This document shows positions 1 to 64,000 of a stretch of 64,000 bases of DNA, one piece after another. The stretch is taken from the IMG/VR virus record IMGVR_UViG_3300024259_001623; one strand, 5' to 3'. How positions within the stretch are numbered: position 1 is the stretch's first letter; each line of letters begins with the position of its first letter. A program made the translations under genes and the position numbers. This stretch comes from a virus (taxonomy: Duplodnaviria > Caudoviricetes). Below the pieces are notes generated by a model, which ran no database searches, had not been told where the DNA came from, and worked only from the letters and a program-made list of their open reading frames with translations.

Positions 1-100
1 TTCTTGCCAGCTTAACATCTTTTCTACTAGATAAAACACTACGTTTCGGTGTTATAAGAACGTCATCAAATCCGATCTTTAAACCGCTTTCTATTCTCAT
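1..100 (-). CDS. guaC: GMP reductase, N-terminal fragment (runs off window start)
   Basis: Not in ORF track. Hand translation from ATG at 100 gives [33 protein letters not shown], closely resembling the GuaC N-terminus (E. coli [33 protein letters not shown]). AGAGG RBS upstream. Confidence 0.8.
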
Positions 101-109
101 ATTAACCTC

Positions 110-862
110 TTAAAATATTTTCTTACTTTCGTATTTATCCAATCGCAATGTATCACCTATGGATTCATAGGTAGGAAGAATATCATGCCTTTCTTCAATA
201 CCTCTCATAAATGGTTCTAATGCTTCACCACCAACTCTCTTAATCAGAAACGTTCCATTCTTCTCTTGATTAGTTAAATCGGTGGACCAGTTTTTACTTT
301 TATCATGCAGCATTTCGTGCATATCTTGTCTATTTTTGTTCATAAGTTGCTTATGAGAAAAAATAGAACGGCAATACATCTGCAAACTATTCCTTTCCCA
401 GTCGTTTGCTCTCCATAGCAAATTATTTACAACTTCTTCTCTAGGAACATTAAAAGCTCTAGAATCAAAAAGAGCCAACCTTCCATCATAGCCCATGCCT
501 GCTGCTGCCCGCCAAAAAACATTAAAATAAGCAGTCATTAAAGCAGCAGAAACAGAAACCATCTTATTCAATTTATAACCTAACCATCCTTGAGTGTGGA
601 CATCATCATAATCAGTTAAAACAAAAGTTGCTTCATCAGATTGAACATACCCCGCCTTAAAACCTTGCATTTCTTCTGCCACAGCCTTTGCAGCATTAAC
701 CATACAATTTATAATACGATCATCGAAAGGTTTATTACATTTTTTGGTAAATGTGTGGAATGCCTTACCATCGACCCTAACTATAACAGGTGCACGTTTC
801 ATCAATTGATAACGAGACACTTCCTCGTACCCTTTCATACGATTTCCTAATAATAATTTCAT
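110..862 (-). CDS. thg1: tRNA(His) guanylyltransferase, Thg1/Thg1-like (3'-5' polymerase)
   Basis: Motifs RMKGYE, VIVRVDGKAFHTFT, GYVQSDE, FDSRAFNVP, WRANDWERNS, KNGT. Confidence 0.92.
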   Translation of the reverse strand: MKLLLGNRMKGYEEVSRYQLMKRAPVIVRVDGKAFHTFTKKCNKPFDDRIINCMVNAAKAVAEEMQGFKAGYVQSDEATFVLTDYDDVHTQGWLGYKLNKMVSVSAALMTAYFNVFWRAAAGMGYDGRLALFDSRAFNVPREEVVNNLLWRANDWERNSLQMYCRSIFSHKQLMNKNRQDMHEMLHDKSKNWSTDLTNQEKNGTFLIKRVGGEALEPFMRGIEERHDILPTYESIGDTLRLDKYESKKIF

Positions 863-1007
863 ATTTTTCTCCTTCTATTTCACATTATGACTTCCCCAAT
901 TATAATGTATATTACTATGGCATGGACGACATAATGTTTTTCCGTTTTTTCGGCAAAACTATCTTTTAATAATATTTTTTAATAATATTTTTTAAAATAA
1001 ATCGTTA

Positions 1008-1067
1008 TCATTTACAAATAAAAATACCTTTCATGCGATCACCTAAACTGTCTTTAGAATTACTCAT
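1008..1067 (-). pseudogene. Orphan duplicate of the Thg1 N-terminus (19-aa mini-ORF)
   Basis: ATG at 1067 reads MSNSKDSLGDRMKGIFICK*. DSLGDRMKG is the usual Thg1 start and parallels LLGNRMKG at the start of 110..862. Confidence 0.6.
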
Positions 1068-1287
1068 CGCCTACTTCTCTCTCAAAAATTGCAATTAATT
1101 TCTTTTCATGTTCTGGAGAACTTCCAGTATCAATAAGAATGACATGAACATCATCTAAGGTAAAACAAGACGAATTCATGCCTCGTAAAACCTTTCTCAT
1201 ACTCTTGCATTTCTCTTGCCTAAATATCAAATCAGTTCCATATACATCAGAAACTCTATTTACATCAGAATATACTTTATTATCCAT
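1060..1287 (-). CDS. Hypothetical protein (75 aa)
   Basis: ORF with AAGGAG RBS, in the co-directional run. Confidence 0.6.
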   Translation of the reverse strand: MDNKVYSDVNRVSDVYGTDLIFRQEKCKSMRKVLRGMNSSCFTLDDVHVILIDTGSSPEHEKKLIAIFEREVGDE

Positions 1288-1297
1288 ATTTTCTCCT

Positions 1298-1765
1298 TTA
1301 TGGGGCCAACATCATAATTTCCATAACGCAAGCAGAAACATCTTTACCGTTTATGGTTGTCCCATTAGCTTTGAACAACTTCATAGCTGCTCCAATTGAC
1401 TTACCAGCATGATTGCTAGATAGTATATTATTATACAATTCTTCATCACTTTTTATCATTTCCATGACCTCTTCCTTATTTAGAGATTTTGGAATTAGTG
1501 TTTCCATCAATGTATTTTCATCTACCAGCACTTGATATCTAGCATCTGTTGTTTTCATCACTGCCAAAGTTTCTTTATTGCTTTCTACCAACTTAGAAAC
1601 GATTTTTTGTGATTCTTGTTCAGTTATAGAACCTTTTCTGGATTCCGCAAGTTCTATTTCCCCTAAAATAACTTTCAAAATACTATTAGTGAAAGTATCT
1701 TTTGCCAACGTCGCTTTCCTAATCTGAACTTTTAGTTCATCTTTTAAACTCATCATTTTCTCCAT
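1298..1765 (-). CDS. GatB/YqeY domain protein
   Basis: SLKDELKVQIRKATLAKD...ILKVILGEI, LVDENTLMETLIPKSLNKEE and IGAAMK follow the YqeY pattern. Confidence 0.75.
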   Translation of the reverse strand: MEKMMSLKDELKVQIRKATLAKDTFTNSILKVILGEIELAESRKGSITEQESQKIVSKLVESNKETLAVMKTTDARYQVLVDENTLMETLIPKSLNKEEVMEMIKSDEELYNNILSSNHAGKSIGAAMKLFKANGTTINGKDVSACVMEIMMLAP

Positions 1766-1769
1766 TTAT

Positions 1770-2168
1770 TTAATTTACATATACTTGCATAAATACAGCA
1801 TCATAGACTTTTCCAGCCGCAACGAAGTCTTTTTCACTGACCGTAACAGGGATAATTTTTAAATAAGCGCCTCTATTAAAAGGAACTCTTTTTTGACGAG
1901 CTAAATATTCTTTAGCTTTTGGTTTGTTTGTAAAAACATGTATACCTCTATCTATTTGATCGAAAGCTTCTTCAACAGAATTCATTTCTAGATAACATCT
2001 ATTAGATTTCGCCACACAACCTTTTTTGTAATCTTGGTCATATAGAATACTATGATCACTATTTACAAATCCCATTCTGACGACTTTCCACATAATAGAT
2101 TTGCCACCATGTTCTTTTAATGTTCTTCTAACTCTCTTAGTTCTTTTTTCATCAATATCGAGACACAT
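1770..2168 (-). CDS. Hypothetical protein, paralog of 2168..2584
   Basis: Shares MCxxxDxKRTxRVRRTxKxxGGxxIMWKV, RGIHVxTNK and DFVAAGxxYDAVF with its neighbour. Confidence 0.75.
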   Translation of the reverse strand: MCLDIDEKRTKRVRRTLKEHGGKSIMWKVVRMGFVNSDHSILYDQDYKKGCVAKSNRCYLEMNSVEEAFDQIDRGIHVFTNKPKAKEYLARQKRVPFNRGAYLKIIPVTVSEKDFVAAGKVYDAVFMQVYVN

Positions 2169-2584
2169 TATTCTTCCTCCATCGCCTCATCATAATCTAC
2201 TGGATCAAGAAATACTTTATCGAAAACAGCATCATAATCATCTCCTGCCGCAACAAAATCTGTTGAATAAACTATAACAGGAACAACCAGCCACCATTTA
2301 TAAAAACATGCATCTAAAGCTTTTGTCTTATTTGTATATACATGTATACCTCTATATACATCATCACCAGATTGATGTTCTGTATAACCATATCTGTTAG
2401 ATTTATTCCACCCAAAAGTATAAACACTGTCACGATAAGGAGACATTAAAGATTTTTCAAGTTTCCCGCTAACAGGATTGACATGACTAAGCTTTAAAAC
2501 TTTCCACATAATAGTTCTTCCACCATTATCTTTGAATGTTCTTCTAACTCGTCTGGTTCGCTTTTTATCAACATAGCAACACAT
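2168..2584 (-). CDS. Hypothetical protein, paralog of 1770..2168
   Basis: Start re-placed at MCCYVDKKR (ATG 2584, AAGGAG 8 nt upstream) to match the paralog; the ORF track extends it to 2626. Confidence 0.75.
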   Translation of the reverse strand: MCCYVDKKRTRRVRRTFKDNGGRTIMWKVLKLSHVNPVSGKLEKSLMSPYRDSVYTFGWNKSNRYGYTEHQSGDDVYRGIHVYTNKTKALDACFYKWWLVVPVIVYSTDFVAAGDDYDAVFDKVFLDPVDYDEAMEEE

Positions 2585-2625
2585 TACAAATATCTCCTTA
2601 ATTTTTTCCTGTACACGGCCACACA

Positions 2626-2654
2626 ATTATACAATTAACTTCATATTTTTGCAA
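2626..2654 (-). promoter_or_regulatory. Sigma70-type promoter TTGCAA-N17-TATAAT
   Basis: -35 at 2654-2649, -10 at 2631-2626, upstream of the paralog pair. Confidence 0.7.
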
Positions 2655-2662
2655 TTACCAAA

Positions 2663-3520
2663 TTAAATTTTGTCGTAATTGGTGATAACTATTTCTCTTC
2701 CGATTTTTTTCTTCTTATTAGATGTGCCGCAATAAATCCATTCTTCTTCATAGATATTGAAACCATCATATAAGTCCCTGATGAAATTTTCATCGTCATC
2801 ATCATAACTCATGAGGATTTTATGTTTACAATTTTTGATATCTTTAGCTAATTTGATATGTTGAGCTATAGTAAAATTATTCTTATATAGCTTAGAAGAT
2901 TTAGACAATTTACTATTTACATAGTACGGTGGGTCAAGATAAATCCAAACATCATCTCCATCCTCTGACAAAACTTCTTCATAACCTTGAGAAGTTATTT
3001 TTGTATCTTTAATAGCGTCAGCAGCGCGATCTAAAGTATTCTTATCAATTATATTCCATCCATTAGGATTAGAATAATATAATCTCGAAGGCATGTCGTA
3101 ATTAACTCTACCTTCCCAAACTGTTCTATTGATAAAGAAATATTTCAACGCTTTATCTGAATCAGGATTGGCGATCAACTCATCAAAAACTTCTTTTAAT
3201 CTGGCATTATAAATCTTTTTACCGCCAGGCTTTGCAGAAGTCAGAGGTTCTCCGTCCTTCGCTGTCTCTATTGCTCTACATTTTGCTATGAACTCTTTTG
3301 GACGATCACGCAGGGCCATATAAACGGCAATAAGATCATCATCGATATCATTAATCCATCTTTTGATACCTGGGTCTATTGTCCAGAAAATACCGCCACC
3401 ACCTACAAATGGTGATCTAAATTCAGAATAGAACATCGGGGCATAAGATAATATCTTTTCTCTTACACTGATTTTAGATTTACCGCCTGGATAACGAAAC
3501 AACGAAATATACTTACTCAT
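2663..3520 (-). CDS. N6-adenine DNA methyltransferase (Dam/D12 class)
   Basis: FRYPGGKS, PFVGGGG (motif I), WINDID, YLDPPY (motif IV). Target site unknown. Confidence 0.92.
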   Translation of the reverse strand: MSKYISLFRYPGGKSKISVREKILSYAPMFYSEFRSPFVGGGGIFWTIDPGIKRWINDIDDDLIAVYMALRDRPKEFIAKCRAIETAKDGEPLTSAKPGGKKIYNARLKEVFDELIANPDSDKALKYFFINRTVWEGRVNYDMPSRLYYSNPNGWNIIDKNTLDRAADAIKDTKITSQGYEEVLSEDGDDVWIYLDPPYYVNSKLSKSSKLYKNNFTIAQHIKLAKDIKNCKHKILMSYDDDDENFIRDLYDGFNIYEEEWIYCGTSNKKKKIGREIVITNYDKI

Positions 3521-3531
3521 ATAATCAAACC

Positions 3532-4479
3532 TTAATAATCAGTGGTAACAGTCAAATGGAAATTATCAGAACATTCTTTTCTTGATTGCCATAGATAATT
3601 ATCTACTATCATTGCGTTAGTTCCAGACATATTAGCGATTTTATCACAAGCAATTATAGTAGCTGCCCTTATCTCAATTTCTTCAAGAGAATTTTTTGCT
3701 AAATGTTCAGAATTTCCTATTTTATTAGTCAAAATGGCGTCATATTTTAAACAGCCTTTATAGCGTAAAATCTTCGGAATCTGATAATCGGCCGGCACTG
3801 TCAGTTTTTCTATCTCTGAAACAGGGAAAATCCCTAATTCTCGCTGAATTTGCATAATAAATAATTGTGCCCTTTTCAAAAACATATCAGAAGCAAAACC
3901 AGGAAAAGTCTCGCACAAATACGATACAGTTTGCTCAACGTTTTTGCATTGCAGTATAGAATCGATTATATTACTCATAATATATTTATGATTTAACAAC
4001 TCATATAAATGTTTATATCTCTCTTCTAACATTGGAAAACGATGTAAAACCAGTAGTTGATAAAAATTACGTATTAGTGGTTCATTAAAAACAACCTCGC
4101 CAGGTGCCCCAGGAGGCCCTGTAAACATGATTGGCGACGAGCTATCTACATATATTCTTATATCATAAACAGATTGTAATACGGCTGCACGTAATAAATC
4201 ATACATTTTAGTAGAACTAGAACCTAAAGGTCTAACCTTAGAAGAACCGTACCAATAACAATAATTAATAGAACTAGCAATAATTTCGCAAAGAATAATA
4301 TATTTTGCTTGAATCTTCTTACCATCAAATTCCCAATTGCTAAATGACCAATCAGTTAAAACATCTTTTTCTTTTTGCGCGAAGACAAGAGCTAATTCTT
4401 CTATTTGTTCTTCACAAAGAAACACATGCTTAGGATGAGCCATTATCTCTTGAGAGATATCTAAAACACTTTCAATCAT
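3532..4479 (-). CDS. qng1: Queuosine salvage family protein (DUF2419 / Qng1-like queuosine-5'-phosphate N-glycosylase)
   Basis: INYCYW, FLKRAQL, LTVPADYQIPKILR, EIEIRAATI and VDNYLW match the Qng1/C9orf64 family motifs, including the ADY Asp. Confidence 0.82.
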   Translation of the reverse strand: MIESVLDISQEIMAHPKHVFLCEEQIEELALVFAQKEKDVLTDWSFSNWEFDGKKIQAKYIILCEIIASSINYCYWYGSSKVRPLGSSSTKMYDLLRAAVLQSVYDIRIYVDSSSPIMFTGPPGAPGEVVFNEPLIRNFYQLLVLHRFPMLEERYKHLYELLNHKYIMSNIIDSILQCKNVEQTVSYLCETFPGFASDMFLKRAQLFIMQIQRELGIFPVSEIEKLTVPADYQIPKILRYKGCLKYDAILTNKIGNSEHLAKNSLEEIEIRAATIIACDKIANMSGTNAMIVDNYLWQSRKECSDNFHLTVTTDY

Positions 4480-5065
4480 CTTTATTCTTCCTTTTAAATA
4501 TATGAATTTGGGTTTTTACTATTTTTTGAACATCGTCATTCCATTTGCGATACTGTATCATGCCATAATTAACCAAAGTTTTTATCTCTGAATTGTTCAG
4601 TCTAACAGAAATGTCATTAGGAGAAAATGATTTATATATTCTAAAATCAAAATTCTTACAAATATGATCTATCGTTTTGGTGGTAATAATATAATATCCA
4701 TTCTCTCTAATAATTAAGATATTAGACTTTTCTTTTTTATAACGTAGAAGATTACTTTTCTTAAATGTCATACATTTGAATTGCTCAGAATGTACTTTGA
4801 TCTCAAATAAGATATTCTTCCCATCGATAATAAATAGATAATCTGGTTTTGCATTGACTTTTCTAGATTTTATTATCAGACTTCCATCATTATCCATCCC
4901 ATAATCTTTTATATCTACTTCATGACCTTTACTTTGTAAATCTTTTTGTATCAATTCTGCTGCAATTCTTTCATGTTCCGTGTATTTAGAGATATCATCT
5001 TTGAAGTCTTTAATACTTCTATCATCTCTACGATGCTTCAAACTTTTTACATCTCTGTTTTCCAT
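4472..5065 (-). CDS. PD-(D/E)XK-family nuclease-like protein
   Basis: KPDYLF...LFEIKVH gives a PD..(E)xK arrangement. Confidence 0.55.
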   Translation of the reverse strand: MENRDVKSLKHRRDDRSIKDFKDDISKYTEHERIAAELIQKDLQSKGHEVDIKDYGMDNDGSLIIKSRKVNAKPDYLFIIDGKNILFEIKVHSEQFKCMTFKKSNLLRYKKEKSNILIIRENGYYIITTKTIDHICKNFDFRIYKSFSPNDISVRLNNSEIKTLVNYGMIQYRKWNDDVQKIVKTQIHIFKRKNKDD

Positions 5066-5067
5066 CT

Positions 5068-5382
5068 CTACTTCTTATCTTTAGCGTCTTCGATTTTTTT
5101 GATAACGTCAAGATTATCAACAACTTCAATCTTTTTAGCTGCTTTCTTAGCCTTCTTAGCTTTCTTCGCTTTCTTCGCTGTTTTTACTTCTTGGTATTCT
5201 TTGACTTCTGGGGTATCTAGATCAATATTTACTTTAACAGTAAATTTTGCTTGTATCTTATTTCTCATCAGTACCTCTTTGATCATTAGATGGACTTTCT
5301 CCATCTCATTAGAATCATGTATCTCTTGATGGACATCTCTCATCGCGTCATTATCACATTCTATTTTAATCTCATCAGGCAT
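5068..5382 (-). CDS. Hypothetical protein with Lys/Ala tract (KTAKKAKKAKKAKKAAKK)
   Basis: ORF overlaps both neighbours; histone-H1-like low-complexity stretch. Confidence 0.6.
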   Translation of the reverse strand: MPDEIKIECDNDAMRDVHQEIHDSNEMEKVHLMIKEVLMRNKIQAKFTVKVNIDLDTPEVKEYQEVKTAKKAKKAKKAKKAAKKIEVVDNLDVIKKIEDAKDKK

Positions 5383-5962
5383 TGCGAAGTACTCCTTTTA
5401 TTTGTTTTTCTAGTTTAATGTTCGATCTGCCAGCACATATTTCTCTGACTTCTGGCTTTTCTTGAAACAAAGCCTCATCATATCGAAAACGTTTTATTTC
5501 TATACATATTCCCATCAAAAGCTCTTTATAAGCCGCTATGTAGTCCTTATCTTCTGACATCTTTGCTGTCAAAGGACCATAAACAATTTTTTTAGATCCA
5601 ACTTGTACAATTCCCCTCAAACAATCTACGCAAGGAAAACCAGTTACATAAAAAACAGAATTGTTTAATGCAGTTCCATTTCTGGCTGCATTATAAATAG
5701 CATTTCTTTCTGAATGTTCAAAAAATAAATACTTCTCTGGCCGAGTCTGAGGAACATTATCATCTATAGACCCTTTCATCGGGCTATTATATCCTGTTGT
5801 AAGTATTCCACCTTCTTGATCAGTAACAACGCATCCACATTTACTACTTTTATCTAAAGATTTAGTGCTTACTTCAAAACATAATTTCATAGCATATAAA
5901 TCTTTAGTGGGTCGCCCAAGACGGTCATACCCAAACCCGAATCTACCTCTAATATCTTCCAT
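5375..5962 (-). CDS. dCMP deaminase
   Basis: GYN, HSERNAI and FPCVDC zinc-binding motifs of the cytidine/dCMP deaminase family. Confidence 0.88.
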   Translation of the reverse strand: MEDIRGRFGFGYDRLGRPTKDLYAMKLCFEVSTKSLDKSSKCGCVVTDQEGGILTTGYNSPMKGSIDDNVPQTRPEKYLFFEHSERNAIYNAARNGTALNNSVFYVTGFPCVDCLRGIVQVGSKKIVYGPLTAKMSEDKDYIAAYKELLMGICIEIKRFRYDEALFQEKPEVREICAGRSNIKLEKQIKGVLRNA

Positions 5963-5967
5963 ACTAT

Positions 5968-6495
5968 TTATCCTTTTATATTTTTAATAACTAAATTATA
6001 GATATCTGCTTTATTAAAAGCTGGGATACAATGCAATTCATCTAACTGATCTTGCAAAAAAGTCTTCATGTCGTTGTCAACCTGCAAAGCTTCTTCATAC
6101 GTTTGAAATCTTCCAGTAGTGTCATATTCTTGATCTTCTCTATCCAAAAATATATTTAAAGACTCATGATCACTTTCAAATTTATTTGATATGCTTATCA
6201 GTTCATCGTATATAGGAACTTTGTATAAAATTGAATAAAAACAACCCACCAACAAAGGAGAATCAGTTACAAGATGTTTATATCCTGCTCTAATAACTAA
6301 ATCTTCTCTATGTAATTGATTAGCCAAAATCAACATTTGTTCGAAACCTACTGGCAGTCTTTTGGTATACGTCCACTGTTTTACATATTCAGTTACCAAT
6401 TCTATGTCATAGTCCTGCATTTTCAATTGCGAAAATAACCATGCAGCAGTTGTACTCTTCCCGGCACCTGGACCAGCATATAAACAGATTCTCAC
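5968..6495 (-). CDS. P-loop NTPase/kinase (NadR/AAA_28-like)
   Basis: GPGAGKST, ELVTEYVK, LVTDSP, GRFQ. GTG start. Confidence 0.75.
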   Translation of the reverse strand: MRICLYAGPGAGKSTTAAWLFSQLKMQDYDIELVTEYVKQWTYTKRLPVGFEQMLILANQLHREDLVIRAGYKHLVTDSPLLVGCFYSILYKVPIYDELISISNKFESDHESLNIFLDREDQEYDTTGRFQTYEEALQVDNDMKTFLQDQLDELHCIPAFNKADIYNLVIKNIKG

Positions 6496-6498
6496 AGT

Positions 6499-7410
6499 TT
6501 AGACTCCTATCATAGATTGCTTGCGAGTCAATTCTCGCTTCTTATACTCTTCTATATCATAAAGCTCGTTACTTGGTAGTTTATCTACTAAAATACCACT
6601 ATGGGTGGTTACTAAAAATTGTTTATCGCTAAACACTTCTTTGATCTTATTAATCATGTTTAGATGTCTTTTGAAATATACATGCATTTCTATATTATCT
6701 ATCAATATAATATCAGAATTTGCCATCTGTTCTGGATTACATAAGTTTCTTAACAAAGTAGCTATTTTCTTTTCGCCAGCGCTCATCCTTTTGAAGTGAA
6801 CTTTAACATCACTATATTCTTTGTATAAAACAAAATTAGTGTAAAACAGTTCATCAGTTACATAATCTTCTGATTTTGTGCTATCGACCATTTCCCCTAA
6901 AGCGTTTACTTCATCTCTCAATTCACATTTATAACCCAAAATAACTTCGGCCATATCTAAAAACTTATCTTTCATCCCACATTGTAATTGAAAACTATTT
7001 ACGCTAATAGGTTTATCTACATCTATATAGTAAATAGAACCCCAAGGATTATCAGACAACTCATTAATTATTACACCGTCTTTAGAGGACAAAACAACTT
7101 TCTTTTCCTCTCCATCCTCATCAAATACTCCATGAAGAAAAAGAATCTCTTTGGGTTTATCAAATGCAGCGTAGGCGGGGTTATAATCTCTGTTAAAGAT
7201 TAATTTTCTAAACATGGTTTCGGTGTTAAATTTGTTGATTCTTTTAGCCATAGACAGAAAGTTTATGGCTGACAGGACTGTACTTTTACCGATGCCGTTT
7301 GGCCCATAAAAAGCACAGAAATTTTTGATACTTCCATTTTGAGTAAAATCAAAGGCCATATCCTCATAGCCACAATAATTTTCCATTCTTATTCGTTTTA
7401 TTTTAACCAT
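6499..7410 (-). CDS. ABC/SMC-like ATPase (AAA_21-like)
   Basis: Walker A GPNGIGKST, signature MSAGEKK, Walker B ILIDNIE (atypical), H-loop VTTHS. Confidence 0.8.
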   Translation of the reverse strand: MVKIKRIRMENYCGYEDMAFDFTQNGSIKNFCAFYGPNGIGKSTVLSAINFLSMAKRINKFNTETMFRKLIFNRDYNPAYAAFDKPKEILFLHGVFDEDGEEKKVVLSSKDGVIINELSDNPWGSIYYIDVDKPISVNSFQLQCGMKDKFLDMAEVILGYKCELRDEVNALGEMVDSTKSEDYVTDELFYTNFVLYKEYSDVKVHFKRMSAGEKKIATLLRNLCNPEQMANSDIILIDNIEMHVYFKRHLNMINKIKEVFSDKQFLVTTHSGILVDKLPSNELYDIEEYKKRELTRKQSMIGV

Positions 7411-7474
7411 TTACAATTCCTTCCAAAGATAATATCTTTACATATCTTTTCGTCACTTTGTCGATATTATAAAC

Positions 7475-7762
7475 ATGAAAAACTCAGTATCTAAAAATAA
7501 TATTGTCCAAGATAAAAAGACTTTCAAAAAGTCTGCCGGCAAATGCAGAATATGCGACAATGACAATTATAGTACTTTATCCGTTCATCGTATAAAGCCA
7601 GGATGCGAAGGTGGCAAATATACTGAAATGAACGTTGTTGTTTGTTGTGAGAACTGCCATAGAAGAATACATAATAAAGAAATAGAAATAGACAGATATT
7701 ATGATTCTACTGGTGGAACTCTTTTACGTATCGTAGAAGACGGTAAAGAAAAATTTGTTTAA
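7475..7762 (+). CDS. Small HNH endonuclease
   Basis: CRIC...VHRIKPGCEGGKYTEMNVVVCCENCHRRIH. One of very few credible plus-strand genes. Confidence 0.85.
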   Translation: MKNSVSKNNIVQDKKTFKKSAGKCRICDNDNYSTLSVHRIKPGCEGGKYTEMNVVVCCENCHRRIHNKEIEIDRYYDSTGGTLLRIVEDGKEKFV

Positions 7763-8031
7763 CGATTGTTGAATGGATAGCTTTATCGGGATCTTAGTTA
7801 CATGCGTCACCTACTGTCTGGCCAATAGACACATGGAATGGGGCCAACCGGATAAGCCTTCATTCTCTCCTGACCGACAGACGTAGCGGTGTTCTCTTTC
7901 GAGTCTTTATGCTCCCTCTACATCACCCGCATTAGCGATTTCAAGGTCATGTTACAGGCGTGTCTGCCCGCTGCTATCTCACCGCACTTCCTACCAGATA
8001 AACTCTGGCCGTTTTCAACAACCGTTAAACA
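7756..8031 (-). ncRNA. Structured ncRNA candidate of unknown family (276 nt)
   Basis: 18-bp terminal inverted repeat (7756-7773/8014-8031); its single mismatch is a G-U pair on the minus strand. 7801-7980 is 52% GC versus 32-35% in flanking lines. Internal CCAGA-GUUUA-UCUGG and CUC-GAAA-GAG hairpins. Confidence 0.6.
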
Positions 8032-8264
8032 TTATTCTTTTTATCATTATTAAACAAAGACTGTATCAACTTTGGCCCCCACATAACCCCAGTTATAACA
8101 CAAGACAGAAATATAGTAAGTCTCACAGAAAAATTGCTTGTACCAATCCCCATTTCAGACATAATTTTTATCAATGCATCTACACTTTCTTGAAAAGAAA
8201 ACGCAAATACTGCTAACAAAAAACCTATGGCAAAATATATACCCAACAACCATATCCAAATCAT
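8025..8264 (-). CDS. Small membrane protein
   Basis: Two hydrophobic segments. Confidence 0.6.
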   Translation of the reverse strand: MIWIWLLGIYFAIGFLLAVFAFSFQESVDALIKIMSEMGIGTSNFSVRLTIFLSCVITGVMWGPKLIQSLFNNDKKNNV

Positions 8265-8265
8265 A

Positions 8266-8910
8266 TTAACTTCCTTTCATATCTTTGATTTTTTCTACAA
8301 GTTCATCAATAGTATTATCTACATCTAAGTCTCCATCCAACATTTGATATGCGCTAGGCCATAAAAAAGCCTCTCCACCCCATTCCTTAAAAGCATCAAC
8401 TTTCTTTTTAGAATCATCTATAAGAATAGAATCTTTATTTGCACAAAAATGTTTTGAATGCGTAACTATCATGGCAGGCTTTTCTTCTTGGTAATTATCA
8501 TAAATACATTCCATCTTACCTTTAGCTCCATCAGCAGCTACTTTTGGATGCTTAAAAAGATTACCATTAGAAGTTAAGAAAGATACTTCGCCCAGCTTAT
8601 TCATTGCATTGTATAACTTTTTGTACCAAGGGAACATTGACATATTCTTCCACCAGTCGCTACCGGCTTTTTCTATTGCCTTCCACATATCTTCTTCATT
8701 TGTATGCTTAGTATCTTCTAGCTTAGTACCAGACTTCAATTCATCTCTAAGTTCTTTTTCAGTATCATCTATTCCCAAGAGATCACAAGCAGCTTTCTCC
8801 CAATTGCTAACTACTCCATCCATATCTATAAAAATTCTGATCTTTTTATCTTTTTTCTCAGATAATATAATTTTGTCTGGTGAATTAATACTAATTCGAT
8901 TCTTTTCCAT
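8266..8910 (-). CDS. HAD-family 5'(3')-deoxyribonucleotidase
   Basis: FIDMDGVV (DxD motif I), FLTS, LIDDS (motif IV). Confidence 0.8.
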   Translation of the reverse strand: MEKNRISINSPDKIILSEKKDKKIRIFIDMDGVVSNWEKAACDLLGIDDTEKELRDELKSGTKLEDTKHTNEEDMWKAIEKAGSDWWKNMSMFPWYKKLYNAMNKLGEVSFLTSNGNLFKHPKVAADGAKGKMECIYDNYQEEKPAMIVTHSKHFCANKDSILIDDSKKKVDAFKEWGGEAFLWPSAYQMLDGDLDVDNTIDELVEKIKDMKGS

Positions 8911-9178
8911 TTTCAGGTTCCTTTATATCTATAACTTTTGACTTTTCTACAAATTTTGTAGTTCCGCCAAAAATAAACTCTTTGTCTTTTTCGGGTTTTA
9001 ATTGAAATAGTTTTTTAAATTGAGACAATTTAATAGAGATAACTGCTCTATTCGATATAGTATTAGATTCTATAATCCTCATTCCCCACATTGTGGTTAA
9101 TTTCACTACAGTCTCAAAAGATGCATTATATGGCGATTTAAGAATCAATTCTACATATACTTCGGTAGGCTTAGGCAT
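8891..9178 (-). CDS. Hypothetical protein
   Basis: ORF overlapping the downstream gene in the operon. Confidence 0.55.
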   Translation of the reverse strand: MPKPTEVYVELILKSPYNASFETVVKLTTMWGMRIIESNTISNRAVISIKLSQFKKLFQLKPEKDKEFIFGGTTKFVEKSKVIDIKEPENGKESN

Positions 9179-9204
9179 ATACTTTTTATCTACATTTTGG
9201 TATA

Positions 9205-9396
9205 TTACTTTTTTCTTTTTTTTTCTATTTTCTCTATTAGTAGCAATAACTCTGCCCTTCTCTTTTTACTTATTTTACCAAAACCCAATTCCCATCTCAA
9301 ATCTAATTCTTCTTGAGATATACTGTATGGTCTAGGAGAATCACCCTTCCCCGCTCCAGCATCTTTCTTTTTAATAGGTTTCTTTTTCTTCGCCAT
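9205..9396 (-). CDS. Small basic hypothetical protein (GKGDSPRP motif)
   Basis: 63 aa, Lys-rich, AGAGG RBS. Confidence 0.65.
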   Translation of the reverse strand: MAKKKKPIKKKDAGAGKGDSPRPYSISQEELDLRWELGFGKISKKRRAELLLLIEKIEKKRKK

Positions 9397-9432
9397 TTTT
9401 AAAACAACCTCTTTATTTTAAATTTATTTTTA

Positions 9433-9460
9433 AAAGGTTTTTACCTCTCAATCATGTAAT
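9433..9460 (+). promoter_or_regulatory. Putative phage-sigma (SigH-like) promoter AAAGG-N18-GTAAT
   Basis: Same geometry as sites at 11104-11131, 21111-21138 and 22497-22524; lies upstream of a WYK-leader gene. Confidence 0.6.
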
Positions 9461-9504
9461 ATTATAACGAAAGTCTTGCACTTTTTGTCTATATGGAGCA
9501 AAAA

Positions 9505-10086
9505 ATGAATTGGTATAAAACAGCAATAGCCGTATTAGGACCAGTAGACCCAATTGTACAACAATATCAAGAATCATATGAAAACGAGCCATACGATGTA
9601 AATATTACAGGTCCAGGCGTTAACCAAATTATTTCCATATCAGGACAAACAATATCAGCGAGAGACTTAATCAATGAAGCCGTTAAAAGAATCAGACCTC
9701 TTTTGATCCAAAACGGTGTTAGAGAAATAGATACAAGTCCTATTGGCCGCTCTGATGCTCAGGGCTTGGCTGTTTCTTCTAAACCAGGCATTGTATTTGT
9801 AGATATTCAAAAAATATTTAACTTACATCGTCAAGCACTTCCTCCCACCGCACAACTTGATGGAACTGAAATTGATCCTGATATTATTAAAGATATAATT
9901 AATAAAATCGTGCAATCTATTTCTGGAGAAATAGGAGAGACAAGCCTACATGAGAGCCAACATATGCATGATTACATGTCTGCTATTCAAGAAGGACAGC
10001 CTTTTAGCTCAGTTCAAGAAACTCCAGCACAACAGTTCGGGCAACAAATGCGTAGCCGATATTTTCCTGAAAGTTTTAATCAATAA
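9505..10086 (+). CDS. WYK-leader protein with HExxH metallopeptidase-like motif
   Basis: Start re-placed to MNWYKTAIA (ATG 9505, GGAG upstream). LHESQH near the C-terminus. Confidence 0.7.
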   Translation: MNWYKTAIAVLGPVDPIVQQYQESYENEPYDVNITGPGVNQIISISGQTISARDLINEAVKRIRPLLIQNGVREIDTSPIGRSDAQGLAVSSKPGIVFVDIQKIFNLHRQALPPTAQLDGTEIDPDIIKDIINKIVQSISGEIGETSLHESQHMHDYMSAIQEGQPFSSVQETPAQQFGQQMRSRYFPESFNQ

Positions 10087-11065
10087 AATTATTAATATTA
10101 AAATTTTCGACATTTTCTTTGTTAATATTTTTTTCAAAACCATTGTCTTTAAGAAAATCTAATATAAATGTCAAAAAGTTTTTAAGTTTTAAAAACTCAT
10201 CAGGATATAAAAGTTTAATTCCTTTTGATGAAGTTACTTTCTTTTTAATAACATCATGCTCTTGCCGTTTTAAGAATTGTTCTCTATTCTCATGGAATCT
10301 ACCTGGTATAAACTTAAAATGTTGTCTACCTTGGTACTCAAATCCTAATTTTAATTCATCATTATAGCCATCTATTTCTAGTCTATTCCCTTTTTTATTT
10401 TTTAACCATTCAGGCTTAACTTTATTAAATTTGTAACCTGTTATATATTCTAGAATTTTTCTAAATATTCTTTCTCCTTTAGATCCTAAACATGTTGGAC
10501 ACCAGTGATTCCTTTTTATGTCATGTGCGTTAATTGTCCATTGATGCCCTTTACGACATTGTACAACAAATTTAGAATAAGCATTTTTATAATCTCCAGA
10601 TACTAATATACCTTTTCTCATCTTTATAATTTTTTTTATATTTTCTATATTTCCAACATGATATTGACCTGCTACATAAGTGTTATGACAAACACGACAC
10701 CATGTTCCGCGTCTAATATGACTAAAATTAGCCTTCCAAACATGACCTTTATCACATTTCCAAATCATAAGTTCTAATGAATTTTTATATCCACTAGATA
10801 AACATTCGCCTCCCCTTTCAATAGCTGCTATCCTAGCATCTTCTAAGGTTAAGCGCTTTCTTATTCCCTCTAAACGTACTTTTTCTTTTGAACACACAGG
10901 ACACCAATGTCCTCTCTGAATTACATCTGGTACTGCGTTCCATTTATGCCCTTCTGCACATTCCCATTCGAGATGGGTCTTAGCGTTGATATATTTTTCA
11001 GAAACACATTTGCCATTTTTAAAATTAGCCAACTTATTCATATCGTATATAGTTTTTCTTTTCAT
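10076..11065 (-). CDS. Zinc-ribbon repeat protein with C-terminal PD-(D/E)XK/Vsr-like endonuclease domain (homing-endonuclease-like)
   Basis: Three WxCxxGHxWxA...WCxxC-type repeats, then LEIDGYN...FEYQGRQH. Start re-placed to ATG 11065 (GGAG RBS). Confidence 0.75.
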   Translation of the reverse strand: MKRKTIYDMNKLANFKNGKCVSEKYINAKTHLEWECAEGHKWNAVPDVIQRGHWCPVCSKEKVRLEGIRKRLTLEDARIAAIERGGECLSSGYKNSLELMIWKCDKGHVWKANFSHIRRGTWCRVCHNTYVAGQYHVGNIENIKKIIKMRKGILVSGDYKNAYSKFVVQCRKGHQWTINAHDIKRNHWCPTCLGSKGERIFRKILEYITGYKFNKVKPEWLKNKKGNRLEIDGYNDELKLGFEYQGRQHFKFIPGRFHENREQFLKRQEHDVIKKKVTSSKGIKLLYPDEFLKLKNFLTFILDFLKDNGFEKNINKENVENFNINNFID

Positions 11066-11103
11066 AAAAAGTTCTCCGAACAAAGATCAAACCATGTAGA
11101 TAT

Positions 11104-11131
11104 ATTTCTCATATTCATACAAAAATCCTTT
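11104..11131 (-). promoter_or_regulatory. Putative phage-sigma promoter AAAGG-N18-GAAAT
   Basis: Preceded by TTTATTTTTA exactly as at 9423-9437. Confidence 0.6.
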
Positions 11132-11245
11132 TAAAAATAAAAATCGACCACAACGGTCCAGGATCATTGCAATTAATAAAGAAGGGGGAATATCATATTT
11201 TATAGATAAATCGCTCTAATTACCGACAGCGGACGATGTATGCTA

Positions 11246-11893
11246 TCAGAAATGCCTAAAGTAGCCTTGTTCCTTAGTGACATCTTTTTTAGACATGAAA
11301 TCTTTAATTTGAGCAAAAGATACTGGTCTATAGTCCCAACTATCCACTCCAACATCACATGATAAAGTTCCTGGTAAACTATGTAATCCATCATGTGTGT
11401 GTCCGAATAAATGAAATTGGGAGTGATGTGAACGATCCCAAACCATCATAGCAAAATGATTTAATGTAATAGCATACTTTGTTCCATTATCATTAATTCT
11501 TAAAATATACTGATCATAGCATTTTTCAAATACGCTATAACTAATATGTCTATCATCATGGTTTCCCATAATAAAAATAATTTGACAATGGATTCTATAT
11601 CTATATTCCGCCCACGCATCTTTATCACGAGAAAAACAAAAGTCTCCCAAAATGCACAAGGTATCGTCGGGAGATACACATTTATTGATATTATCAATAA
11701 TAGTATCATCCTGTAACTTCACGGTTTCAGGGCTGATACGAATATTCCTTATTGCCTGTTCTCTAGCCTCTTTATGTTCAATCTTCTTTGCATTTTCAAA
11801 AAGAGTTTTTTCTTGTTCGTTCATAAATGGTCTGTTGCAGTGCTTGATAATATTGCCATGACCAAAATGTGTGTCAGCAGTAAACCAATACAT
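11246..11893 (-). CDS. Calcineurin-like metallophosphoesterase
   Basis: ADTHFGH, LGDF, GNHD, FGHTH, DVGVD. Confidence 0.9.
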   Translation of the reverse strand: MYWFTADTHFGHGNIIKHCNRPFMNEQEKTLFENAKKIEHKEAREQAIRNIRISPETVKLQDDTIIDNINKCVSPDDTLCILGDFCFSRDKDAWAEYRYRIHCQIIFIMGNHDDRHISYSVFEKCYDQYILRINDNGTKYAITLNHFAMMVWDRSHHSQFHLFGHTHDGLHSLPGTLSCDVGVDSWDYRPVSFAQIKDFMSKKDVTKEQGYFRHF

Positions 11894-11895
11894 AT

Positions 11896-12261
11896 TTATT
11901 CTTCCCTTTCGCTTAATTCTCTAAAATAGTTCGTATAACTCTTATGTGGAGTTTGTTCTGGATCGTTTGCCAAAACGAATTTAATATTATAAAGGATGGC
12001 AAAGGCATATGCCATACCAAAATCAAAATGACTTCCCTTACTATCTGGGTCCCACCAAGCATGAACTTCATCAGTCAATTCCATAGCATCTCTATGAGCT
12101 TGACAAATTTCATCAGCAGTTCCACTTTGATCTACATCTCTAGGAGGATAATGAACACAATAATCCCCCTTCTCAAGATTATCTACATATTCATCCATCT
12201 GCTTCTTAACATCTTCGCTGCAACCTCTAACCGGACAGATCAAATAAACCTGCTTAATCAT
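11896..12261 (-). CDS. Nucleoside 2-deoxyribosyltransferase-like protein
   Basis: VYLICPV, AMELTDEV, SKGSHFDFGMAYA (typical S/T-G-T-x-x-E-x-G-x-A-y-A). Confidence 0.6.
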   Translation of the reverse strand: MIKQVYLICPVRGCSEDVKKQMDEYVDNLEKGDYCVHYPPRDVDQSGTADEICQAHRDAMELTDEVHAWWDPDSKGSHFDFGMAYAFAILYNIKFVLANDPEQTPHKSYTNYFRELSEREE

Positions 12262-12310
12262 TTTCTTCTTCCTTTTGAAATTATATGTCTTTTGCGTCGG
12301 CGGTGCAATA

Positions 12311-12406
12311 TTAATTCTTAACTCTGGCCCGTTTTCTATTTCTTCTTTTATTGGACCCGATTTTTCTTCTTCTTCTACTCTTTTTATGTATACCTTTTCG
12401 TGACAA
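12311..12406 (-). CDS. Unannotated 31-aa Arg/Lys-rich peptide
   Basis: AAGGAG-N7-TTG start. MSRKGIHKKSRRRRKIGSNKRRNRKRARVKN (17 of 31 residues K/R). Fills an otherwise empty gap. Confidence 0.65.
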   Translation of the reverse strand: MSRKGIHKKSRRRRKIGSNKRRNRKRARVKN

Positions 12407-12430
12407 AATTATTCTCCTTTTCTAGATATA

Positions 12431-12859
12431 TTATTCATCGGCAGAAACAATGTCATATTCGTATTCATCGGTGCCGGTCCAATAAATACCTAGAGAACTA
12501 TTTTCCAGAATATTTCTTGTTATTTTAGTTCCATCAGGAAAATGTTTCTTCTCTAATGCGGATACATCAACAACTTTAGGCGAGTCTCCAGAAAAAGAAG
12601 CTATCTGTGTAGTGCTACCGTCATTATTTTCTACAGATACTATCGAAACAGTCTCAGATACTCTAACTTCTCTATGACACGATGACTGGTATAACCAGAC
12701 AGGAACTCCTATCATATAAATAGCTCCCAATAGGCCAATCAACCATGCTTTATACGTTTTATTATCATCTGTATAACGATCAAAACACGACTCTAGACCA
12801 AAAAGTGTTGCAAAAAAACATACGATCAACGACAATATTAAAACTATTTCAGGTATCAT
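12431..12859 (-). CDS. Membrane protein (2 TM + soluble tail), paralog of 12856..13293
   Basis: MIPxxxLI start, PxWL, DGSxTQxxSFS and ExSxLGIxW shared with its neighbour. Confidence 0.7.
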   Translation of the reverse strand: MIPEIVLILSLIVCFFATLFGLESCFDRYTDDNKTYKAWLIGLLGAIYMIGVPVWLYQSSCHREVRVSETVSIVSVENNDGSTTQIASFSGDSPKVVDVSALEKKHFPDGTKITRNILENSSLGIYWTGTDEYEYDIVSADE

Positions 12860-13293
12860 TTTTTCTCCTCATTATTTACAATAATTGTATATATATGATC
12901 AGTCTTATTGGCGTGAGAACTCCAACTTATTCCCAGATTACTCTCTTCAAAAGTTCCTCTCTTAACCGAACTTCCTTCTGGCAAAACTTTTCCGACCTCT
13001 TTTGACACATTATAAATCTCAGAATCAGAAAAAGAAACGACTTGCGTAATGCTTCCATCTGGACTGGTTATAGATTCAACTAGAGCGATTTCTTCTTTTA
13101 CTATTGCTCTACTATAATATGAACTACATAGCCATATAGGTGATCCAATAGCCATAATCAAACACAATGATCCACAAATTACGAATCTTTTGATCGCAAA
13201 AGGTCCATAATCACTAAAAGATGACAATGCTGCTATAAACAACCCTATACTCCCGAAAACAGCCAACATGATTAAAATAAGACTAGGTATCAT
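12856..13293 (-). CDS. Membrane protein, paralog of 12431..12859
   Basis: As above; ATGA overlap. Confidence 0.7.
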   Translation of the reverse strand: MIPSLILIMLAVFGSIGLFIAALSSFSDYGPFAIKRFVICGSLCLIMAIGSPIWLCSSYYSRAIVKEEIALVESITSPDGSITQVVSFSDSEIYNVSKEVGKVLPEGSSVKRGTFEESNLGISWSSHANKTDHIYTIIVNNEEKK

Positions 13294-13313
13294 TTTTCTC
13301 TCCTTAAAAGATT

Positions 13314-13350
13314 ATGCCTACTCCGCTATCATAAGTAACGGAGTAGGCAT
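13314..13350. terminator. 12-bp perfect stem-loop (terminator or mRNA-stabilising hairpin)
   Basis: ATGCCTACTCCG-N13-CGGAGTAGGCAT after the SPFH stop; only a weak U-tract. Confidence 0.5.
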
Positions 13351-13369
13351 CAACCTTATTTACAATACT

Positions 13370-14527
13370 TTACTCAACCTCTGGCATCTGCATCAACATC
13401 GAAGGAGCATCCGCGCCGCCCATAACGATCTTAGGCATAACTCCATCCCATTTCGACCAACGAGCTTTCTCAACTTCGATTTGCTGCATCTTCAAGAAAA
13501 TCGGGTTCTTAGCAGCCTTTTCAGCGACCTCAAGCAACTTTGCTTTACCATCAGCTTCGGCAGTAGCGATAGACAACTTAGCATCAGCCTCTCCCTCAGC
13601 TTCCTTCCTAATAGCATCTCTCTTAGCATCTGCTGCCAAAACGATTCTGTTGTTTTCGTCTTGCTGGGCGTCAAACAGATTTCTATTGATAACCTTCTGC
13701 TGTTCAGCCTTGAAGACCTCATTCAACTTCGCCTGGATATCTTTATCTCCATACTTAAAACCGCCGGACATGCCGCAAGTAGTAATGGTAATTCCGCTTT
13801 CAGAAAAATGATCAACGATATCTGCTTTTACTGCAAGAATAATCGCCAGTTTCTTAGGTCCGCTAAGAATCTTAGTTCCTTCTTCATTCAAAACTACACC
13901 TTCGGCCTTAGTTCTTTTGATAACCTTCTTGCCATTTTCATCTACAGTTTCTACTTCAAGATCTTTTCCTCTAAGCAAATCATTCAATGTATACTTAGCT
14001 GCGATTGTGCTAAAAATAGATTGAATTCTCGATCTAACTTCGGAATCCATTACATCTGCCAGACTGCTACTAGGATACTTGTATAGAAACTTAGCCGCAT
14101 TCTCTTCTTCAATCTTAGCCGTAACAGAGAAGCCTGTGGAGAACTCAATACTATCAGCAGATTCAGCCCATAATCCCTCGTTCTTACCGCTTGTTCCTCT
14201 ATCTGCATCAGCAACCCATTCTCGGCTTACAGGAGTTCTATCGACCTTGTATACTTGAACAGCCTCTCGCCATTCACCAGAATACCACATACGCCCTGTA
14301 TCATAGAAGAACTGAGGAATCTTAATACGCTTACCAGCGACTTGCAACTTCTTTAGAGCCTCTTCTGAATCGAATTTAACCGATTCGGAATCGCCATCCA
14401 TCTTGACAACGAAAGCTGTCTCGTTAGCCGCTACATCAACGTACTTATCTTCTTTGAAATCCTTACAACCGCCCAAAACTGCTACAGATACTACGACCAC
14501 AAATAACATCATCTTCCAACGTTTCAT
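13370..14527 (-). CDS. SPFH/band-7 family lipoprotein
   Basis: Signal peptide with lipobox VLGGC; SADSIEFSTGFSVTA; Ala/Glu coiled coil; WSKWDGVMP C-terminus. Confidence 0.8.
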   Translation of the reverse strand: MKRWKMMLFVVVVSVAVLGGCKDFKEDKYVDVAANETAFVVKMDGDSESVKFDSEEALKKLQVAGKRIKIPQFFYDTGRMWYSGEWREAVQVYKVDRTPVSREWVADADRGTSGKNEGLWAESADSIEFSTGFSVTAKIEEENAAKFLYKYPSSSLADVMDSEVRSRIQSIFSTIAAKYTLNDLLRGKDLEVETVDENGKKVIKRTKAEGVVLNEEGTKILSGPKKLAIILAVKADIVDHFSESGITITTCGMSGGFKYGDKDIQAKLNEVFKAEQQKVINRNLFDAQQDENNRIVLAADAKRDAIRKEAEGEADAKLSIATAEADGKAKLLEVAEKAAKNPIFLKMQQIEVEKARWSKWDGVMPKIVMGGADAPSMLMQMPEVE

Positions 14528-14553
14528 ACTTCTCTCCTTAATTAAAGTATTTT

Positions 14554-14871
14554 TTATTCAGGTTCGCATGTTGACTTAACATACTTTTTTACATGTTTGT
14601 TCCAAACGTATTGCTTGAACGTCTTTTTCCAAAACGCCACAGTAACAAGAATCAGAACAATAACTCCAACAACATCCACAATTGTTTGGTTATTGAGGAA
14701 ACTTTCTTCTGCTTCGTATTTGACTAAATCTTCATCAGTCCCATTGACCGTTTTTAGTGCGTTATCTACATTATGTATTTTCTTTGAGGCGTCGATTTGA
14801 CCGCCTATATACAGGTATCCAGATATGATGATGGATACGGTCAAAACATACAGTAAAATCCTATTAATCAT
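14554..14871 (-). CDS. Two-TM membrane protein (likely SPFH partner)
   Basis: Two hydrophobic helices directly upstream of the SPFH gene. Confidence 0.65.
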   Translation of the reverse strand: MINRILLYVLTVSIIISGYLYIGGQIDASKKIHNVDNALKTVNGTDEDLVKYEAEESFLNNQTIVDVVGVIVLILVTVAFWKKTFKQYVWNKHVKKYVKSTCEPE

Positions 14872-15095
14872 TTTATCTCCTTATCAAATGCCATTGTTAC
14901 TCTTATTTGGGTCATGTGTTCTAAAATATCACTGCACGAATCAAATATATTACCCAATAAATTATCATTTAATACTTGTATCGCTTCCGTGAAGTTTTTA
15001 GCATTATTGACAATATAAACATTATCATGTCTATTGTCAAAAAAAACGAATTGTCGTTTTCCTACGGTTGATTCATCGTTGACAATTTGTATCAT
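14868..15095 (-). CDS. Hypothetical protein
   Basis: First gene after the sigma70 promoter; GGAG RBS. Confidence 0.55.
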   Translation of the reverse strand: MIQIVNDESTVGKRQFVFFDNRHDNVYIVNNAKNFTEAIQVLNDNLLGNIFDSCSDILEHMTQIRVTMAFDKEIK

Positions 15096-15125
15096 CTTTG
15101 CTCCATCTCATGTGATTTCTGATAA

Positions 15126-15154
15126 ATTATACAGGGAGAAATAGGGAAATGCAA
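15126..15154 (-). promoter_or_regulatory. Sigma70-type promoter TTGCAT-N17-TATAAT
   Basis: -35 at 15154-15149, -10 at 15131-15126. Confidence 0.7.
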
Positions 15155-15189
15155 TTTACTTTTTTAAAATTATTTTCGCATTTTAAAAA

Positions 15190-15756
15190 TTATAAATCGG
15201 ATGTAGCTAAATACCAATTTGTATCTACTCTAACAGCATCTAAGGATATTCCTCCTAAATCAAAATATCCTACTTCATCTATATCATTTAAAGTATAAGC
15301 GCTGTCTACCATAAGCAACTCATTATCAGAATTGATAGCCAAAGGAATACCAGATACATTTGTACCTGTACTCGCCTCTCCGCTATCATCTAGTAATGCT
15401 GGAGAGTCATTAGACGAAGATGTGTTCTCACTTATGACAAAAATATTTCTTGTCATACCAGAATTTTCATATATGAAAAAATTTGAACCAAACCAAACAT
15501 ATAATTGATTTACGCTACTAACTGATGGAACCGTAAAACCAGATAATCTTACAACCATTAGGGAGAATTGTCCATTAGACATCCTAGCTAATGTTAAAGG
15601 AACACCGCCCAGGAATAATTTCTCTGTTCTGGTTATATCTATTTCGGTATCTACTGCTGGATCAGCAAATACTACTCTAACGGCATGTTTACCATTGTCA
15701 TCATCTACATAAGATGATAACATTTGGGTTCCTAAGAAAATATCTTCTATCGCCAC
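15190..15756 (-). CDS. Probable virion protein with three [LS]G[GI]xxL-type repeats
   Basis: FLGGVPLTL / VSGIPLAI / LGGISLDA. Acidic and beta-rich; last gene of the fibre operon. Confidence 0.5.
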   Translation of the reverse strand: MAIEDIFLGTQMLSSYVDDDNGKHAVRVVFADPAVDTEIDITRTEKLFLGGVPLTLARMSNGQFSLMVVRLSGFTVPSVSSVNQLYVWFGSNFFIYENSGMTRNIFVISENTSSSNDSPALLDDSGEASTGTNVSGIPLAINSDNELLMVDSAYTLNDIDEVGYFDLGGISLDAVRVDTNWYLATSDL

Positions 15757-15768
15757 AAAAAATCTCCG

Positions 15769-16311
15769 TTAAGTAATAGTCGAATTCGTTCTGTTACCAT
15801 CTGCATCGAAATCAACATTAGATGTTTCGGTGGCTCCATCTCTACCTTTCCAAGAAACATTATCGCCAGCAACAACAGAATCTCCTATCAATACTGCCAA
15901 CATCACTTCTACAGCCTTCTTCATAGAAATAACTTCTGTTCCTGTGCTGTCTGTATCTATTCCAGCGCTACTAGGATAAATATTATCAAGATCCCAATAA
16001 ACCTCATTAATAGCCAATAGTGTATCAGTCAAAGCTGGTGCACCGGCAATACGTAAATACATATACAAAGTATAGTTACCTTCTGTTACCCCGGCGTTGG
16101 TAGGAAAGGTGCCTTGATAATTATACGACCCTGCAATTTCTGTCATTACAGTATCGAAATTATCTGGCAACGCTGCCGGAGCCGCTTGCCACGTATTATC
16201 GCTAACTCTCCAATATTTACTATAATCCGCACTTTCTGGTATATTATTTTGCAAAAAGAAATATAGATTTACGCCAGTAACAGTATGTCTAAACTGAACT
16301 TCATTAGCCAT
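15769..16311 (-). CDS. Probable virion/tail-associated protein
   Basis: Thr/Asp/Gly-rich, beta-rich composition; position in the fibre operon. Confidence 0.5.
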   Translation of the reverse strand: MANEVQFRHTVTGVNLYFFLQNNIPESADYSKYWRVSDNTWQAAPAALPDNFDTVMTEIAGSYNYQGTFPTNAGVTEGNYTLYMYLRIAGAPALTDTLLAINEVYWDLDNIYPSSAGIDTDSTGTEVISMKKAVEVMLAVLIGDSVVAGDNVSWKGRDGATETSNVDFDADGNRTNSTIT

Positions 16312-16325
16312 AATTGATTATCCTA

Positions 16326-17135
16326 TTATTTGTATCCGAAAAATTGATTATAAAAACCAAATTTTTCCATTATTAAATTAGCTATATCATCAGAAACATA
16401 TTTTTTCCATTCTTCTTGATCAGATGGCTCTACCTTACCTTCTCCCTTATGAGGATATTTATTAAGATAGAATCCATCAGGATCATTAGCCGTATTTTCT
16501 ACATTATCAAAATCGTGCTTAAATCCTTCTTCATTTAATTCAGAATAAATTCTTTCCATGACCATTGCTGGGTTTTTTGCAAAATATTCATAATTAACAT
16601 ATATAACACCATCTGGTTTTCTTCTCATTAGGTCTTCTATGCCAACTAGTGATCCACCAACCAATCCTTGTGGCCCAAACATAACATCTGCCCTATTATA
16701 TAATGTTTTTTCTACCGGGTCTACGCTTTCTACGACCAGAGGACTTTTACTATTTTGCTTTTCTATTGATGAGAAAATATTACGTAAATCTCTAACCATA
16801 ACAATCATCTTAGATTCAGGGAATAATTCATGAAGAATTGGCTCATTACTATTCCATCCTCTAGATTTGTCGAATACAACCTCTTTACCGTCTTGTTTAT
16901 GCCAATTTTGTACAAATGCTGACAAACTATCTTGCATTCTTTTTTCTGTTTCTTCTTTTTTGATATTTAATAAATTTTTAACTTCTAAACTACTTGACCA
17001 AACACTAACAACAGAATTAAGCATCATAGGTAAAACGCTAGTAGATGTTGCATGAAATTTAGGATTCTGGTTCAATACGTTGCACATCAATGTAGACCCG
17101 CTCCTTGGCAGTCCTGTTACAACATTCATTTTCAT
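16326..17135 (-). CDS. Sulfotransferase
   Basis: VTGLPRSGSTL (5'-PSB loop), FDKSRGW, MVRDLRNIFSS, YVNYE. Confidence 0.88.
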   Translation of the reverse strand: MKMNVVTGLPRSGSTLMCNVLNQNPKFHATSTSVLPMMLNSVVSVWSSSLEVKNLLNIKKEETEKRMQDSLSAFVQNWHKQDGKEVVFDKSRGWNSNEPILHELFPESKMIVMVRDLRNIFSSIEKQNSKSPLVVESVDPVEKTLYNRADVMFGPQGLVGGSLVGIEDLMRRKPDGVIYVNYEYFAKNPAMVMERIYSELNEEGFKHDFDNVENTANDPDGFYLNKYPHKGEGKVEPSDQEEWKKYVSDDIANLIMEKFGFYNQFFGYK

Positions 17136-17161
17136 ATTATTTTCCTTTTTTGTACGAAAAA

Positions 17162-17509
17162 TTAAAGTACATCCATTTCAGTACCGATTGCTTTAACTTG
17201 TAATAGAAGACCTCCCAAAACTTGAGCTAAATCTGCATTAGTCTCAGCCATTGTAAATATATCTTCTATAATAAATTCTTTTTTACTCCCATTTTTACGA
17301 GATAATACCCAAGAACCATCCTCCAATTTAGCACCTTTCTGCAAAACTACTCTTACAGAAACAGGCTTATTGGGACGTTCGGCCATCACTTCTAGATTCA
17401 ATAACCACCATTTATCAAAAATAATTTCTGGTTTTGCACTAACTGTTCTTCCTGGTTTTCCAGGCTTAACATCTGGTTTTGTCGCAGGTATTTTAGGGAA
17501 TTCTGCCAT
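17162..17509 (-). CDS. Hypothetical protein (possible fibre chaperone)
   Basis: AGGAG RBS. Function inferred from position only. Confidence 0.55.
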   Translation of the reverse strand: MAEFPKIPATKPDVKPGKPGRTVSAKPEIIFDKWWLLNLEVMAERPNKPVSVRVVLQKGAKLEDGSWVLSRKNGSKKEFIIEDIFTMAETNADLAQVLGGLLLQVKAIGTEMDVL

Positions 17510-17556
17510 TTCATATCTCCTTGCATATTTATATTACATTATACTGTCTATTATAA

Positions 17557-18183
17557 TTATTTACTGCAATTCCTACAACTATTACAACATTTATCTTCAT
17601 CATACCATTTTGCAGTTCCATCTATAACCTTTATAGGACTGAAATCCAACCCTAAATTGTCCATCAAAACTTTAGGAGCAGTCTTCCTAGAGACTAAACT
17701 ATCATAACTGACTACTATAAAAGAATTAAAATCTAAAGTAGAATCAAATATATATTGATAAGCTTTTTGTATTCTAGTCATAGCATCTTTTGCGTCTACG
17801 GCCATTTTCCTAGAAATTTGTGATTTAATCATAGCATAATGATCTCTCACACAAATAACCAAAACGGTGCTACAATATCTCTTTTTAAACTGTAAAGAAA
17901 TATTTTTTAAATCAGGAAACATTTCATCACATGGATGGTCAGGACCAATTTGGTGAAAACCATCTGGGACTGATCTATGCATAACAACCTTGTCATAATA
18001 TTGAGCATCATCAAAAGAAAATTCTTCTTCTTCCTTAAATATTTCATTCTGTCTGCCATCATGCGGGAAAGTAAAATTATACTTAACCCCTTCACAACCA
18101 GCAGCTTGTATCAAATTATGAACAAATCTCGATCCACTAGATTCTGGTCCAACAACAACATATGCTTTCCCTCTATTCTCCAA
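17557..18183 (-). CDS. Sulfotransferase-like P-loop protein
   Basis: VVGPESSGSRF, VICVRD, VSYDSLV. Confidence 0.6.
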   Translation of the reverse strand: MENRGKAYVVVGPESSGSRFVHNLIQAAGCEGVKYNFTFPHDGRQNEIFKEEEEFSFDDAQYYDKVVMHRSVPDGFHQIGPDHPCDEMFPDLKNISLQFKKRYCSTVLVICVRDHYAMIKSQISRKMAVDAKDAMTRIQKAYQYIFDSTLDFNSFIVVSYDSLVSRKTAPKVLMDNLGLDFSPIKVIDGTAKWYDEDKCCNSCRNCSK

Positions 18184-19138
18184 TTAAAATCTCCTTCTTG
18201 TCATTTTCTTCTTCTTTTCCAGTCAAAGCTTTCATAATAGCCTTTACATCATGTTGTCTACACTTTTCTTTATAAGGACATCTCCATCCCTCATGATCGG
18301 CGAATGAATCATATATAAAAGTAGAAGGTCTATGACATTCTGGAGTTGGACAAGATTCATTTCTGATATTACTATGCAATTCATATCCTAAACAATCTGG
18401 AGAAGTTCCCGACCAACAAACAACACTTGGAATATTTAGTGCTGCCGCTGCATGTTGTAGGAAACTATCTATCAATAAAACCTTATCTGCATGCTTTAAT
18501 AAAGAAGAAAATACTTTTGCCTTGGATTCTAAAACATTAACATTTTCCAATGTTGGCTGATTTTTTGTTTTTACTTGTATAATGGCATAATCTTCCATCA
18601 TACGATTGACAACTTTTTGAGCCACTTCAAAATCTAAATCTCTTTTATGACCAGTTTCCCTAGACTTAATATAAGCAAATTTAGTTTGATTTTCTGGATT
18701 TGCTCCACCCGTGACCTGAATTAAGAACAGTGGCTTATTTAATTGATTTTTATAAAATAAAGCCTCAGCCTCTTCTGCTGCGGAAAAATAAATATCTGGA
18801 ATATAAGTTTTACATTCTATTCCTATTTTATCGCACCATGCTTTTATGATATGTTTTTTCCCATGAATATATTCAGAATCCATGTATGGATCTTCTCTTA
18901 TAATATAAACTTCATCATCATCAATAATATCATCATACAGATTTTCCGCTCCCATTCTGTAAACTTTTTTTACATTGGGATTTCCCCAAAAAACATTAGG
19001 CCAACTGGCGACAACAGATATTTCCTTATCTGGATATTGATTTTTGATGTTTTTGATTACCGCTGTAGATACAATATTTTTTCCCAGACCACCAGACACA
19101 AAAAAAGCTATTTTACTGAAATCACTTATAGATGCCAT
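18173..19138 (-). CDS. GT9-family (heptosyltransferase-like) glycosyltransferase
   Basis: SGGLGKNIVSTAVIKNIK, LLIDSFLQHAAAAL, WSGTSP..LGY. Confidence 0.75.
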   Translation of the reverse strand: MASISDFSKIAFFVSGGLGKNIVSTAVIKNIKNQYPDKEISVVASWPNVFWGNPNVKKVYRMGAENLYDDIIDDDEVYIIREDPYMDSEYIHGKKHIIKAWCDKIGIECKTYIPDIYFSAAEEAEALFYKNQLNKPLFLIQVTGGANPENQTKFAYIKSRETGHKRDLDFEVAQKVVNRMMEDYAIIQVKTKNQPTLENVNVLESKAKVFSSLLKHADKVLLIDSFLQHAAAALNIPSVVCWSGTSPDCLGYELHSNIRNESCPTPECHRPSTFIYDSFADHEGWRCPYKEKCRQHDVKAIMKALTGKEEENDKKEILIGE

Positions 19139-19147
19139 TTATCAATC

Positions 19148-19200
19148 CTTTATTATCAGTGCTACGATATACTAATAATATCGTATTTTTGATAATAAAG
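19148..19200. promoter_or_regulatory. Intergenic two-segment hairpin overlapping the GT9 RBS
   Basis: 11-bp arms 19148-19158/19190-19200 plus 8-bp arms 19163-19170/19178-19185. Confidence 0.5.
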
Positions 19201-19202
19201 TA

Positions 19203-21062
19203 TTATGATGCAGCAGTAACAATTCCATTTACAACAGTCAGATTAGAAATAGCCCCAGAGAAAGAAGCCAAGCCTTGAGTACCAGCAGAATAAATTTTAC
19301 CATCACCCTGTACTCTAACGCCAGCAGCAGCCGTTCCAACCTGCAATGATAAAGCATTTGCATTAGTTCCTGGTCCAATCTGAACTGTATTATGACATTT
19401 TGCCAAAACATCAGCGGCATCAGTAAATCCTAAAGCAAAAGATCCATTACCAGTTGCACATATATATGGACTAGCTGTTTTAGCACATGAATATCCAAAA
19501 GCTATACTACCTATTCCCTTACTGATAATTCGTGAATAATAACTACAGCAAGCATTTGATACACCACCTGCAAGAGAACCATCTCCAGAAGAGTTTATAA
19601 AACCAATTGTATTTGCCGACCCAGAAACAGACTTAACAAGACCAAAAGCTAATGAAGATACACCAGAGGCATTAATTTTTGCACATCCCTGATAATGATC
19701 CCAACAATCAGCCCCGGTTGGCGATGCAGATATTGCATAAACTCTTCCGAAAGCCATTGATCCTTCGCCACAACTAGTAATACTAGATACGGTATAACAT
19801 CCAGTTGTGCAATTGGAACCACAAGCAGAATAAGCGGAACCGAATGCTTGTGATCCATTTCCTATCGCATTTATCCAACTACATGATGTATATGAGTTAG
19901 TGGAACCATGAGCCGATGAACCGACGCCTGCACTTTTGACAAAAGATAGGCTCTTCCGGCAACAATAGCTTGCAGCAGCAAGTGTACAAGAAGAAACTGA
20001 GCCTGTAGCAAAACTACCAGCACCCGCAGCAAAAATATTTCCTCTAGGATTACCACAAAAATTAGGAGTACCTGAGACTACATGACCATTAGCCATTGCC
20101 CCAAAACCAGTAGATTTGATTCCAGAAGTTGAATCAGCCGCATATACTGATGATGCTTGGCAAACACATTGAGATACATGCCCAGAAGCCGTAGATCCCT
20201 TATTAGATGCTAATATATATGAACAACAAGCATCTCCTAAAGCCTCTACCATACCTCTAGAAGAAGCTCCCTGGGCTGAAGATTTAATAGAACCCCATAT
20301 ATCATATGCAGTAAGGCTATTTTCAACTAAAACATAACCTGATGATGATGTACCAGAGTCTCGGCTCTCTATCGAACCTCTAGACTGGTAAACACTTACA
20401 ATATCTCCAAACGCGATACTTCCCCTGGCGTTAGCGTGAGTATATATATTTGAAGTAACAGCACAATTTGGACCACTACACAATGTTCCAAAAACTAATG
20501 AACCAGCCCCTTTATTATGCAAACTTGAGGCACCTGAATAATTACTACTCATTTCCGAATGTCCAAAAGTTACAGTACCAGAGCCAAAAGATGTTATCGT
20601 TGATGTTCCATCCTCATAAGCTTTTGTATATCCATTAGCAAAAGAACCCTTACCGGAAGCGTAAATGCCAGAATATGCTCCAGGTAACCCTGCACCTATA
20701 ACTCCAGTTACACAAGCCATTCCTCTAGCAAATGCACCCTTACCGCTGGCATTTATTCTTGCAAAAGAACAATATCCAGCAGGCGAATCATTAGATAATA
20801 TACCTCCAGCTATTCCTCCGCAATTTGCGGACAACAAAGTACAATCACCAGCAGAATAAACCTGACCAGATAAAAATCCTCCATCTTTAGAACTAAGCGT
20901 ATAACAACCAGAACCTGATATATTATGTATCTTATTTATATCTACCGTTGTAGCGCACATATCTGCGGCACATATTCTATATCCATTAGCGTCTAAATCT
21001 CCACCTAATTGGGGAGATGTATCATTAATAAGATCAGTATCAACTATTCTTGCCCAACCCAT
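19203..21062 (-). CDS. Tail-fibre/adhesin-like protein, Gly/Ser/Cys-rich
   Basis: N-terminal DTSPQLGGDLDANG motif seen in phage fibres; about 16 copies of an xxGxGSxAxG-like repeat (YadA/Hep-Hag-like); C-terminal LTVVNGIVT. Confidence 0.7.
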   Translation of the reverse strand: MGWARIVDTDLINDTSPQLGGDLDANGYRICAADMCATTVDINKIHNISGSGCYTLSSKDGGFLSGQVYSAGDCTLLSANCGGIAGGILSNDSPAGYCSFARINASGKGAFARGMACVTGVIGAGLPGAYSGIYASGKGSFANGYTKAYEDGTSTITSFGSGTVTFGHSEMSSNYSGASSLHNKGAGSLVFGTLCSGPNCAVTSNIYTHANARGSIAFGDIVSVYQSRGSIESRDSGTSSSGYVLVENSLTAYDIWGSIKSSAQGASSRGMVEALGDACCSYILASNKGSTASGHVSQCVCQASSVYAADSTSGIKSTGFGAMANGHVVSGTPNFCGNPRGNIFAAGAGSFATGSVSSCTLAAASYCCRKSLSFVKSAGVGSSAHGSTNSYTSCSWINAIGNGSQAFGSAYSACGSNCTTGCYTVSSITSCGEGSMAFGRVYAISASPTGADCWDHYQGCAKINASGVSSLAFGLVKSVSGSANTIGFINSSGDGSLAGGVSNACCSYYSRIISKGIGSIAFGYSCAKTASPYICATGNGSFALGFTDAADVLAKCHNTVQIGPGTNANALSLQVGTAAAGVRVQGDGKIYSAGTQGLASFSGAISNLTVVNGIVTAAS

Positions 21063-21110
21063 ATTATTTTCCTTATTTAATCTTTAAAAAGATTGTACAT
21101 ATCTCTTTTG

Positions 21111-21138
21111 GATACAAAAATAATAGTCTTATTCCTTT
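21111..21138 (-). promoter_or_regulatory. Putative phage-sigma promoter AAAGG-N18-GTATC
   Basis: Upstream of the fibre operon; same spacing as the other copies. Confidence 0.5.
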
Positions 21139-21146
21139 TTTATATT

Positions 21147-21494
21147 TTATTCTACATTTTCTACATTATCAACAACTGCTTCTTCAAAACCTCCATCATT
21201 ATTCATATCATCGTTCATAAGCATTTTTTCTGGTATATTATAGAAATTAGCTATAATTGTTTGTATATACGGAGCCAATGGTGTTACATCGCTAAGACCC
21301 AAGGATACTGCTGCTAAAGAAGCCCCATTTTGTACTGCGTTATCTAACGTATCTTTATCAGTTATCATCATCATTACGCCATTATCAAACAAAGTATTAC
21401 CTTTGTATAAGTTGACTAACCATTCTGCCATCTTTAATGATACATCATCAGTAGGAGTCTGCATTGTTTGAGATTTTTTATACCAGTTATTCAT
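21147..21494 (-). CDS. WYK-leader hypothetical protein (acidic)
   Basis: Starts MNNWYKKSQ. Confidence 0.7.
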   Translation of the reverse strand: MNNWYKKSQTMQTPTDDVSLKMAEWLVNLYKGNTLFDNGVMMMITDKDTLDNAVQNGASLAAVSLGLSDVTPLAPYIQTIIANFYNIPEKMLMNDDMNNDGGFEEAVVDNVENVE

Positions 21495-21756
21495 AATCTC
21501 TTACCTCCCATTCTGACTTTTCTTCATCAGTCATATTTTCTTCCAAAATAGGAAAAACTCTATTAAAAACTTTTAACCATATATCACTACGTCTTAAATC
21601 TCTTTTTTCTATTTTTTTAACTGCACAAATAGAATCAGTCAATCTATCAACAATCTGTTCTATATTTAAACCAGAATTACTCAACTGTTTCGCTTTGTCA
21701 TCAACATACGTTTCAAACTGATTCTTTAAAGATATTGCTTTTTTATACCAATTCAT
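21487..21756 (-). CDS. WYK-leader hypothetical protein
   Basis: Starts MNWYKKAIS. Confidence 0.7.
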   Translation of the reverse strand: MNWYKKAISLKNQFETYVDDKAKQLSNSGLNIEQIVDRLTDSICAVKKIEKRDLRRSDIWLKVFNRVFPILEENMTDEEKSEWEVRDYE

Positions 21757-22468
21757 ATCTGTATCTCTCAGGGATTATGATATCTCCTAATCCCAAAACG
21801 GTCATTAACTTTTCCCAAGAAATCTTGTAAAACCCTTTTCTGCAATAAGTTATATCTCTATTGTTATGTCTATCATTATGAGGATCAGCTAGACAAACAT
21901 ATTTTTGATCATATCCTACGCATATAACCATATGTCTTTCTGACTCTCCTAGTATAGGGTCTTGTTTATCATTTTCATTATACTTAGGTTTTCTAAATAA
22001 AACTGTCCAATTTATTGTTAATAAAACTGGATTTCTGTTATCTATATTCCTTCTTATATGATAACCAAAATTGTTATCTATAATAATTTTATTAATTCTT
22101 TGTTTTTCGCAAAGAAATTTATATAGACTATAGGCAGAACCAGAAAAATCCGCTTCCGAATCTTTTCTATATTTCTTCATCAATTCTTTTTTTATTGCAG
22201 TTTTATTTAATCTTGACCAAGTAAAATCTACTATATTAAGATCGCTAGTAACTATTGAGACTTTTTTAAATCCCAATTTATTTAATAAAATTCCTATTTC
22301 TCCGGTGTCCATCCCTTCATCTGAAAAATCGCTACTTATTTTCTTAGCTAATTTTCTAGTCAATTCATAACTTATTTCATTATTATAATAGTTGGCAACA
22401 GAAGCCGATGCAGCAACACCGCATTCCGCCATGTTTTGTTTAAATATCGTTATAGGCAAAACTCTCAT
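21743..22468 (-). CDS. C39-like (papain-fold) cysteine peptidase
   Basis: QNMAECGVAA (Q-x4-C), HMVICVGYD, ADPH: Cys-His-Asp triad. Confidence 0.75.
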   Translation of the reverse strand: MRVLPITIFKQNMAECGVAASASVANYYNNEISYELTRKLAKKISSDFSDEGMDTGEIGILLNKLGFKKVSIVTSDLNIVDFTWSRLNKTAIKKELMKKYRKDSEADFSGSAYSLYKFLCEKQRINKIIIDNNFGYHIRRNIDNRNPVLLTINWTVLFRKPKYNENDKQDPILGESERHMVICVGYDQKYVCLADPHNDRHNNRDITYCRKGFYKISWEKLMTVLGLGDIIIPERYRYELV

Positions 22469-22496
22469 TACTAAACCTCTAAACGATGACTTTTAA

Positions 22497-22524
22497 ACTT
22501 CTATTGTATACATTTACAACCTTT
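22497..22524 (-). promoter_or_regulatory. Putative phage-sigma promoter AAAGG-N18-GAAGT
   Basis: Upstream of the C39 gene and two WYK genes. Confidence 0.55.
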
Positions 22525-22539
22525 AACAAAACATTTTAT

Positions 22540-23046
22540 TTAACGAAGTTGTTTAGCTTTCTCCTTAGCCCTATAAAATAGAACCTTTAATAGCTTTTTT
22601 GCATCCTGTTCTTCGCTAAAATGATCTTCTATTATAGGCCGATAAATTTCAGATATCTCTTTCGCCTTTTTCCCCCTTAAAATCTCATAAGCCATTCCCA
22701 TAGAAAAAGCGTCTATTTCTTCTGGGTCAGCAAAATAAAAATTCTTTTCCTTCTGTCTTGTCAACCAATGATGTAATTCATGAACAACATAATGAAGACC
22801 ATTCTCAAAAAAGTCTCCTTTCTCAATTATTTTTTTATTTAAAATAATAGTTTTACTGTCCGATTGAGCCTTCTTTCCATCTAACTCTTTAACCTCAAAA
22901 GTCAAATGATCATCAACCCTGTCTAGTGGAACAGAATGTGCATTAAACATATCTACAAAAAATTTATTACTCTTTATGATCTTTTTAAGTCTAGAATTAA
23001 TATCTTTTTGAGATAGTTTAGTTTTTGCAGTAATATACCAAGTCAT
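22540..23046 (-). CDS. WYK-like-leader protein with HExxH metallopeptidase motif
   Basis: Starts MTWYITAK; VVHELHH followed by EEIDAF. Confidence 0.65.
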   Translation of the reverse strand: MTWYITAKTKLSQKDINSRLKKIIKSNKFFVDMFNAHSVPLDRVDDHLTFEVKELDGKKAQSDSKTIILNKKIIEKGDFFENGLHYVVHELHHWLTRQKEKNFYFADPEEIDAFSMGMAYEILRGKKAKEISEIYRPIIEDHFSEEQDAKKLLKVLFYRAKEKAKQLR

Positions 23047-25613
23047 TATATAATGTCCAATTTAGCTAAAGATATAGTATCTGTCAAGTCAAATGCCTTC
23101 TTAGTGCCTTTGTATTTGCTATTTGTCCATTCAACAATAATTGCATTATCCTTTAGAGAAACTATTCTTCCTTCAATTGGTTCAAAAGCTAATCCCATTA
23201 CATACCTAACTCTTTGTCCTTCCTTGTACTGAGACTGCATATCTCTATTCATCCTCACAACGCCGTGACTTCTCTCTAAGGCTGGTATTCCTTCTTCATA
23301 TCCATCATATCCTTCTGGTCCTTGACCAGAACTGGCATCAGCCTGTTTGATATTGGCTTGTTTATCTGTTTCTTTCATTTGCTGTCTCCAAAGGTTAGCA
23401 AACTGTTTCGCAATACCTTTTACCTGAACTTCCGCCTGCTCTGCGGTCATAACTCTTTGCATCCACTGCTGTTCCTTCAATGCGTCTATAATATATGTCA
23501 TGAAATGAACTGGTCTATTCCCATATCTACGTGTAGACATGATAGTAGCATTTTGTGCTACCATCTCAGGCTCAATCTCTTGAACTAGTTGTTTTATTTT
23601 TACGCCATCTATTACAGGCTTATGAACTAAATCTCCCATCTGCTCTCTATATTCTTCTATTGCCTTCAACTGGCGTTCTCTATTCTGCTTTATTTCTGCT
23701 GTCTCTGCTTCAGATAAATCTCCCTTACTCAAAGAATCTGCGTAAGCGTGATCTAATATATGCTTGTAAAACTCATTCGTTTTAGCTAAGAATTTTCCTA
23801 TAGTTTTAGGTTTCATACCAGAAAAATTATGAGGAGCCATATGATGACGAATAACAGTTTCAACAAACTTCTTTTCATGAGGCTCAAATCCCATTGAGGT
23901 CATCATACGTTTAGCGAAATCAGCAGATTCAAAATCATGCTTCATATACATCTTTCTCTCTATTGGTGTTTCGCCTCTCTGGAAAGTAGCTGGTACGCCC
24001 TGCTTATCCTTTTTACTCACTCTAACTTTAGGATTCATCTTACCAAAGTCATGAAGCATAGTTGACAACATCATCAACCCTCTTTCTTTTGCAGGGATAC
24101 CAGTTTCCTTAGCCACATCATTATAGTGTTCCATAACTTTCAAAGTATGTTCCATAAGCGTCAAATTGTGGAACGGACTTTGCTGGTCCATATCAATATC
24201 TAACCAATCTTCTGGAATTTGAAAAGCATGTCTATATAATCCAGTCTCGAATAACAATCTAGCTCCATCTACCGATCTATCGCTTTCCATGATCTTTCTG
24301 ATTTCTTTTGCTGCTCTAGATGGATGAACCTTACTTTTATATATTTTAGACAATTCAGATTCAGGATCTTTTAATGTCTTCATAACATCAATGATAGCTG
24401 GATCAATCTTAGCATTAGGATATCTAGAGTAGAACCTTAAAACTCTTAACATTCTTAATGGGTCTTCTGAAAAAGTCTTCATAGGATCTACAGGTGTTTT
24501 TAATTCCATATTCTTCAAATCTTCTTCTCCACCTACATAATCTTCTACTTGTCCAGTTTCTACATTATAATATAAAGCGTTTATTGTTAAATCTCTTCTA
24601 ACTACATCTTCTCTTACATCATTGGTTGGTGCTACGATAGGCTTTCTAGACTCTGGCGTATACTTTTCAGTTCTGAATTGTACAAATTCTATTTTATCGC
24701 CAAAAATATTAATCCCGCCAACAGAAAGATTTTCGTCTGGAGATTCTTCGGTCTTATCAACAACCTTATCTAGGCTAACCTGATATGGTTCTCCTACATT
24801 TGGTATACTATTAACTTGCGCATATTGACCGATGTATTTTGCGAAATCATATCCTGTCATATTATTGATAGCGATATCAATATCATCGCTTTCCAATCCT
24901 AACAGTTTATCTCTAACCCAACCGCCAGCTACTCTTAACTCAACATCTTTTGTTTCTGAAAAACTATTTTTTACGCTCAATAGGAAACTAAATATCTTGT
25001 TTTCTTGGTCTGTTAACTGTATTTGAGTCTCTGACTGTGCGTATTTTTTCAGGTTAAAAGACTTATTAGCTTTAGTTAATCTCATAGCTGGGATTTCAGT
25101 GATAATACTAGTTTCTATATTTGGTGTTTCATCCTTTACTATATCAAAAATCTTTTGTTTATTTTCAAAATCTTCTCTAACGAATACATGAGCTAACTCT
25201 GCTTGATCACGAGAGTCATCATCTATTATATATAAACCGCCAATATGATCACGATTAGCAGGATATCCTATCAAAATAGGATGATCCAACAAATGCTTTT
25301 TGATAAACTTTAAAGAAAATAGATATTTACTTATTGGTGGAATACCATTTTTCAATATGTGTCTTAGATCTATTACATCAGACGGGATATATACATAACC
25401 ACAGCTTCCTTCTTCGCTAAAAAGCTCTTCCAATACTAAATCTGGATAGTACATAAATTCTTCTTTTAAGTATCTGTATGATGCCAAACACTTAAATATA
25501 TCTTTAACTTCACAAGGACAAAGAGATCTATTAGAGATCTCTTGTGCCTTTTCTTTTATTTTTCTTTTATATATTAATGACATTTTATTATCTCTTTTTT
25601 CTTCCGCATCCAC
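23046..25613 (-). CDS. cca: Class II CCA-adding enzyme with HD domain and extra N- and C-terminal domains
   Basis: LRVAGGWVRDKLLG, DIDIA, RTEKY..SRKP, RRDLTINAL, EDPLRMLRVLRF, HTLKV...LHDFGK...HHM. Real start may be MSLIY (25583). Confidence 0.88.
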   Translation of the reverse strand: MDAEEKRDNKMSLIYKRKIKEKAQEISNRSLCPCEVKDIFKCLASYRYLKEEFMYYPDLVLEELFSEEGSCGYVYIPSDVIDLRHILKNGIPPISKYLFSLKFIKKHLLDHPILIGYPANRDHIGGLYIIDDDSRDQAELAHVFVREDFENKQKIFDIVKDETPNIETSIITEIPAMRLTKANKSFNLKKYAQSETQIQLTDQENKIFSFLLSVKNSFSETKDVELRVAGGWVRDKLLGLESDDIDIAINNMTGYDFAKYIGQYAQVNSIPNVGEPYQVSLDKVVDKTEESPDENLSVGGINIFGDKIEFVQFRTEKYTPESRKPIVAPTNDVREDVVRRDLTINALYYNVETGQVEDYVGGEEDLKNMELKTPVDPMKTFSEDPLRMLRVLRFYSRYPNAKIDPAIIDVMKTLKDPESELSKIYKSKVHPSRAAKEIRKIMESDRSVDGARLLFETGLYRHAFQIPEDWLDIDMDQQSPFHNLTLMEHTLKVMEHYNDVAKETGIPAKERGLMMLSTMLHDFGKMNPKVRVSKKDKQGVPATFQRGETPIERKMYMKHDFESADFAKRMMTSMGFEPHEKKFVETVIRHHMAPHNFSGMKPKTIGKFLAKTNEFYKHILDHAYADSLSKGDLSEAETAEIKQNRERQLKAIEEYREQMGDLVHKPVIDGVKIKQLVQEIEPEMVAQNATIMSTRRYGNRPVHFMTYIIDALKEQQWMQRVMTAEQAEVQVKGIAKQFANLWRQQMKETDKQANIKQADASSGQGPEGYDGYEEGIPALERSHGVVRMNRDMQSQYKEGQRVRYVMGLAFEPIEGRIVSLKDNAIIVEWTNSKYKGTKKAFDLTDTISLAKLDII

Positions 25614-25779
25614 AAGATTTTTTCTTTCTAATAGTGCTTGGTTTAACGCCTGACAACTTGGCTTCAGCAGCCATTTTCTTCAAGAATTTAATCTTTTTCT
25701 TATATTCAGGTGTAGACATAATTTTTTGCTGTCTTTTTCTTCTTGTCTTATATCTTGCATAAACACTTTTCTTAGCCAT
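25588..25779 (-). CDS. Small basic protein ending KKKSCGCGRKKR
   Basis: 63 aa, K/R-rich, AAGG RBS. Confidence 0.65.
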   Translation of the reverse strand: MAKKSVYARYKTRRKRQQKIMSTPEYKKKIKFLKKMAAEAKLSGVKPSTIRKKKSCGCGRKKR

Positions 25780-25791
25780 AGAAGTTACCTT

Positions 25792-26436
25792 TTATTGTTG
25801 TAAACCAATTTCTAAATCTCCCACGCTCTTAGAAAGGTCTTCCAATACTGACATCAATTCTCTCTTAACTTCTTCAGAAGTGCTTTTCTTAATTCTAGAA
25901 GATATAATATTTTTGAGATTCTCTATTAAAATATAAACAGGTTCCATTCTTCCTTCAATCTCATCTTGCTTATCTTCCAAACCTGTTATTGTATCACTAA
26001 TCTTTTTAATTGCATCTACGCTTCTTCTACGCTCGTCTAAGCTCAAAGGTACAGTCTCAGCAGCGATAAGAACCATTTCATTACTTAGTATAGCTATTCT
26101 TCCTTCGATAGAAGCTCTTCTATCCTGACGCATAGCAAGCCATTTCTTTAACTCACCAGAATATTCTTGTAACTTTAAAGCTCTTTCTTGCTTCTTATAA
26201 TGGATAAGTATATGATTTCTCACGGCCATATAAGAAATCTCTTCACCTTTACTTTGTAAAAACTTATGAACAATTTTCATATTGTTTAATTTGTCATATT
26301 CATCTTCGGCCTTTTGCCTGAATTTAGACTGGCAAAATTTACAATTACTTTTGTTGACTACTCCATCAAATCCATCTATGAAGTCTACAATAACGTTACA
26401 CTTTTCTGCTTTTTGTATTTCTTTCGATTCTGACAT
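25792..26436 (-). CDS. Hypothetical protein, CxxC...HxxxH zinc-finger-like plus coiled coil
   Basis: CKFC and HILIH, then a long helical region. Confidence 0.6.
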   Translation of the reverse strand: MSESKEIQKAEKCNVIVDFIDGFDGVVNKSNCKFCQSKFRQKAEDEYDKLNNMKIVHKFLQSKGEEISYMAVRNHILIHYKKQERALKLQEYSGELKKWLAMRQDRRASIEGRIAILSNEMVLIAAETVPLSLDERRRSVDAIKKISDTITGLEDKQDEIEGRMEPVYILIENLKNIISSRIKKSTSEEVKRELMSVLEDLSKSVGDLEIGLQQ

Positions 26437-26440
26437 CTCA

Positions 26441-26806
26441 TTACTTCCTTTCTTTTATCTGATTAGGCAAAAATTTCTGTACAAAATCCGACCTCTCTTG
26501 TTCCATTTCTTGAACTTTTAAGTACAATATATCAAAAGCCTGCTCACAAGCTTGAGCAAAAGCATAATAATTATCTAATGCACGATCAGCACCCATCAAC
26601 AATACCTCTTTCGCCCTTGGATGTGAAGACATTTTTTTATCATGTGCTATTTGCAAAGCAATTAATCTGGCATGAGGAGCATTTTGATAGACATATTTCT
26701 TCAAATAATTAATAATTCCAATAACTTCCTTGAAATCTTTAATCTTTGCGTTTAAGTCGTTCCTTTCTTTGAACGATTCTATTTTGGAAAGCTTATACCA
26801 GTCCAA
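26441..26806 (-). CDS. WYK-leader hypothetical protein
   Basis: Starts MDWYKLSK. Confidence 0.7.
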   Translation of the reverse strand: MDWYKLSKIESFKERNDLNAKIKDFKEVIGIINYLKKYVYQNAPHARLIALQIAHDKKMSSHPRAKEVLLMGADRALDNYYAFAQACEQAFDILYLKVQEMEQERSDFVQKFLPNQIKERK

Positions 26807-27106
26807 TTAAAATCCTCCTCTAGCCTCTGGAGGGACGTTGATGCCTCTTTCTTGGATAATCTTTAGTATGGTATGTACGTCATCTGCTCTCCATCCAGCG
26901 TCTTTGTCAACCCCTCTACCGCCTTGATCTTCTATCTCGGACTGAGCCTCATAAGCTTCTTTAGCATCCTTTAAATTGAAAATAAGCTGTTCTGGCGTCA
27001 TAGCTCTATATTTTGCTTCCTTTTCCGCGAATGGATATCCTTTGATACCATAGTTGCCATAACCAAAAGCAAATTTCTTAAATAAATCAGTCTTAATCTT
27101 TTTCAT
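26807..27106 (-). CDS. Hypothetical protein
   Basis: Starts MKKIKTDLFKKFA; AAGGAG RBS. Confidence 0.65.
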   Translation of the reverse strand: MKKIKTDLFKKFAFGYGNYGIKGYPFAEKEAKYRAMTPEQLIFNLKDAKEAYEAQSEIEDQGGRGVDKDAGWRADDVHTILKIIQERGINVPPEARGGF

Positions 27107-27761
27107 TTATATCTCCCTTACAATATTCTTTTACTGAATACAAACAAATCAATACTGCATCAGAGCGTCCATCATGACAAACATTCTTAAACATATCCTT
27201 TATAGAAGGATACATCTCAGCAACAATCTTCCTAGACATCATTTTAGCTTCTTTTTTAACTAATAGATTATTTTTGTCTATCTTTTTTTTATTATCACTT
27301 TTTTCGGTCGCATCCTTCAATTTTTTACTTATTTCACGAAGCTTCTTGTTTTCTTCTTTATATTCCTTAATTTCATCACTAATTAGTTCTGGGAAAGACT
27401 TTTTCCATCTTTGAGGAGAAACTTCAACTAAATCGAATCCCATAGATACAATTATCCCCAAATAGATTCCATATCCAAACCCGAAATTGAACATAGAAAC
27501 GTTCCCCTGTTGCTTCATAGAATGAACTTTCTCTATACAAACCAATACATTTTTATCTTCATATTCTTTGAATATGAGGGATAATTCTTCTATGTCAGGT
27601 ATTTTTTTGAATTTAGACTTGACTTTTTTATTAGGATTAGGGATTTTCTTGGTAGGCATATCATATATTTTGGGAACTCCATCAAGTTCCTCAAAAACGC
27701 ATATAGCCCCGGTTAAGCCTGGGTCAACTCCTATTACAATGTCATATTTATCTGAGTACAT
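27093..27761 (-). CDS. ruvC: RuvC-like Holliday junction resolvase with coiled-coil insertion
   Basis: IGVDPGLTGAI, CIEKV, FNFG, VSPQRWKK, DGRSDAVLI. Confidence 0.8.
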   Translation of the reverse strand: MYSDKYDIVIGVDPGLTGAICVFEELDGVPKIYDMPTKKIPNPNKKVKSKFKKIPDIEELSLIFKEYEDKNVLVCIEKVHSMKQQGNVSMFNFGFGYGIYLGIIVSMGFDLVEVSPQRWKKSFPELISDEIKEYKEENKKLREISKKLKDATEKSDNKKKIDKNNLLVKKEAKMMSRKIVAEMYPSIKDMFKNVCHDGRSDAVLICLYSVKEYCKGDINEKD

Positions 27762-27811
27762 ATAGATCCTCCGAATGTTAACTATCTATATGTACTATCG
27801 ACAGATATTAT

Positions 27812-28195
27812 CTATATTTCTTCATAAATATCTATATATTTCTGTGGTCTATTCGACAATATAGCAGCGATGACTTGATGATAACCATCTAATAAAGTTT
27901 GATTAGCAATAACAACGATTCTAGTGCTGTCCCATCTATCAATTTTGTTTTGTACTATTTGTTTTTGTTCCTCTGTAGCAAAATCATTAAATACATCTAA
28001 TACTGTATCTTCCCCCATATGCGTCTTTAAAGTTTTTAATTGATCTGAATTAGCTAAACGCACAGTAAATTTAGTATTAAAATCATCTTCACTAACAAAT
28101 TCATGCAAAGCTTCAGAAGTGTCATTCAATTCAGATTCATCATAGAAATCCGTTAATGAAACTGTTTCTGTTTGTGATTTTTTATACCAATGCAT
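27812..28195 (-). CDS. WYK-leader protein with ParB/Srx-like motif
   Basis: Start re-placed to MHWYKKSQ (ATG 28195); LLDGYHQVIAA resembles DGHHR. Confidence 0.65.
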   Translation of the reverse strand: MHWYKKSQTETVSLTDFYDESELNDTSEALHEFVSEDDFNTKFTVRLANSDQLKTLKTHMGEDTVLDVFNDFATEEQKQIVQNKIDRWDSTRIVVIANQTLLDGYHQVIAAILSNRPQKYIDIYEEI

Positions 28196-28218
28196 TTTAA
28201 AAGACTCCAATTATATTA

Positions 28219-28246
28219 ATTTATTTTATATAATCAAAATCCCTTT
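28219..28246 (-). promoter_or_regulatory. Weaker copy of the phage-sigma promoter, AAAGG-N18-TAAAT
   Basis: Heads the run containing three WYK-type genes, ruvC and cca. Confidence 0.4.
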
Positions 28247-28259
28247 ATTATTGATTATT

Positions 28260-28448
28260 CTATCCGCATAGACCTTCTTCGCCTATAATATGTTTTATAA
28301 GTTCTTCACTAGAAAAAAATTCCTCTAAGTCAGAATAGTTCTCTACTCCCAACTCTTTAAGGAATTCAGTCATGCCATTATTAGATTCTACATCTTTCCT
28401 AGATAGCCTAAGTTCGCCACTAGGCATTAGATCAAATTCTATGTTCAT
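28260..28448 (-). CDS. Hypothetical protein
   Basis: 62-aa ORF, AAGGA RBS. Confidence 0.55.
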   Translation of the reverse strand: MNIEFDLMPSGELRLSRKDVESNNGMTEFLKELGVENYSDLEEFFSSEELIKHIIGEEGLCG

Positions 28449-28450
28449 CT

Positions 28451-28792
28451 TTAGTCCTTTATGAGAATAATATCTTTGTAGCCCAAATCATCTTGCAACG
28501 TTCTAAGGGTTCTTATTTCTAAATCTCCATTAGTACAAGACATTTGACGCATATCAGTATTATCAGTATGGATTTCTTCGGTGATAGTCCATAACTCTCC
28601 ATCCGACATGAATTTAGTGCCAACCAGAAACTCATTAACTTCTTTTTCACTAGAAAGAACTTCTGGTTCGACAGCCTTCATCAACTTCTCGTCCAACATG
28701 AATTTAGTGCCAACCAGAAACTCATTAACTTCTTTTTCACCAGAAAGAACTTCTGGTTCGCCAGCCTTCATCCCCTTTTTAATCATAGACAT
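28451..28792 (-). CDS. Hypothetical protein with a 30-aa tandem duplication
   Basis: EPEVLSxEKEVNEFLVGTKFM occurs twice. Confidence 0.65.
   Translation of the reverse strand: MSMIKKGMKAGEPEVLSGEKEVNEFLVGTKFMLDEKLMKAVEPEVLSSEKEVNEFLVGTKFMSDGELWTITEEIHTDNTDMRQMSCTNGDLEIRTLRTLQDDLGYKDIILIKD
28602..28772. repeat. Tandem duplication, period 90 bp
   Basis: 28602-28682 versus 28692-28772: 81 bp with 3 mismatches. Confidence 0.9.
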
Positions 28793-29880
28793 TATACTTT
28801 ACTCCTATTTTGTTTAATATTATCAAGATACTTATTTATATCGTTTTTTTCTCTGAAATCTAAATCATCTTCGATTTCACTTAATTGTTTCATTAATTCT
28901 ACATAATCTGATGTTGTTTCATCAGGGGAAACAATATTTAGGACAATTTTTAAATCCCCTATTCTTTTATTATCTTTTACATCAGGACAACCTAAATTTT
29001 TCAATACGACTTCATCTAGGTTTTTGATGTTAGGTTTAATTTTTATTTCAATTATATTTCCATATATGGTAGGAATCTTTATAAATCCTCCCAAAACTGA
29101 TTTTGAGAACGATATAGGATAAAGCATATATAAATCATTTATACGCCTTTGGTATATATCATGTTTCAAAACATGTACCTGAACATTCAAGTCTCCATTG
29201 GGACCACTATGCTGACCAGGATCACCTTGACCTTTTATATTTATAGTGTTCCCGTTTCGTATACCTCTAGGTATTTTAATTTTCTTTGTAGAGGCTTCAT
29301 TCACAGAACCAGAACCAAAACATGTTTTACATTTATCCTCATTTTTTATAACCTTACCAGACCCCATACAATGATTACAATGAACCATACCCATTATACC
29401 AGGGAATTCTTGGAATTGCAATTTCCCTCTACCTCTACATTTCACACAGGTATCAGTAGTTTTTCCTTCTTCGACTCTTGTGCCATTGCAAGTTCCACAC
29501 ACAACTTTTGTATTAACTGAAATCTCTTTAGTTATCAATTCTTTTGAGCATACTTCTTCTAGTGTTAGAGAAACACTCGCAAATTTGTTTTTTCCTCTTA
29601 TAGGTCTAGGATATGGATTGACGTATGGAGATGTCCTAGCATTAACAAAATTCCTTCCATTAGGAACTGATCCAAATCTATCATATTGATTTTTAGTGTT
29701 AGGATTAGACAAAACTTCATACGCGGTTGATACTTCTTTAAACTTTTTCTCGCCTTCTTTTTTTTCACCCTTATAATTATCAGGATGATATTTTAAGGCT
29801 TTTTGCCTATATCCCTTCTTAATGTCATTTGGACCTGCTTTTCTATCTAGTCCTAGTATAGAATAATAGTCTTTTTGCAT
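28792..29880 (-). CDS. dnaJ: DnaJ co-chaperone
   Basis: J-domain with HPD, four CxxCxGx(G) repeats, C-terminal domain GxGDPG...GDL; very short G/F linker. Confidence 0.92.
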   Translation of the reverse strand: MQKDYYSILGLDRKAGPNDIKKGYRQKALKYHPDNYKGEKKEGEKKFKEVSTAYEVLSNPNTKNQYDRFGSVPNGRNFVNARTSPYVNPYPRPIRGKNKFASVSLTLEEVCSKELITKEISVNTKVVCGTCNGTRVEEGKTTDTCVKCRGRGKLQFQEFPGIMGMVHCNHCMGSGKVIKNEDKCKTCFGSGSVNEASTKKIKIPRGIRNGNTINIKGQGDPGQHSGPNGDLNVQVHVLKHDIYQRRINDLYMLYPISFSKSVLGGFIKIPTIYGNIIEIKIKPNIKNLDEVVLKNLGCPDVKDNKRIGDLKIVLNIVSPDETTSDYVELMKQLSEIEDDLDFREKNDINKYLDNIKQNRSKV

Positions 29881-29882
29881 AT

Positions 29883-30074
29883 TTACTTTCTTTGATTGAT
29901 TTTTACTTTTTGTTTCTTGTAGTATTCAGCCTTCTTAACATTTTTAATTTCTTTTCCCAAAATCTTCATTAGTTCATTAATTGCCCCAGCACAATCTTTG
30001 CCCTGGAAACCCAACTGATCTAAGCTGATTTCTCCATCAGTTCCTATTGTAACATCAATTTCCTTCTGAGCCAT
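29883..30074 (-). CDS. DUF2997-like small protein
   Basis: IDVTIGTDGEI...GFQGKDC pattern. Confidence 0.65.
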   Translation of the reverse strand: MAQKEIDVTIGTDGEISLDQLGFQGKDCAGAINELMKILGKEIKNVKKAEYYKKQKVKINQRK

Positions 30075-30124
30075 TTTAAAATCTCCTGTTCTTAAATTAT
30101 ACTCTGCATGTCACGGATATGCAA

Positions 30125-30394
30125 TTACATTTTATGTCCGTTTTCAGTTTCTACGACATCTACTTCATCACTCTCGGCTCCAACGGCTTCTTCCAATAAG
30201 GTCTTCAAAGAGTTCTTTAAAATCACAAAACTTTCATCCAAATTCTCTACGAAAGCAACGATCCTTTCCAAATCTTCTCTCTCTTCCGTATTAATGAATT
30301 TATGAGTAACTCTATATAAGTTGGATAAAACGAATATAGTTTCTAATAGCTTTTCATTAGTTCTATGCCAATTAAATAACTGTTTTTCACTCAT
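30125..30394 (-). CDS. Hypothetical protein
   Basis: 89 aa, helical; overlaps the holA stop. Confidence 0.55.
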   Translation of the reverse strand: MSEKQLFNWHRTNEKLLETIFVLSNLYRVTHKFINTEEREDLERIVAFVENLDESFVILKNSLKTLLEEAVGAESDEVDVVETENGHKM

Positions 30395-31511
30395 CAGACA
30401 TTCTCCTTAATCTGGATAATTCTTTATCATCCATTATATTGCAGATAAACATGAAGAAATTATCTGCCATCATTAAACATTCAACTTTGTCATTCGAATT
30501 CCTTATCTTTAACAAACATTCATCTAGAACCTTCATAGATTTAAATAACTCTGTTCTAGAATATAAATCGATAACAGGAGTCTTTCCATAAAACCCCTTT
30601 AAAGCATTGAATCCTATTTTCTCAGAATATAGTGGCTTTCCATCTGTGGTAAAAATAGAATATTCTCCCGAACCTTCTCTTGAGAATCTATGCAATTCTT
30701 TAAGATTTTTCAGAATATCTTCATCTTTTAACCCAGATATCTTTTGTTCTTTCAAAAAGAACAATAATCTATATCTCCAAGACAATTGATGGAACAATCC
30801 TTCTACGGCCTCTTTTGCTGTATTTTTAGATAAAATAGATCTATACAGCAACTTCTGACAACCATCATAATCTCTTTTGTCTATCAGGTCAAAAATAGCC
30901 CAAGTAAGAACATTACTATTATTAGGCAAACATTTAATTATATCTGCCCTTGTCATATTCTTTTTCTTATTACCTAAGAAACTACAGATAAGATCATGAT
31001 ACATTATCATTCTATCGACATCAAACAAATTACCCTTGTCAGATTCACAATTATCAACTATTAGCCCAACATCTGAATCTTCAACATGTTTACCAGACTT
31101 CTCAAATATATCTATGACATAACTACAAGCTTCTGGTCTTTTTAAATAAGCTGGCGGATTAAATATTTTGCCTATTTTTTTAACATGATTGTATAATACT
31201 TTCTTCTTATTCGGGTCTACTCCATCGACAATAACAGTACAATCTTCTGGTATATTAGAAAAAACTTCTTTCCACTTCTTATTCGATTTTTGTGCAGAAC
31301 CCTTAAAGCTAGGAATATCTTTTATGATGACAACTCTACTTTCAGAAAATAACTCATTACCAGATATTTTCATTTCTATGTATTCCGCAGAATACTCGTC
31401 ATCATATATTAATACTTTATGGTCTTCCAGAGAATTCTTCACAGCATCAACTATTTTCCGCTTATGAAAAAAACTTCCGGATATCCAACATATCCTAGCT
31501 TTGTCATTCAT
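30387..31511 (-). CDS. holA: DNA polymerase III delta subunit-like
   Basis: ELFSESRVVII box, size, winged and helical C-terminus; context with dnaN and dnaX. Confidence 0.7.
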   Translation of the reverse strand: MNDKARICWISGSFFHKRKIVDAVKNSLEDHKVLIYDDEYSAEYIEMKISGNELFSESRVVIIKDIPSFKGSAQKSNKKWKEVFSNIPEDCTVIVDGVDPNKKKVLYNHVKKIGKIFNPPAYLKRPEACSYVIDIFEKSGKHVEDSDVGLIVDNCESDKGNLFDVDRMIMYHDLICSFLGNKKKNMTRADIIKCLPNNSNVLTWAIFDLIDKRDYDGCQKLLYRSILSKNTAKEAVEGLFHQLSWRYRLLFFLKEQKISGLKDEDILKNLKELHRFSREGSGEYSIFTTDGKPLYSEKIGFNALKGFYGKTPVIDLYSRTELFKSMKVLDECLLKIRNSNDKVECLMMADNFFMFICNIMDDKELSRLRRMSDE

Positions 31512-31531
31512 GATTCAATATCTTCCATCTA

Positions 31532-32818
31532 TTAAGAGGACAACTGTACTAAAATAATAGCAAACTTCTCTGAGAAACCAGTAGAAACGTTTGTCTTGCA
31601 CAAAGTTGAACCTTTAGCAACAGTATCAGAAGCATTGAAGTATACCAAGATAGGCTTTCTGCCAGATTCTCCACAAAATTCTATTTGGATATTACCTTCT
31701 TTTTCCCAACATTCTGGAATAGGTTGAATGTAATTAGTATAAGTAGAACTTAAACAAATATTCTCTCCATCTGGACTAGAAGAATCAATTACTTTAATCT
31801 TTCTATAAGACTTCAAAGTTTCTTCTGCCTTAACTTGTAATACCTTTTCTCCGATATCCAAATTAAATCTAGACTTATGCATTCTCTTTTCTCTAATCAT
31901 CTCTTTTGTATGAGTAGCAGAAACACCCTTACATGCGTAAGCCCAATCTTCAATAGAAGTCACAACCCTATAAGAATAATCGCTATCTAGAAGCTTATTC
32001 TCATCTATCCATTCTACATCTGTATTAATACCAACAAGCGTTATATTAAACAAACCAGAATCAATAATAATCTGATAATTATCATTTTTGTCTGTTTCTT
32101 TAATCGTGATCATATCTTTCTTGGATTTAGATAAGATATTAAGAACAACAGGCATATGTTCGTTTCTAAACAGAATATCGAAGTCATCTGTAGAATCAGA
32201 AGAGAAACAATCTCCTTCTACATCCAAAATGGAGAACAAGCCGCCAGTTCCAGAAACGAATCTCAGGTTCTTTGGCTTGTTAGTTGCCCTCATAACCCAA
32301 TACAAGAATCTGTCTTTTTCTTGCTCATAACCAAATGCAAACTTAATCTTATTAACGGACGAAGAAAATACATCCCTGCTAACTTTGATATTGTTTTTTA
32401 TCTTGTCAGCAACTTCAGGTAGCTCGATCAATTCATCAAAACAGATGATTGTTTGATATTGATCATTATCAGAAGCAGATATGATTTTTAGTTCTTTAGA
32501 TCCATCAACAGATACCAGATCAAATATAACATTTTCATCGCCTGGGAACGAAAGAAGTGTATCACGCAAATGATTTGTATTTACGCTTACCTCACCTTCA
32601 TCGTCGAACTCAACATTTAAATCATCTACATTTAAATCGTTTAGTTTTCCTCTGACAGCCATGTTGCCATTATAAGAGGATACAGTGATATCTTCATCAT
32701 CAACAGAAATATTGATACGATCAACCCCATCAAAATCCTTTCTACCACCTTTTTGAGATACATCTAATACAGGAATAATTGCATCCAAAAAGTTTTTCGC
32801 ATTAACTGAAAATTTCAT
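31532..32818 (-). CDS. dnaN: DNA polymerase III beta sliding clamp (divergent)
   Basis: MKFSVNAKNFLDAI start, GEVSVN..HL..LLSFP, IKFA, LRFVSGTGG(L), LVGIN...WID..KLL follow the three-domain beta-clamp layout. Confidence 0.7.
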   Translation of the reverse strand: MKFSVNAKNFLDAIIPVLDVSQKGGRKDFDGVDRINISVDDEDITVSSYNGNMAVRGKLNDLNVDDLNVEFDDEGEVSVNTNHLRDTLLSFPGDENVIFDLVSVDGSKELKIISASDNDQYQTIICFDELIELPEVADKIKNNIKVSRDVFSSSVNKIKFAFGYEQEKDRFLYWVMRATNKPKNLRFVSGTGGLFSILDVEGDCFSSDSTDDFDILFRNEHMPVVLNILSKSKKDMITIKETDKNDNYQIIIDSGLFNITLVGINTDVEWIDENKLLDSDYSYRVVTSIEDWAYACKGVSATHTKEMIREKRMHKSRFNLDIGEKVLQVKAEETLKSYRKIKVIDSSSPDGENICLSSTYTNYIQPIPECWEKEGNIQIEFCGESGRKPILVYFNASDTVAKGSTLCKTNVSTGFSEKFAIILVQLSS

Positions 32819-32860
32819 ATTTTCTCCTTCGCTTATTTCGTATTTTAACTAAGACTCTAT

Positions 32861-32889
32861 TTTATCAGTTTTTTTGCCACTTTTGTCAA
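32861..32889 (-). promoter_or_regulatory. Sigma70-type promoter TTGACA-N17-GATAAA
   Basis: Upstream of dnaN; the -35 overlaps the sigma gene stop codon. Confidence 0.55.
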
Positions 32890-33653
32890 TCATCATTTTC
32901 ATGATTTTGATATATTTTTTTCGCCTTGTATTTCACTCTAGAAAGAGCGTTATCAACGCTTTTAACATTAATCTCTACTTTATGTTTTTTAGATTCTTTA
33001 TTCTTATTATTTATTAATTCAGCTATTTTCTCATATGAGAAGTTCTGTCTATACAAAACAAATACTTGTCTTTCCAAATAAGACATTTTCCCCCACAATA
33101 GTTTAATTAATAAATTATAATCTTCTTTTTCACTGACATCTGATGCAACATTCCCACAATCATCGCTAGGAACTATGTCAGCTAATGAAACTGGTTCTTC
33201 TTGAGAATCGCTTTTAGATCTATCTTGATCTAGACTAATAGAGCTATTTAATACTTTTTGTTTACTCTGAAAAGAAGATTTTAATTTAGTAGATAAATGT
33301 CTTCTTATACATAAAGAAGCAAAACTATCAAATGGAGATATATTACTTCTCAAACTCCTAGTCGGATCATAATCTTTTATTGCTTTAAAACATAAAGCTA
33401 TCAGTGCCTCTTGAGTCAGGTCTTCAATTTGACAACCAGGTATATTCATCTTATACGATATTTGTTTTATTTTTGGTTGCATTAACTCAATTATCTCGTT
33501 AAATGCAATATTAACTTCCTTAGAATTTTTAGATTTTCTGACTATATCAACAAGATCGATAAATCTTTCTATTTTCTTTTGTCTTTTTGCGTCGGCTTCA
33601 GCATCATTTTTTTTCTTATTAGACCCAACCAGACTTTTTTTAGGTCTGGCCAT
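32886..33653 (-). CDS. sigH: Sigma-70 family factor, SigH(Spo0H)-like
   Basis: EDLTQEALIAL..AIKDYD, FDSFASLCIRRHL, SISLD, SYLERQVF, SYEKIAE, KSVDNALSRVK (SigH-type KSIDNALQRVK). Confidence 0.8.
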   Translation of the reverse strand: MARPKKSLVGSNKKKNDAEADAKRQKKIERFIDLVDIVRKSKNSKEVNIAFNEIIELMQPKIKQISYKMNIPGCQIEDLTQEALIALCFKAIKDYDPTRSLRSNISPFDSFASLCIRRHLSTKLKSSFQSKQKVLNSSISLDQDRSKSDSQEEPVSLADIVPSDDCGNVASDVSEKEDYNLLIKLLWGKMSYLERQVFVLYRQNFSYEKIAELINNKNKESKKHKVEINVKSVDNALSRVKYKAKKIYQNHENDD

Positions 33654-33673
33654 ATAAACTACTCCTTGTATAT

Positions 33674-34777
33674 TTATTTTTTACTTTTGATCAATTCTAT
33701 TATCGACTCAATAACGAATTTCTCTAAATATACTTGAGGGTCCAAATTTACATTAATAGCCTTTTTAACATCAATTAAAGCATCCATCATAGATGTTACT
33801 AAAGTAGGAGGAACTTGTTTCGACTGGTGAACTAACTTCTTAACCTCTTCATCCAAAAATCCTAGACTAGACAAGCTATCTTCACAAGTTCTAGCCAATA
33901 ATAAATTCCTTAAATGATTATTTACACCTTTTATAATATTATCAGGGTTTTTTCCCTTTACCATTAACCTATCTAGTGTTAGAACAGAAGATGCAACGTT
34001 AATTTCTACAATATTTTTTATTAATTCATAAAATTCAGCTTCATCAATGGAACCTAATACTTTTTGAACTATTTCTGAACTAATATGATCTCCACCAGTA
34101 AAACTCAAAACAGTCTGCAAATTCTGCAAAGCATTCCTAACACTACCCTTAGCGGTTTTAGATATGACTTTTGCGGCATCTTCATCAATATCTATACTTT
34201 CTTGTTTAGATATGTTTAATATATGACCATTAAGATCTAGCCAGCTTACTTTTTCAAAATTCAGTGTTATACATCTTGAGTGAATGGTATCTTTAAGCAT
34301 TTGAGGGTCTGTAGTGCATAACAAAATACGCACGTTATTCGGTGGTTCCTCAATAAACTTCAACGCCGCCTCAGCAGCTTTACCGGTTAGTGAATGGCTT
34401 TCATCCAAGATGAAGTATTTAATTCTACAAGCCATTGGTGCAAACTGAGCTTCTTTCTTCAAATCTCTTATATCATCAATGCTTCTATTGCTGGCAGCAT
34501 CTAATTCCTTTACATCCAAAGATTTACCGGAGAATATGTCTTTACAGTTCTTACATTCTCCACATGGCTCCATAGTTCTGCCGTTCTCGCAGTTCTCCAT
34601 AGCAGCCATGATACGGGCAACTGAGGTCTTCCCACATCCTAAATTCCCCTCTAAAATGTAAGCATGATGCCAACTAGAATTCTTAAAAGAATTAGTCAAA
34701 GTTTGAACAGCTACTTCTTGACCTACTATTTCTGACAAACTTTTAGGTCTATATTTCAAAGCAAATGGTGTTAACAT
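33674..34777 (-). CDS. dnaX: DNA polymerase III gamma/tau clamp-loader ATPase (gamma-length)
   Basis: ALKYRP, VGQE, GNLGCGKTS, Zn module, ELDAAS, ILDESH, HSRC, GSVRNAL. Confidence 0.93.
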   Translation of the reverse strand: MLTPFALKYRPKSLSEIVGQEVAVQTLTNSFKNSSWHHAYILEGNLGCGKTSVARIMAAMENCENGRTMEPCGECKNCKDIFSGKSLDVKELDAASNRSIDDIRDLKKEAQFAPMACRIKYFILDESHSLTGKAAEAALKFIEEPPNNVRILLCTTDPQMLKDTIHSRCITLNFEKVSWLDLNGHILNISKQESIDIDEDAAKVISKTAKGSVRNALQNLQTVLSFTGGDHISSEIVQKVLGSIDEAEFYELIKNIVEINVASSVLTLDRLMVKGKNPDNIIKGVNNHLRNLLLARTCEDSLSSLGFLDEEVKKLVHQSKQVPPTLVTSMMDALIDVKKAINVNLDPQVYLEKFVIESIIELIKSKK

Positions 34778-34788
34778 ATTATCTTCCT

Positions 34789-35559
34789 TTAAAACCCAGA
34801 ATAATCTCTTCTAGGCATCGTTCTAACATCTGGTCGAGGTCGAGGTTTAGGTTCTCTATTAAAATCTTCTACTTTATTATGCTCTTCTTCAGCAGCACTG
34901 TTCAAAGGTTCTCCGTTCTCATCCAATCCATTTTCATTCATTATTTGGATAAATTCCTCTTGAGTCAGATTACATATAAATTGTTCTTTGTCTTTGTCGC
35001 TAACAGGATCTCCGTTCTCATCACGTACAATTCTTTTGTCCTTCGAATTTAACTCTTTATATATATTTCTTATATCTTCTTCGCTATACCATCGAGCTTT
35101 AGTCTTGACTGTACTTATTTCCCCAGCTTCTTCTGGCTTTTTGACATGAGATTCTAGAATTTCTAGCATCTCTGCTTCTTTACCTTCATATGGTTTAGGA
35201 AGGTCGTTTAAATCGTCTGACAATAGCCCCAGTTCAATTCTTTTCTTAGTCTCGACTATAGCCATCAAATTCCAGATCGCTGCTGACAGATGATCCTCGT
35301 CCTCTAGACCCATAATGATTTTCATAAGATGTCTGTAGGCAGAATCTAAATACCGGCTAAGAGGTTGACCCTTTTCCCAATTTCTATCTCCATACTTCCT
35401 TGCACCATTCTCATAATGCCTAGCCATACGGAACAAAGCATATGCAGGAAAAAGATCATATCTTCCTTTTCCTTCATTTGTATCTCTTACACTTCCAGTC
35501 CCGAAATCTTGTCTATGACCACTATCTTTTACATCTTTAAATTCTTCCGATTTAGACAT
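34789..35559 (-). CDS. dATP/dGTP diphosphohydrolase (DUF5664-like) with acidic C-terminal extension
   Basis: GSVRD..GKGRYDL, GARKYGDRNWEKG, DSAYRHL, EDHLSAAIWN. Confidence 0.8.
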   Translation of the reverse strand: MSKSEEFKDVKDSGHRQDFGTGSVRDTNEGKGRYDLFPAYALFRMARHYENGARKYGDRNWEKGQPLSRYLDSAYRHLMKIIMGLEDEDHLSAAIWNLMAIVETKKRIELGLLSDDLNDLPKPYEGKEAEMLEILESHVKKPEEAGEISTVKTKARWYSEEDIRNIYKELNSKDKRIVRDENGDPVSDKDKEQFICNLTQEEFIQIMNENGLDENGEPLNSAAEEEHNKVEDFNREPKPRPRPDVRTMPRRDYSGF

Positions 35560-35572
35560 TATTCTTCTCCAA

Positions 35573-36028
35573 TTAAATCTTTCTGATAAACATAATACCT
35601 TTTCTCTTCAACTCTTCATCATTGATATCGCTAACAAATTGCCCTTTGGTGTCCTGAGCATAGACTTTTTCAACTATATCATTGCGGAAATCTTTGATAA
35701 TCTTTCCAATATAGAATCTAGGAGTAGCGGTAATGTTTTCAATGTCAGTCTCTTCAACACATAAATCTTCATTATCTACTACATAAACTAGATGATTTCT
35801 AACGCCTTTTCTGCCAGCGTAAACCACACTTACTTCTTCATCATCTTCGTTGAAAAAATCAACCCAACAGGCTTCCCATTCTCTCTTTTGCTCGTCCAGA
35901 GTCAGGGCGTTAGCCATATTTTCCTCAAACACAATATCTTTAGCCTTATCAGATAATTCATTAATATCTTCTGATGTAGCCAAAATACTTTTCTGTCCGT
36001 ATTCATCTTGCATAACTAAATTATACAT
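35573..36028 (-). CDS. Hypothetical protein
   Basis: 151 aa, AAGGAG RBS. Confidence 0.6.
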   Translation of the reverse strand: MYNLVMQDEYGQKSILATSEDINELSDKAKDIVFEENMANALTLDEQKREWEACWVDFFNEDDEEVSVVYAGRKGVRNHLVYVVDNEDLCVEETDIENITATPRFYIGKIIKDFRNDIVEKVYAQDTKGQFVSDINDEELKRKGIMFIRKI

Positions 36029-36064
36029 ATATTCTCCTTATAGAATCTTATTATTTCTTATATG

Positions 36065-36508
36065 TTATCTCAAAACCCAATCGACTTGATCATTGATCAG
36101 ATCAGGGATATCTTCCGTATCCATGTAGTCTACGCCAAAAGTTCTCAGCAAGTTGCCAAAGTCTTTCAGGTCTGGAGTGTTTACCTTGCCTTCTTTGTCA
36201 TCTTCGTATGGAATAGCATGTAATGCCGAGGCAACCAGAACAGCCTTATGCTTGTCATCTAACTCAGCCCAATCATTCAGATAGATAATGATATAATAGG
36301 CATATGCACAATCCATTCTAATTGGATATGGGACAGGCTTGACTTCGTAAAACTTTTTACCTTCTTTTCTTTCCTTGTTAGTTATAGCTACACACTTAAT
36401 AGTTTCTATATCCAAAGTTCCAAAAACCTCTGGGTACTTACTTACTAATTGAGAAGCCATATCCGAAAAATCATCTAAACTTGCGTACTCTGGTTTCAAT
36501 TGTGCCAT
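36065..36508 (-). CDS. Putative phage metallopeptidase-like protein, motif degenerate
   Basis: YIIIYLNDWAEL...KAVLVASALHAI...PDLKDF resembles the family pattern but lacks HELxH. Confidence 0.5.
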   Translation of the reverse strand: MAQLKPEYASLDDFSDMASQLVSKYPEVFGTLDIETIKCVAITNKERKEGKKFYEVKPVPYPIRMDCAYAYYIIIYLNDWAELDDKHKAVLVASALHAIPYEDDKEGKVNTPDLKDFGNLLRTFGVDYMDTEDIPDLINDQVDWVLR

Positions 36509-36547
36509 TGTATTTCTCCTTTATATTTCGATTTTTATATTTTATCT

Positions 36548-37015
36548 CTAAAGACTTTCACTTTCTTTAGACTTGTTTAATTTCTTTTTTAATTTTTTGA
36601 GTTTTTTTTCTTGAGCTTTGCATTCTTTTTTCAATTCATCTAGCCTTTCCAAATCTTTCTTCAATTTGAATTCTTTCTTAACTATTTCGTTTTCAAAACC
36701 CAATAATATTTCAAAAATCCCTGCATTATCAACATTAATTCTTCCAATAGCTCTACCCACATCTTCCTGAGAAATTCTTTTCCAATCTTTACCTTTCTTT
36801 TTGATAAAGAAAGAACGCACATATTCTGGATGATTAGCCCAAGCGTCATAAGCATTGATATTTTCAGAATATCTGATAAAAGCTTCCAGGGTAGAATGTT
36901 CTTTTAAAAAATGAGCAGTATATGTTCTTCCCTCTAATTTAACATCTTTATCTTCATATTCATATTCTGGAAAATTATGCGTTATCCCGAAATCGTTAAA
37001 TAAACTTTCCATCAT
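36548..37015 (-). CDS. Hypothetical protein with C-terminal coiled coil
   Basis: 155-aa ORF in operon. Confidence 0.55.
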   Translation of the reverse strand: MMESLFNDFGITHNFPEYEYEDKDVKLEGRTYTAHFLKEHSTLEAFIRYSENINAYDAWANHPEYVRSFFIKKKGKDWKRISQEDVGRAIGRINVDNAGIFEILLGFENEIVKKEFKLKKDLERLDELKKECKAQEKKLKKLKKKLNKSKESESL

Positions 37016-37544
37016 ATAATACCCACCTTTTATCTAGAGGAATTATTCCATCATTCAATTTTCCCATATAATCTAACCACTCTTCTACAGTATTAAAAAT
37101 TTCTTCATGTTTAGCAATAGCAAATAGCCAATCAGGAGCATGTTCTTTGCCTTGATCCACTATAGCAAATATAGGTTTACACTGTCTTTCTGCCGTTATC
37201 AATTCATCATGGCTTCCAAGAGTATAGATGTCCAAATTAATCTTAATTACTAAGAATTGACTATTATCAACCATTCTTAAATCTAGTCGTCTATAATCTT
37301 TAACATGTCTAGAAAGCTTATCGAATTCTCCATTCCTCTTCCATTCAACAGCTTTATTCTTTTCAAATCCAATCTCAGAACCTAAACCTTTTGGCTTATC
37401 AGTAGGATCAAAAAATTCAATTGGAATCTTTCTATTAATAACCTCTTCTTTTACTTGCCTTCTCCATGTAACTCCATCATCATCGACATAAGTGATAGGA
37501 CCAGCCAAATATCCTCTACCCCCTGCCAACATATTTTTACTCAT
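36996..37544 (-). CDS. Nucleoside 2-deoxyribosyltransferase-like protein
   Basis: YLAGPI, FFDP, DLRMVDNSQFLV, GSHDEL, KPIF. Confidence 0.7.
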   Translation of the reverse strand: MSKNMLAGGRGYLAGPITYVDDDGVTWRRQVKEEVINRKIPIEFFDPTDKPKGLGSEIGFEKNKAVEWKRNGEFDKLSRHVKDYRRLDLRMVDNSQFLVIKINLDIYTLGSHDELITAERQCKPIFAIVDQGKEHAPDWLFAIAKHEEIFNTVEEWLDYMGKLNDGIIPLDKRWVLYDGKFI

Positions 37545-37557
37545 ACTTCTCTCCTAA

Positions 37558-38580
37558 CTAAATATCCAAATTGAATTTGGCTTTTTGACCAACATCAACA
37601 ACTATTTCCGGTGGTGTGCTTCTCAATAACAAATCGTCAATATTTATTCTTTTATATTCATCTCCATCATATATCATAATCAAATTGTCAACATGATTAT
37701 TTTCTATGGGAAAAACAAATTCTTTACCTAAAGTAGCATCTATTTCTTCTTTCATCCATCCAGCATCAACATGGGTTACTTCTAATTTTTCTGTATCTTT
37801 GATTATTCCATGATAATCTAATCGTATAGCAATAAGATCTATCACGGAATCTGTTACAATCTCGAATCCCCACTTAAAAGCATAAATTTGCCTAGGCTTA
37901 TTAAGACATATAAAAGATTGGCATCTATAATCATTTTCTTCTAAAATATCTTCTTTCCCAGCACTATTCATAAATTTTTTCTTCTTGTAACCATATGACT
38001 TGAATCCTGTTACTTTATTCCAGTTATCATTTTCGTTATCCCCAAGAATCTCTGACAAACTTTGATCTTCGGAATTTATTTTATGATCTTTTCTGCCTTT
38101 CCAAGTAGCAGATATCGCAACACTATCTTGTTTTTGATTTTCATCCGGGCCTGTAACTTTTCTACGAACTGACAAATTCGGAAGACTATGTAAAACATTG
38201 AAAGTGTGTCTTTTACCTTTTTCTTTGTACAAAAGATATAAAACCATATTAGGAGCTATTTTAGAAAAATGTTCTTCCAAAAATCTAAATGATTCATCCA
38301 TATTTTTGCAATATTTTATACCGTTCATTTCATCATCTTTACTTTTTTCAGGAGCCTTTGTTACTTCACACCACATATCCGAGAGTTCTGATTTAGTAAA
38401 ATTTTTCCATTTCTTAGCTTCATACTTAGAAAATTTTTTCTTCTCAGCTTCGGTAAACGCTTTAGCTGTAGCGCTATATTGCTCTGAACTTATATAACCC
38501 ACAGAACAATTTTTAATAGATGCGTTATATTGCCCTGGACTTGTATAACCCATAGAACAATTTTCTACAATCATTCCCAT
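37558..38580 (-). CDS. Hypothetical protein with N-terminal 17-aa duplication
   Basis: VENCSMGYTSPGQYNAS / IKNCSVGYISSEQYSAT. Confidence 0.6.
   Translation of the reverse strand: MGMIVENCSMGYTSPGQYNASIKNCSVGYISSEQYSATAKAFTEAEKKKFSKYEAKKWKNFTKSELSDMWCEVTKAPEKSKDDEMNGIKYCKNMDESFRFLEEHFSKIAPNMVLYLLYKEKGKRHTFNVLHSLPNLSVRRKVTGPDENQKQDSVAISATWKGRKDHKINSEDQSLSEILGDNENDNWNKVTGFKSYGYKKKKFMNSAGKEDILEENDYRCQSFICLNKPRQIYAFKWGFEIVTDSVIDLIAIRLDYHGIIKDTEKLEVTHVDAGWMKEEIDATLGKEFVFPIENNHVDNLIMIYDGDEYKRINIDDLLLRSTPPEIVVDVGQKAKFNLDI
38467..38568. repeat. Diverged tandem duplication, period 51 bp
   Basis: 38467-38517 versus 38518-38568 share ctatattg/ttatattg, tataaccca and agaacaatttt blocks. Confidence 0.75.
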
Positions 38581-38581
38581 T

Positions 38582-40537
38582 TTATTTTTTGCTCTTAATG
38601 GGATCGCCCTCGGAATCTCTCATACCCTTACACTTAGGATATGTGCTGCATCCGAAGAACTTCCCGTACTTGCTCTTTCTTTCTATCATTTTCGATTTAC
38701 ACTTTGGACATTTGTGGTCGCTGTAAACAATTTCTTTTTTCTCTTTCTCAATGGGCTTCCCATCTTTACTTATCTTGGCAGTATACTTACAGTTAGGATA
38801 TCCACTACATCCATAAAACTTTCCAAACTTGGAATGCTTTAGAGAAAGTTTAGATTTACATTTAGGACAATCATAATCAGTTAAGTTAATTTTCTTCTTC
38901 AAACCATTAGCATTGTCTATATCCTTTTTGAGTCTAGTCCAAAACTTATCCAATACTGCTAGTTTTGCGGAGTTACCATTTGATACTTCATCCAACTCAT
39001 CTTCCATGCTAGAAGTAAATTTCAAATCTATAAAACAAAAATCTGCTTTAATGAGGAAGTCTGATACTCCAATTCCTAAATCCGTTGTAACAATAGATTT
39101 ACCTTTTCCTACTTCTACATATCCTCTAGCTTTCAACGTTTTTGGAATGGTGGCATAAGTACTAGGACGACCAATACCCATTTTTTCTAGTTCTTTAATA
39201 AAACTAGCTTCGCTAAACCTAGTTGGAGGCTTTGTTTGCTTCTTCTCTGTTTTTGCATCTATCAAAATGACTTTATCTCCGATCTTTAGATCAGGCAAGA
39301 ATTTATCAGATATGTCAGAATAATCCCAGACTAATCTGAAACCATCGAACATTTCTTTACTACCATTCGCCGAAAGTACATATTTTTGACATTTAAATTC
39401 AGCGCTTCTTCGTTCATATATAGCAGGAGACATTTGAGAAGCGACTACTCTCTTCCATACCATTTTATAAATCTTAGCTTCATCTGATCCGCTACCTATC
39501 CATTCTTTAACTAAAACATCTGTAGGACGGATAGCCTCATGAGCTTCTTGGGCATTCTTAGATTTTGCTTTGTAAAAATTCTTCTTACTAGGCAGATAAT
39601 CTTTTTTATAGTTATTCTTAATATAATCTACAGTGGAATCAACAAAATTGCTTACAATACTTACAGAATCAGTTCTATGATAAGTAATTGCCCCAACCTC
39701 ATATAACTTTTGAGCAGCTTTCATTGTTCTGTCAGGACTAAACCCTAAGAAACTAGATGCTGACTGTTGTAAAGTCGAAGTGGTGAAAGGAGCGTAAGGT
39801 TTAGCCTTTTCAGTCTTAACGTCATATTTAGACACCAATATATCTTTGGTTTTTAAGGTGTTTATAATCTCTTCTGCTTCTTTTTTCGTAGAGATATCTA
39901 GTGGCTTAGGAGTTTTGATCAGAGCTATTATCTTTTCATGTTTATCAGTTAATAGTTCTGTCTCAACTGGCCAGTATATAACTGGGATAAAACTTTTTAT
40001 TTCTTTTTCTCTTTCTGCAAGTATTCTCAAACCAGATGATTGAGTTCTGCCTGCTGAGGCTCCACCAGTTGCCTGTTTTACCAAGAAAGAGCATTTATAC
40101 CCGCACAGACGATCTAAAATTCTTCTTGCCTCATAAGCATCAACAAGGTCCATGTCGATATCAGCAGCATTATCTATAGCGTCCTTTACAGCCTTTTTGG
40201 TGATAGAGTTTGTCTTAGCTCTTTTGAATTTAGTGCCAGCAGGCAAATGAGTAGAAATGTGCCACGCAATCGCCTCGCCTTCACGATCTGGATCGGACAT
40301 AAGATAAACTGTATCTACTTTTTTAGCAGCTTTAAGAATATCGTTTAAAACTTTCTTCTTATCTGGCATAACTTCATAACTAGGTGTGAAGTTATTTTTA
40401 ATGTCCACACTGATCTTCTTTGCTGGCAAATCTATAACATGACCTACAGATGCCATACAATTATAATCTTTACCCAAATATGCTTTTGTCTTTTTCGATT
40501 TCGTAAAACTTTCTTGAATAACTAAGAACTTTGCCAT
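38582..40537 (-). CDS. topA: DNA topoisomerase I (type IA)
   Basis: TOPRIM DPDREGEAI, SAGRTQ, ITYHRTDS (catalytic Tyr), AHEAIRPT, GIGRPSTYA, two C-terminal zinc ribbons. Confidence 0.96.
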   Translation of the reverse strand: MAKFLVIQESFTKSKKTKAYLGKDYNCMASVGHVIDLPAKKISVDIKNNFTPSYEVMPDKKKVLNDILKAAKKVDTVYLMSDPDREGEAIAWHISTHLPAGTKFKRAKTNSITKKAVKDAIDNAADIDMDLVDAYEARRILDRLCGYKCSFLVKQATGGASAGRTQSSGLRILAEREKEIKSFIPVIYWPVETELLTDKHEKIIALIKTPKPLDISTKKEAEEIINTLKTKDILVSKYDVKTEKAKPYAPFTTSTLQQSASSFLGFSPDRTMKAAQKLYEVGAITYHRTDSVSIVSNFVDSTVDYIKNNYKKDYLPSKKNFYKAKSKNAQEAHEAIRPTDVLVKEWIGSGSDEAKIYKMVWKRVVASQMSPAIYERRSAEFKCQKYVLSANGSKEMFDGFRLVWDYSDISDKFLPDLKIGDKVILIDAKTEKKQTKPPTRFSEASFIKELEKMGIGRPSTYATIPKTLKARGYVEVGKGKSIVTTDLGIGVSDFLIKADFCFIDLKFTSSMEDELDEVSNGNSAKLAVLDKFWTRLKKDIDNANGLKKKINLTDYDCPKCKSKLSLKHSKFGKFYGCSGYPNCKYTAKISKDGKPIEKEKKEIVYSDHKCPKCKSKMIERKSKYGKFFGCSTYPKCKGMRDSEGDPIKSKK

Positions 40538-40749
40538 TTTATCTCCATTTCGTGTCTATCAATATATTTTTGTCTTGAAACTTTTGAACTCAATTCCTGT
40601 ATTACTTTTTTCCTTATCTGCTCTGTTGTAAGATTATTTTTTTTCGCAAAAATGATTAACCTGTCGATAGAATCTATTTTTTCCCTCTCGGGAGGATCAA
40701 ATACTTTTTCTTTCATAAATTGATATATTATATTTTCAAAATGATTCAT
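40522..40749 (-). CDS. Hypothetical protein
   Basis: 75 aa; overlaps the topA start. Confidence 0.5.
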   Translation of the reverse strand: MNHFENIIYQFMKEKVFDPPEREKIDSIDRLIIFAKKNNLTTEQIRKKVIQELSSKVSRQKYIDRHEMEIKWQSS

Positions 40750-40761
40750 AAATAACCTTAT

Positions 40762-40796
40762 AAAAAAGGGGCTACATAAAGGGATTATGTAGCCCC
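40762..40796 (-). terminator. Rho-independent terminator
   Basis: 12-bp perfect stem GGGGCTACATAA/TTATGTAGCCCC, 5-nt loop, then T6 on the minus strand. Confidence 0.8.
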
Positions 40797-40838
40797 GGGA
40801 TATAACCTTTCTACTAAAATTGTTATATAGAAAGGGAG

Positions 40839-40862
40839 ATATTAACTATATATAGTTAATAT
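40839..40862. repeat. Perfect 24-bp palindrome ATATTAACTATATATAGTTAATAT
   Basis: Read directly; intergenic. Confidence 0.85.
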
Positions 40863-40882
40863 AATGAGACTAGAACCCTTTA

Positions 40883-41263
40883 TTATTTGCCATAATATCT
40901 ATATAAAATTCCAGATGCAACAGCAGCTACTTGACACCATGCGCTCTTAGATGCATCTTTATTACTCCATGTAGGAATTCTTCCATCACGATCAGAACAA
41001 AAACCTATTCCATTAAGCTCTTTATCTTTTCTCGCGTTGAAACCAATGGAGAACAATCCGCTTCTTACCATCCGATCATAAGCCTTGGAGACTCTTTCGG
41101 AGATAGGTATATTAAGAGCCTTAGCTAATTCTGGCAAAGAAGGAGTTGCTCCCTCGATAAAAGCCATAAGCATAGCTACTCCGTAGCCACCTTCTTGTTC
41201 CTCAAAAGAGGCTCTTGTCCAATTATCTCCACAAATCTCAGATACAAGCTTTTCGTACTTCAT
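40883..41263 (-). CDS. Hypothetical protein (possible winged helix)
   Basis: GGAG RBS; SLPELAKALNIP segment. Confidence 0.6.
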   Translation of the reverse strand: MKYEKLVSEICGDNWTRASFEEQEGGYGVAMLMAFIEGATPSLPELAKALNIPISERVSKAYDRMVRSGLFSIGFNARKDKELNGIGFCSDRDGRIPTWSNKDASKSAWCQVAAVASGILYRYYGK

Positions 41264-41355
41264 AAATTTTCTCCATTAAAATAAATTTCTTTAACTTCTA
41301 AACAGAATTATCCCTTGATTCTTCTGCACTTTTTGACAAATTATCAAACTTTCTT

Positions 41356-42258
41356 TTATCGCCCAAGAGCCTTATGACACAACTCAGAGATTTCCTCAAG
41401 AGCCTGTAATTCCTTACCTGGAACCGAAATAGCCTTTTCTAGAGAACCATAATGATGTTCTAGGCACTCCAACAGTAATTTCTTAATCTTGGATTCATCT
41501 GGTCCCCAAGGCAACTTAGATTCATTATATGCAGTCTCAAGCTCTTGCTCCATACGAGTAAAGAATTCTTCTATTTGTTCCTGAGTCCATTCACCGCGAC
41601 GAATAGCTTTCAACCTTTCCCTATCCTGTTGCAAGTTCAAATCACCTAAAGTTAATATCTGCTGTACCTCTCCTATCAACCGGACCACATGCGAAGCGAA
41701 TTTGGTGTCATATCCAAACTTATCAATCAATGCAGCACGTTTACTTCCCAGTTCTGGATTCTTATTCTTCATCTTCTTCAACTGCGAATAAGCATAACCC
41801 TTGAACTTCGGCCAGCAAGCCTTGCTCAGGAACATATGCCTGTTATCACGCAACATCTGACCGACTTGAGTTGAATGAATAATGCAATTATCAGGTACAA
41901 ACAAACAGTCAACCATGTTTGGGTTCATCTCCATACATAAAGAGAAGAACTTAACAATCGAATAGACAGTCATATCATATTCTTTATCTTTATGCATAAC
42001 ATGATGTTCTTGCCAGTTCTCAAACCGTTTTTTATGTCTACCGAACCCTTCAATCTCACCACGAAGATGCGGGAATACCATATCTTTTGGTGGAATGCAG
42101 AACCCAACCACATCCATATCAGAAGTATCTCCAGACATCCCATATGCAACTGAGCCAGTGATGACTTCATAATGCATATTGATTGGTACGAATCTTGGAG
42201 GGTTGACTAGCCCAACGTCATGTAATTTTTTAACTATACTGCTTCCCATTTTTGTCAT
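41356..42258 (-). CDS. Pol-beta superfamily nucleotidyltransferase (RlaP/YcgL-like)
   Basis: GSVAYG...SDMD, NPNMVDCLF, FKGYAYSQL, GYDTKFASHVVRL. Confidence 0.82.
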   Translation of the reverse strand: MTKMGSSIVKKLHDVGLVNPPRFVPINMHYEVITGSVAYGMSGDTSDMDVVGFCIPPKDMVFPHLRGEIEGFGRHKKRFENWQEHHVMHKDKEYDMTVYSIVKFFSLCMEMNPNMVDCLFVPDNCIIHSTQVGQMLRDNRHMFLSKACWPKFKGYAYSQLKKMKNKNPELGSKRAALIDKFGYDTKFASHVVRLIGEVQQILTLGDLNLQQDRERLKAIRRGEWTQEQIEEFFTRMEQELETAYNESKLPWGPDESKIKKLLLECLEHHYGSLEKAISVPGKELQALEEISELCHKALGR

Positions 42259-42303
42259 CCTTTTCCGTTCTTTCTATATTATAGGGCAGAAACCAGGTTT
42301 TTG

Positions 42304-42612
42304 TCATATAATTTCAAAATTTTCTAAAAATTCATCTTCAAATTCTTCAAGTTCTATATCTACGGCAAAATCGACATCGCCGGGAGATACACAATAAACT
42401 ATTCGATGCTTCTTTTCTATTTTTTCATATGTTAAAGTAGAATCGTTTATTATATTTTCTACTGTAGGAGCAATATTTCCATCTTTTCTTTTTAGATAAA
42501 AAGTTTGTGCTTCATTGCTAGTCTGTACTTTATTCAGTATGATGAATACTTCATCGATCTCGCTGACTAATGCCATTTTGACTCTCCTCTTTTTTGAACT
42601 TTTCTTAGCCAT
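42304..42612 (-). CDS. Hypothetical protein (basic N-terminus, acidic C-terminus)
   Basis: 102-aa ORF. Confidence 0.55.
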   Translation of the reverse strand: MAKKSSKKRRVKMALVSEIDEVFIILNKVQTSNEAQTFYLKRKDGNIAPTVENIINDSTLTYEKIEKKHRIVYCVSPGDVDFAVDIELEEFEDEFLENFEII

Positions 42613-42650
42613 AATATTAACCTACATGAAGTACACTATTTATTTAAAAT

Positions 42651-42893
42651 TTAACGCCCTTGACAATTATCACCAGAACATCCGATCTCTCCGTCTTTGG
42701 ACAGACCATCCAAATATTCTTTCAATTCTGTATTTTTAGCACAAAAAAAACCATTTTCAGATCTCATGATATATTTGCAGGTTCTTTTACCCTGTCCTTT
42801 CAAACATATATCATATAAAGCTGCATCGTCTATCTTAATAGAATCATTGTGTAAAATATGATTCAACTTTTCTTCCGTATCTATGGCTTTCAT
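42651..42893 (-). CDS. Small Cys-containing hypothetical protein
   Basis: ICLKGQG..TCKY..FFCAK...GDNCQG. Confidence 0.6.
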   Translation of the reverse strand: MKAIDTEEKLNHILHNDSIKIDDAALYDICLKGQGKRTCKYIMRSENGFFCAKNTELKEYLDGLSKDGEIGCSGDNCQGR

Positions 42894-42895
42894 AT

Positions 42896-43564
42896 TTAAG
42901 AAATCCTACTTTTAGGGAATCCCCTCTTTTTTCTCTTTGCATAGACTCTTTGATCTAAATGCATATACTTTAGATTCCTCATATAAGAAAAATCTTTACC
43001 AGTATATTCCACCCATGAATGCCTTATAATAACCTGATTAATATATCTACATTTTTTCATTTTCTTTGTTACTTCTGTAAATTCATCATCGCAATAAAAG
43101 CTGGTGTAATCTGGATGATAAATATATCCAAATCTATCATAAAACTTTTTTCCCATTATGGACAACGTATTTAGTCTTTTACCTCTTCTACCATCATTAA
43201 AATGAAGAACTCCATCAGTGTTAGAAAAATACTTTTTCATATTTTTCATAATTATATCGTCATAACCTTTAACTATCGGGATCATATCATCAGAAGCCAA
43301 AAGTAACACATCAAAATCAACATTATCTAGATTTCCATTAATCGCTTCTACTTTATTTCTAAACTTACCATAAAAATATTTTAGATTTTCCTTATTCAAA
43401 AGATATTTTTTCATCTTAATATTATTCATTGAAGGATCATTTTCATTCATAGAAATGATAAACTCATAATCATGTTTACCAGATAAGAACTTATAGTACC
43501 TATCTAAGGTATTTCTGAATTTCTTTTCTCTGAATCTGGTTGGAAATTTTATCAACAATTTCAT
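42896..43564 (-). CDS. GT-A (GT2-like) glycosyltransferase
   Basis: LIKFPTR, KVEAIN, LASDDM (DxD-type), YCDDE, IIRH. Confidence 0.8.
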   Translation of the reverse strand: MKLLIKFPTRFREKKFRNTLDRYYKFLSGKHDYEFIISMNENDPSMNNIKMKKYLLNKENLKYFYGKFRNKVEAINGNLDNVDFDVLLLASDDMIPIVKGYDDIIMKNMKKYFSNTDGVLHFNDGRRGKRLNTLSIMGKKFYDRFGYIYHPDYTSFYCDDEFTEVTKKMKKCRYINQVIIRHSWVEYTGKDFSYMRNLKYMHLDQRVYAKRKKRGFPKSRIS

Positions 43565-44971
43565 TTATGTGACCACCCTATATTTTCTATTATCAAAAAT
43601 TCTCTTATCAGAAGCAAAAATCTTTTTTGCAGCAGGATTAGAGAACTGTGTAGATAAATTGCTATTATTCATTATTTTATTATTCACATATATATAATTA
43701 TCGTTTACCCTGCACCTTTCTATTAAATCTTCATCATGATATATATGTTTATACTGATCAGAAAAAACATATTTATTTTTATTATATGTTCTTCTTCCTA
43801 TACCAATACATTTATCAAAAAAGACTCCATGTTTACTACTCTTAAACTGGATAACTCCTTTTAAATCTGGAAAATGTTTAACAAAACTATTAACAATTAC
43901 TTCATCATAACCCTTTTTTGAAGGAGACATTTTATTATGAGTAGGTATTAATATGTCGAAATCTCTAGTTATATTTGAATTAAATGCATCAGTCTTACTA
44001 GCAAAAGTACCTCGTATTATCTTTATATTTTTAACATAAGAAACATTTTTAATATTAATATTTCTTGATACTCTTCTGTTTTCTATTATCAAATCTATCA
44101 GTATATTATAATTACCAGAAGACAATGATACAAATGGCTTTACGAATTTTTCTATTCTATCTTCTTGTTTCCAAAAATCGATATATATTCTAAATAATAA
44201 AGAAAACTTTTTCTCTTCTATCTTTTTACGAACTGATTTTATAGTTTCTTTTCTGATAGCATTTTCTTTTTGTACTTTTTCTGCATAATTAGATATAGAA
44301 TCTAATGGGAAACCCATTAATACACGTTGTTTAAAAATATTACGATCTTGCTTAAAAAACTTTTCATTTTTTAAATATAAATCATCTGGTTTATATTTTA
44401 TGTTCTTTTCTGGCCCTTTCCAATCATGTTTAAAAATAATCTTATCTATATAGACTGACTTCTTCATCCTTTCAGAAACTCTCTGGAATTCCTCATCACA
44501 ATAAAAACTTGTATAATCTGGATGATAAATATATCCAAATCTATCGTAGTATTTTCTCCCCATTATAGGGAAACTATTTAACTTTATACCCATTCTTCCA
44601 TCATTAAAATGAAGAACCCCATCAGTGTCAGTGAAATACTTTTTCATATTTTTTATAATTACTTCATCATAACCTTTTATTTTGGGAGTCATATCATCAG
44701 AAGCTAAGAGCAATATATCAAAATCAACATTTCCCAGATCACAATTGATAGCTTCAATCTTACTTTTAGAATTTCCATAAAAATATTTTAGATTTTTTTT
44801 ATCTAACATCTTACGTATTTCAAGGTTATTCATAGAACGATCATCAGAATCCATAGATATAATAAATTCCACTTCATTCTTACCAGATAATAAATTCCTA
44901 TATTGACTAAGAATTTTTCTAAATAGTTTCGGTCTTTGTCTAGTTGGAAATTTTATCAAAATCTTCTTCAT
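43565..44971 (-). CDS. Two-domain GT2-like glycosyltransferase (second domain degenerate)
   Basis: N-terminal domain is a close paralog of 42896..43564; the C-terminal domain keeps KTDAFN..DFDILI and F.DLKGVIQF but lacks SDDM. Confidence 0.75.
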   Translation of the reverse strand: MKKILIKFPTRQRPKLFRKILSQYRNLLSGKNEVEFIISMDSDDRSMNNLEIRKMLDKKNLKYFYGNSKSKIEAINCDLGNVDFDILLLASDDMTPKIKGYDEVIIKNMKKYFTDTDGVLHFNDGRMGIKLNSFPIMGRKYYDRFGYIYHPDYTSFYCDEEFQRVSERMKKSVYIDKIIFKHDWKGPEKNIKYKPDDLYLKNEKFFKQDRNIFKQRVLMGFPLDSISNYAEKVQKENAIRKETIKSVRKKIEEKKFSLLFRIYIDFWKQEDRIEKFVKPFVSLSSGNYNILIDLIIENRRVSRNINIKNVSYVKNIKIIRGTFASKTDAFNSNITRDFDILIPTHNKMSPSKKGYDEVIVNSFVKHFPDLKGVIQFKSSKHGVFFDKCIGIGRRTYNKNKYVFSDQYKHIYHDEDLIERCRVNDNYIYVNNKIMNNSNLSTQFSNPAAKKIFASDKRIFDNRKYRVVT

Positions 44972-45864
44972 GATATTATCTCTATTGCTTTATTTACTAT
45001 TATATCGGGTTTTATGTCCCTACATCGCCATCCACATTGCTTCTTATTGTATAACCAAAAGTCAGGTGCTTTCTTCTGGCATGGAGAGCAAGACATTTTC
45101 TTTCTTATTATACTAGTAAATTTATGGAATCTCTGATCATAATTCTTTCCAGGGTTTGTCATAGTATAAATTGCTATGTTATTTTTACATAAAATATTAG
45201 CAATATGATAGGTGCTAGTATCATTAGATATTAATAATTTAGAACCTTTGATAACGCCCATAGAATCCCTCAGATTAAGACCTGTGAGATTAAGGGTTCC
45301 TGGCACATATTCGTCTTTTGATCCAATAGAACCGACTGAGAACCCTCTGGATAGTAGTTTACGGCATAACTCTTTATATCTAGAATAACTCTTACACTCC
45401 CATCTTCTCCTAGCAGCAGAAGAGACTTTGCTATAACCATTATGTACGATAATATCTGGAACATCTATACTTGTCTGCACATGGGAATAAAGATCCTCAT
45501 CAATAGAGAAATCCTCATTTGTATAGCCTGTATCTACAATAGATAAATTATATTCAATTTCAGATACTTTTGTAATATTCTTACAGTGCCTAGAGTTTAG
45601 TATTTTTACATGTTTTAGTGGTTTATCCCATCCACGAGATGTAATAAATTGCCCTGCATAAATAGGTTTATTTATTGGCTCTCCTCTAATAACTATTTCG
45701 TCTGCTATATGCTCAAATAGTATCTTAGTGGGTTTTTTAGTTGTAGGCATAGTGTTATAGACTGTTACAAAATATCCATATTTCTTTTTCAAATATACCA
45801 ATGCAGGGATTGTCTGCACTTGATTTCCTATACCATCTCCTACAATAAATATAATTTTCTTCAT
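44968..45864 (-). CDS. GT9-family glycosyltransferase
   Basis: DGIGNQVQTIPAL, NLTGLNL, ISNDTSTYHIA, CSPCQ. Confidence 0.82.
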   Translation of the reverse strand: MKKIIFIVGDGIGNQVQTIPALVYLKKKYGYFVTVYNTMPTTKKPTKILFEHIADEIVIRGEPINKPIYAGQFITSRGWDKPLKHVKILNSRHCKNITKVSEIEYNLSIVDTGYTNEDFSIDEDLYSHVQTSIDVPDIIVHNGYSKVSSAARRRWECKSYSRYKELCRKLLSRGFSVGSIGSKDEYVPGTLNLTGLNLRDSMGVIKGSKLLISNDTSTYHIANILCKNNIAIYTMTNPGKNYDQRFHKFTSIIRKKMSCSPCQKKAPDFWLYNKKQCGWRCRDIKPDIIVNKAIEIIS

Positions 45865-45866
45865 TC

Positions 45867-47651
45867 TTAACCATGTATGTTGTCATACTCTTTAATAGCT
45901 CTAATGACTCTATCAACGTCTTCTGGATAGTCTACTGCAATAGAAGAATCTGAAACCTCAACCATTTCTATATCATAGCCTAACTCTATAAATCTTAAAA
46001 TCTCTATATCTTCTATAGACTCCAATACAGTTTTTTGCTTACTATTTCCAAAATCAATTAGAGCTTTCTTAGGAAAAGCATAAATACATACTTGCTTCAT
46101 GGCCTTTTTGAATTCTGACTTCTTCGTAGTAGGAATCGGTGCCCTGCTCATAAGTATCATCTCGTTATTTTCCTTAGTGACAACTTTTATAATAGATGGA
46201 TTCCTAAAATCTTCTTCTTTAAAGATTTGGCACATCCCACAATGTACTTTTTCTGGCGATGCGATATGTTTTTCAATCACATTAGTAATATCATCTGGAG
46301 ATATCAGTGGCTCATCCCCCTGGACATTGACAATCAAATCTGCATTTAAATTAAGAGAAGCCTCATAAACCCTGTCTGTGCCTGTCATACATTTATCAGT
46401 TGTCATAATCACCTGTATGCCACGTTCCTCACAGTGATTCTTTATAACCTCATCTTCTGTAGCTACAAACACATTTTCTTTTGGAAGAGCCAAGCAACAT
46501 CTTTCCCAAACTCTCTGTATTAAACTTTTCCCATTTAAATCTACTAAAGACTTCCCAGGAAATCTAGAACTTTTATATCTAGCAGGTATAACTATTTTGA
46601 TATCCATGTCGTAATTTTCCTTTTTATTGCTAAAACCATCCATCATAGCAACACTTAATATATCACCATTGTATTTATTGGAGTTTTCGCTCTTAGATAG
46701 ATTATTAACGCATTTAACTCTTTGAGAATTATTATAACTAACAGAACTCATTATCTCTTGTATATATGTTGGATGTATATCATTCATTGCTGCAATATAA
46801 TATAAAAGACTAGTTCCCCACCCGTATTTCTTCTTCAACTCTTCAAAATCACCCATTACAAGACCAAATATCTCATCTGTTTGATATTTTAAACCCCAGC
46901 CATTATTAAGCTCTATCAAAAAACTTTCAGTGTTAGCATTTCCTGATCCTCTGCCCATTCCCAACATCGTGCCATCTAACCATTCGACACCCAACTCAGA
47001 AGCAGCATAAATTGTATTATCTAAAGCTCTTCCTTTATTATTATGAGCATGTATTCCCAAATCTTTATCCCAGTTGTCTCTTAATATGGCACATATCCTA
47101 TCTAGTTCTTCTTCATCCATAGACCCAAAAGAATCTGCCATATAAAGAACATCAACAGATTCCCAGCTAGATATCATTTTAACCGCATCAGCTATATACG
47201 TTGAATCTTTGCCAGAAATTTGCATGATATTGAATGTAGGCATATAGCCCAACTGCTTCAACTCTTTACAAATAGGTTCACATTGTTCAATTTGATCTAA
47301 ATATGCGCAAATCCTAACAATATCTATAACAGAATCTTCTTTTGGGACAAACAAATCATTTACACATTTTTTTGCCCCTCCCTCATATGTTATGAAATCT
47401 TTTGCATTTATCATGACAGCTTTAGAGCAAGAAGGCAGATTAAGAGTTCTCAAAAAATCTTCTTTACAATAAGCAAACGGTCCTAATTGTTTATCTTTAG
47501 GAGTATACCTGAATCCGATTTCAATAACATCAATCTTAGATTTTTCTATAGCTGCAAAATATTTATTAGCTAAATCAATATCGAAATCCCAGTTATTGTA
47601 GTATCCACCATCTCTGAATGTACAATCCAAAACTTTTATTTTACTTGCCAT
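45867..47651 (-). CDS. kdsB: Fusion: HMGL-like/DmpG-like aldolase + CMP-Kdo synthetase (KdsB-like cytidylyltransferase)
   Basis: VLDCTFRDGGY, HAHNN and GMGRGSGN, then VIPARYKSSRFPGK, TGTDR, NVQGDEP, LESIEDIEILR. Start re-placed to MASKIK (47651, AAGGAG RBS). Confidence 0.85.
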   Translation of the reverse strand: MASKIKVLDCTFRDGGYYNNWDFDIDLANKYFAAIEKSKIDVIEIGFRYTPKDKQLGPFAYCKEDFLRTLNLPSCSKAVMINAKDFITYEGGAKKCVNDLFVPKEDSVIDIVRICAYLDQIEQCEPICKELKQLGYMPTFNIMQISGKDSTYIADAVKMISSWESVDVLYMADSFGSMDEEELDRICAILRDNWDKDLGIHAHNNKGRALDNTIYAASELGVEWLDGTMLGMGRGSGNANTESFLIELNNGWGLKYQTDEIFGLVMGDFEELKKKYGWGTSLLYYIAAMNDIHPTYIQEIMSSVSYNNSQRVKCVNNLSKSENSNKYNGDILSVAMMDGFSNKKENYDMDIKIVIPARYKSSRFPGKSLVDLNGKSLIQRVWERCCLALPKENVFVATEDEVIKNHCEERGIQVIMTTDKCMTGTDRVYEASLNLNADLIVNVQGDEPLISPDDITNVIEKHIASPEKVHCGMCQIFKEEDFRNPSIIKVVTKENNEMILMSRAPIPTTKKSEFKKAMKQVCIYAFPKKALIDFGNSKQKTVLESIEDIEILRFIELGYDIEMVEVSDSSIAVDYPEDVDRVIRAIKEYDNIHG

Positions 47652-48012
47652 TCTTGTCTCCTTTTTCAACATCTTTCAGTAACTTTTGATTTGACTTATA
47701 CACTTCAAGCAATCTAGCCCTTTCCTTTCTCTTCTTGGTATTTTTTTTGATAGTTGACTCATCCATCTTATCAAATAATTTATCTGTATCGAACTTATAT
47801 TCTATCAGCTTATTATTCATCTTCATTCCCATAATAAAAGCTTCTTCCACCAAAGCAACTATTCTTCTACATAGATCTTCATCTTTCTCCAACAATTCTG
47901 TTATACATAGATCATATATCTCTCTATTAACTTCGCAAATAGTTCTTTTTTGATTAGATACTCTTAAACCCTTTTTAGAATTTAATATACTATCTTTTAA
48001 ATCCTTTTTCAT
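47641..48012 (-). CDS. Hypothetical protein
   Basis: 123 aa, overlapping both neighbours. Confidence 0.6.
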   Translation of the reverse strand: MKKDLKDSILNSKKGLRVSNQKRTICEVNREIYDLCITELLEKDEDLCRRIVALVEEAFIMGMKMNNKLIEYKFDTDKLFDKMDESTIKKNTKKRKERARLLEVYKSNQKLLKDVEKGDKNGK

Positions 48013-48671
48013 AACATTTCCTTATAGAAATCCTTGAATACAGTAGGTGTAATAATATTGAAATTTATTCCGTAAAACCATAGATAAGTCAAAGTATTTA
48101 AAACAATATCATCTTTCTTTTTACATTCAGAAAAATTATTTTTATCCGTTAATCCTGACCCATATAAATGCTGACCATTCATATCATCTTTGTTATTAAA
48201 ATAATAAGTATATCCATCCATTCCAACTATATATATATTCTTGCATCCTAATAAATGGGCTATCATAATAGATAAACATCCAGCAGTTCTATAATATCCT
48301 CTTATAACTCCATTCTTAAAACTCATTTGTTCTTTTTCATTATCAGTATATTTTATAAGAACATAATCATTAGAATATTTTCTTCTTATCTTCTCTGGTA
48401 TATTCCGACCGAACATGACTTTAGATTCTTTATGGATATTATCTCCGAAATCTAATAATCTTTGTCTATTAGTCCAAACATGATAGTCTGGTACAATAAA
48501 AGAAGTCATATTATTAATGCCAAATGTTATATCTATTTTATCTTCTATGAATGCTTCTATCTTATCTTTATGACTATTAATAGAAGCCCCTGCTCCTACT
48601 ATCAATGCATTTTTCCCTTTTTCCGTATTTAATATTTTTTGTATAGTTTTCATATTAAAATTTATATCCAA
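48009..48671 (-). CDS. DUF115/MptE-like (Maf-related) domain protein
   Basis: LIVGAGASI, FGINN, PDYHV, TAGCLSIMIAHLLGCKNIYIVGMDG. Confidence 0.7.
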   Translation of the reverse strand: MDINFNMKTIQKILNTEKGKNALIVGAGASINSHKDKIEAFIEDKIDITFGINNMTSFIVPDYHVWTNRQRLLDFGDNIHKESKVMFGRNIPEKIRRKYSNDYVLIKYTDNEKEQMSFKNGVIRGYYRTAGCLSIMIAHLLGCKNIYIVGMDGYTYYFNNKDDMNGQHLYGSGLTDKNNFSECKKKDDIVLNTLTYLWFYGINFNIITPTVFKDFYKEML

Positions 48672-49248
48672 ATAATTCTATATCTTTTTTAACGGCCTTG
48701 TATACCATATCTTTTGTCTTTTTATTATAATATTTTTTATAATTTTTATGTTTGCTTGAATTCATAACTGGCAATTTCTCTTCTATATTAAGCATCGAAC
48801 ATAATTTAGAAAAATCATCATTTAAATCTTCATATCTTCCTATAAAATCTACTATTATATTATCTTTTTTATCTAAAATAAAATCAGACTGCAATTTAGC
48901 TCTTTTTGTTATATGAATTATAAATTCTTCAAAATTCATATTTCTATACATCTTATGTCTTACCTCGTTCAACTTTTTGAAATCGTTACTAGTTCTGTAC
49001 CATGTGTAAAAAGACACAAAACGATCCCAAGGATTTCTTACAAAACAAAATTTGAAATACTTATCAAAATTATCTATTGTTTTTGCGAGTTCTGTAGAAT
49101 TTTTATGTTTACCACCAGGTACAATCATTAATCCTTCTGGTAAAACTTTTACCTCCTGATCTGAATATTTCCTCAAAGCAGTAGATATACTTGTTCCCCC
49201 TGTTCTAGGAATGTGAACAAAAATAGAATTTATTTTTTTAAAAATCAT
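48655..49248 (-). CDS. Sulfotransferase (family 2)
   Basis: FVHIPRTGGTSI, FVRNPWDRFVS, DFIGRYEDL. Confidence 0.9.
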   Translation of the reverse strand: MIFKKINSIFVHIPRTGGTSISTALRKYSDQEVKVLPEGLMIVPGGKHKNSTELAKTIDNFDKYFKFCFVRNPWDRFVSFYTWYRTSNDFKKLNEVRHKMYRNMNFEEFIIHITKRAKLQSDFILDKKDNIIVDFIGRYEDLNDDFSKLCSMLNIEEKLPVMNSSKHKNYKKYYNKKTKDMVYKAVKKDIELFGYKF

Positions 49249-49754
49249 ACTATATCAGTTCTAACTAATTGAGAATTAACAGTATCTAACCCTAACATAT
49301 AACAACATGATGTTCTATGATGCCCCTCGTATATCTCATAACCATCGTTATATTTATTTTCGACAACTGGCTTATTTATTAAAACTATTTCTCCTATAAA
49401 ACCTCTCTTTTTTATGTCTTCATATAAATTGAAAAACGTTTTAATTTTATTAATCGTCCATTTATGATTTTTTCCATATAGCTTATGCATTCTATAATAC
49501 ATGCTTTTTTTGATATTATCAAAAACCTTTTCTTTATTATCTATATAATTACGTAACAAATCACAATGTGGTGATTCACTTATATTTAGAATTTCATTAT
49601 AGTTGCATCCTTTCCTTACAACTTCTCTATATAGTTTGAATCTATCATAATTATACTGGCAATGTATTTTGTCTATTTCTACTGGCAAAATTTCTATATT
49701 AACTAGTTTTACATTTTCTCGCAAAAATTTAGAAAATGGTTTTCTTTTTTTCAT
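49245..49754 (-). CDS. ParB/Srx-like domain protein
   Basis: DIKKRGF...YEIYEGHHR. Confidence 0.55.
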   Translation of the reverse strand: MKKRKPFSKFLRENVKLVNIEILPVEIDKIHCQYNYDRFKLYREVVRKGCNYNEILNISESPHCDLLRNYIDNKEKVFDNIKKSMYYRMHKLYGKNHKWTINKIKTFFNLYEDIKKRGFIGEIVLINKPVVENKYNDGYEIYEGHHRTSCCYMLGLDTVNSQLVRTDIV

Positions 49755-50590
49755 TTCACAACCTCGGAAATTGCATATTTATATAATTCAATATCGTATT
49801 TATTTAATTCATTCAATAAAGCAACGACCTCTTTATCTTCCCAATCAAACTGTTCTTTTTTAGAGCTTTTTCTAACAACAACGTTTTTCTTAGGAGCTTT
49901 AAAACCATAGAATTTACATAATCTTACATGATCTTCATAAGAATTTTCCTGCAATCCCACAAAATCAAATTTATGTTTTAGATTTATTTTGGCCTCGTCA
50001 AGCATTGTATTATAATATTTGTCAGATGTTTTTTTATTTCTTCCTGACCAACCATAAATTTGAAAATAACCAAAATCTTTATTTCCATAATTTTTATTTT
50101 TATTCATTTCTTTTAATTCGTCATATGATATTTTTTTATCACCACATTTCCATTTTTCCCATTCTCGCCATTCTAATATATTATTAACTGACTCCATACC
50201 ATAAATTTGTTTAACCATGATATTAGAAGAAACTTCATTTCTTATACACCACTCAAGAAAACGTTTCAGATCATTCCCATTTTTCTCAAATAGATAATAA
50301 CCTATAGACTTATCTCTATCCAATCCATGATAAAATTGAGACTTCCATCTTTGAATAGGATCTCTTAAAAAAGTGAAATAAGAAAACTTTCTCAAATTCA
50401 TCTTCTTATGTATGCCATATGGAACATGACCAGATAAAATATTTTTTTCACGATATTTATCAAAACTTTTATACCATATACGATCATCATTTTTATACCG
50501 TATACGACAATTTTTTTGAGATTTTAGTATCTTATTTATACTACTGCCAGAAGTTTTTTGTATATGTACGAAAAAAATCATCATTTCCAT
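49751..50590 (-). CDS. Sulfotransferase (family 2)
   Basis: FVHIQKTSGSSI, GHVPYG, FLRDPIQRWKS, FVGLQE, NKYDIELY. Confidence 0.85.
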   Translation of the reverse strand: MEMMIFFVHIQKTSGSSINKILKSQKNCRIRYKNDDRIWYKSFDKYREKNILSGHVPYGIHKKMNLRKFSYFTFLRDPIQRWKSQFYHGLDRDKSIGYYLFEKNGNDLKRFLEWCIRNEVSSNIMVKQIYGMESVNNILEWREWEKWKCGDKKISYDELKEMNKNKNYGNKDFGYFQIYGWSGRNKKTSDKYYNTMLDEAKINLKHKFDFVGLQENSYEDHVRLCKFYGFKAPKKNVVVRKSSKKEQFDWEDKEVVALLNELNKYDIELYKYAISEVVK

Positions 50591-51231
50591 GTTCCTATTA
50601 ATGTTAAAAAATTACCATTTCTATGATAATCTTTTGTACACGATTTACCATAAGTTCTATCAAACGAAACCTTACCTTTTTTAACTCGTTTAGAAATAAA
50701 TTTCTTTTCTATTTTACCATACTTTCCTATTAATCCCATCAATTTATGTATGTTAAAAGCAGTAGAGAAAAACTGTCTACGCTCCCTATATTGAGACTTT
50801 AAACTACCACCATGCATCAACCATTTAAACATATTGAAATAAAATCGCTTACCGACTCTGGCGAATTCCACTATAGAGCTTTCTATATCTGGTGAATGTT
50901 CCAAAACAGAACTTGCATAAACAAGATCAAATTGCTTATCTTCAAACGGAAGATCGACCATATCTGCCTTAAAACCTTCTACGCCATCAGTTTCATCAAC
51001 GAATTCCAAGAAAAAATCAGAGATATTTGCTGTGCAATATCTAAGCTTTTTCTTTTTCAATATAGCTTTAGCTTCTGAAAGTTCGCTGCCACCGACCTCT
51101 AATATACTATTGAAATCATTTTTCAAAACATAGTTAACATAGTATTTTCTACAATTATGCCCTCTATTACCGTCTATCCAATTAACCTTGCCTTTTTCGT
51201 AAGAATTCCATTTATCTTTATACTCTTTCAT
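50581..51231 (-). CDS. Class I SAM-dependent methyltransferase
   Basis: ILEVGG, ADMVDLPFEDKQFDLVYASSVLEH. Confidence 0.8.
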   Translation of the reverse strand: MKEYKDKWNSYEKGKVNWIDGNRGHNCRKYYVNYVLKNDFNSILEVGGSELSEAKAILKKKKLRYCTANISDFFLEFVDETDGVEGFKADMVDLPFEDKQFDLVYASSVLEHSPDIESSIVEFARVGKRFYFNMFKWLMHGGSLKSQYRERRQFFSTAFNIHKLMGLIGKYGKIEKKFISKRVKKGKVSFDRTYGKSCTKDYHRNGNFLTLIGTWK

Positions 51232-51232
51232 C

Positions 51233-51853
51233 TTATTCCCTTATACTATTTATAAACTCATTCATAGCGACAGTTATATTACAATCTTTATCATGTTCCA
51301 AAACCCATCTATATAACTTTGTTTCAGTCGATAAAATATCTTTAATCAAACTTCTATGATGTCTCTTACCCATTCCTATTTTTTTATGATGCCAAGCAGC
51401 ATATAAATTATTAATATATTTTATAGAATTATTATTAACCATTTTTCTAAGAACTGGATATTCTGCTCCTTCTATATTCATTTTCAATAAGATATAGTCA
51501 TCTATATCAAAATTATCTGTTATCCATTTACTTAGATCGACACATGGAACTCTTACTGGATGACCCACATCTATATTACCTGTTTTCTTTTCTTTGATTA
51601 AAGAACTTGATTCAGAAAAGCCTACTCCACCAAGATAAAATTCTATGTGATCATCATTAACCCAAACGGCCTTATTAATAATAGTCATATTATCAGCGTC
51701 ATATTCTTTCTTCAATTTTTCTATATTTTCAAGTAATTTTTCATTGCACTCAAATACATACATCTCATATTCTTTCCATCCAGGAATATTATCCATAAAG
51801 AACTTTACCGACAAACCATTCCAAGCCCCGCAATCTATAAAAATCTTTCTCAT
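51233..51853 (-). CDS. FkbM-family methyltransferase
   Basis: FIDCGAWNG, FEC, AVW, SSSL, LKMNIEGAEY. Confidence 0.85.
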   Translation of the reverse strand: MRKIFIDCGAWNGLSVKFFMDNIPGWKEYEMYVFECNEKLLENIEKLKKEYDADNMTIINKAVWVNDDHIEFYLGGVGFSESSSLIKEKKTGNIDVGHPVRVPCVDLSKWITDNFDIDDYILLKMNIEGAEYPVLRKMVNNNSIKYINNLYAAWHHKKIGMGKRHHRSLIKDILSTETKLYRWVLEHDKDCNITVAMNEFINSIRE

Positions 51854-51854
51854 A

Positions 51855-52490
51855 CTATCTCCTGAATCGTTTATATGTTTTTTTGAAAGGCATATGAAAT
51901 AAATCTAATTCATTCTTCCATAAAACATAAGGGAAACCTATTTGATCCCTATCACTACCATCAACTAATTCCTGAAACCATTTTTCCATAAATCTAGTTT
52001 GATTCTCTATGCCATGCTTTCTTATTATAATACCACCAGCAGTAAGCCCTTGCTGTCTTGGCATACCAGCTTTTTTATATCTCGCAATCTGTTTTTTGAT
52101 ATTTTCTTTTTCGCCGATGCCCTTTTTCAAACAATATTCAGCTTCATCATATAAACAAGTCCTCGATGGATGACTCATCATAGTAATATTGTGATCTTTA
52201 GACTGTCTAGACACAAATTTATCTAAATCACAAGATATACTAAATTTAGAATCTATGTATATAGATAAATCACAATCTTTTAAAAAATAATCATTAAGTA
52301 TTTTAGGTTTTCTAGATAACTTCCTATCTGATAAATTATCTTCATTTTCTACTATTCTTATATCCCAACTATCAGACTTCATATTAACGTTATCAGTAAA
52401 ACATACATGATCCCAGTTCGGGTTGTCCACCTTTGGTTCATATAATTTATAATCACCTATTATAACAGTGTAAACAACTTTATTCATCAT
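51855..52490 (-). CDS. DUF616 / TOD1-MUCI70-like glycosyltransferase
   Basis: VYTVIIGDY, CFTD, SIYID, HPSRTCLYDEA, RDQIGF. Confidence 0.8.
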   Translation of the reverse strand: MMNKVVYTVIIGDYKLYEPKVDNPNWDHVCFTDNVNMKSDSWDIRIVENEDNLSDRKLSRKPKILNDYFLKDCDLSIYIDSKFSISCDLDKFVSRQSKDHNITMMSHPSRTCLYDEAEYCLKKGIGEKENIKKQIARYKKAGMPRQQGLTAGGIIIRKHGIENQTRFMEKWFQELVDGSDRDQIGFPYVLWKNELDLFHMPFKKTYKRFRR

Positions 52491-53040
52491 TCATCCAATC
52501 TAATTGCTTTTTAGTTTTTCTAATTACAGAAACTCCGTAATAAAATGGCAACGTAACAACCTCGACTTCATCTAGCATATTATCCTTGATCCATTGTGCA
52601 GTCTTATAAGTATCTCCACAATAACTATATGAGACTAGTTCTTCACATGTTGGATATGTATCATGTATCAAAATAATTCCATTATCTTTTAATAATGGCA
52701 AAGACAATTGAAAATCTTCTAAACTTGATTCATGCTTATGATCAGCATCTATAAAAATTAAATCGAACTTCTCGCCTTCATAAGAAGTCAAAAAGTCCTT
52801 TGTAGCCCCATGAAACCAAACTAAATTCTTATTATCCTTAATAGGCTTGTACCATCTTTTGTCTATATCTACAGCATAAGCCGTTTTAGCGAACCTAGCA
52901 ACTTCATTAAAATTACGTCCATTTCTGATTCCTAATTCCAAATAATTATCTAACTTTTTCGCCTCATTTAATCCTCTGGCAACCATTTTTATAATTCTAG
53001 TATGGTGACCTTTTGCGAAAGGCATTTTATCTCTATCCAT
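52480..53040 (-). CDS. Class I SAM methyltransferase (Methyltransf_24-like)
   Basis: YLELGIRNG, DLIFIDADH, GIILIHD. Confidence 0.85.
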   Translation of the reverse strand: MDRDKMPFAKGHHTRIIKMVARGLNEAKKLDNYLELGIRNGRNFNEVARFAKTAYAVDIDKRWYKPIKDNKNLVWFHGATKDFLTSYEGEKFDLIFIDADHKHESSLEDFQLSLPLLKDNGIILIHDTYPTCEELVSYSYCGDTYKTAQWIKDNMLDEVEVVTLPFYYGVSVIRKTKKQLDWMNDE

Positions 53041-53882
53041 TATGCATTATCCTCTATATATAACTCGATTCTATCTTTCCATGTTCTACCCCAATCACTC
53101 TTATATAAATTATGGCTTCTACATGCTTGCTTATGAGTTCCAAACAACTTATCATCATAATGCCATTCCGCCATATGAGTTGGCTTAGTGAGGCAGAACT
53201 TCTTTTGTTTTTTACTTCTGAAAGGCAATTTTATACCCTTTTCATTAACTCTCACACATTTTATTCCTTCTCCCTCATATCCTTTTGATCTAATCTGTAA
53301 AGGCAACTGCCAACCTGTATCACATTTGATCTGGTAACCTACTGGTCTATTAAAATACATTGCATTTTGTCTATCTCTAATCACTGATCTGCATACTGAT
53401 TCTTTATTCTTTTCTACTTTTGGTCTAAAATCAAGCTCAACATCCTTCAACATATCTTTTCTTAAACAAAAGAAAAATACAATTGGAAAATCTTTATATC
53501 GAGGACCGTCATCATGATAAGAAAAACCAAAACATCCTAATCCAGAATCTAGTTTATCTATCACTAATTTATCCCAGTCTTGATAAAGAATGGCTATATC
53601 AGCATCAGCAATAATAGCATAATCACTTTGTATATGGTTCAAAGATTCATTCAACAACATAGAATGATTCAAAGAACTATGATGTATATCATTTTCTACA
53701 GTTTTTACATGCTCATAGCCTTTAGGAAGTCTTTCATCATCATTAGATTTAAGACACTTCCAATTTATTTTTGTGTCATCGCTCTTAAATATATTGCAGG
53801 TTTTTTGTAAAAACTCCGCATAGTCAGAAGAATTTTTAGATACAAATGTAATAAAATCTATTTCTTTCATTTTGTCACCCAT
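53040..53882 (-). CDS. GT-A-like glycosyltransferase
   Basis: HSMLLNESL, IIADADI (DxD), DTGW. Confidence 0.6.
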   Translation of the reverse strand: MGDKMKEIDFITFVSKNSSDYAEFLQKTCNIFKSDDTKINWKCLKSNDDERLPKGYEHVKTVENDIHHSSLNHSMLLNESLNHIQSDYAIIADADIAILYQDWDKLVIDKLDSGLGCFGFSYHDDGPRYKDFPIVFFFCLRKDMLKDVELDFRPKVEKNKESVCRSVIRDRQNAMYFNRPVGYQIKCDTGWQLPLQIRSKGYEGEGIKCVRVNEKGIKLPFRSKKQKKFCLTKPTHMAEWHYDDKLFGTHKQACRSHNLYKSDWGRTWKDRIELYIEDNA

Positions 53883-54541
53883 GTTGTGAATCTAGCCTTC
53901 TTTGGAGGTCTTTTAAACTTAGAAGATTCTATCCATTCTCGACCTATATCTTTTAAAATTACTTTCTTAACGTTTTTAGGATAAACACATACCTTTCCTT
54001 CGTGAGATATATTTTCTGCTTTACAAGGCATTTTTATACCAAACTTTTTACCTCTCAACTGAGTCTCAGGATTCAAAGTAGGATCTAAATTGCCCCCGAC
54101 CTTCTTATAGAATCTCTCATGTAAGAAAGCTGGAGATGTTGGACATTTTTGATAGACATAAGGATAAGCTCTTAATGCTACTTCAAAAAGGTTTTTGTGG
54201 GCATCGAAGAAACGCATAATTCTATCGACATTTACTTCTTCCTTCAAAGTCCAATCATCTTCTAGATTAAAAATATACTCAGTCTGAGCAGATGACCAAC
54301 ACCAATTATAAGCCTGAGTATAATTTCCTTGCTCGGGAGTATTAGCTACAACTTTGCCAAAATATTTTTCCGCAACTTTTATAACCTTATTTCTATCTAC
54401 ACTAGCTGGTAGAGGATCAATATTAATGTATAAAGTACATTTATCGAACTCAATACCTTTCAAATTTTTATGAAATGATGCATAAGTTCTATCCACTATC
54501 TTAGGTCGTGCTACCGCAGTAGTTGTAAAATCAAGAATCAT
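53867..54541 (-). CDS. GT-A-like glycosyltransferase
   Basis: TTAVARP, YINID, YIFNLEDDW. Confidence 0.7.
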   Translation of the reverse strand: MILDFTTTAVARPKIVDRTYASFHKNLKGIEFDKCTLYINIDPLPASVDRNKVIKVAEKYFGKVVANTPEQGNYTQAYNWCWSSAQTEYIFNLEDDWTLKEEVNVDRIMRFFDAHKNLFEVALRAYPYVYQKCPTSPAFLHERFYKKVGGNLDPTLNPETQLRGKKFGIKMPCKAENISHEGKVCVYPKNVKKVILKDIGREWIESSKFKRPPKKARFTTWVTK

Positions 54542-55118
54542 TACTTTCTCCTAATAATGCACATTTTATCTGTATTATGTAATTCACAACTAACAATATT
54601 GTCAACTACTATATTCTCTATAAACGGTGATACAATTTTGCCATTATCTATATAATCTCTAAAAACATCTACAGTATACGGAACATAGTCTGCTTTTTTC
54701 TTTTTGTGTGTAGATCTTCTATAACATAAAGACCGCCAGGATTCAAACGATCAAACATAGATTGGAATGTAATCTGTTGGTCGTGAGCGGCATGAGAGCC
54801 ATCATCTATGATGATATCAAACTTGATACCCTTAATAACATCTAACTTATGCATTTCATCTTGCCTGCATATACTAGGAATAAAACGATCATTCTTCTTT
54901 TGCCAAAATTTTGATTTTAGAATATCTACTCCATATATAACAGCATTAGGAAAATAATCCAACCACATCTTTATTGATGCTCCCTTATCTATCCCAATTT
55001 CAAGAAGATTCTTTACATCGTTCCTAATAGGATCAAAAAAAAGAGAATATGTCTCAACATAATTATGACCATTACTCCCTTTATCTGTTGAATATTTTTT
55101 AGCCAATTTATTTAACAT
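54541..55118 (-). CDS. Class I SAM methyltransferase split by a -1 frameshift (149 aa unshifted; 192 aa if shifted)
   Basis: STDK, LLEIGI, IIDDGSH, YVIEDL. A-AAA-AAG at 54699-54693 leads into a 50-codon -1 frame ending TAA at 54543-54541, which overlaps the next ATG. Confidence 0.75.
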
Positions 55119-55123
55119 TTTTA

Positions 55124-55978
55124 TTATATTCCAAAAACTTTTATAGATTTCTTTTTCAACTCATCATTTAACATAACTTTTTTATATCCATTTCTAGACC
55201 GTACATTTACAAAACCAGGTCTATTGGCATCTTTATATTTATATCTTCTAAGAACATCCATTCTGCTTCCATCATTATGAAATTTTAATCTAGAAAAGCT
55301 ACTTCCACCGCCGGCAGATAAAACAATATCTTTTCCTGCATCTGAAAAAGCAATTCCAATTTTCTTACATAAAGACTTCCTATATTTTTTATTTGAGAAC
55401 CATTTATTATAGCTTATACATAATAAATTATTTAAATCAGAATTTCCTAGAAAATAATCTATATGCTCATTATATACCTCCATATATCTTTCCACGCTTC
55501 GGACATTACCATTTTGTTCATCATACATAGGAAGAATCCCAACTCCTTTTTCACTTTTAGCTAAACGACTAGCCGTTAAGTTAGGTAAATCTCTTAAAAT
55601 AATAACATTATAAATTTTCTTACTATTTCCATTATCTGAACTATCTATTTTGTCAAAAACTTCACTTAACATTTTATCTTCATAAGTATGAATTAAACAT
55701 TTCTTACTACATCTTGTCAAATTTTTGACCCTATTCTCATCAACATATGGTTTACACTTAGATGCCTTATTACATCTTTTTCTCCATTTTCCATAATTTG
55801 CAAGATTTCTTTTTGTATAAATAGTTTTACCATTTATTTCTGTGAATGGAATATCTGCAAACCAAAACGCAGAACTACACTCAAAACAATGAGCCAGCCA
55901 ATTCACAACAGCATGATGACCGCTTCGTCTAATGGCAAAAACCCTAAATTCAAACTCATTATCACCAGCATCAACCAT
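55124..55978 (-). CDS. Sulfotransferase-like protein
   Basis: FAIRRSGHHAVVNW, IILRD..NLTASR, ISYNKW, GGGSSF. Confidence 0.65.
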   Translation of the reverse strand: MVDAGDNEFEFRVFAIRRSGHHAVVNWLAHCFECSSAFWFADIPFTEINGKTIYTKRNLANYGKWRKRCNKASKCKPYVDENRVKNLTRCSKKCLIHTYEDKMLSEVFDKIDSSDNGNSKKIYNVIILRDLPNLTASRLAKSEKGVGILPMYDEQNGNVRSVERYMEVYNEHIDYFLGNSDLNNLLCISYNKWFSNKKYRKSLCKKIGIAFSDAGKDIVLSAGGGSSFSRLKFHNDGSRMDVLRRYKYKDANRPGFVNVRSRNGYKKVMLNDELKKKSIKVFGI

Positions 55979-55979
55979 A

Positions 55980-56981
55980 TTATAGACCTATCCATTGCTT
56001 TCTTTCTAACATCCAATTTACTGTTTTCTCTAACGAATCTTCAAAACTAACAGGAACATCCCATCCCATATTGGACATTTTTGTTCCATCTAAAGCATAC
56101 CTCAAATCATGCCCTGGACGGCTAGAATGGAAATCAACCAGTTCGTACTTCAGTGGCTTACCAATAACATCAGCAATAAACTGAGCCATTTCTAAGTTGT
56201 TTACTTCTTTTTCTCCAACAATATTATATTTATCACGACTTTCTCCATTCTTCAACAAGAAATCGATAGCGCTAGCAATATTTCTACAATGAATATAGAA
56301 ACGTGATCCCGGTCTTGTCTTTGTTGCATCTGCATGAATAATCATGTCTTCGCCCAATAGAACCTTTTTAATAATCATTGGAATGAATTTTTCTGGATGT
56401 TGTCTTTCTCCAAATGCATTCATGGTATGAGTAACCATAATTGGAATCTTATATGTATTAGCATATGCCATACATAGTTCTTCTCCACCAGCCTTAGCAG
56501 CAGCATATGGATTAGAAGAATTATATCTATCCCACTCCTTATACGCAACTCCATCTGGTGCTGGTCCGAAAACTTCATCAGTTGAGAAGTAAATCATTTT
56601 TTCCAAAACGCCTTTATCTGACAACTTTCTAGCATAATCCAAAATATGCATAGTTCCAACTACATTACTCATAACAAATGGTCCTGGATCAACAATAGAA
56701 TTATCCACATGAGTTTCTGCTCCCATATGAATGATATAGTTGATGTCTCCCAACTCAGATATAACACCTACTGGCAAAGGATTAGTGAAATCAGTAGCCA
56801 ATGTCATAACTCGACTAATATCAAAACAATCGATATCCCTCAATCTATCAAAACCATCAGAAGCATATGTAAGCTTATCTAGAACATAAATATCCCAATC
56901 AGTATTTTTGATAAGGTGTTCTACCATGTGATGACCGATAAAACCGCAACCGCCTGTTATTAAGACTTTCTTTTTTGACAT
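55980..56981 (-). CDS. rmlB: NDP-sugar 4,6-dehydratase (RmlB/RfbB-like SDR)
   Basis: ITGGCGFIG, DKLTYA, AETHVDNSI, STDEVFG, YAAAK, RPGHDLRY. Confidence 0.88.
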   Translation of the reverse strand: MSKKKVLITGGCGFIGHHMVEHLIKNTDWDIYVLDKLTYASDGFDRLRDIDCFDISRVMTLATDFTNPLPVGVISELGDINYIIHMGAETHVDNSIVDPGPFVMSNVVGTMHILDYARKLSDKGVLEKMIYFSTDEVFGPAPDGVAYKEWDRYNSSNPYAAAKAGGEELCMAYANTYKIPIMVTHTMNAFGERQHPEKFIPMIIKKVLLGEDMIIHADATKTRPGSRFYIHCRNIASAIDFLLKNGESRDKYNIVGEKEVNNLEMAQFIADVIGKPLKYELVDFHSSRPGHDLRYALDGTKMSNMGWDVPVSFEDSLEKTVNWMLERKQWIGL

Positions 56982-57778
56982 TTTCTGATCTCCTTACAGA
57001 AGGATTCAACAATATCTCTTCCTTTATTTTTGAGATGATAGATATAAACATCTTTTCTACCATAATCTTTTAGGTTTGGATCTACATAATTATATGTATC
57101 ACAATTAAATAGACCGATATTATATTCTCCAAACTTATATATTGCTATATCTTTTACACTACGATATTTTTTCGTTAATCTAAAATACTTTAAAACTAAA
57201 GAAGAGAGAAAAACTTGGTCTACCCACCATCTTAAATTCTCTCTCTTCCATGTCTTATGTTTAGGACGATTTTCTTCAAGAGTCCTATATATTGTATCGT
57301 ACTCGGGAAGCGAGTCATCCCCTCCATTTTCCATAGTTTTTATTGCAAAATCACATAATTCATAAGATTTCTTGCTATTTTTACAAAAAATGACTCCCCC
57401 GTTAGAGAAAGCCCTTAACAATCTAGTTTTGATACAATTATTCCGAACCGTGATACCTAAATCAAAATCATTTGCAAATATCTTATTCCAATCTTTATTA
57501 AAAAAAGTATCAAAATCGACAAATGTAGTACCACCGCCATCATAAGATATCTCTTTTTTCAAAACATCGAATTTCAAAAACTGCATTTTATTCTCAAAAA
57601 TATCTTTATCAATATGCTTATGTTCTATATCATGCTGTTTAAGAACCGCTATTTGATCTTCGCTCAAATCTGGAGAATATACTACAAATTCAGCGTCAAC
57701 TTTGTGTCTGGTCAGCAAGAATGGTTTCCCAAACTTAAAATATGCCTTATCAGAGAATGATATAACTTTATTCGCCAT
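56960..57778 (-). CDS. GT-A-like glycosyltransferase
   Basis: FVDFDTFF (DxD), NGGVIF, WWVDQ, YNY, HLK. Confidence 0.65.
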   Translation of the reverse strand: MANKVISFSDKAYFKFGKPFLLTRHKVDAEFVVYSPDLSEDQIAVLKQHDIEHKHIDKDIFENKMQFLKFDVLKKEISYDGGGTTFVDFDTFFNKDWNKIFANDFDLGITVRNNCIKTRLLRAFSNGGVIFCKNSKKSYELCDFAIKTMENGGDDSLPEYDTIYRTLEENRPKHKTWKRENLRWWVDQVFLSSLVLKYFRLTKKYRSVKDIAIYKFGEYNIGLFNCDTYNYVDPNLKDYGRKDVYIYHLKNKGRDIVESFCKEIRKCQKRKS

Positions 57779-58694
57779 ATAGAATCCTTACCATATTATC
57801 ATACGAAGCATCTAAGCTATAATTATCTATAGCACAGCTTCTACACCTATTATGATCGACATTTTTCAACAACCATTCTGAATTTTTTATTAAATTTTTT
57901 CTATCCGTTAAAACGCAGTTATCATTTTTTAAATAATACTTATTATTTGGTGCGTCCTTGTTGTAAACCACAGGCAATCCGCACATTGTCATCTCTAAAA
58001 ATGACTGTGGGAATCCTTCCGCCTTATGTTCAGTAAACAATATCCCAACCTTGGCTCTACTAATGTTGTCTCTGACAAAATCCCCACCAGAGAATGGAGT
58101 ACAAACCACATCATGGATAGAGTCAATTTTATCTTTATGTCTCATACCCCCTATCCACAACACTCTTCTTTTTTCTTTTATCTTGTTCAACTTCTTTATA
58201 AACAGCAATTCATTCTTATCTGCTCTTTTGCCCATCAATAAATAATCGAATTCATCATAATTGCCTACTGGCTTCCAAAAATCTTTGTCTTTGCCTTTAA
58301 ACCATATCTTAGAATTCTTACCCATTCTAGATTTGGAATCTACCAAACTAACATCACAATACTTATTATATAAATTATTTGCACAGCAAGAATAGTAAAC
58401 TTTCTTATTCTTTATATGCCTTAATATCTTTACATCTCTATTTGGATCATTTTTAACAGCCCAAACCATTGCGTCTGGAGACTTATTTATGAAGTTAATA
58501 ACCTTTTGTGGATTTGTCATACTAAATTCCCAGTCTTTATATACTTTTTGATCACTTAAATAAATGATATTACCAAATCTTTCAGCATAAGACCTGTATC
58601 CACAAACAGATCCTCCCTCTATCATCAGTTTCTGGTATTTTTCATTTCTCTTTTTAGTCAACGCACCATACAATAATATCAATTTCTTTTTCAT
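57768..58694 (-). CDS. GT-B (GT4-like) glycosyltransferase
   Basis: EGFPQSFLEMTMCGLPVV. Confidence 0.75.
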   Translation of the reverse strand: MKKKLILLYGALTKKRNEKYQKLMIEGGSVCGYRSYAERFGNIIYLSDQKVYKDWEFSMTNPQKVINFINKSPDAMVWAVKNDPNRDVKILRHIKNKKVYYSCCANNLYNKYCDVSLVDSKSRMGKNSKIWFKGKDKDFWKPVGNYDEFDYLLMGKRADKNELLFIKKLNKIKEKRRVLWIGGMRHKDKIDSIHDVVCTPFSGGDFVRDNISRAKVGILFTEHKAEGFPQSFLEMTMCGLPVVYNKDAPNNKYYLKNDNCVLTDRKNLIKNSEWLLKNVDHNRCRSCAIDNYSLDASYDNMVRILYGE

Positions 58695-58709
58695 TAATAA
58701 AATCCTAAA

Positions 58710-59624
58710 TTATTTACTAAATAACGATACCATCTTGCCCATATTAGTTTTTCTATCGCCGATCTTATTGTTAAGCAAATCAACCATTTCTCCATTCAGC
58801 TTAACTCTTTCATCTTCATCTGTCATCAAACGTTTAACATAAGAAGCAGCCTCTTTAAGCTCTCTGGCGGCATACACAAGCGACGTTCTACCATTTATAG
58901 AGTAATCTCCCATTCCTGCTTTTTTATGGTCTGTGCTGACCAAGGCACAGCCAGCTAAAGATGACTCCATAGGAGGATTATGTAGACCCTCTAATTCGGT
59001 TGGAGATATCCAAACTTTAATTCTATTATACCATTTATTAAGTTTCTTTTCGTCCGGATTTTTAATATCCTTATTCAAAAGTACAATCTTATATCCAGCA
59101 TGTTTGGCTATCTTGATAGCATCAACATGTCTTTTAGTTGCATGTCTTTCGCTATACAAGGCTCCAACAATATTTTCTCTCTCTTGACCCATATTATAAA
59201 ATTTGTCTATATCTAGGCCAGGATATACTAGATCAGAATGTATACCATTTTTCTTTAGATGACTGTGTAACCATTCACTATTAACAACGCAATGTAACTT
59301 ACTGTATGAATCGAATAATTGTTTTTTTGTAGCTTTCCACGTTTCATATCCTCTGATATAGTAAAACTTCTTATCAGCCGGTGTCTCTAAAGTATTTTGA
59401 ACGCTTTCAAGACCAGTAGCAACAACAACATCACATTTAGGACATTTTTGACCGGGCACAAAATCTATGCCTATTGGTTTATGCCAACTATATCCACTTT
59501 TAACATTACTGAACATTATAACTTCATGACCAAGAGAACTCAAAGTTTCTCCGCACTTCAACAATGTTCTACTTCCGCCATTATTACCAAGCCCAACATT
59601 AAATAAATTAAATGCTATTTTCAT
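58710..59624 (-). CDS. GT-B (GT4-like) glycosyltransferase
   Basis: NNGGSR, YYIRGYE, EGLHNPPMESSLAGCALV. Confidence 0.8.
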   Translation of the reverse strand: MKIAFNLFNVGLGNNGGSRTLLKCGETLSSLGHEVIMFSNVKSGYSWHKPIGIDFVPGQKCPKCDVVVATGLESVQNTLETPADKKFYYIRGYETWKATKKQLFDSYSKLHCVVNSEWLHSHLKKNGIHSDLVYPGLDIDKFYNMGQERENIVGALYSERHATKRHVDAIKIAKHAGYKIVLLNKDIKNPDEKKLNKWYNRIKVWISPTELEGLHNPPMESSLAGCALVSTDHKKAGMGDYSINGRTSLVYAARELKEAASYVKRLMTDEDERVKLNGEMVDLLNNKIGDRKTNMGKMVSLFSK

Positions 59625-60316
59625 TTTATAACCTTCCCCATCTTTCTTATTGATTTTACTTTATCTTCGGACAATACTATTTCAGTCTTTTTATCTTTGA
59701 TACCATCAAAATATCTTAGTCCACACATAATCCTACCATTGAAATCCCAAGGATCCCTGGTAGATATAACTCTCTTTATGTATTCGGCATCTCCATCAAA
59801 ATCACCAATCCATTTATAAATGTTATTTACAAAATTGAAAGGGTCTGAAATGATATCTTCATATTTGACAACTATACTTTCTGTTTTATCTATTTTAATA
59901 GTTTTATAAACCTTTGGAACATTATTAAAATAAGTTTTGATACATAAATTCACATCTTTTTCAAATGTTCTTACTTGTGAATTTATAGCAGACAACGGAT
60001 CTCTTATAATATGTATAACATGAAACTTTTTGAATAGTTTCTTGAACTTAGCGAAATATAGATCAAAATCTCTGGCAAAAACATATGGAAGTTTTTGACC
60101 AGCCTTAATAGACATCATTCCACCAGTTTCTTGTTTATTTTGAGTAACTGGATATGTCATATTCTTTATGGCCCATTGGCGTGTTTGAGCTTTCAACAAT
60201 AAGTCTCTTCTCTCATGTACTATATCATAACCCAAAGCCGGATGCATAGAAACTAATCTTCTTAATAATGTAGTGCCTGATCGTTCATATCCCGTGATCA
60301 ATATTCGTTTTTTCAT
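59621..60316 (-). CDS. Sulfotransferase
   Basis: ITGYERSGTTLL, IHIIRDP, VKYEDIISDP. Confidence 0.85.
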   Translation of the reverse strand: MKKRILITGYERSGTTLLRRLVSMHPALGYDIVHERRDLLLKAQTRQWAIKNMTYPVTQNKQETGGMMSIKAGQKLPYVFARDFDLYFAKFKKLFKKFHVIHIIRDPLSAINSQVRTFEKDVNLCIKTYFNNVPKVYKTIKIDKTESIVVKYEDIISDPFNFVNNIYKWIGDFDGDAEYIKRVISTRDPWDFNGRIMCGLRYFDGIKDKKTEIVLSEDKVKSIRKMGKVIK

Positions 60317-61317
60317 AATATGCTTTCTATAATGTTGATTAAATGATCAGAAGCTTGATCTAAACTTAAATGCTTCTCGTAATAGTCTCTTGTATTTATT
60401 CTAGATAAACTATGAATATTATTATCTAACGCTTGTTTTAAATGGTCGCTTGTACCTTTTACCAACATCCCTGTATTCACATTGATATATTTATTTTGCC
60501 AAAAATTTATATTCTTAGTCGCAATAACAGGTATTCCGCAAGCCAAGTATTCGGGTATAACTCTTGGACAAGAATCATAATTGGTTGAACAACATATACC
60601 AACTTTACATTGACTTATTTTTTGGGGTAGTTCTTTTCTTAATGACCAGCCTCCCCATTCTATATTAGTTTTCAACTCTCTAGCCATTCTAACATATTTT
60701 TTATTAGTATTTCCTAAACTAAGGATTCTATATTTAGATTTAGAAAAAGCTTTAATAAGCATCTCATGCCTTTTTATTTCGCCCTGAGTTGCATTTGCCA
60801 TAAAACAGATATCATACTTCTTTTTAGTTTCAACAGGCTTAAAAAGCATAGCAGCAGGCTTTATGAACAGTTCTGCTCTTTTATGCTTATCTTTTTCTAT
60901 TATATTCTTTTGTCTCTTAGAATCTACGATAAACACATCATAATCTTTAAATGAACTGTTAGGAAATGATCTTACACCGGCTCCATAATATATTTTTTTA
61001 GCTTTAGGAAACTTTTTAACAACATTGTCATAATAAGAAAATCCCCCTCTACAGAAAATCAAATCAGGGGAGAATGGAACAAAATCATGTGAAAAGTTTT
61101 TGAAAGACGGAATCCATTGCTCTTTGAAATTATCATCAACAACAAATTCTCTATCTCCATTTACATAAAGAATTCTACCATTAGACTCCATTTTTTTATT
61201 GATAAAATAGAATAATTGAGTCCACATATCCTCGCAATTCTCTATTGAATCATAATACAGCTTTTCAGGATGTTCGTTTTTAGGCGGAACAGACCCTCTC
61301 AAAAATAAAATATTCAT
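60313..61317 (-). CDS. GT-B (GT4-like) glycosyltransferase
   Basis: DSCPRVIPEYLACGIPVI. Confidence 0.8.
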   Translation of the reverse strand: MNILFLRGSVPPKNEHPEKLYYDSIENCEDMWTQLFYFINKKMESNGRILYVNGDREFVVDDNFKEQWIPSFKNFSHDFVPFSPDLIFCRGGFSYYDNVVKKFPKAKKIYYGAGVRSFPNSSFKDYDVFIVDSKRQKNIIEKDKHKRAELFIKPAAMLFKPVETKKKYDICFMANATQGEIKRHEMLIKAFSKSKYRILSLGNTNKKYVRMARELKTNIEWGGWSLRKELPQKISQCKVGICCSTNYDSCPRVIPEYLACGIPVIATKNINFWQNKYINVNTGMLVKGTSDHLKQALDNNIHSLSRINTRDYYEKHLSLDQASDHLINIIESIL

Positions 61318-61318
61318 A

Positions 61319-62017
61319 TTATATCCTATAAGATCTCAAATATTCATTATAAACATCTTTCGGTGTTATCTCTTCCATATACATATCTATTTCGTCTATT
61401 TGTTTCTGATCCAATGTTTTTGCATGATAAGAAAAATCTAATACATTGTCTTTTGTATAAGATTTATTCGTTTTGTCATACTTAGCGATAGATTTTTTTC
61501 TATGACATTCTAGATCAAACTTTTTTGATGAGCGCTTTATCTTAATAAAATCAAGTATCTTCTCCATTTCGGAGAAATCTTTAATAAGGTCTTCATATCT
61601 AACAAGAATTTTATCTCCTGCGAAATTATGATATGCTTTAAGATTTGATACGTACTCACTCATCCTGCTTTTATCCATTTTCGCAGCACGTACATAAGAC
61701 TCTCTATAATCTCTCAATAACAAAACCATTTTAGAGAAAACCTGACGCCCTTCTTCATCATAAAAATTGCATCCCTCATACCCATGAATGTCACGATTCT
61801 TATATCTATCAATATCTCGATATTGTTCCAAATCAAAACAATCAACATTATGAGTTCTCTGTATAATAGGGTGTCCGAACTTAATTAAACGAAATTTGCC
61901 TGGCGTTCTTTGATTGGAGAATAACTCTATACAGTATCTAACCCAATTTAAACCTGATCTTCTAAAAGATACCAAAACTACTCTATCATCATGTTTATCA
62001 CTCAAATTATTTTTCAT
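61319..62017 (-). CDS. Sulfotransferase-like protein
   Basis: VSFRRSGLNW, LLLRDYRESY, VRYEDL. Confidence 0.75.
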   Translation of the reverse strand: MKNNLSDKHDDRVVLVSFRRSGLNWVRYCIELFSNQRTPGKFRLIKFGHPIIQRTHNVDCFDLEQYRDIDRYKNRDIHGYEGCNFYDEEGRQVFSKMVLLLRDYRESYVRAAKMDKSRMSEYVSNLKAYHNFAGDKILVRYEDLIKDFSEMEKILDFIKIKRSSKKFDLECHRKKSIAKYDKTNKSYTKDNVLDFSYHAKTLDQKQIDEIDMYMEEITPKDVYNEYLRSYRI

Positions 62018-62794
62018 TTATAATATTCCCCAAGCCTTTTCATTAGCAACTACAAAAGAATTATTTCCTGATCTTCTCATTTTTCTTTTATTATTTAATC
62101 TTTTTTCATTCTCTGTCCTGTGAGCCGTAGCCAATTTATTAATTTTGAATATAGGATGCCATTGATGTAAAATAGCAGTTTTTGTATGTAACCATTTTAT
62201 ACTAAGCCCATAACTTCTAGCCCTAAAAACCATATCATTGTCCATACCGCCCCACATAGCTAATTTTTCATCGTACCCTCTAACTTTCTTAAACCAAGAA
62301 GTATTTGTAAACTGACAAGCTCCATTGGCAGAATTTTTGCCAAAAAATCTTCCTTTTTTGTTCAATCCATCAAAATCTCTCATAGAAAATTCTTTTACAT
62401 CATCTTTCTTGCCCAGCATATGAACTTTACATAATAACATATATTTCTTGTGTTTTTCCTTCCACAAAGTAGATATGAAATTTTTCTTAAATATATAATC
62501 AACATCAGTACACATAGTATACTTAGATTTAGATCTCTTTATACCTATATTAAGACCTTGTGACTTATTCCAAATTTTACCTCTCATTTTTTTATATATA
62601 TGATTAGCATCATATTTAGCACATAAATCATTTACTTTTGTAAAAGAAGAATCATTACTGATGTCTACAATCATAATTTCAGGAGAAATATCGCTATCCT
62701 GGTTCCTGATAGAATATAAAAAATTATTTAATCTACAAGCCCCTCTATTACCAATATTATGAACAAAACAAATTATAGATAGCTCATTCGCCAT
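62018..62794 (-). CDS. GT2 glycosyltransferase with GT7-C-like motif
   Basis: KSQGLNIGI, TDVDY, GYDE...WGGMDND, HQWH. Confidence 0.85.
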   Translation of the reverse strand: MANELSIICFVHNIGNRGACRLNNFLYSIRNQDSDISPEIMIVDISNDSSFTKVNDLCAKYDANHIYKKMRGKIWNKSQGLNIGIKRSKSKYTMCTDVDYIFKKNFISTLWKEKHKKYMLLCKVHMLGKKDDVKEFSMRDFDGLNKKGRFFGKNSANGACQFTNTSWFKKVRGYDEKLAMWGGMDNDMVFRARSYGLSIKWLHTKTAILHQWHPIFKINKLATAHRTENEKRLNNKRKMRRSGNNSFVVANEKAWGIL

Positions 62795-63611
62795 TTCTTA
62801 CCTTCTTTCCTGACATATTATAATTTAATTCCTTATATTCTACATATATTCTATTTTTCTTTTTTAAAGTTACATAATCTTTATTTTGTTTAACTTTATA
62901 CGAGGCAGAAAACAACCTATTCTTAACACTAATTGCTCCCTTATACGCTTTTTCATGCATCTTTATATACTCTTCGCTTTGATATGCATCATAGAAATTA
63001 TTTTCATCATTAAGACCTGCTCTACAGCATCTCATAGAATAATCTGTATGTCCTCCACCACACATCCCCATGTTCGCAACATCGATATATCCTACTTTCT
63101 CAATAGTCCTTGGAGTAAAAGTCCAAAAACAACCAAAAGCGTCACAAACTCCTCTTACTAGGCATTGTATTGATTTATCTGGATCAAGAATAAGCTTTTT
63201 TCTTATGGTATATTTAGGTCTATACTTTTTTGTCCAACGCAAATTAAAGAAACATAAATGATCATAGCCAGATTTCTGCATTGCTCTTACATACAAATCA
63301 TCCCAACCATTTCTACTAAACAAAACATCATCATCTGCCATAAAACCAAAATCAAAACCCATATCATATGATTCTTTCATCATCTTATTCTTTTGAAAAT
63401 GGACTCCTCTCCTCTGATTCTTAAATACTATAACATTATCGTATTTAGACTGTAACCTATCGCAGTATTCAAGAGTACCATCTATTGAACCATCATCAGC
63501 TATCATAACAGTCCAATCATGATCATTATTTTTACTATCATTCCAAGAAGAAAAAATAGCCTTCAAATATTTCAGTCTATTATATGTTGTTATTCCTAAA
63601 ACTAATTTCAT
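62784..63611 (-). CDS. GT2 glycosyltransferase
   Basis: ITTYNR, IADDGSIDGT, ADDD, VGYID. Confidence 0.88.
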   Translation of the reverse strand: MKLVLGITTYNRLKYLKAIFSSWNDSKNNDHDWTVMIADDGSIDGTLEYCDRLQSKYDNVIVFKNQRRGVHFQKNKMMKESYDMGFDFGFMADDDVLFSRNGWDDLYVRAMQKSGYDHLCFFNLRWTKKYRPKYTIRKKLILDPDKSIQCLVRGVCDAFGCFWTFTPRTIEKVGYIDVANMGMCGGGHTDYSMRCCRAGLNDENNFYDAYQSEEYIKMHEKAYKGAISVKNRLFSASYKVKQNKDYVTLKKKNRIYVEYKELNYNMSGKKVRNGE

Positions 63612-64000
63612 TTATTCAATCCCATATCTTATCTTAATAGGCCCTGGATGCTCTCCAGTAAATCTTTTTGTTTTCCCTCCGCGAACGGTAGGATGAACAC
63701 TATGCTTCAATTCTACAAGCTTTCTGTTATCATCCCATCTCTTCCATACATTCTTATACCATAAAAGCAAATCTCTTCTCTTGAATAATTTACTATAATA
63801 ATATATCTTCTCTCTTACTTGTTTATCCAAAACATATGAATAATGATACATAAATGTTTTATTATCTCCAGCAAATAATGGTCTTATCTTTTTGACATTC
63901 CTGCCTTTGTTATCCAGAATAGTAGGAGGTATTTTTTCTCCTCTTCCACTTTGGAACAACGAACCTTTATAATATTTGAATATTCTAGGTATTGGAGTAT
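63612..64000 (-). CDS. C-terminal part of a probable glycosyltransferase (starts beyond window)
   Basis: The frame stays open from the track's TTG at 63959 to the window edge (TPIPRIFKYYKGSLFQSG...); HYSYV motif. Confidence 0.6.
   Translation of the reverse strand, partial: TPIPRIFKYYKGSLFQSGRGEKIPPTILDNKGRNVKKIRPLFAGDNKTFMYHYSYVLDKQVREKIYYYSKLFKRRDLLLWYKNVWKRWDDNRKLVELKHSVHPTVRGGKTKRFTGEHPGPIKIRYGIE

What the first reader, a model, noticed from the sequence alone, without database searches (positions are those of the whole stretch)
7756..8031. 276-nt GC-rich structured RNA candidate closed by an 18-bp helix
Seen: TGTTTAACGATTGTTGAA (7756-7773) and TTCAACAACCGTTAAACA (8014-8031) pair fully on the minus strand with one G-U. 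Both arms contain the stop codons of the flanking convergent genes. The interior is 52% GC (7801-7980). It has a CCAGA/UCUGG hairpin (7994-8008), a CUC-GAAA-GAG tetraloop (7894-7903), GCGGUG/CACCGC (7980-7985/7886-7891), a T-loop-like UGAGA, and an irregular helix 7771-7790/7848-7865. No credible ORF. It only partly resembles RNase P and cobalamin-riboswitch consensus. Inference: a novel phage ncRNA, or a non-autonomous element with terminal inverted repeats.
Basis: partly seen in the sequence, partly recalled or inferred. Interest (0 to 1): 0.75.

Follow-up and report, generated by a model that had tools for sequence, protein, structure and literature searches.

The report
Orphan GC-rich insert with paired ends
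A 262-base, gene-free, GC-rich insert with complementary ends lies between two converging genes of a giant marine phage. It matches no known RNA family. It may be a small lineage-specific RNA or a stranded mobile element, and public data cannot yet decide.

Summary
Arms 7756-7773 and 8014-8031 pair over 18 positions with one A/C mismatch, which is G-U on the minus strand. They enclose 240 nt of 50% GC in a 33% GC window, the strongest GC island there (z=+4).

The claim of a "structured" RNA is not shown. Without the closing helix the interior folds no better than shuffles (z -0.8 on the minus strand, +0.7 on the plus strand). Rfam gives nothing, even at E<=10.

The element is lineage-specific. 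Seven other lineages with the homologous HNH gene lack it; in three of them the HNH stop abuts or overlaps the converging gene. One 83%-identical relative has a 242-nt gap at the same place, but its DNA could not be fetched.

The insert (7763-8024) has 11-bp inverted ends flanked by TTAA on both sides, so a MITE-like origin stays open. No second copy was found anywhere.

Odds:
- 0.4: a minus-strand non-coding RNA domain at the end of the NT5C-mem79 operon, closed or released by its long stem.
- 0.25: a MITE-like insertion.
- 0.2: a terminator, insulator or inert foreign DNA.
- Retron, intron, tRNA-like and inverton readings failed their tests.

Interest is modest. The scan noted this same stretch before, on this genome only.

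The parts
7756..7773 (-). Left arm of the closing inverted repeat. The outer 7 nt are the last codon and stop of the HNH gene. The inner 11 nt (7763-7773) are the inverted end of the insert.
   Evidence: HNH relatives end in the same ...KFV-stop without any insert, so 7756-7762 predates the element.
8014..8031 (-). Right arm. The inner 11 nt (8014-8024) are the other inverted end. The outer 7 nt are the stop and last codon of the 79-aa gene.
7774..8013 (-). GC-rich interior: 240 nt, 50.4% GC, G>C on the minus strand. It has no long ORF and no Rfam match.
7763..8024 (.). The 262-bp insert proper, flanked by TTAA at 7759-7762 and 8025-8028. It can equally be read as TA plus 12-bp ends. Removing the insert and one TTAA would give a 4-nt stop-stop overlap, as in relatives.
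   Evidence: Sequence. Relatives L038-L046 have a 4-nt stop overlap.
7744..7755 (-). U-rich tract (AAUUUUUCUUUA) directly 3' of the closing helix on the minus strand. It lies inside the conserved C-terminal codons of HNH.
8032..8043 (+). U-rich tract (UUAUUCUUUUUA) directly 3' of the helix on the plus strand. It lies inside the Asn/Lys-rich tail of the 79-aa gene.
7475..7762 (+). Minimal HNH endonuclease gene (95 aa), convergent with the element's right-hand neighbour.
   Evidence: Pfam HNH, E 4e-5; PHROGs HNH families
8025..8264 (-). Orphan 79-aa gene whose sequence looks hydrophobic (membrane-like by eye). It is the last gene of the minus-strand unit p95-NT5C-mem79. The element lies directly 3' of it.
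   Evidence: No family was found and no homologue.
6499..7410 (-). PtuA-like ABC/SMC-type ATPase (303 aa), divergent from HNH. Given as context, not shown to be part of the element.
   Evidence: Pfam AAA_15, E 8e-15; PADLOC PtuA, E 2.7e-21

Best explanation
The element is a lineage-specific non-coding RNA domain read from the minus strand.

Shown:
- A 262-bp insert of foreign composition lies exactly between the stops of two converging genes.
- It is absent from more distant relatives.
- It is invariant in the phage population sampled.
- Its ends form an 18-bp helix whose only imperfections are G-U pairs in the minus sense.

Inferred:
- I found no sigma-70-type or phage two-box promoter consensus just upstream on the minus strand. 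The element would then be transcribed as the 3' end of the p95-NT5C-mem79 unit.
- The two ends would pair into a long AT-rich stem, 18 bp perfect and about 30 bp imperfect, followed by a U tract.
- That stem would stop or trim the transcript before it runs antisense into HNH.
- Like the processing stems that flank rRNA and some phage stable RNAs, the stem would be a natural substrate for a double-strand-specific RNase. Cleavage would release a GC-rich RNA of about 240-270 nt.

What the released RNA does is not known.
For: - The GC island is the strongest in the window (z=+4.0). In AT-rich genomes, long GC-rich intergenic regions are enriched for RNA genes (GC-IGR approach, PMC11109978).
- Earlier notes of this scan describe many RNA genes in this genome. 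I did not check them.
- The fixed A/C mismatch at 7765/8022 gives G-U only on the minus strand.
- A low-depth population variant, T7769C, turns A-U into G-U on the minus strand. On the plus strand it would be a C-A mismatch.
- G>C skew is on the minus strand, as in the minus-strand genes around it. The plus-strand HNH gene shows the opposite skew.
- The minus strand folds 17 kcal/mol better than the plus strand: -92.2 (z -3.4) against -75.0 (z -2.0).
- A U tract begins 2 nt after the helix.
- The only close relative (HNH 83% identical) keeps a non-coding gap of similar length at the same junction: 242 nt against 262 nt.
- The element is identical in five independent contigs.
- MITEs are rare in viruses: 0.2% of those screened in PMC11602168.
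Against: - The interior alone is no more stable than shuffles on either strand, and its ensemble is no better defined on the minus strand.
- Single-sequence folds are not evidence of structure (PMC8250186).
- No homologue was available for covariation.
- No promoter, terminator consensus or phage two-box promoter lies next to it.
- The A7813C variant would break a predicted pair of the MFE fold.
- The outer 7 bp of the helix are coding sequence and stop codons, which an insertion duplication explains as well as selection does.
- Inverted ends plus a flanking repeat are the hallmark of a transposon relic.
Confidence: 0.4

Rival explanations
1. A MITE-like non-autonomous DNA transposon or its relic. 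A 262-bp element with 11-12-bp terminal inverted repeats inserted into the palindromic stop-stop overlap (TGTTTAAACA) of the two converging genes. The insertion duplicated TA or TTAA and so regenerated both stop codons. The closing helix is then a by-product of inverted ends plus a palindromic target.
For: - The ends are inverted: CGATTGTTGAA and TTCAACAACCG, with 1 mismatch, flanked by TTAA on both sides.
- Deleting the insert plus one repeat restores a 4-nt stop overlap. HNH relatives L038-L046 show exactly this geometry.
- HNH's ...KFV-stop is native in relatives, so the left boundary falls right after the stop.
- The composition is foreign.
- Size, end length and duplication length fit the MITE definition: 50-800 bp, ends of at least 10-15 bp, duplication 2-10 bp (PMC11602168).
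- The interior has no folding signal, no ORF and no Rfam match.
Against: - Only one copy was found. There is no other copy in the 64-kb window, nor among the stretches indexed by this scan for the genome.
- Nothing was found in IMG/VR pattern scans, INPHARED or PLSDB.
- An 18-mer probe of GTDB genomes gave only chance-level hits that do not extend. 802 sampled genomes gave nothing.
- No transposase is nearby.
- The TTAA repeat is largely forced, because both genes end in T-TAA.
- The 'empty' sites are in distant relatives whose converging gene is not homologous, so they are not true orthologous empty sites.
- 50% GC is high for DNA from the host of a 33% GC phage.
- MITEs are rare in phages (PMC11602168).
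Confidence: 0.25
2. No dedicated RNA product. The stretch is a bidirectional terminator or insulator between converging transcription units whose stem happens to enclose inert foreign DNA. Alternatively it is simply a neutral remnant of illegitimately acquired DNA.
For: - It lies at one of only two converging gene junctions seen in the 5.5-10.5-kb stretch whose ORFs were listed in full.
- An A tract, the stem and a T tract are symmetric on both strands (repeat I1).
- A promoter-like site for the ATPase at 7495-7466 on the minus strand implies the upstream unit should end before HNH.
- The interior has no structure signal.
Against: - The terminator scan finds nothing here.
- An AT-rich stem with a 240-nt 'loop' is far from the intrinsic-terminator design.
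- Relatives manage with overlapping stops and no spacer.
- Compact phage genomes rarely keep 240 nt of inert DNA, yet the relative appears to keep it.
Confidence: 0.2
3. An RT-less echo of a type I-A retron, or an RNA partner of the neighbouring PtuA-like ATPase and HNH pair. The end-paired RNA would bind or restrain the nuclease complex.
For: - The ATPase matches PtuA and retron I-A ATPase models (E 2.7e-21 and 1.2e-15).
- The HNH gene is adjacent, and the terminal inverted repeats recall a1/a2.
- Type I-A retrons combine RT, ncRNA, PtuA and PtuB (PMC12819146, PMC12475279).
Against: - None of the 19 ORFs scanned against Pfam between positions 110 and 15756 carries a reverse-transcriptase domain.
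- HNH does not match any PtuB model.
- The ATPase-HNH pair occurs in at least six other phage lineages, divergent or tandem, without the element.
Confidence: 0.03
4. An invertible DNA switch (inverton). The 18-bp inverted repeats would be recombination sites that flip the 240-bp interior.
For: The size and the inverted repeats fit known invertons (my own knowledge).
Against: - All five independent contigs carry the same orientation.
- Contigs that cross either arm do so in the reference orientation (records 5 and 11).
- No recombinase gene is nearby.
- The GC-rich interior has no promoter-like site.
Confidence: 0.03

Closest known systems
Stable RNAs released from longer transcripts through a flanking processing stem, such as bacterial rRNA precursors cut by RNase III, and small stable RNAs of phage T4 of unknown function (named from my own knowledge)
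   Same: A GC-rich RNA body in an AT-rich genome, closed by a long helix made of the sequences on either side. No promoter was detected, and the element lies inside an operon-like context.
   Different: No transcript, cleavage site or homologue is known here. The stem includes coding sequence of both neighbours. The interior shows no folding signal.
Prokaryotic and viral MITEs (definition and survey in PMC11602168). Correia elements of Neisseria are an example whose end hairpins are cut by RNase III when transcribed (my own knowledge).
   Same: 262 bp, 11-12-bp inverted ends, a TA/TTAA flanking repeat, no ORF, intergenic position right after stop codons, and presence or absence among relatives.
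   Different: Only one copy was found anywhere, no matching transposase, and a GC content well above that of the phage.
Type I-A retron ncRNA (msr-msd) with PtuA/PtuB effectors (PMC12819146, PMC12673091, PMC12475279)
   Same: An end-paired non-coding stretch next to a PtuA-like ATPase and an HNH nuclease.
   Different: No reverse transcriptase. HNH does not match any PtuB model. The same gene pair exists without the element in related phages.
Unassigned long GC-rich intergenic regions of the GC-IGR surveys (PMC11109978, PMC8632094)
   Same: It was picked out by the same two criteria, length and GC excess.
   Different: Those surveys rank candidates by covariation among many representatives. 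Here at most two representatives exist in public data.

Membership tests
Any Rfam 15 family (including RNase P, cobalamin riboswitch, group I intron, tmRNA, 6S, SRP, YrlA, HEARO) | Covariance-model match at or near the gathering score | tested here: not met
   No hit in the window at gathering score. No hit in the element at E<=10 in a 1.2-kb search. No hit at E<=10 on the element alone.
tRNA / tmRNA / tRNA-like | Cloverleaf found by ARAGORN | tested here: not met
   None at default settings. At 80% thresholds there is only a mismatch-ridden call overlapping the 79-aa gene.
Group I intron | Interrupts a gene whose exons join in frame | tested here: not met
   HNH is complete, with the same C-terminus as its relatives. 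There is no exon-like ORF beyond either arm.
Retron (type I-A) | Reverse transcriptase gene next to the ncRNA | tested here: not met
   None of the 19 ORFs scanned against Pfam between positions 110 and 15756 has an RVT domain.
Retron (type I-A) | a1/a2 inverted repeats closing the ncRNA | tested here: met
   18-bp terminal inverted repeat
Retron (type I-A) | PtuA ATPase and PtuB HNH effectors | tested here: inconclusive
   The ATPase matches PtuA models (E 2.7e-21). The 95-aa HNH matches only a type IV restriction HNH model.
MITE | Terminal inverted repeats of at least 10-15 bp | tested here: met
   11 bp with one mismatch (12 bp if the duplication is TA); 18 bp including the flanks
MITE | Target-site duplication of 2-10 bp | tested here: inconclusive
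   TTAA (or TA) flanks both ends. However, both neighbours need a TAA stop there, so the repeat is partly forced.
MITE | Several copies in a genome or in related genomes | tested here: not met
   No second copy in the window, the scan index, IMG/VR, INPHARED or PLSDB, the GTDB probe, 802 genomes or five relatives' full records. The host genome is unknown, so this test is weak.
MITE | Filled and empty versions of the same site in relatives | tested here: inconclusive
   Relatives with the homologous HNH lack the insert and have a 4-nt stop overlap, but their converging gene is not homologous.
Intrinsic terminator | Short GC-rich hairpin followed by a U run | tested here: not met
   No site in 7700-8100. 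U tracts are present after the long stem on both strands.
Inverton | Both orientations of the segment in a population | tested here: not met
   Only one orientation in five contigs and in contigs crossing the arms. Raw reads were not examined.
Conserved structured ncRNA in general | Covariation that keeps base pairs among homologues | not testable with these tools
   The only relative likely to carry it (P0002 contigs) was returned without DNA. All other copies are identical.

The most novel reading that the evidence does not exclude
The element encodes a new kind of RNA that works with the adjacent phage-borne PtuA-like ATPase and minimal HNH pair. It would be an RT-free, RNA-regulated or RNA-guided version of a Septu or retron I-A effector, carried by a megaphage.
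Probability: 0.04. Interest if true: 0.8.

Novelty: new member of a known kind. Interest (0 to 1): 0.3.

Why it matters
If it is an RNA gene, it adds one more orphan stable RNA to a megaphage that earlier notes of this scan describe as already rich in unusual RNAs. It would also be a clean case of an RNA body delivered by a processing stem at a converging gene junction.

If it is a MITE, it is a rare transposon footprint in a phage. Copies in a bacterial genome could then identify the unknown host.

Either way it is a single-lineage feature with no evidence of function so far, so its present weight is small.

Tried and rejected
- Known RNA families: Rfam at gathering score and at E<=10 gave nothing in the element. 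The recalled RNase P and cobalamin resemblance is dropped.
- tRNA-like: ARAGORN at relaxed thresholds gave only a spurious call.
- Homologue searches by DNA: INPHARED in near and distant modes, and PLSDB. IMG/VR pattern scans with an interior 20-mer, an inverted-end pattern and the rV5-shared 20-mer all gave 0. The self pattern also gave 0, so this contig is not in IMG/VR.
- GTDB 18-mer probe: 16 hits against about 17 expected by chance, and none extends.
- BLAST of 802 sampled Bacteroidota-type and Proteobacteria-type genomes and of five relatives' full records: nothing. These are samples, not proof of absence.
- A 20-nt identity with an unannotated spacer of Escherichia phage V5 looked promising. 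The flanks are no more alike than shuffles (p 0.15 and 0.42) and about one such match is expected by chance. Rejected.
- Syntenic relatives: 37 loci found through the ATPase and others through HNH. None carries the element.
- The 214-aa NT5C query and the 79-aa gene found no useful relatives.
- P0002 contigs (ERZ23498360, ERZ23498365) came back without DNA.
- Population variation: the low-share runs turned out to have low coverage, not divergence. Only two low-depth variants were seen.
- No RNA holder was listed for the stretch.
- No joints or inverted forms were seen in the four runs laid, but coverage was only a few contigs.
- The phage two-box promoter reported elsewhere in this genome is absent near the element.
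- No whole genome is held for the window, so copy number in the full 434 kb rests only on the scan's own index.
- A covariance model of the 276-nt element was not built.

Full report
**What is there.**
- The window is part of an uncultivated seawater phage genome. The longest contig carrying these genes is 434,625 bp.
- Mean GC is 32.6%, and of the 62 ORFs of 150 aa or more, all but two are on the minus strand.
- At 7475-7762 a 95-aa HNH endonuclease gene lies on the plus strand (Pfam HNH, E 4e-5).
- It converges on a minus-strand unit of p95, an NT5C-type 5'-nucleotidase and an orphan 79-aa gene that looks hydrophobic by eye (8025-8264).
- Between the two stop codons lie 262 bp (7763-8024) without any credible ORF.

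**The observation.**
- The arms 7756-7773 and 8014-8031 are complementary at 17 of 18 positions. The exception, A7765/C8022, is G-U on the minus strand.
- The repeat extends imperfectly to 30 nt.
- Such a repeat is expected about 0.13 times per shuffled window.
- It bounds exactly the highest GC island of the window: 50.4% GC, z=+4.0.

**Is it a structured RNA?**
- The 276-nt stretch folds to -92.2 kcal/mol on the minus strand (z -3.4) and -75.0 on the plus strand (z -2.0).
- Without the arms, the 240-nt interior gives z -0.82 (minus) and +0.68 (plus). My own dinucleotide shuffles agree, and the ensemble is no better defined than in shuffles on the minus strand.
- The whole thermodynamic signal is therefore the closing helix, about 21 kcal/mol. 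The short interior hairpins are what 240 nt of 50% GC sequence gives by chance. Single-sequence folds carry no evidential weight (PMC8250186).
- Rfam has nothing at gathering score or at E<=10, even when only the element is searched with lax filters.
- ARAGORN finds nothing credible.

**Relatives.**
- The ATPase next door (6499-7410; AAA_15, and PtuA-like in PADLOC at E 2.7e-21) brought in 37 loci of huge phages at 30-62% identity. None contains anything like the element.
- The HNH protein has only three relatives among 5.8 billion proteins, plus homologues seen by tblastn.
- In the P0003 lineage (59% identical) and the P0004 lineage (61%), the HNH stop overlaps the stop of the converging gene by 4 nt (TTAG or TTAA). 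HNH ends in the same ...KFV-stop as here.
- In L017 the genes also abut. In L026 and L056 there are 195-nt and 142-nt gaps that are not GC islands: L056 is visibly AT-rich, and no 150-nt window of L026 exceeds 45% GC.
- In L050 HNH lies in tandem between NT5C and the ATPase, with no 79-aa gene and no spacer.
- Only the closest relative (P0002, 83% identical) has a 242-nt gene-free gap between HNH and a converging 73-aa gene.
- The element is therefore a recent, lineage-specific acquisition, probably shared by two known phages.
- Five independent contigs of the phage itself are identical over 790 nt.
- Four runs added only two low-depth variants. T7769C keeps pairing as G-U on the minus strand. 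A7813C would break one pair of the MFE fold, or extend an alternative helix by a G-U.

**Anatomy of the junctions.**
- Because relatives show that ...TTTGTTTAA is native HNH sequence, the left boundary of the insert is right after the stop.
- The sequence reads TGT-TTAA-[CGATTGTTGAA ... TTCAACAACCG]-TTAA-ACA.
- Removing the bracketed insert and one TTAA leaves TGTTTAAACA. That is a palindrome in which the two stops overlap by 4 nt, the geometry seen in relatives.
- This is what a cut-and-paste insertion with a TA or TTAA duplication and 11-12-bp inverted ends would leave. It meets the formal MITE criteria (PMC11602168).
- The repeat is partly forced, because both genes end in T-TAA.
- The empty sites are not strictly orthologous.
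- No second copy was found anywhere I could look.
- MITEs are rare in viruses (PMC11602168).

**Weighing.**
- For an RNA read from the minus strand:
  - The extreme GC excess in a phage said by earlier notes to be rich in RNA genes (not checked by me).
  - The GC-IGR rationale (PMC11109978).
  - G>C skew on the minus strand, whereas the HNH gene shows the opposite.
  - Both helix imperfections are minus-sense wobbles.
  - A U tract lies 2 nt after the stem.
  - The relative apparently retains the gap.
- Against it: there is no structure signal, no promoter or terminator consensus, and no expression or covariation data.
- I put 0.4 on a minus-strand RNA domain. It would be transcribed with the NT5C-mem79 unit and closed by a long stem that ends or processes the transcript and may release a roughly 240-270-nt RNA.
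- I put 0.25 on a MITE-like relic and 0.2 on a terminator, insulator or inert DNA.
- These readings overlap. A transcribed MITE would form the same stem.

**Rejected readings.**
- Retron-like: none of the 19 ORFs scanned against Pfam between 110 and 15756 has a reverse-transcriptase domain. The ATPase-HNH pair is widespread without the element.
- Group I intron: no split gene and no model match.
- Inverton: only one orientation was seen.
- The phage V5 match is chance.

**Verdict.** The feature is real and unclassified, and it is confined to one lineage. The word 'structured' is not earned yet. With at most two representatives in public data, covariation cannot currently decide. The relative's contig and strand-specific RNA data would.

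Noticed in passing
window 6499-7762; L017, L026, L044-L047, L049, L050, L056: A compact PtuA-like ATPase (about 300 aa) and a minimal HNH (about 90 aa) travel together in many huge-phage lineages. They are usually divergent, but tandem in L050 (NT5C-HNH-ATPase). This looks like a conserved two-gene, Septu-like module carried by phages themselves. Other relatives (L001-L012) have the ATPase without HNH nearby.
   Followed up: partly
window 7807-7863 (minus strand): An 18-codon ORF (MKAYPVGPIPCVYWPDSR) preceded by AGGAGAGA lies inside the element. Its start region shares 20 identical bases with an unannotated spacer of Escherichia phage V5, which also opens a 16-codon ORF starting MKAY. The flanks are not significantly alike, so I treat it as chance.
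   Followed up: yes
L020 2714-2789 and L037 2673-2751: ARAGORN calls odd tRNA-like genes with a four-base 'anticodon' (tttg) about 1.2 kb upstream of the ATPase homologue in two distant huge phages.
   Followed up: no
window 33111-33288: The only other 18-nt inverted repeat with at most 1 mismatch at 50-400 nt spacing in the window. It is AT-rich and lies inside ORF 32886-33653, so it is probably chance.
   Followed up: partly
window 7783-7864, run X16: A low-depth 82-nt contig differs at 4 positions from the element, about 5%. This hints at a divergent strain in that seawater sample that could supply variation for a covariation test.
   Followed up: no
L013 and L035: The two closest ATPase relatives in the contig collections (61-62% identity) both sit on contigs that break inside the ATPase gene. 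Their HNH side is therefore not assembled. This may point to strain variation at this junction.
   Followed up: no
window 110-6495 and 8266-8910: The neighbourhood is a nucleotide and tRNA-modification block: Thg1, a YqeY-like protein, a Dam-type methyltransferase, a queuosine-salvage protein, dCMP deaminase, a kinase-like AAA_28 protein and a 5'-nucleotidase.
   Followed up: partly

Follow-up and report, generated by a model that had tools for sequence, protein, structure and literature searches.

The window, the 64,000-nucleotide stretch of DNA analysed here, comes from a phage whose genome exceeds 430 kb. Six of its proteins, with unrelated bodies, begin with a common eight-residue peptide (consensus MNWYKKAQ; hereafter the tag), in which position 7 is serine rather than alanine in three of the six. 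The tagged genes lie amid replication and RNA genes, away from the structural genes, and all six N-terminal strings were found where the first-pass annotation had placed them, that of gene E being read from a TTG start (M/LDWYKLSK).

Tagged genes and related features of the window (coordinates in window positions)
Feature	Coordinates	Strand	Length (aa)	Tag or related string (position)	Other features
Tagged gene A	9505..10086	+	193	MNWYKTAI (9505-9528)	HExxH in body
Tagged gene B	21147..21494	-	115	MNNWYKKSQ (21468-21494)	Acidic; GGGAGG 9 nt upstream
Tagged gene C	21487..21756	-	89	MNWYKKAI (21733-21756)	
Tagged gene D	22540..23046	-	168	MTWYITAK (23023-23046)	Mini-zincin (HExxH)
Tagged gene E	26441..26806	-	121	(M)DWYKLSK (26783-26806)	TTG start; AGGAGG 7 nt upstream
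Tagged gene F	27812..28195	-	127	MHWYKKSQ (28172-28195)	Acidic; GGAG 9 nt upstream
CCA-adding enzyme	23046..25613	-	855	Junction FNLKKYAQ (25035-25058)	N-terminal extension of about 190 aa
99-aa protein	26807..27106	-	99	Internal FNLKDAK (26960-26980)	N-terminus MKKIKTDLFKKFA, a loose match
C39-like peptidase gene	21743-22468				Pfam PF13529, PF03412

Starts of the form M-x(1-2)-W-Y-[KI] occur in 6 of the 93 open reading frames (ORFs) of the window. The number expected for M-x(1-2)-W-Y, whether calculated from how often W and Y occur or from the rate of internal WY dipeptides, is 0.10 (Poisson P ~1e-9), and shuffled N-termini (2,000 column permutations) gave a mean of 0.58 and a maximum of 4; the suggested N-terminal excess over chance is therefore borne out. 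Furthermore, 6 of the 17 WY dipeptides in the window ORFs fall at residues 3-5. An SD-like box is found 6-9 nt 5' of the motif start in four of the six genes (GGAG in A and F, GGGAGG in B and AGGAGG in E), while the boxes of C and D are weak. Because of this box, the motif methionine is the better start in the two genes with upstream ORF-track starts (9493 and 28210), as had been claimed.

The bodies behind the tags proved as unrelated as first described. In an all-against-all BLASTP with the first 10 residues removed, the best match (A against D) had E = 0.02, and in a profile comparison of gene A with the family of gene D the alignment covered residues 1-8 only. Both of the reported HExxH motifs were found, in genes A and D, whereas the description of gene F as 'ParB-like' found no support from Pfam or PHROGs. 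Gene A, whose body contains an internal FNLHRQAL (9817-9840), matched no Pfam or PHROG family. The nearest folds of gene D are selecase and jannalysin, weakly (E ~0.1); in its AF2 model (pLDDT 87.6) residues 1-10 form a detached, low-confidence short helix, and its tag is kept by almost every one of 25 homologues, as well as by the orthologue of a relative, G004. The gene E orthologue in the same relative starts MNWFKIAK.

Within a clade of uncultivated huge phages, dozens of different enzymes begin with the tag. This clade is known only from metagenomes; no cultivated relative, or relative with a virion proteome, was found, and no mention of the motif was found in the literature. G004 (548 kb), which is syntenic with the window and matches 38 of its 93 ORFs, encodes at least 15 tagged proteins against about 1 expected, and orthologues retain the tag. 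The logo carries information at residues 1-8 only and none beyond. Tagged bodies match at least 12 different Pfam families and include ART-PolyVal, Acb1, HicA, 2H, AAA_33 kinases, GNAT, helicase and mini-zincin; two tagged members exceed the Pfam cut-off for ART-PolyVal, with the domain match beginning at residue 11, i.e. after the tag. Tagged ORFs have a median length of 139 aa and are mostly single-domain. An upstream stop within 10 codons, present for 43 of 58 phage tags, is indicative of an N-terminal position. A 713-aa protein carries an internal NWYKKSQ at a fusion point, and the 118 aa with which it ends are paralogous to the adjacent tagged gene (51% identity).

Codon use within the tag follows genome-wide proportions (AAT/AAC 19:6, AAA/AAG 18:6, TAT/TAC 40:4), amino-acid exchanges are conservative (K/R, Y/F, A/S), and the tag is kept across genomes of 33-47% GC. 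The tag is real, selected as a peptide, modular and confined to this huge-phage clade. The first-pass annotation had read it as a capsid-targeting label; a modular, peptide-level signal on unrelated proteins is the part of that reading that stands, and packaging and cleavage are what we infer.

The string FNLKKYAQ, already noted within the CCA-adding enzyme, was confirmed and proved informative. It immediately precedes the catalytic domain, and in the CCA family 54 of 86 long homologues (2.2 expected) have K-x-A/S-Q at a constant spacing ahead of GGxVRD, with short homologues beginning MNWYKKSQ where the long forms have this junction. Judged from these sequences, the tag takes the place of the N-terminal extension exactly at the conserved K-x-A/S-Q junction. 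The genes for the C39-like peptidase and the tagged mini-zincin adjoin the CCA gene both in the window and in G004. The other string reported as related, MKKIKTDLFKKFA at 27106, is present and matches weakly, a better match being internal to the same 99-aa protein (FNLKDAK); whether this protein is a member of the tag set is uncertain.

The second half of the tag, phi-K-x-A/S-Q, is 5- to 10-fold enriched in the head modules of three genomes. For phi-K-x-A-[SQT], 12 occurrences were counted against 2.5 in shuffles for G002, 9 against 1.4 for G003 and 12 against 1.6 for G004, whereas the remainder of G004 gave 32 against 31. A head-module protein family of about 400 aa (29 relatives) contains three to four sharply conserved islands, K-x-[FY]-N-[LW]-K-[KE]-(x)-A-[QS], some at the N-terminus and one about 10 aa from the C-terminus. 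A matrix derived from the conserved internal sites of this protein in genomes other than G004 ranked MNWYKKAQ third among the 166,236 8-mers of G004, with four tags among the top 32, and in the window the CCA-enzyme FNLKKYAQ was the highest-scoring 8-mer (22.7 bits). The tag of gene D, with I in place of K at position 5, scored poorly. Tagged genes rarely adjoin the capsid gene (3 of 26 loci, plus G003 and G004). The tag appears to be tied to head assembly by indirect evidence, which includes cargo domains like those of injected or polyvalent effectors. Some tagged proteins have a predicted membrane helix directly after the tag and some are 1,190-aa helicases with inteins; these would be unusual head cargo and count against a capsid label, as do the setting of the window genes away from structural genes, the serine at position 7 of three window tags and the low score of the gene D tag.

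A protease-scaffold fusion of about 1,900-2,400 aa is encoded in all tag-bearing huge phages of the clade (five of five genomes). Of 14 further tag contigs, mostly fragments, 7 also encode the fusion, and eight additional tag contigs were found among 38 protease loci. Its N-terminus follows the pattern M-x-phi-x-K-x-A; M1, K5 and A7 do not vary among 26 relatives, and among the 759 proteins of G004 it is the only non-WY protein to fit this pattern. The protease matches the PHROG 'head maturation protease' (E = 2.4e-10). Its top fold matches, T4 gp21 and the herpesvirus assemblins (5jbl among them), are weak and the structure model is poor (pLDDT 54), so that the fold assignment rests on weak matches. 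An LGGFDLK-x-A string within the protease is conserved as part of the domain, and its role may be structural.

The tag is bipartite, with a 'MNWY' cap followed by the phi-K-x-A/S-Q junction motif. As this motif is also used in head-assembly proteins, it most likely marks where the prohead protease (of a probable assemblin/T4-gp21 fold) binds and cuts. Since the tag both heads diverse enzymes and matches the head-protein motif, it would most likely be a removable capsid-loading label, and we give an even chance to its being a capsid-targeting, protease-processed propeptide that works like the capsid-targeting sequence (CTS) of T4. Tagged proteins would be synthesised during head assembly and carried by the tag into the procapsid core, where the protease would cut the tag off at or beside the A-Q bond of K-x-A-Q; the mature enzymes would then remain in the head and enter the next host alongside the DNA. 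Among the cargo would be counter-defence and RNA-repair types (ART, Acb1, 2H, kinases, HicA, mini-zincin and the CCA enzyme). Within this scheme, cleavage, the identity of the protease, packaging and injection are the steps that we infer.

Other roles for the tag have to be weighed. Conservation could lie in the nucleic acid, as a translation-initiation or regulatory RNA element or as recombination microhomology that shuffles cassettes, with the peptide a by-product. The A-rich tag-coding DNA is near-identical in some gene pairs, and tagged genes frequently form head-to-tail arrays with overlapping stop and start codons. However, the genome-wide codon proportions, the conservative substitutions, the range of GC contents and the retention of the tag internally in the 51%-identical paralogue make this highly improbable. 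As a signal for degradation or turnover, for instance by a Clp-type unfoldase, the tag would give the phage proteins that carry it a shared short lifetime. The tag is a short N-terminal motif whose polar-aromatic-aromatic-basic pattern resembles N-terminal ClpX recognition motifs, and tagged genes are small accessory genes; but conserved internal copies could not serve as N-terminal degrons, and the head-protein enrichment and the motif at the prohead protease N-terminus are left unexplained, so that we regard such a role as very unlikely.

Processing by a cytoplasmic phage or host protease, in which the tag and the long extensions would act as caps to be cut away (zymogen-like or for timing) without packaging, is consistent with the conserved CCA-family junction just before the natural N-terminus of the enzyme, with the internal motif copies at fusion points and with the peptidase genes beside the CCA gene. 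Neither the C39-like peptidase nor the mini-zincin is a universal partner of the tag, however, each being found in only one of five tag-bearing huge genomes, and the prohead protease is the sole tested protease common to all five; the enrichment of the motif in head-module proteins specifically, rather than in the rest of the proteome, also makes cytoplasmic processing unlikely. It is similarly doubtful that the tag is an uncleaved docking peptide, a short amphipathic helix with W3, Y4 and A7 on one face and K5 and K6 opposite, that attaches to one hub shared by the tagged proteins (the scaffold or portal, a chaperone or a membrane surface). Residues 3-9 of the gene D model do form a short helix detached from the body, W-Y-K-K chemistry fits interfacial or helix-groove binding, a WYKKA string also begins helix A of bacterial Sel1 repeats, and in several tagged proteins a membrane helix lies right behind the tag. 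On the other hand, eight residues are very short for stable binding, the internal junction copies and the head-protein site near the C-terminus are more reminiscent of cut sites, and the small, polar positions 7-8 resemble assemblin P1/P1' (PMC4498786).

Under the capsid-loading reading, it is possible, though we hold it only tentatively, that one eight-residue code serves as both address and cut site, so that dozens of separate enzymes are loaded and then freed in native form in the next host; the cargo would include ADP-ribosyltransferases, anti-CBASS and 2H phosphodiesterases, kinases, a toxin, peptidases and the tRNA CCA-adding enzyme. If this holds, a simple sequence rule would show, from the genome of an uncultivated phage, which proteins it injects, where such counter-defence and host-takeover factors have so far needed virion proteomics of cultivated phages. 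It would also define the cleavage code of the assemblin-like protease, as yet unstudied, that is joined to the giant scaffold. RNA-repair enzymes, the CCA-adding enzyme among them, would then seem to reach the host already made, and foreign proteins might be packed into large capsids by means of a very short tag. New here is the link of the second half of the tag to head modules, a head-protein family and the prohead protease N-terminus. Even without packaging, a short linear motif is common to head proteins and accessory enzymes across a metagenome-only clade.

Several known types of sequence can be set apart from the tag. Bacterial matches to the tag DNA pattern are internal Sel1 repeats, which form tandem units of about 36-44 aa (A..W[YF].KAA.QG...AQ..LG..Y..G.GV); the phage tags are N-terminal, without information past residue 8 and without a repeat. 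Double-glycine leaders are 15-30 aa long, end in GG/GA and have a constant C39 peptidase partner, whereas the tag has no GG and a C39-like gene is present in only one of five tag-bearing genomes. Sec, Tat or lipoprotein signal peptides have a signal-peptidase site behind a hydrophobic core of some 10 residues or more; the conserved eight residues here include two lysines and no hydrophobic stretch, and the sequences downstream are unrelated. Encapsulin cargo-loading peptides direct unrelated enzymes to an HK97-fold shell and are likewise short, conserved and terminal. Unlike the tag, they are C-terminal; they stay uncleaved and act in bacterial compartments rather than virions.

Polyvalent proteins fuse conflict-type domains in one giant polypeptide (Iyer et al. 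2017, PMC5512222). The tagged genes share part of this domain range (ART-PolyVal, helicase, metallopeptidase-like and others of the conflict type), but they are mostly separate, small and single-domain and do not belong to that class; occasional fusions keep the tag as a linker. N-terminal regions steer large effectors into the head in P1 (DarB) and in phiKZ/SPN3US, where head and ejection proteins bear long propeptides, and in SPN3US these regions are cut off by the prohead protease (PMC9024508, PMC7411985). With its extension, the CCA enzyme would be a counterpart of the long-propeptide proteins; unlike the tag, all these signals span 30-130 residues and have no short consensus common to many proteins. 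As in herpesvirus assemblin, the protease is fused to its own scaffold, and the fold search pointed, weakly, to the same fold. Assemblin sites are YLQA-T and VQA-S (PMC4498786), whereas the putative sites here, as read from sequence, have a conserved Lys two positions before Ala and commonly Q after it; the assemblin literature used describes no cargo tagging.

In T4, IPI-III and Alt carry the CTS as an N-terminal propeptide of about 10-20 aa, which gp21 cuts off. Its bearers are partly counter-defence proteins; the motif at its end is one that the prohead protease also cuts in head and scaffold proteins, and the CTS is lost once the proteins have been packaged (PMC7411985, PMC3012670). Likewise, the tag is a short N-terminal peptide common to diverse proteins of one phage, and a prohead protease, probably of the gp21/assemblin type, is encoded with it. 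The end motif of the tag, which may be a cleavage site, also occurs in head-module proteins and at the protease N-terminus. It differs in sequence, with a putative cleavage code of K-x-A/S-Q rather than the L/I-x-E of T4, in the many more genes tagged per genome and in the giant protease-scaffold fusion that would process them.

The first-pass annotation had reported six ORFs headed by the tag, an N-terminal M-x(1-2)-W-Y-[KI] peptide of consensus MNWYKKAQ, and all six were found in the window at the coordinates claimed for them. The window has a GC content of 33%, its minus strand carries nearly all genes, and the longest contig encoding its proteins puts the source phage genome at 434,625 bp at least. 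Shine-Dalgarno-like boxes 6–9 nt upstream of four motif codons support their assignment as true starts; for two of these the longest ORF begins further upstream.

Coordinates of tagged ORF starts and of other features in the window
Feature	Position	Strand	N-terminus	Shine-Dalgarno-like box
Tagged ORF A, start	9505	+	MNWYKTAI	6–9 nt upstream
Tagged ORF B, start	21494	-	MNNWYKKSQ	6–9 nt upstream
Tagged ORF C, start	21756	-	MNWYKKAI	
Tagged ORF D (mini-zincin), start	23046	-	MTWYITAK	
Tagged ORF E, start	26806	-	DWYKLSK, TTG start codon	6–9 nt upstream
Tagged ORF F, start	28195	-	MHWYKKSQ	6–9 nt upstream
C39-like cysteine peptidase	21743–22468	-		
CCA-adding enzyme	23046–25613	-		
FNLKKYAQ string within CCA-adding enzyme	25035–25058			
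Gly/Ser/Ala/Cys-rich protein	19203–21062	-	untagged	
ORF with two near-identical copies	28451–28792	-		
Membrane-helix paralogues	12431–12859 and 12856–13293	-		

The proposed excess of the motif at N-termini is far beyond chance: six tagged starts were seen among the 93 ORFs against 0.1 expected from the W and Y frequencies of the window (Poisson P about 1e-9), and none of 2,000 column permutations of the N-termini gave six. The bodies were likewise unrelated, as had been claimed, with a best E of 0.02 in BLASTP of the six proteins lacking their first ten residues. When the first HExxH protein was compared by profile with the family of the second, residues 1–8 alone aligned. Searches of Pfam and PHROG returned a family for none of the six proteins.

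Other genes of the window were recorded in their own right. Tagged genes B and C are followed directly downstream by the 619-aa protein in which Gly, Ser, Ala and Cys are very abundant, and which resembles a fibre or surface protein. A sequence of about 24 aa (K-A-x-E-P-E-V-L-S-x-E-K-E-V-N-E-F-L-V-G-T-K-F-M) is present twice, nearly unchanged, in a 113-aa ORF. The adjoining small paralogues have two N-terminal membrane helices each and are followed by a 385-aa SPFH/band-7-like protein with a lipoprotein-like start.

An exact scan of IMG/VR with the MNWYKKA codon pattern gave 28 loci on 24 contigs, many of them 220–550 kb in length and several with tandem arrays of 3–6 tagged genes. A shorter tag pattern occurred in 3–11 copies in each of five huge records, against 0–1 for a reversed control. 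The logo of 80 distinct tagged ORFs reads M1 N2 W3 Y4 K5 K6 A7 Q8 and then falls to background; position 8 had never been included in the search patterns. An in-frame stop lies within ten codons upstream in 43 of 58 distinct M-x-W-Y-K ORFs.

The huge phage record G004 (547,943 bp, 33.6% GC) is a distant, syntenic relative of the window's genome, matching 38 of the 93 window ORFs at 23–54% identity with their order kept. Of its 759 ORFs about 15 bear the tag, compared with about 1 expected. The tag is kept by orthologues: those of D and E in G004 begin MNWYKQ and MNWFKIAK, respectively, and nearly all of the 25 database homologues of D start M-[NST]-W-[YF]-[KI]-x-[AS]-K. No cultivated relative was found among GenBank phages by tblastn with the terminase, the best match being an uncultured 485-kb record at 26% identity, and a first search of viral contigs with the CCA-adding enzyme as query found no relatives.

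In 596 Gb of bacterial genomes, matches to the tag DNA pattern were mostly internal Sel1-repeat helices (context …A-x-N-W-Y-K-K-A-A-E-Q-G…) or chance sites, and the tag was rejected as a general bacterial signal on these grounds. M-N-W-Y-K-K-A-A recurs as the internal start of Sel1-repeat helix A (loci L082, L091, L110, L139 and about 35 more); this bacterial string resembles the phage tag chemically but plays no N-terminal role. The few true N-terminal tags were each on short MAG contigs, which are probably phage.

Domains recognized in tagged bodies include AAA_33 kinases, ART-PolyVal, cREC_REC, HicA, 2H phosphoesterase, Acb1, GNAT, PolyA_pol, SLT, DUF5661 and HTH, as well as UvrD-type helicase accompanied by an intein and a zinc ribbon. 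The ART-PolyVal match starts at residue 11 of its tagged protein. The AF2 model of D has a confident body (mean pLDDT 87.6), for which a fold search gave a weak resemblance to minimal zincins, and residues 1–10 form a short low-confidence helix apart from the fold. HTH domains of the type characteristic of homing-endonuclease/invertase relatives occur in a recurrent tagged family (L053:8026-8652 in G004; L186:19169-20436), which lies immediately behind the capsid gene and adjoins a LAGLIDADG endonuclease.

Comparison of the CCA-adding enzymes ties the tag to an internal junction motif, phi-K-x-A/S-Q. The FNLKKYAQ string previously noticed in the 855-aa window enzyme is present, placed where an N-terminal extension of about 190 aa meets the catalytic domain. 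Of the 86 database homologues that are extended in this way, 54 carry K-x-[AS]-Q within a 40-residue junction window (2.2 expected), the junction Q lying 31–42 residues, mostly 35–39, ahead of GGxVRD. Bare unextended homologues begin M-x-I-x-L-T, a few residues past the junction point. One tagged unextended homologue begins MNWYKKSQ-RIIGGH, with its Q 38 residues ahead of GGxVRD, and others begin MNWYKKLKFAD or MWYEKTIKIAQ. In this family the N-terminal tag is thus positionally equivalent to the internal junction motif, and 'MNWY' can replace a 190-residue N-terminal domain. The FNLKKYAQ form is not kept in the G004 enzyme, which has KKVFKKGQ at that place. The extension (residues 1–185), common to more than 80 homologues and without a Pfam family, may be either a long propeptide or a functional domain of its own; N-S-[VI]-P-G-[IL]-S is conserved shortly before the junction motif. 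A comparable junction occurs in a 713-aa G004 protein, which starts MSWYKKAQ and has an internal NWYKKSQ where its last 118 residues begin, these being paralogous (51% identity) to the adjacent tagged gene. Two more internal tag copies were seen in other contigs.

The link between the tag and head assembly is backed by four independent results. In a head-module protein family (about 400 aa; 29 distinct relatives) conservation is poor over the first half apart from sharp islands, K-x-[FY]-N-L-K-K-A-Q near residue 100 and [FY]-N-L-K-K-x-A-Q-H-K near residue 250. Beyond them lie a conserved domain of about 150 aa and, roughly ten residues short of the C-terminus, K-P-[FY]-N-W-K-E-A-[SQ]. The start M-x-F-N-L-K-K is seen in some members. 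A small head protein adjoining the portal has an N-terminal leader of variable length, M-x-x-[FY]-N-L-x-K-x-A-G, ahead of a conserved body. With a head-site matrix built solely from internal 8-mers of the 400-aa family in genomes other than G004, MNWYKKAQ ranked 3rd among the 166,236 8-mers of the G004 proteome and four tags were among the top 32, the alignment being F/M, N, L/W, x, K, x, A, Q. The best match to this matrix in the window is FNLKKYAQ of the CCA-adding enzyme. The head modules of the huge phage records G002, G003 and G004 contain 12, 9 and 12 copies of the 5-mer phi-K-x-A-[SQT], against 2.5, 1.4 and 1.6 in shuffles, none of which reached the observed value; outside its head module G004 showed no excess (32 vs 31), and neither did the complete window (5 vs 4.4).

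The tag-bearing clade also encodes a distinctive head protease, found in all five tag-bearing huge genomes and in 7 of 14 further tag contigs, most of those only 4–55% complete; conversely, 38 loci found via the protease included eight additional tag contigs. Within a protease-scaffold fusion of 1,830–2,450 aa it forms the N-terminal domain, and it matches PHROG 'head maturation protease' with E = 2.4e-10. AF2 modelled it poorly (pLDDT 54), and the top fold matches of that model were T4 gp21 and herpesvirus assemblins, with weak E-values. The fourth result on head assembly is that the fusion begins M-[AS]-phi-x-K-x-A-[TK], with M1, K5 and A7 invariant in 26 relatives, and M-x-phi-x-K-x-A is found in G004 only in this protein and four MNWYK proteins. 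The looser phi-K-x-A-[SQT] occurs in eight copies in the G004 fusion; multiple copies of the strict FNLK pattern were not seen in the scaffold part of relatives. LGGFDLK-x-A before the protease core was set aside as an extra site, as it is probably part of the domain.

The capsid protein is highly conserved (290 aa; PHROG major head protein, E = 1e-64), and a tagged gene right after its gene is not systematic (3 of 26 loci). A second leader, M-K-[IL]-[IV]-[KR]-x-A-x, heads small-gene arrays after the capsid gene (L169:14195-16440; G003 417,786-426,510, L211/L212; for example MKIIKTAKY four times). This leader retains K5 and A7 without WY and probably represents a sister form of the tag. According to the alignment, about ten relatives carry an intein-like insert (C-F/T…VLM-x-DG…GD-x-V…LAEG) that interrupts the protease gene right at or after the GTSMG catalytic-serine motif (L184, L186-L190, L193, L195, L197; in each locus at about 10,450-10,900); in others a Cys-rich insert resembling a zinc ribbon takes this position. 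The G004 portal (L081:958-3243) bears a DUF559/MTES_1575 endonuclease-like domain, and its orthologues reach 1,119–1,452 aa in L161, L162, L169, L170 and L184-L186. Several relatives have a portal gene longer by 350–700 aa, suggestive of inteins or insertions of another kind.

Synonymous codons within the tag occur in the same proportions as genome-wide, its substitutions are conservative at the protein level, and it is present also in genomes of 39% and 47% GC. Judging from these codon data, which contradict a nucleic-acid signal, the conserved entity is the peptide. A peptide read as a degron would leave the enrichment in head proteins unexplained, and one acting as a non-cleaved docking helix fits the AF2 model and the W-Y-K-K chemistry but is at odds with the junctions. 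The junctions are compatible with a cytoplasmic processing system; however, the two neighbouring peptidases are each found in only one of five tag-bearing genomes. Both were rejected, the C39-like enzyme (PF13529 39.6 bits, PF03412 25.9 bits; absent from four other tag-bearing genomes) as the tag-processing enzyme and the tagged mini-zincin as a universal one. Together with the CCA-adding enzyme they form a trio conserved in the window, G004 and five other contigs.

The simplest reading is that phi-K-x-A/S-Q would serve for processing during head maturation, with the MNWYK tag as the N-terminal version of this site on cargo proteins. Since we infer both cleavage and packaging from sequence, we give the full mechanism about an even chance.

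The tag would be a CTS-type address label with a new code and a much larger cargo set. No paper with the motif strings, and nothing relevant to the tag and head-site strings, appeared in the literature searched. In T4, the capsid-targeting sequence (CTS) is a short N-terminal propeptide that brings IPI-III and Alt into the prohead core before gp21 cuts it off (PMC7411985, PMC3012670), a parallel to the role proposed for the tag. A further parallel is offered by head and ejection proteins of SPN3US with their long propeptides (PMC7411985), and the domains of polyvalent proteins (PMC5512222) overlap the cargo list of the tag. The assemblin sites YLQA-T and VQA-S (PMC4498786) resemble the phi-K-x-A/S-Q site in shape, and the likeness extends to a site close to the C-terminal end of an assembly protein.

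Follow-up and report, generated by a model that had tools for sequence, protein, structure and literature searches.

Why would a phage carry a long, unbroken run of glycan-building genes, and onto what would their product be placed? The window analysed here, a 64,000-nt stretch of a 434,625-bp phage-like contig from an uncultivated marine phage, ends inside such a run. We catalogued its genes, followed it beyond the window, searched for relatives and weighed the possible acceptors of the glycan.

Extent and gene content of the island

The run is a dense, one-directional array. The ORF listing of positions 42896–64000 gives 27 minus-strand genes, 26 complete and one cut by the window end (Table 1). 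The sequence-only reading had counted 25; its description of them as co-directional and mostly abutting or overlapping stands, with the sole sizeable gap at 54541–54669. The tally of 13 glycosyltransferase (GT)-like proteins, five sulfotransferase-fold proteins, four methyltransferases and one each of an RmlB-like dehydratase, an aldolase-KdsB fusion and a DUF115/Maf-like transferase matches its counts (about 12, 5, 4, 1, 1 and 1). A ParB/Srx-fold protein and a 123-aa protein without a family match complete the set. Pfam left the 123-, 169-, 222-, 224-, 272-, 280-, 284- and 468-aa proteins without a match; homologs, structure or motifs placed all of these except the 123-aa one. All five sulfotransferase-fold proteins carry PAPS-binding motifs.

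In gene tables of this contig the island runs on to about 75866, which gives ~33 kb and ~44 genes in all. The ~11.9 kb past the window end adds 17 genes, including further GT2, radical SAM, NeuB, NeuA, HAD and DUF115 genes, before a UvrD helicase marks the boundary. RNA-repair, topoisomerase and clamp-loader genes lie on the other side, and the neighbourhood is not a structural block. The whole island encodes ~20 soluble transferases (17 GT-like, 3 DUF115). Outside the island, only about three glycan-type genes occur in the window, so this clustering is far beyond chance.

The island carries enzymes for assembly and none for export. Over all 33 kb, neither Pfam searches nor the contig gene tables turned up a flippase, polymerase, exporter or initiating transferase; the PGT, Wzx, Wzy and ABC families are absent. 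The lack of flippase, Wzy/Wzz, ABC exporter and initiating transferase noticed from the letters is thereby borne out, and the flank between 64000 and the UvrD helicase, where export or polymerase genes might have been waiting, has none. Nor is the contig cellular, the other possibility that had been left standing; it is viral. No 19-residue window in the island proteins reaches a Kyte-Doolittle value of 1.6 (maximum 1.52, against 2.38 for the positive control WaaL and more than 2 for several non-island genes of the window), in agreement with the reported lack of membrane segments.

Individual assignments support an acid-sugar supply. The aldolase-KdsB fusion scores 281.5 bits against the NCBIfam KdsB model PRK13368 (cut-off 255), and its aldolase half resembles PDB 3DXI, a "putative aldolase" (1e-45), with DxxRDG and HxH motifs aligned. 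In every relative the DUF115 gene keeps its place next to the aldolase and the ParB/Srx gene, and its product has no sequence match in the PDB. Genes for sulfation, methylation and ulosonic-acid supply are thus all found in the island, as had been proposed, and support its identification as a phage-encoded soluble, export-less glycan assembly line.

Table 1. Island genes within the window, with the evidence for each assignment
Position	Strand	Product	Evidence
42896..43564	-	GT-A glycosyltransferase, phage-specific family, 222 aa, last island gene	No Pfam match; 57% identical to N-terminal half of adjoining 468-aa protein; family by Atlas features and structure, clusters Uroviricota
43565..44971	-	Tandem double GT-A glycosyltransferase, 468 aa	Both halves match 222-aa protein (blastp); residues 1-227 vs viral "glycosyltransferase family protein" models (Atlas), TM 0.90-0.96 by target
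44968..45864	-	GT9 (heptosyltransferase family)	Pfam PF01075, E 6.9e-10, 39 bits (cut-off 22); PDB matches to WaaF/WaaC weak only
45867..47672	-	HMGL-like (DRE-TIM) aldolase + KdsB-type CMP-ulosonate synthetase fusion	HMGL-like 5.9e-21; CTP_transf_3 1.7e-42
47641..48012	-	Charged, helical protein, 123 aa	No Pfam or NCBIfam match; weak homolog in G006 module
48009..48671	-	DUF115/MptE-like (Maf-type), candidate CMP-ulosonate transferase	Pfam PF01973, 39.6 bits (cut-off 34.6)
48655..49248	-	Carbohydrate-type sulfotransferase, Sulfotransfer_2	Pfam 1.7e-17; PAPS-binding motifs HIPRTGGTS, RNPWDR
49245..49754	-	ParB/Srx-fold nucleotide-binding protein, 169 aa	GHHR motif; AlphaFold pLDDT 78; top Foldseek matches all ParB-CTP, sulfiredoxin or serine kinase, at E of merely 2e-3
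49751..50590	-	Sulfotransferase, Sulfotransfer_2	Pfam 1.2e-6; motifs VHIQKTSGSS, LRDPIQR
50581..51231	-	SAM methyltransferase, Methyltransf_11	Pfam 4.1e-10; conserved core
51233..51853	-	FkbM-type methyltransferase	Pfam PF05050, 3e-10; conserved core
51855..52490	-	TOD1/MUCI70 (DUF616) glycosyltransferase-like	Pfam PF04765, 8.8e-18; conserved core
52480..53040	-	Methyltransferase, Methyltransf_24	Pfam 7.5e-13; conserved core
53040..53882	-	Divergent GT2 (A4), 280 aa, phage-restricted family, core-module marker	Homolog annotation
53867..54541	-	GT-A-fold glycosyltransferase, 224 aa, paralog beyond window	EDDW motif invariant in alignment; model pTM 0.73; Foldseek best SpsA, then TarP, RmlT, probability 1.0
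54669..55118	-	Short methyltransferase, Methyltransf_24, 149 aa	Pfam 4.2e-6; homologs in relatives 205-210 aa; identical sequence in independent assembly
55124..55978	-	Sulfotransferase-fold protein, 284 aa	Motifs RRSGHH, LRDLP; Atlas structure TM 0.65-0.72 to Sulfotransfer_1/3 clusters
55980..56981	-	NDP-sugar 4,6-dehydratase, RmlB-like SDR	Pfam GDP_Man_Dehyd 2e-43; TIGR01181 272 bits, below equivalog cut-off 365
56960..57778	-	GT-A glycosyltransferase, Nucleotid_trans/GT8-like, 272 aa	Atlas features 0.97, structure TM 0.6-0.72; conserved core
57768..58694	-	GT4 glycosyltransferase GT4a	Pfam Glyco_trans_1_4, 5e-6
58710..59624	-	GT4 glycosyltransferase GT4b, first conserved-core gene	Pfam 3.5e-6
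59621..60316	-	Sulfotransferase, Sulfotransfer_3/1	Pfam 7.2e-15; motifs YERSGTT, IRDP
60313..61317	-	GT4 glycosyltransferase GT4c	Pfam Glycos_transf_1, 3.2e-12
61319..62017	-	Sulfotransferase, Sulfotransfer_1	Pfam 4.1e-8; motifs FRRSGLN, LRDYR
62018..62794	-	GT2 glycosyltransferase + Glyco_transf_7C region	Pfam; 50%-identical paralog beyond window
62784..63611	-	GT2 glycosyltransferase	Pfam 6.6e-13
63612..64000	-	3' part of 281-aa GT2-like gene, cut by window end	Full gene L001:4690-5535; faint PF00535

A conserved core in other phages

Part of the island is an order-conserved cassette shared with other phages. A core of ~16 kb (GT4-GT4-GT8-like-MT-GT-A-GT2-MT-FkbM-DUF616-ParB/Srx-DUF115-aldolase/KdsB-GT4-GT9) recurs in at least nine other viral contigs, counted as L060, a 32-kb contig (L062/L010) and eight IMG/VR loci, seven of them distinct. 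Core proteins share 25–55% amino-acid identity with their counterparts in these contigs, and GT4a is the best conserved (1e-82 to 1e-111). Sulfotransferases, GT2s, RmlB and NeuB/NeuA vary between relatives; we regard the sulfotransferases, the additional GT2s, RmlB and the Kdn-type branch as additions made to the conserved phage cassette in particular lineages. A sister island places CysNC and CysD, for PAPS synthesis, beside its aldolase-KdsB fusion.

The core occupies a structural, late-gene position in smaller phages. Three carriers (L067, L069 and L070), one a complete 61-kb phage, have it directly after TerL and portal, with GT4b immediately following the portal gene. In the DTR-complete phage G006 (60,954 bp), the module spans 32.3–48.2 kb between the portal (30366–31931) and major head protein (50725–51666) genes, and tail-spike and minor-tail genes follow. 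The G006 module also holds a 3-TM protein without an explained role. Module genes are all that G006 has in common with the window, which indicates that unrelated phage lineages have exchanged the cassette and retained it.

The core GT2 family A4 has 81 homologs and is present at eight IMG/VR loci; PF00535 is detected in 4 of the 81, and some are named glycosyltransferase. Among 802 sampled Pseudomonadota and Bacteroidota genomes it yielded merely five weak partial matches, and the Atlas clusters of several further island GT families contain Uroviricota alone. Simple copying of a host O-antigen locus therefore does not account for the island.

Bacterial and viral comparison systems

Bacterial flagellin O-glycosylation islands combine Maf/DUF115 with a NeuB-type synthase and a CMP-synthetase, and methylation and other tailoring are common in them. 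The phage island resembles them in its proposed cytoplasmic, carrier-free logic of protein O-glycosylation, in which CMP-activated nonulosonic acids are moved by DUF115/Maf, but it has no flagellin, and its DUF115 protein is only a distant relative. In Pseudomonas, the DUF115 genes tied to aldolase-KdsB lie in LPS-core (waa) clusters and do not adjoin flagellin. These clusters share the island's ulosonate sub-module (aldolase, KdsB-type synthetase, DUF115) and its GT9 and GT4 neighbours; unlike them, the island lacks WaaA, WaaP, carbamoyltransferase and WaaL, and its fusion is not immediately followed by a HAD gene. Identity between the phage and Pseudomonas-type loci is 36–40%, and other cellular homologs reach ~47%.

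Megavirinae offer a viral parallel. Their fibril/capsid glycosylation clusters comprise 9–12 genes in Mimivirus, 12 in Moumouvirus australiensis and 21 in Cotonvirus, and those of Moumouvirus and Cotonvirus include a sulfotransferase and SAT/APS kinase (PMC10117803), akin to the island's sulfotransferases and the sister island's CysNC/CysD. Both systems unite virus-encoded soluble GTs, sugar-nucleotide enzymes and methyltransferases without lipid-carrier or export machinery. The island, however, belongs to a tailed phage with a bacterial host, uses different enzyme families, is larger (~44 genes, ~20 transferases, 5 sulfotransferases) and adds ulosonic/nonulosonic acids, which are not reported for the Megavirinae clusters. 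Virion attachment is shown in Mimivirus, whereas for the island we infer it. In mycobacteriophages, phage-encoded GTs glycosylate the capsid and tail-tube subunits in the cytoplasm (Freeman et al. 2023, as cited in PMC12619734), an experimentally shown precedent for the proposed mechanism. Those systems differ from the island in having few GTs, of unrelated families, and are not known to include enzymes for sugar-acid synthesis, sulfation or methylation.

Phage clusters of a related kind are known from cyanomyoviruses. P-SSM2 has a 24-gene "LPS / cell-wall synthesis and modification" cluster (PMC1079782), and S-SCSM2R a 22-gene cluster with KdsA/KdsB and 13 GTs, the stated record (PMC12801897); jumbo phages carry capsule clusters, and Iyer et al. 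describe surface-modifying clusters as sporadic and polymorphic (PMC7824862). Like the island, the cyanomyovirus clusters occur in marine lytic phages, contain many GTs, epimerases and KdsB, lack flippase and polymerase, and are putative in function. The island differs in being a contiguous 33-kb block whose transferases exceed that record, in its five sulfotransferases, four methyltransferases and DUF115 transferases, in using an aldolase-KdsB fusion instead of KdsA, and in having a conserved core, which small phages carry in their structural block, rather than being sporadic and polymorphic.

The acceptor of the glycan

The reading we favour, at a probability of about 0.58, is that the glycan is placed on virion proteins (capsid, fibres or tail) as particles assemble. 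Host nucleotide sugars and CMP-ulosonic acids made by the phage, through the aldolase-KdsB fusion and through NeuB/NeuA, would be added stepwise by the GTs to the acceptor in the cytoplasm. A DUF115/Maf-type enzyme would transfer the CMP-activated acid sugar, and the glycan would then be O-methylated from SAM and O-sulfated from host PAPS. Export would not be needed, since particles form in the cytoplasm and are released when the cell lyses.

Genomic context adds new support for the virion target named in the sequence-only reading, although the acceptor is still one that we infer. The placement of the conserved core in a complete 61-kb phage, with the portal gene on one side and the major head protein gene on the other, favours it, as do the lack of TM segments and of PGT, Wzx, Wzy and ABC families, the retention of the cassette in unrelated phages, the scarcity of family A4 in the sampled bacterial genomes, the CysNC/CysD genes of the sister island, and the Megavirinae and mycobacteriophage precedents. 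The window also encodes a 619-aa Ser/Gly-rich repeat protein (Ser+Thr 23%, window median 10%) after which come a GT9-like gene, a sulfotransferase confirmed by Pfam and a further, sulfotransferase-like gene recognised by motifs only. This protein, which has no PHROG or Pfam match and just one homolog, is a candidate fibre by composition and repeats only, and together with the adjoining glycan genes it counts for virion glycosylation. Counting against are the location of the huge-phage island outside a structural block, the cellular aldolase-KdsB-HAD-DUF115 homologs in Pseudomonas LPS-core clusters, and the 3-TM protein of the G006 module.

Those Pseudomonas homologs make remodelling of host LPS the main rival, a less likely one. 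The soluble enzymes would modify host lipid A-core or Und-PP-linked intermediates on the cytoplasmic side of the inner membrane, and the altered LPS, LOS or capsule would be exported by host MsbA, Wzx or ABC systems, blocking superinfection or keeping progeny off debris. GT9 and KdsB belong to the classic enzyme families of the LPS core, and LPS-core enzymes are soluble, TM-less and dependent on host MsbA; their GTs work without a dedicated flippase. An export-less island with GT9, GT4 and KdsB fits this pattern, so the earlier argument from missing export genes against a cell-surface glycan is not decisive. Moreover, 12 Pseudomonas-type loci hold aldolase, KdsB, HAD and DUF115 within the LPS-core cluster (GT9, WaaG, WaaP, carbamoyltransferase, WaaL), not beside flagellin or Wzx. 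Envelope remodelling is also the usual interpretation of cyanophage "LPS" clusters. The published clusters of P-SSM2 (PMC1079782), S-SCSM2R (PMC12801897) and jumbo phages (PMC7824862) have been interpreted as acting on the host surface. Yet WaaA, WaaP and WaaL are missing from the island, core order is conserved across divergent phages where surface-modifying clusters are "sporadic and polymorphic" (PMC7824862), the core lies between portal and capsid genes in the complete 61-kb phage, its marker GT family went essentially undetected in the 802 sampled bacterial genomes, and ~20 transfer steps go far beyond what receptor masking needs.

It is doubtful that sub-modules serve different targets, for instance the core modifying virion proteins while accessory GT2s, sulfotransferases and the Kdn branch act on host surface or secreted material, or that the acceptor is a non-virion phage or host protein. 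The split into a conserved core and variable sulfotransferases, GT2s, RmlB and NeuB/NeuA is modular, and the presence of three DUF115 transferases and a pair of ulosonate pathways points to more than a single glycan; but the tight co-directional packing, with overlapping stops and starts, suggests co-expression, and a second acceptor has no positive evidence. DNA glycosylation, in which hydroxymethylated bases of the phage DNA would carry the glycan made by the GTs, is unlikely, with a probability close to nil. Phage GTs able to hypermodify DNA are reported (10.1101/2023.12.21.572611), and the GT2 at 62784..63611 matches TAGT at E 0.0014; this sole trace of the hypermodified-DNA target once entertained is sub-threshold (19 bits, cut-off 27.5) and expected of any GT-A protein. 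The island genes scanned include no hydroxymethylase, TET/JBP or base-kinase gene, known DNA systems use 1–3 GTs rather than ~20 with sulfotransferases, NeuB and KdsB, and the homologous module in small phages belongs to a head-gene block. Virion glycosylation remains our preferred reading: the virus particle is most likely coated by a complex acidic sugar layer.

Extent and gene content of the glycan island

The island encodes a very large set of soluble enzymes, with no export machinery among them, for building, methylating and sulfating a glycan that includes CMP-activated acid sugars. Window ORFs lie on the minus strand throughout, at a GC fraction near 0.30-0.33. An ORF listing of the island part gave 26 complete genes and one cut at the window end, nearly all abutting or overlapping by a few bases. 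Pfam recognised a GT9 protein, an HMGL-like aldolase-CTP_transf_3 fusion, a DUF115/MptE-like protein, four sulfotransferases, four methyltransferases, a TOD1/MUCI70 (DUF616) protein, an RmlB-like dehydratase, three GT4 proteins and two GT2 proteins. By NCBIfam, the KdsB half of the fusion scored above the KdsB subfamily cut-off (281.5 versus 255 bits), and the dehydratase resembles dTDP-glucose 4,6-dehydratase with a score below the equivalog cut-off.

Eight island genes had no Pfam match, seven of which were resolved by other means. One phage-specific GT-A family takes in both the 222-aa protein and the 468-aa protein, the latter a tandem double; the 272-aa protein is GT8/Nucleotid_trans-like and the 280-aa protein a divergent GT2. 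A GT-A fold is predicted for the 224-aa protein (best match SpsA), a sulfotransferase fold for the 284-aa protein (Atlas structure) and a ParB/Srx fold for the 169-aa protein, which carries a GHHR motif and whose fold match is consistent but weak. The final tally in the window is 13 GT-like proteins, five sulfotransferases, four methyltransferases, and one each of dehydratase, fusion, DUF115, ParB/Srx and unknown. The sequence-only reading, which had counted about 12 GT-like proteins, five sulfotransferases and four methyltransferases, was essentially right.

Coordinates of the features discussed (nucleotides unless stated)
Sequence	Position	Strand	Feature
Window	42896-64000	minus	Island, part within the window
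Contig of the window	42896 to about 75866		Whole island, by coordinate transfer
Window	45867-47672	minus	Aldolase-KdsB fusion gene
Window	48009-48671	minus	DUF115 gene
Window	53040-53882	minus	280-aa GT2 gene
Window	54541-54669		Sole real gap in the island (128 nt)
Window	54541-55118 (region)	minus	Methyltransf_24 gene
Window	54693-54699		Proposed -1 frameshift
Window	110-4479	minus	tRNA-His guanylyltransferase, DNA methyltransferase and Q_salvage genes
Window	15190-21062	minus	Fibre-like protein and second glycan unit
L029 (Pseudomonas nitroreducens)	9947-13911		Aldolase, KdsB-type synthetase, HAD and DUF115 genes
L062 (sister island)	11450-11950		166-aa kinase-like protein
L010 (sister island)	12395-15066		CysN/CysC fusion and CysD
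L069 (roughly 76-kb phage)	44-18475		Paralogs with a shared N terminus
L070 (module locus of G006)	11696-12925		Two predicted membrane proteins
G006 (complete phage genome)	39309-40538		The same two proteins
G006	about 32.3-48.2 kb		Module

Public-assembly gene tables for the same 434,625-bp contig, on which the fusion protein is also recorded, show the island running past position 64000. The order there is GT2, two unknowns (one a paralog of the 224-aa GT-A protein), GT2, radical SAM, GT2, four small genes, HAD, NeuB, two small genes, a NeuA-like cytidylyltransferase, an unknown, DUF115, GT2 and DUF115, followed by a UvrD helicase. Of these genes NeuB alone, whose sequence was read from L007, runs on the opposite strand. 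The outermost five genes (302 aa, NeuA-like 240 aa, two MptE-like, GT2 194 aa) are described from precomputed Pfam entries in the gene tables rather than from sequence. Coordinate transfer puts the whole island at 33 kb and about 44 genes, flanked by UvrD on one side and RlaP/topoisomerase on the other, with no adjoining structural genes.

Elsewhere the window has genes typical of large phages, among them those for a clamp loader, a sliding clamp, topoisomerase I, a CCA-adding enzyme and tRNA-His guanylyltransferase. Grouped with the guanylyltransferase are a DNA methyltransferase and a Q_salvage (queuosine salvage) protein, the latter of which could link to tRNA or 7-deazaguanine metabolism. 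A second glycan unit follows a 619-aa Ser/Gly/Cys-rich protein with about 13 GxGSxAxG-type repeats that is beta-helix- or adhesin-head-like, belongs to no PHROG or Pfam family and has one homolog only. After it come a weak GT9-like gene, a gene for 208 aa that is sulfotransferase-like by its motifs alone, and an unambiguous Sulfotransfer_3 gene; PDB sequence searches returned nothing relevant for the GT9-like protein.

The window holds no match to TCCCTGA-N12-AATTGT, a candidate phage-specific early promoter, and in a sigma-70 and terminator scan promoter predictions were no better than shuffles. The Methyltransf_24 gene that precedes the island's only sizeable gap encodes just 149 aa, against 205-210 aa in homologs from two module-bearing contigs, L060 and L066. 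An independent assembly (L001) has the same sequence, which rules out an assembly error as the cause of the short form. When the longer L060 homolog was used in tblastn across a proposed -1 frameshift, no continuation in another frame was found.

No export genes appear in the island, and no membrane segments in those of its proteins whose sequence was read. Among the 27 window and 17 flank genes we found no Bac_transf or Glycos_transf_4 match that would indicate a WecA- or WbaP-type initiating phosphoglycosyl transferase, and no Polysacc_synt, Wzy_C, ABC_tran or ABC2_membrane match for Wzx, Wzy, an ABC exporter or a chain-length regulator. Maximum Kyte-Doolittle hydrophobicity over 19 residues was 1.52 for window island genes and at most 1.32 for flank genes whose sequence was read, compared with 2.38 for a WaaL control; no island protein reaches 1.6, and other window genes exceed 2. 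By gene content the island is not a Wzx/Wzy- or ABC-dependent O-antigen or capsule locus. Nor does it match a waa-type LPS-core cluster: it shares GT9, GT4 and KdsB-type domains with LPS-core loci and has no WaaA, WaaP kinase or WaaL, and the WaaA (Glycos_transf_N), Kdo and Wzy_C families, none of them in the island, were all found in a Pseudomonas comparison locus. The export-free block proposed from sequence alone thus holds across the island, the gene tables placing no export genes just past 64000, and the contig is viral.

The island core is a conserved phage cassette

The core recurs in the same order in divergent phages. Searching with a profile built from the 280-aa GT2 proteins recovered eight IMG/VR loci, seven of them distinct, and every one carried the core as GT4b - GT4a - GT8-like - MT - GT-A224 - GT2(280) - MT24 - FkbM - DUF616 - ParB/Srx - DUF115 - (aldolase, KdsB) - GT4c - GT9. 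Twelve island genes also keep their order, at 25-55% identity, on L060 (DAOVGR010000028.1; 54.5 kb, GC 28%), a contig labelled as a Thermoplasmatales archaeon MAG and probably phage DNA that was mis-binned. The 32-kb ENA contig L062/L010 is a sister island of glycan genes from end to end: GT2, GT9, GT4, sulfotransferases, methyltransferases, DUF616 and NeuB, with a ParB/Srx-DUF115-sulfotransferase-fusion-HAD-CysNC-CysD run and a 69-aa DUF2061 as its single hydrophobic protein. It also encodes a 166-aa protein whose catalytic loop (HNDIKP ... DFG) resembles that of protein kinases or WaaP and which may phosphorylate sugars or glycans.

In smaller phages the core is linked to structural genes, unlike the island in the huge phage. 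In three loci (L067, L069, L070) it starts immediately downstream of the genes for the terminase large subunit and the portal. One of these, L070, belongs to G006, a record of 60,954 bp that carries direct terminal repeats and is estimated to be 100% complete, in which the module takes up 26% of the genome between the portal and major head protein genes, with tail-spike and minor-tail genes following. G006 and the window have only module genes in common, which indicates a cassette shared between unrelated phage lineages.

The core is nearly confined to viral sequence. Among 802 sampled Pseudomonadota and Bacteroidota genomes, the 280-aa family gave five weak, partial matches, and Atlas clusters of several island GTs are entirely viral. 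INPHARED phages gave no DNA match to the window, no protein match for the 222-aa GT-A or 280-aa GT2 proteins and generic KdsB matches only. Neither an exact-pattern search for the window's own contig nor a protein scan for the fusion gave a match in viral_contigs, and a scan of metagenome_contigs for a flank GT2 was likewise empty.

In L069 the first 25 residues (MPTLYRTDGTxIDSSNKLSLxELV) are almost identical in at least six paralogs, which are interspersed with glycan genes and match pentapeptide-repeat-like PHROGs without known function. The G006 module contains predicted membrane proteins of 166 aa (one TM) and 219 aa (three TM), neither with a Pfam family or a counterpart in the huge phage's island.

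Sulfotransferases and a proposed aldolase-KdsB route to acid sugars

All five island sulfotransferases, four assigned by Pfam and the fifth by its predicted Atlas structure, keep the 5'-PSB loop (K/R-T/S-G-x-x) and the 3'-PB motif (R-D/N-P or similar). Sulfotransferase homologs occur at varying positions in seven of the eight IMG/VR module loci (six of seven distinct). The sister island makes its own PAPS: next after its aldolase-KdsB fusion and HAD come a CysN/CysC fusion and CysD; no CysN/CysC or CysD-type gene was seen in the window. Our literature search found no report of phage sulfotransferases.

Acid-sugar activation is encoded by the fusion and by flank genes. The fused aldolase retains the DRE-TIM metal and substrate motifs in an alignment with PDB 3DXI, and by precomputed Pfam NeuB and a CTP_transf_3 protein lie 8-10 kb past the window end. 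The DUF115 protein scores 39.6 bits against a PF01973 cut-off of 34.6, two more DUF115 genes are listed faintly in the flank, and no match to solved structures was found. Maf-type protein O-glycosylation islands combine a DUF115 transferase and a NeuB-type synthase plus CMP-sugar synthetase, all present here, with a neighbouring gene for flagellin or another defined acceptor; no flagellin family occurs among the scanned island and window genes.

The aldolase-KdsB architecture is widespread in cells. It has 3,477 matches at E <= 1e-10, many from Tara samples, and occurs in genomes of Pseudomonas, Colwellia, Vibrio, Pelagibacteraceae, Prochlorococcus and Cytophagales. By analogy with KdsA-KdsC-KdsB, the route would run from aldol condensation to a phosphorylated 3-deoxy-2-ulosonate, through dephosphorylation, to CMP activation, an order suggested by the HAD phosphatase directly after the module in 45 of 51 cellular loci. 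A link of the cellular module to flagellin was rejected. In 12 Pseudomonas-type loci, where neither flagellin nor Wzx adjoins the module, among them that of P. nitroreducens, it and DUF115 sit inside an LPS-core (waa) cluster, between GT9, GT4, WaaG, WaaP and carbamoyltransferase genes and WaaL; this insertion looks like an uncharacterised ulosonic-acid branch of core oligosaccharide synthesis. Our literature search found no paper on the aldolase-cytidylyltransferase fusion.

The probable glycan acceptor and its consequences

Virion proteins are the favoured acceptor, with a probability of about 0.58. Several observations argue for them: in small phages the core stands between the genes for portal and capsid, its order is kept across divergent phages, it is nearly restricted to viral sequence, and virion assembly in the cytoplasm needs no export. 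The virus itself encodes soluble GTs and sugar-activating enzymes independent of a lipid carrier, and the repeat protein in the window is followed by a GT9-like gene and two sulfotransferase genes, one Pfam-confirmed and one motif-only. Giant viruses (PMC10117803) and mycobacteriophages (PMC12619734) supply experimental precedents. Remodelling of host LPS or LOS is a serious rival, if an unlikely one, and its best evidence is the Pseudomonas aldolase-KdsB-DUF115 module. Gene context there suggests that the DUF115-linked acid sugar goes to the LPS core in cells, so protein glycosylation cannot be assumed from DUF115. As to whether the island GT9 is a protein (TibC/AAH) or an LPS heptosyltransferase, PDB searches gave marginal WaaC/WaaF matches only. 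A mixed or other acceptor is less probable still. Glycosylation of DNA, which had been floated from sequence alone, is very improbable: the island genes scanned include no base hydroxymethylase, TET/JBP dioxygenase or base kinase, and a TAGT match falls below its cut-off.

With virion proteins as acceptor, a broader reading can be put forward tentatively, at somewhat less than even odds. The core would be a phage-specific, horizontally moving cassette that gives marine tailed phages of 61 kb to 434 kb a virion glycocalyx on capsid or fibre proteins, methylated, bearing ulosonic acids and, in most lineages, sulfated.

Phage glycan clusters as such are already known. P-SSM2 has 24 'LPS' genes (PMC1079782); S-SCSM2R has 22 genes with 13 GTs, a count presented as possibly the highest of any marine phage (PMC12801897); capsule and LPS clusters of jumbo phages have been interpreted as anti-superinfection devices (PMC7824862); and Moraphages have four core GT families (PMC12619734). 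Giant-virus fibril clusters, some with sulfotransferase and SAT/APS kinase (PMC10117803), are by analogy the closest functional counterpart. The island differs in uniting some 44 genes, about 20 of them for transferases, in a single block, and in its five sulfotransferases, its aldolase-KdsB/DUF115 route and a conserved, transferable core that lies in the structural block of small phages.

If these readings are right, the product would be the first sulfated glycoconjugate from a bacterial virus, and the aldolase-KdsB route, with thousands of bacterial homologs and apparently uncharacterised, would be an undescribed CMP-ulosonic-acid pathway, from class II aldolase through KdsB-type synthetase to DUF115 transferase, that bacteria use in LPS cores too. 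Together with the aldolase-KdsB route, the five compact soluble carbohydrate sulfotransferases (predicted) and several phage-only GT-A families are enzymes of practical interest, and the 280-aa GT2 family is a simple marker for finding cultivable phages in which to test the hypothesis. A glycan on the particle would extend complex virion glycosylation beyond giant eukaryotic viruses and a few mycobacteriophages. In marine phages it would then be a trait both conserved and costly, its genes occupying 26% of a 61-kb genome and 33 kb of a 434-kb one. Such a sulfated, methylated, acidic coat would alter particle adhesion to mucus, marine gels, algal surfaces and non-host cells, and would affect their resistance to grazers, nucleases and proteases and their contribution to dissolved organic sulfur and carbon.
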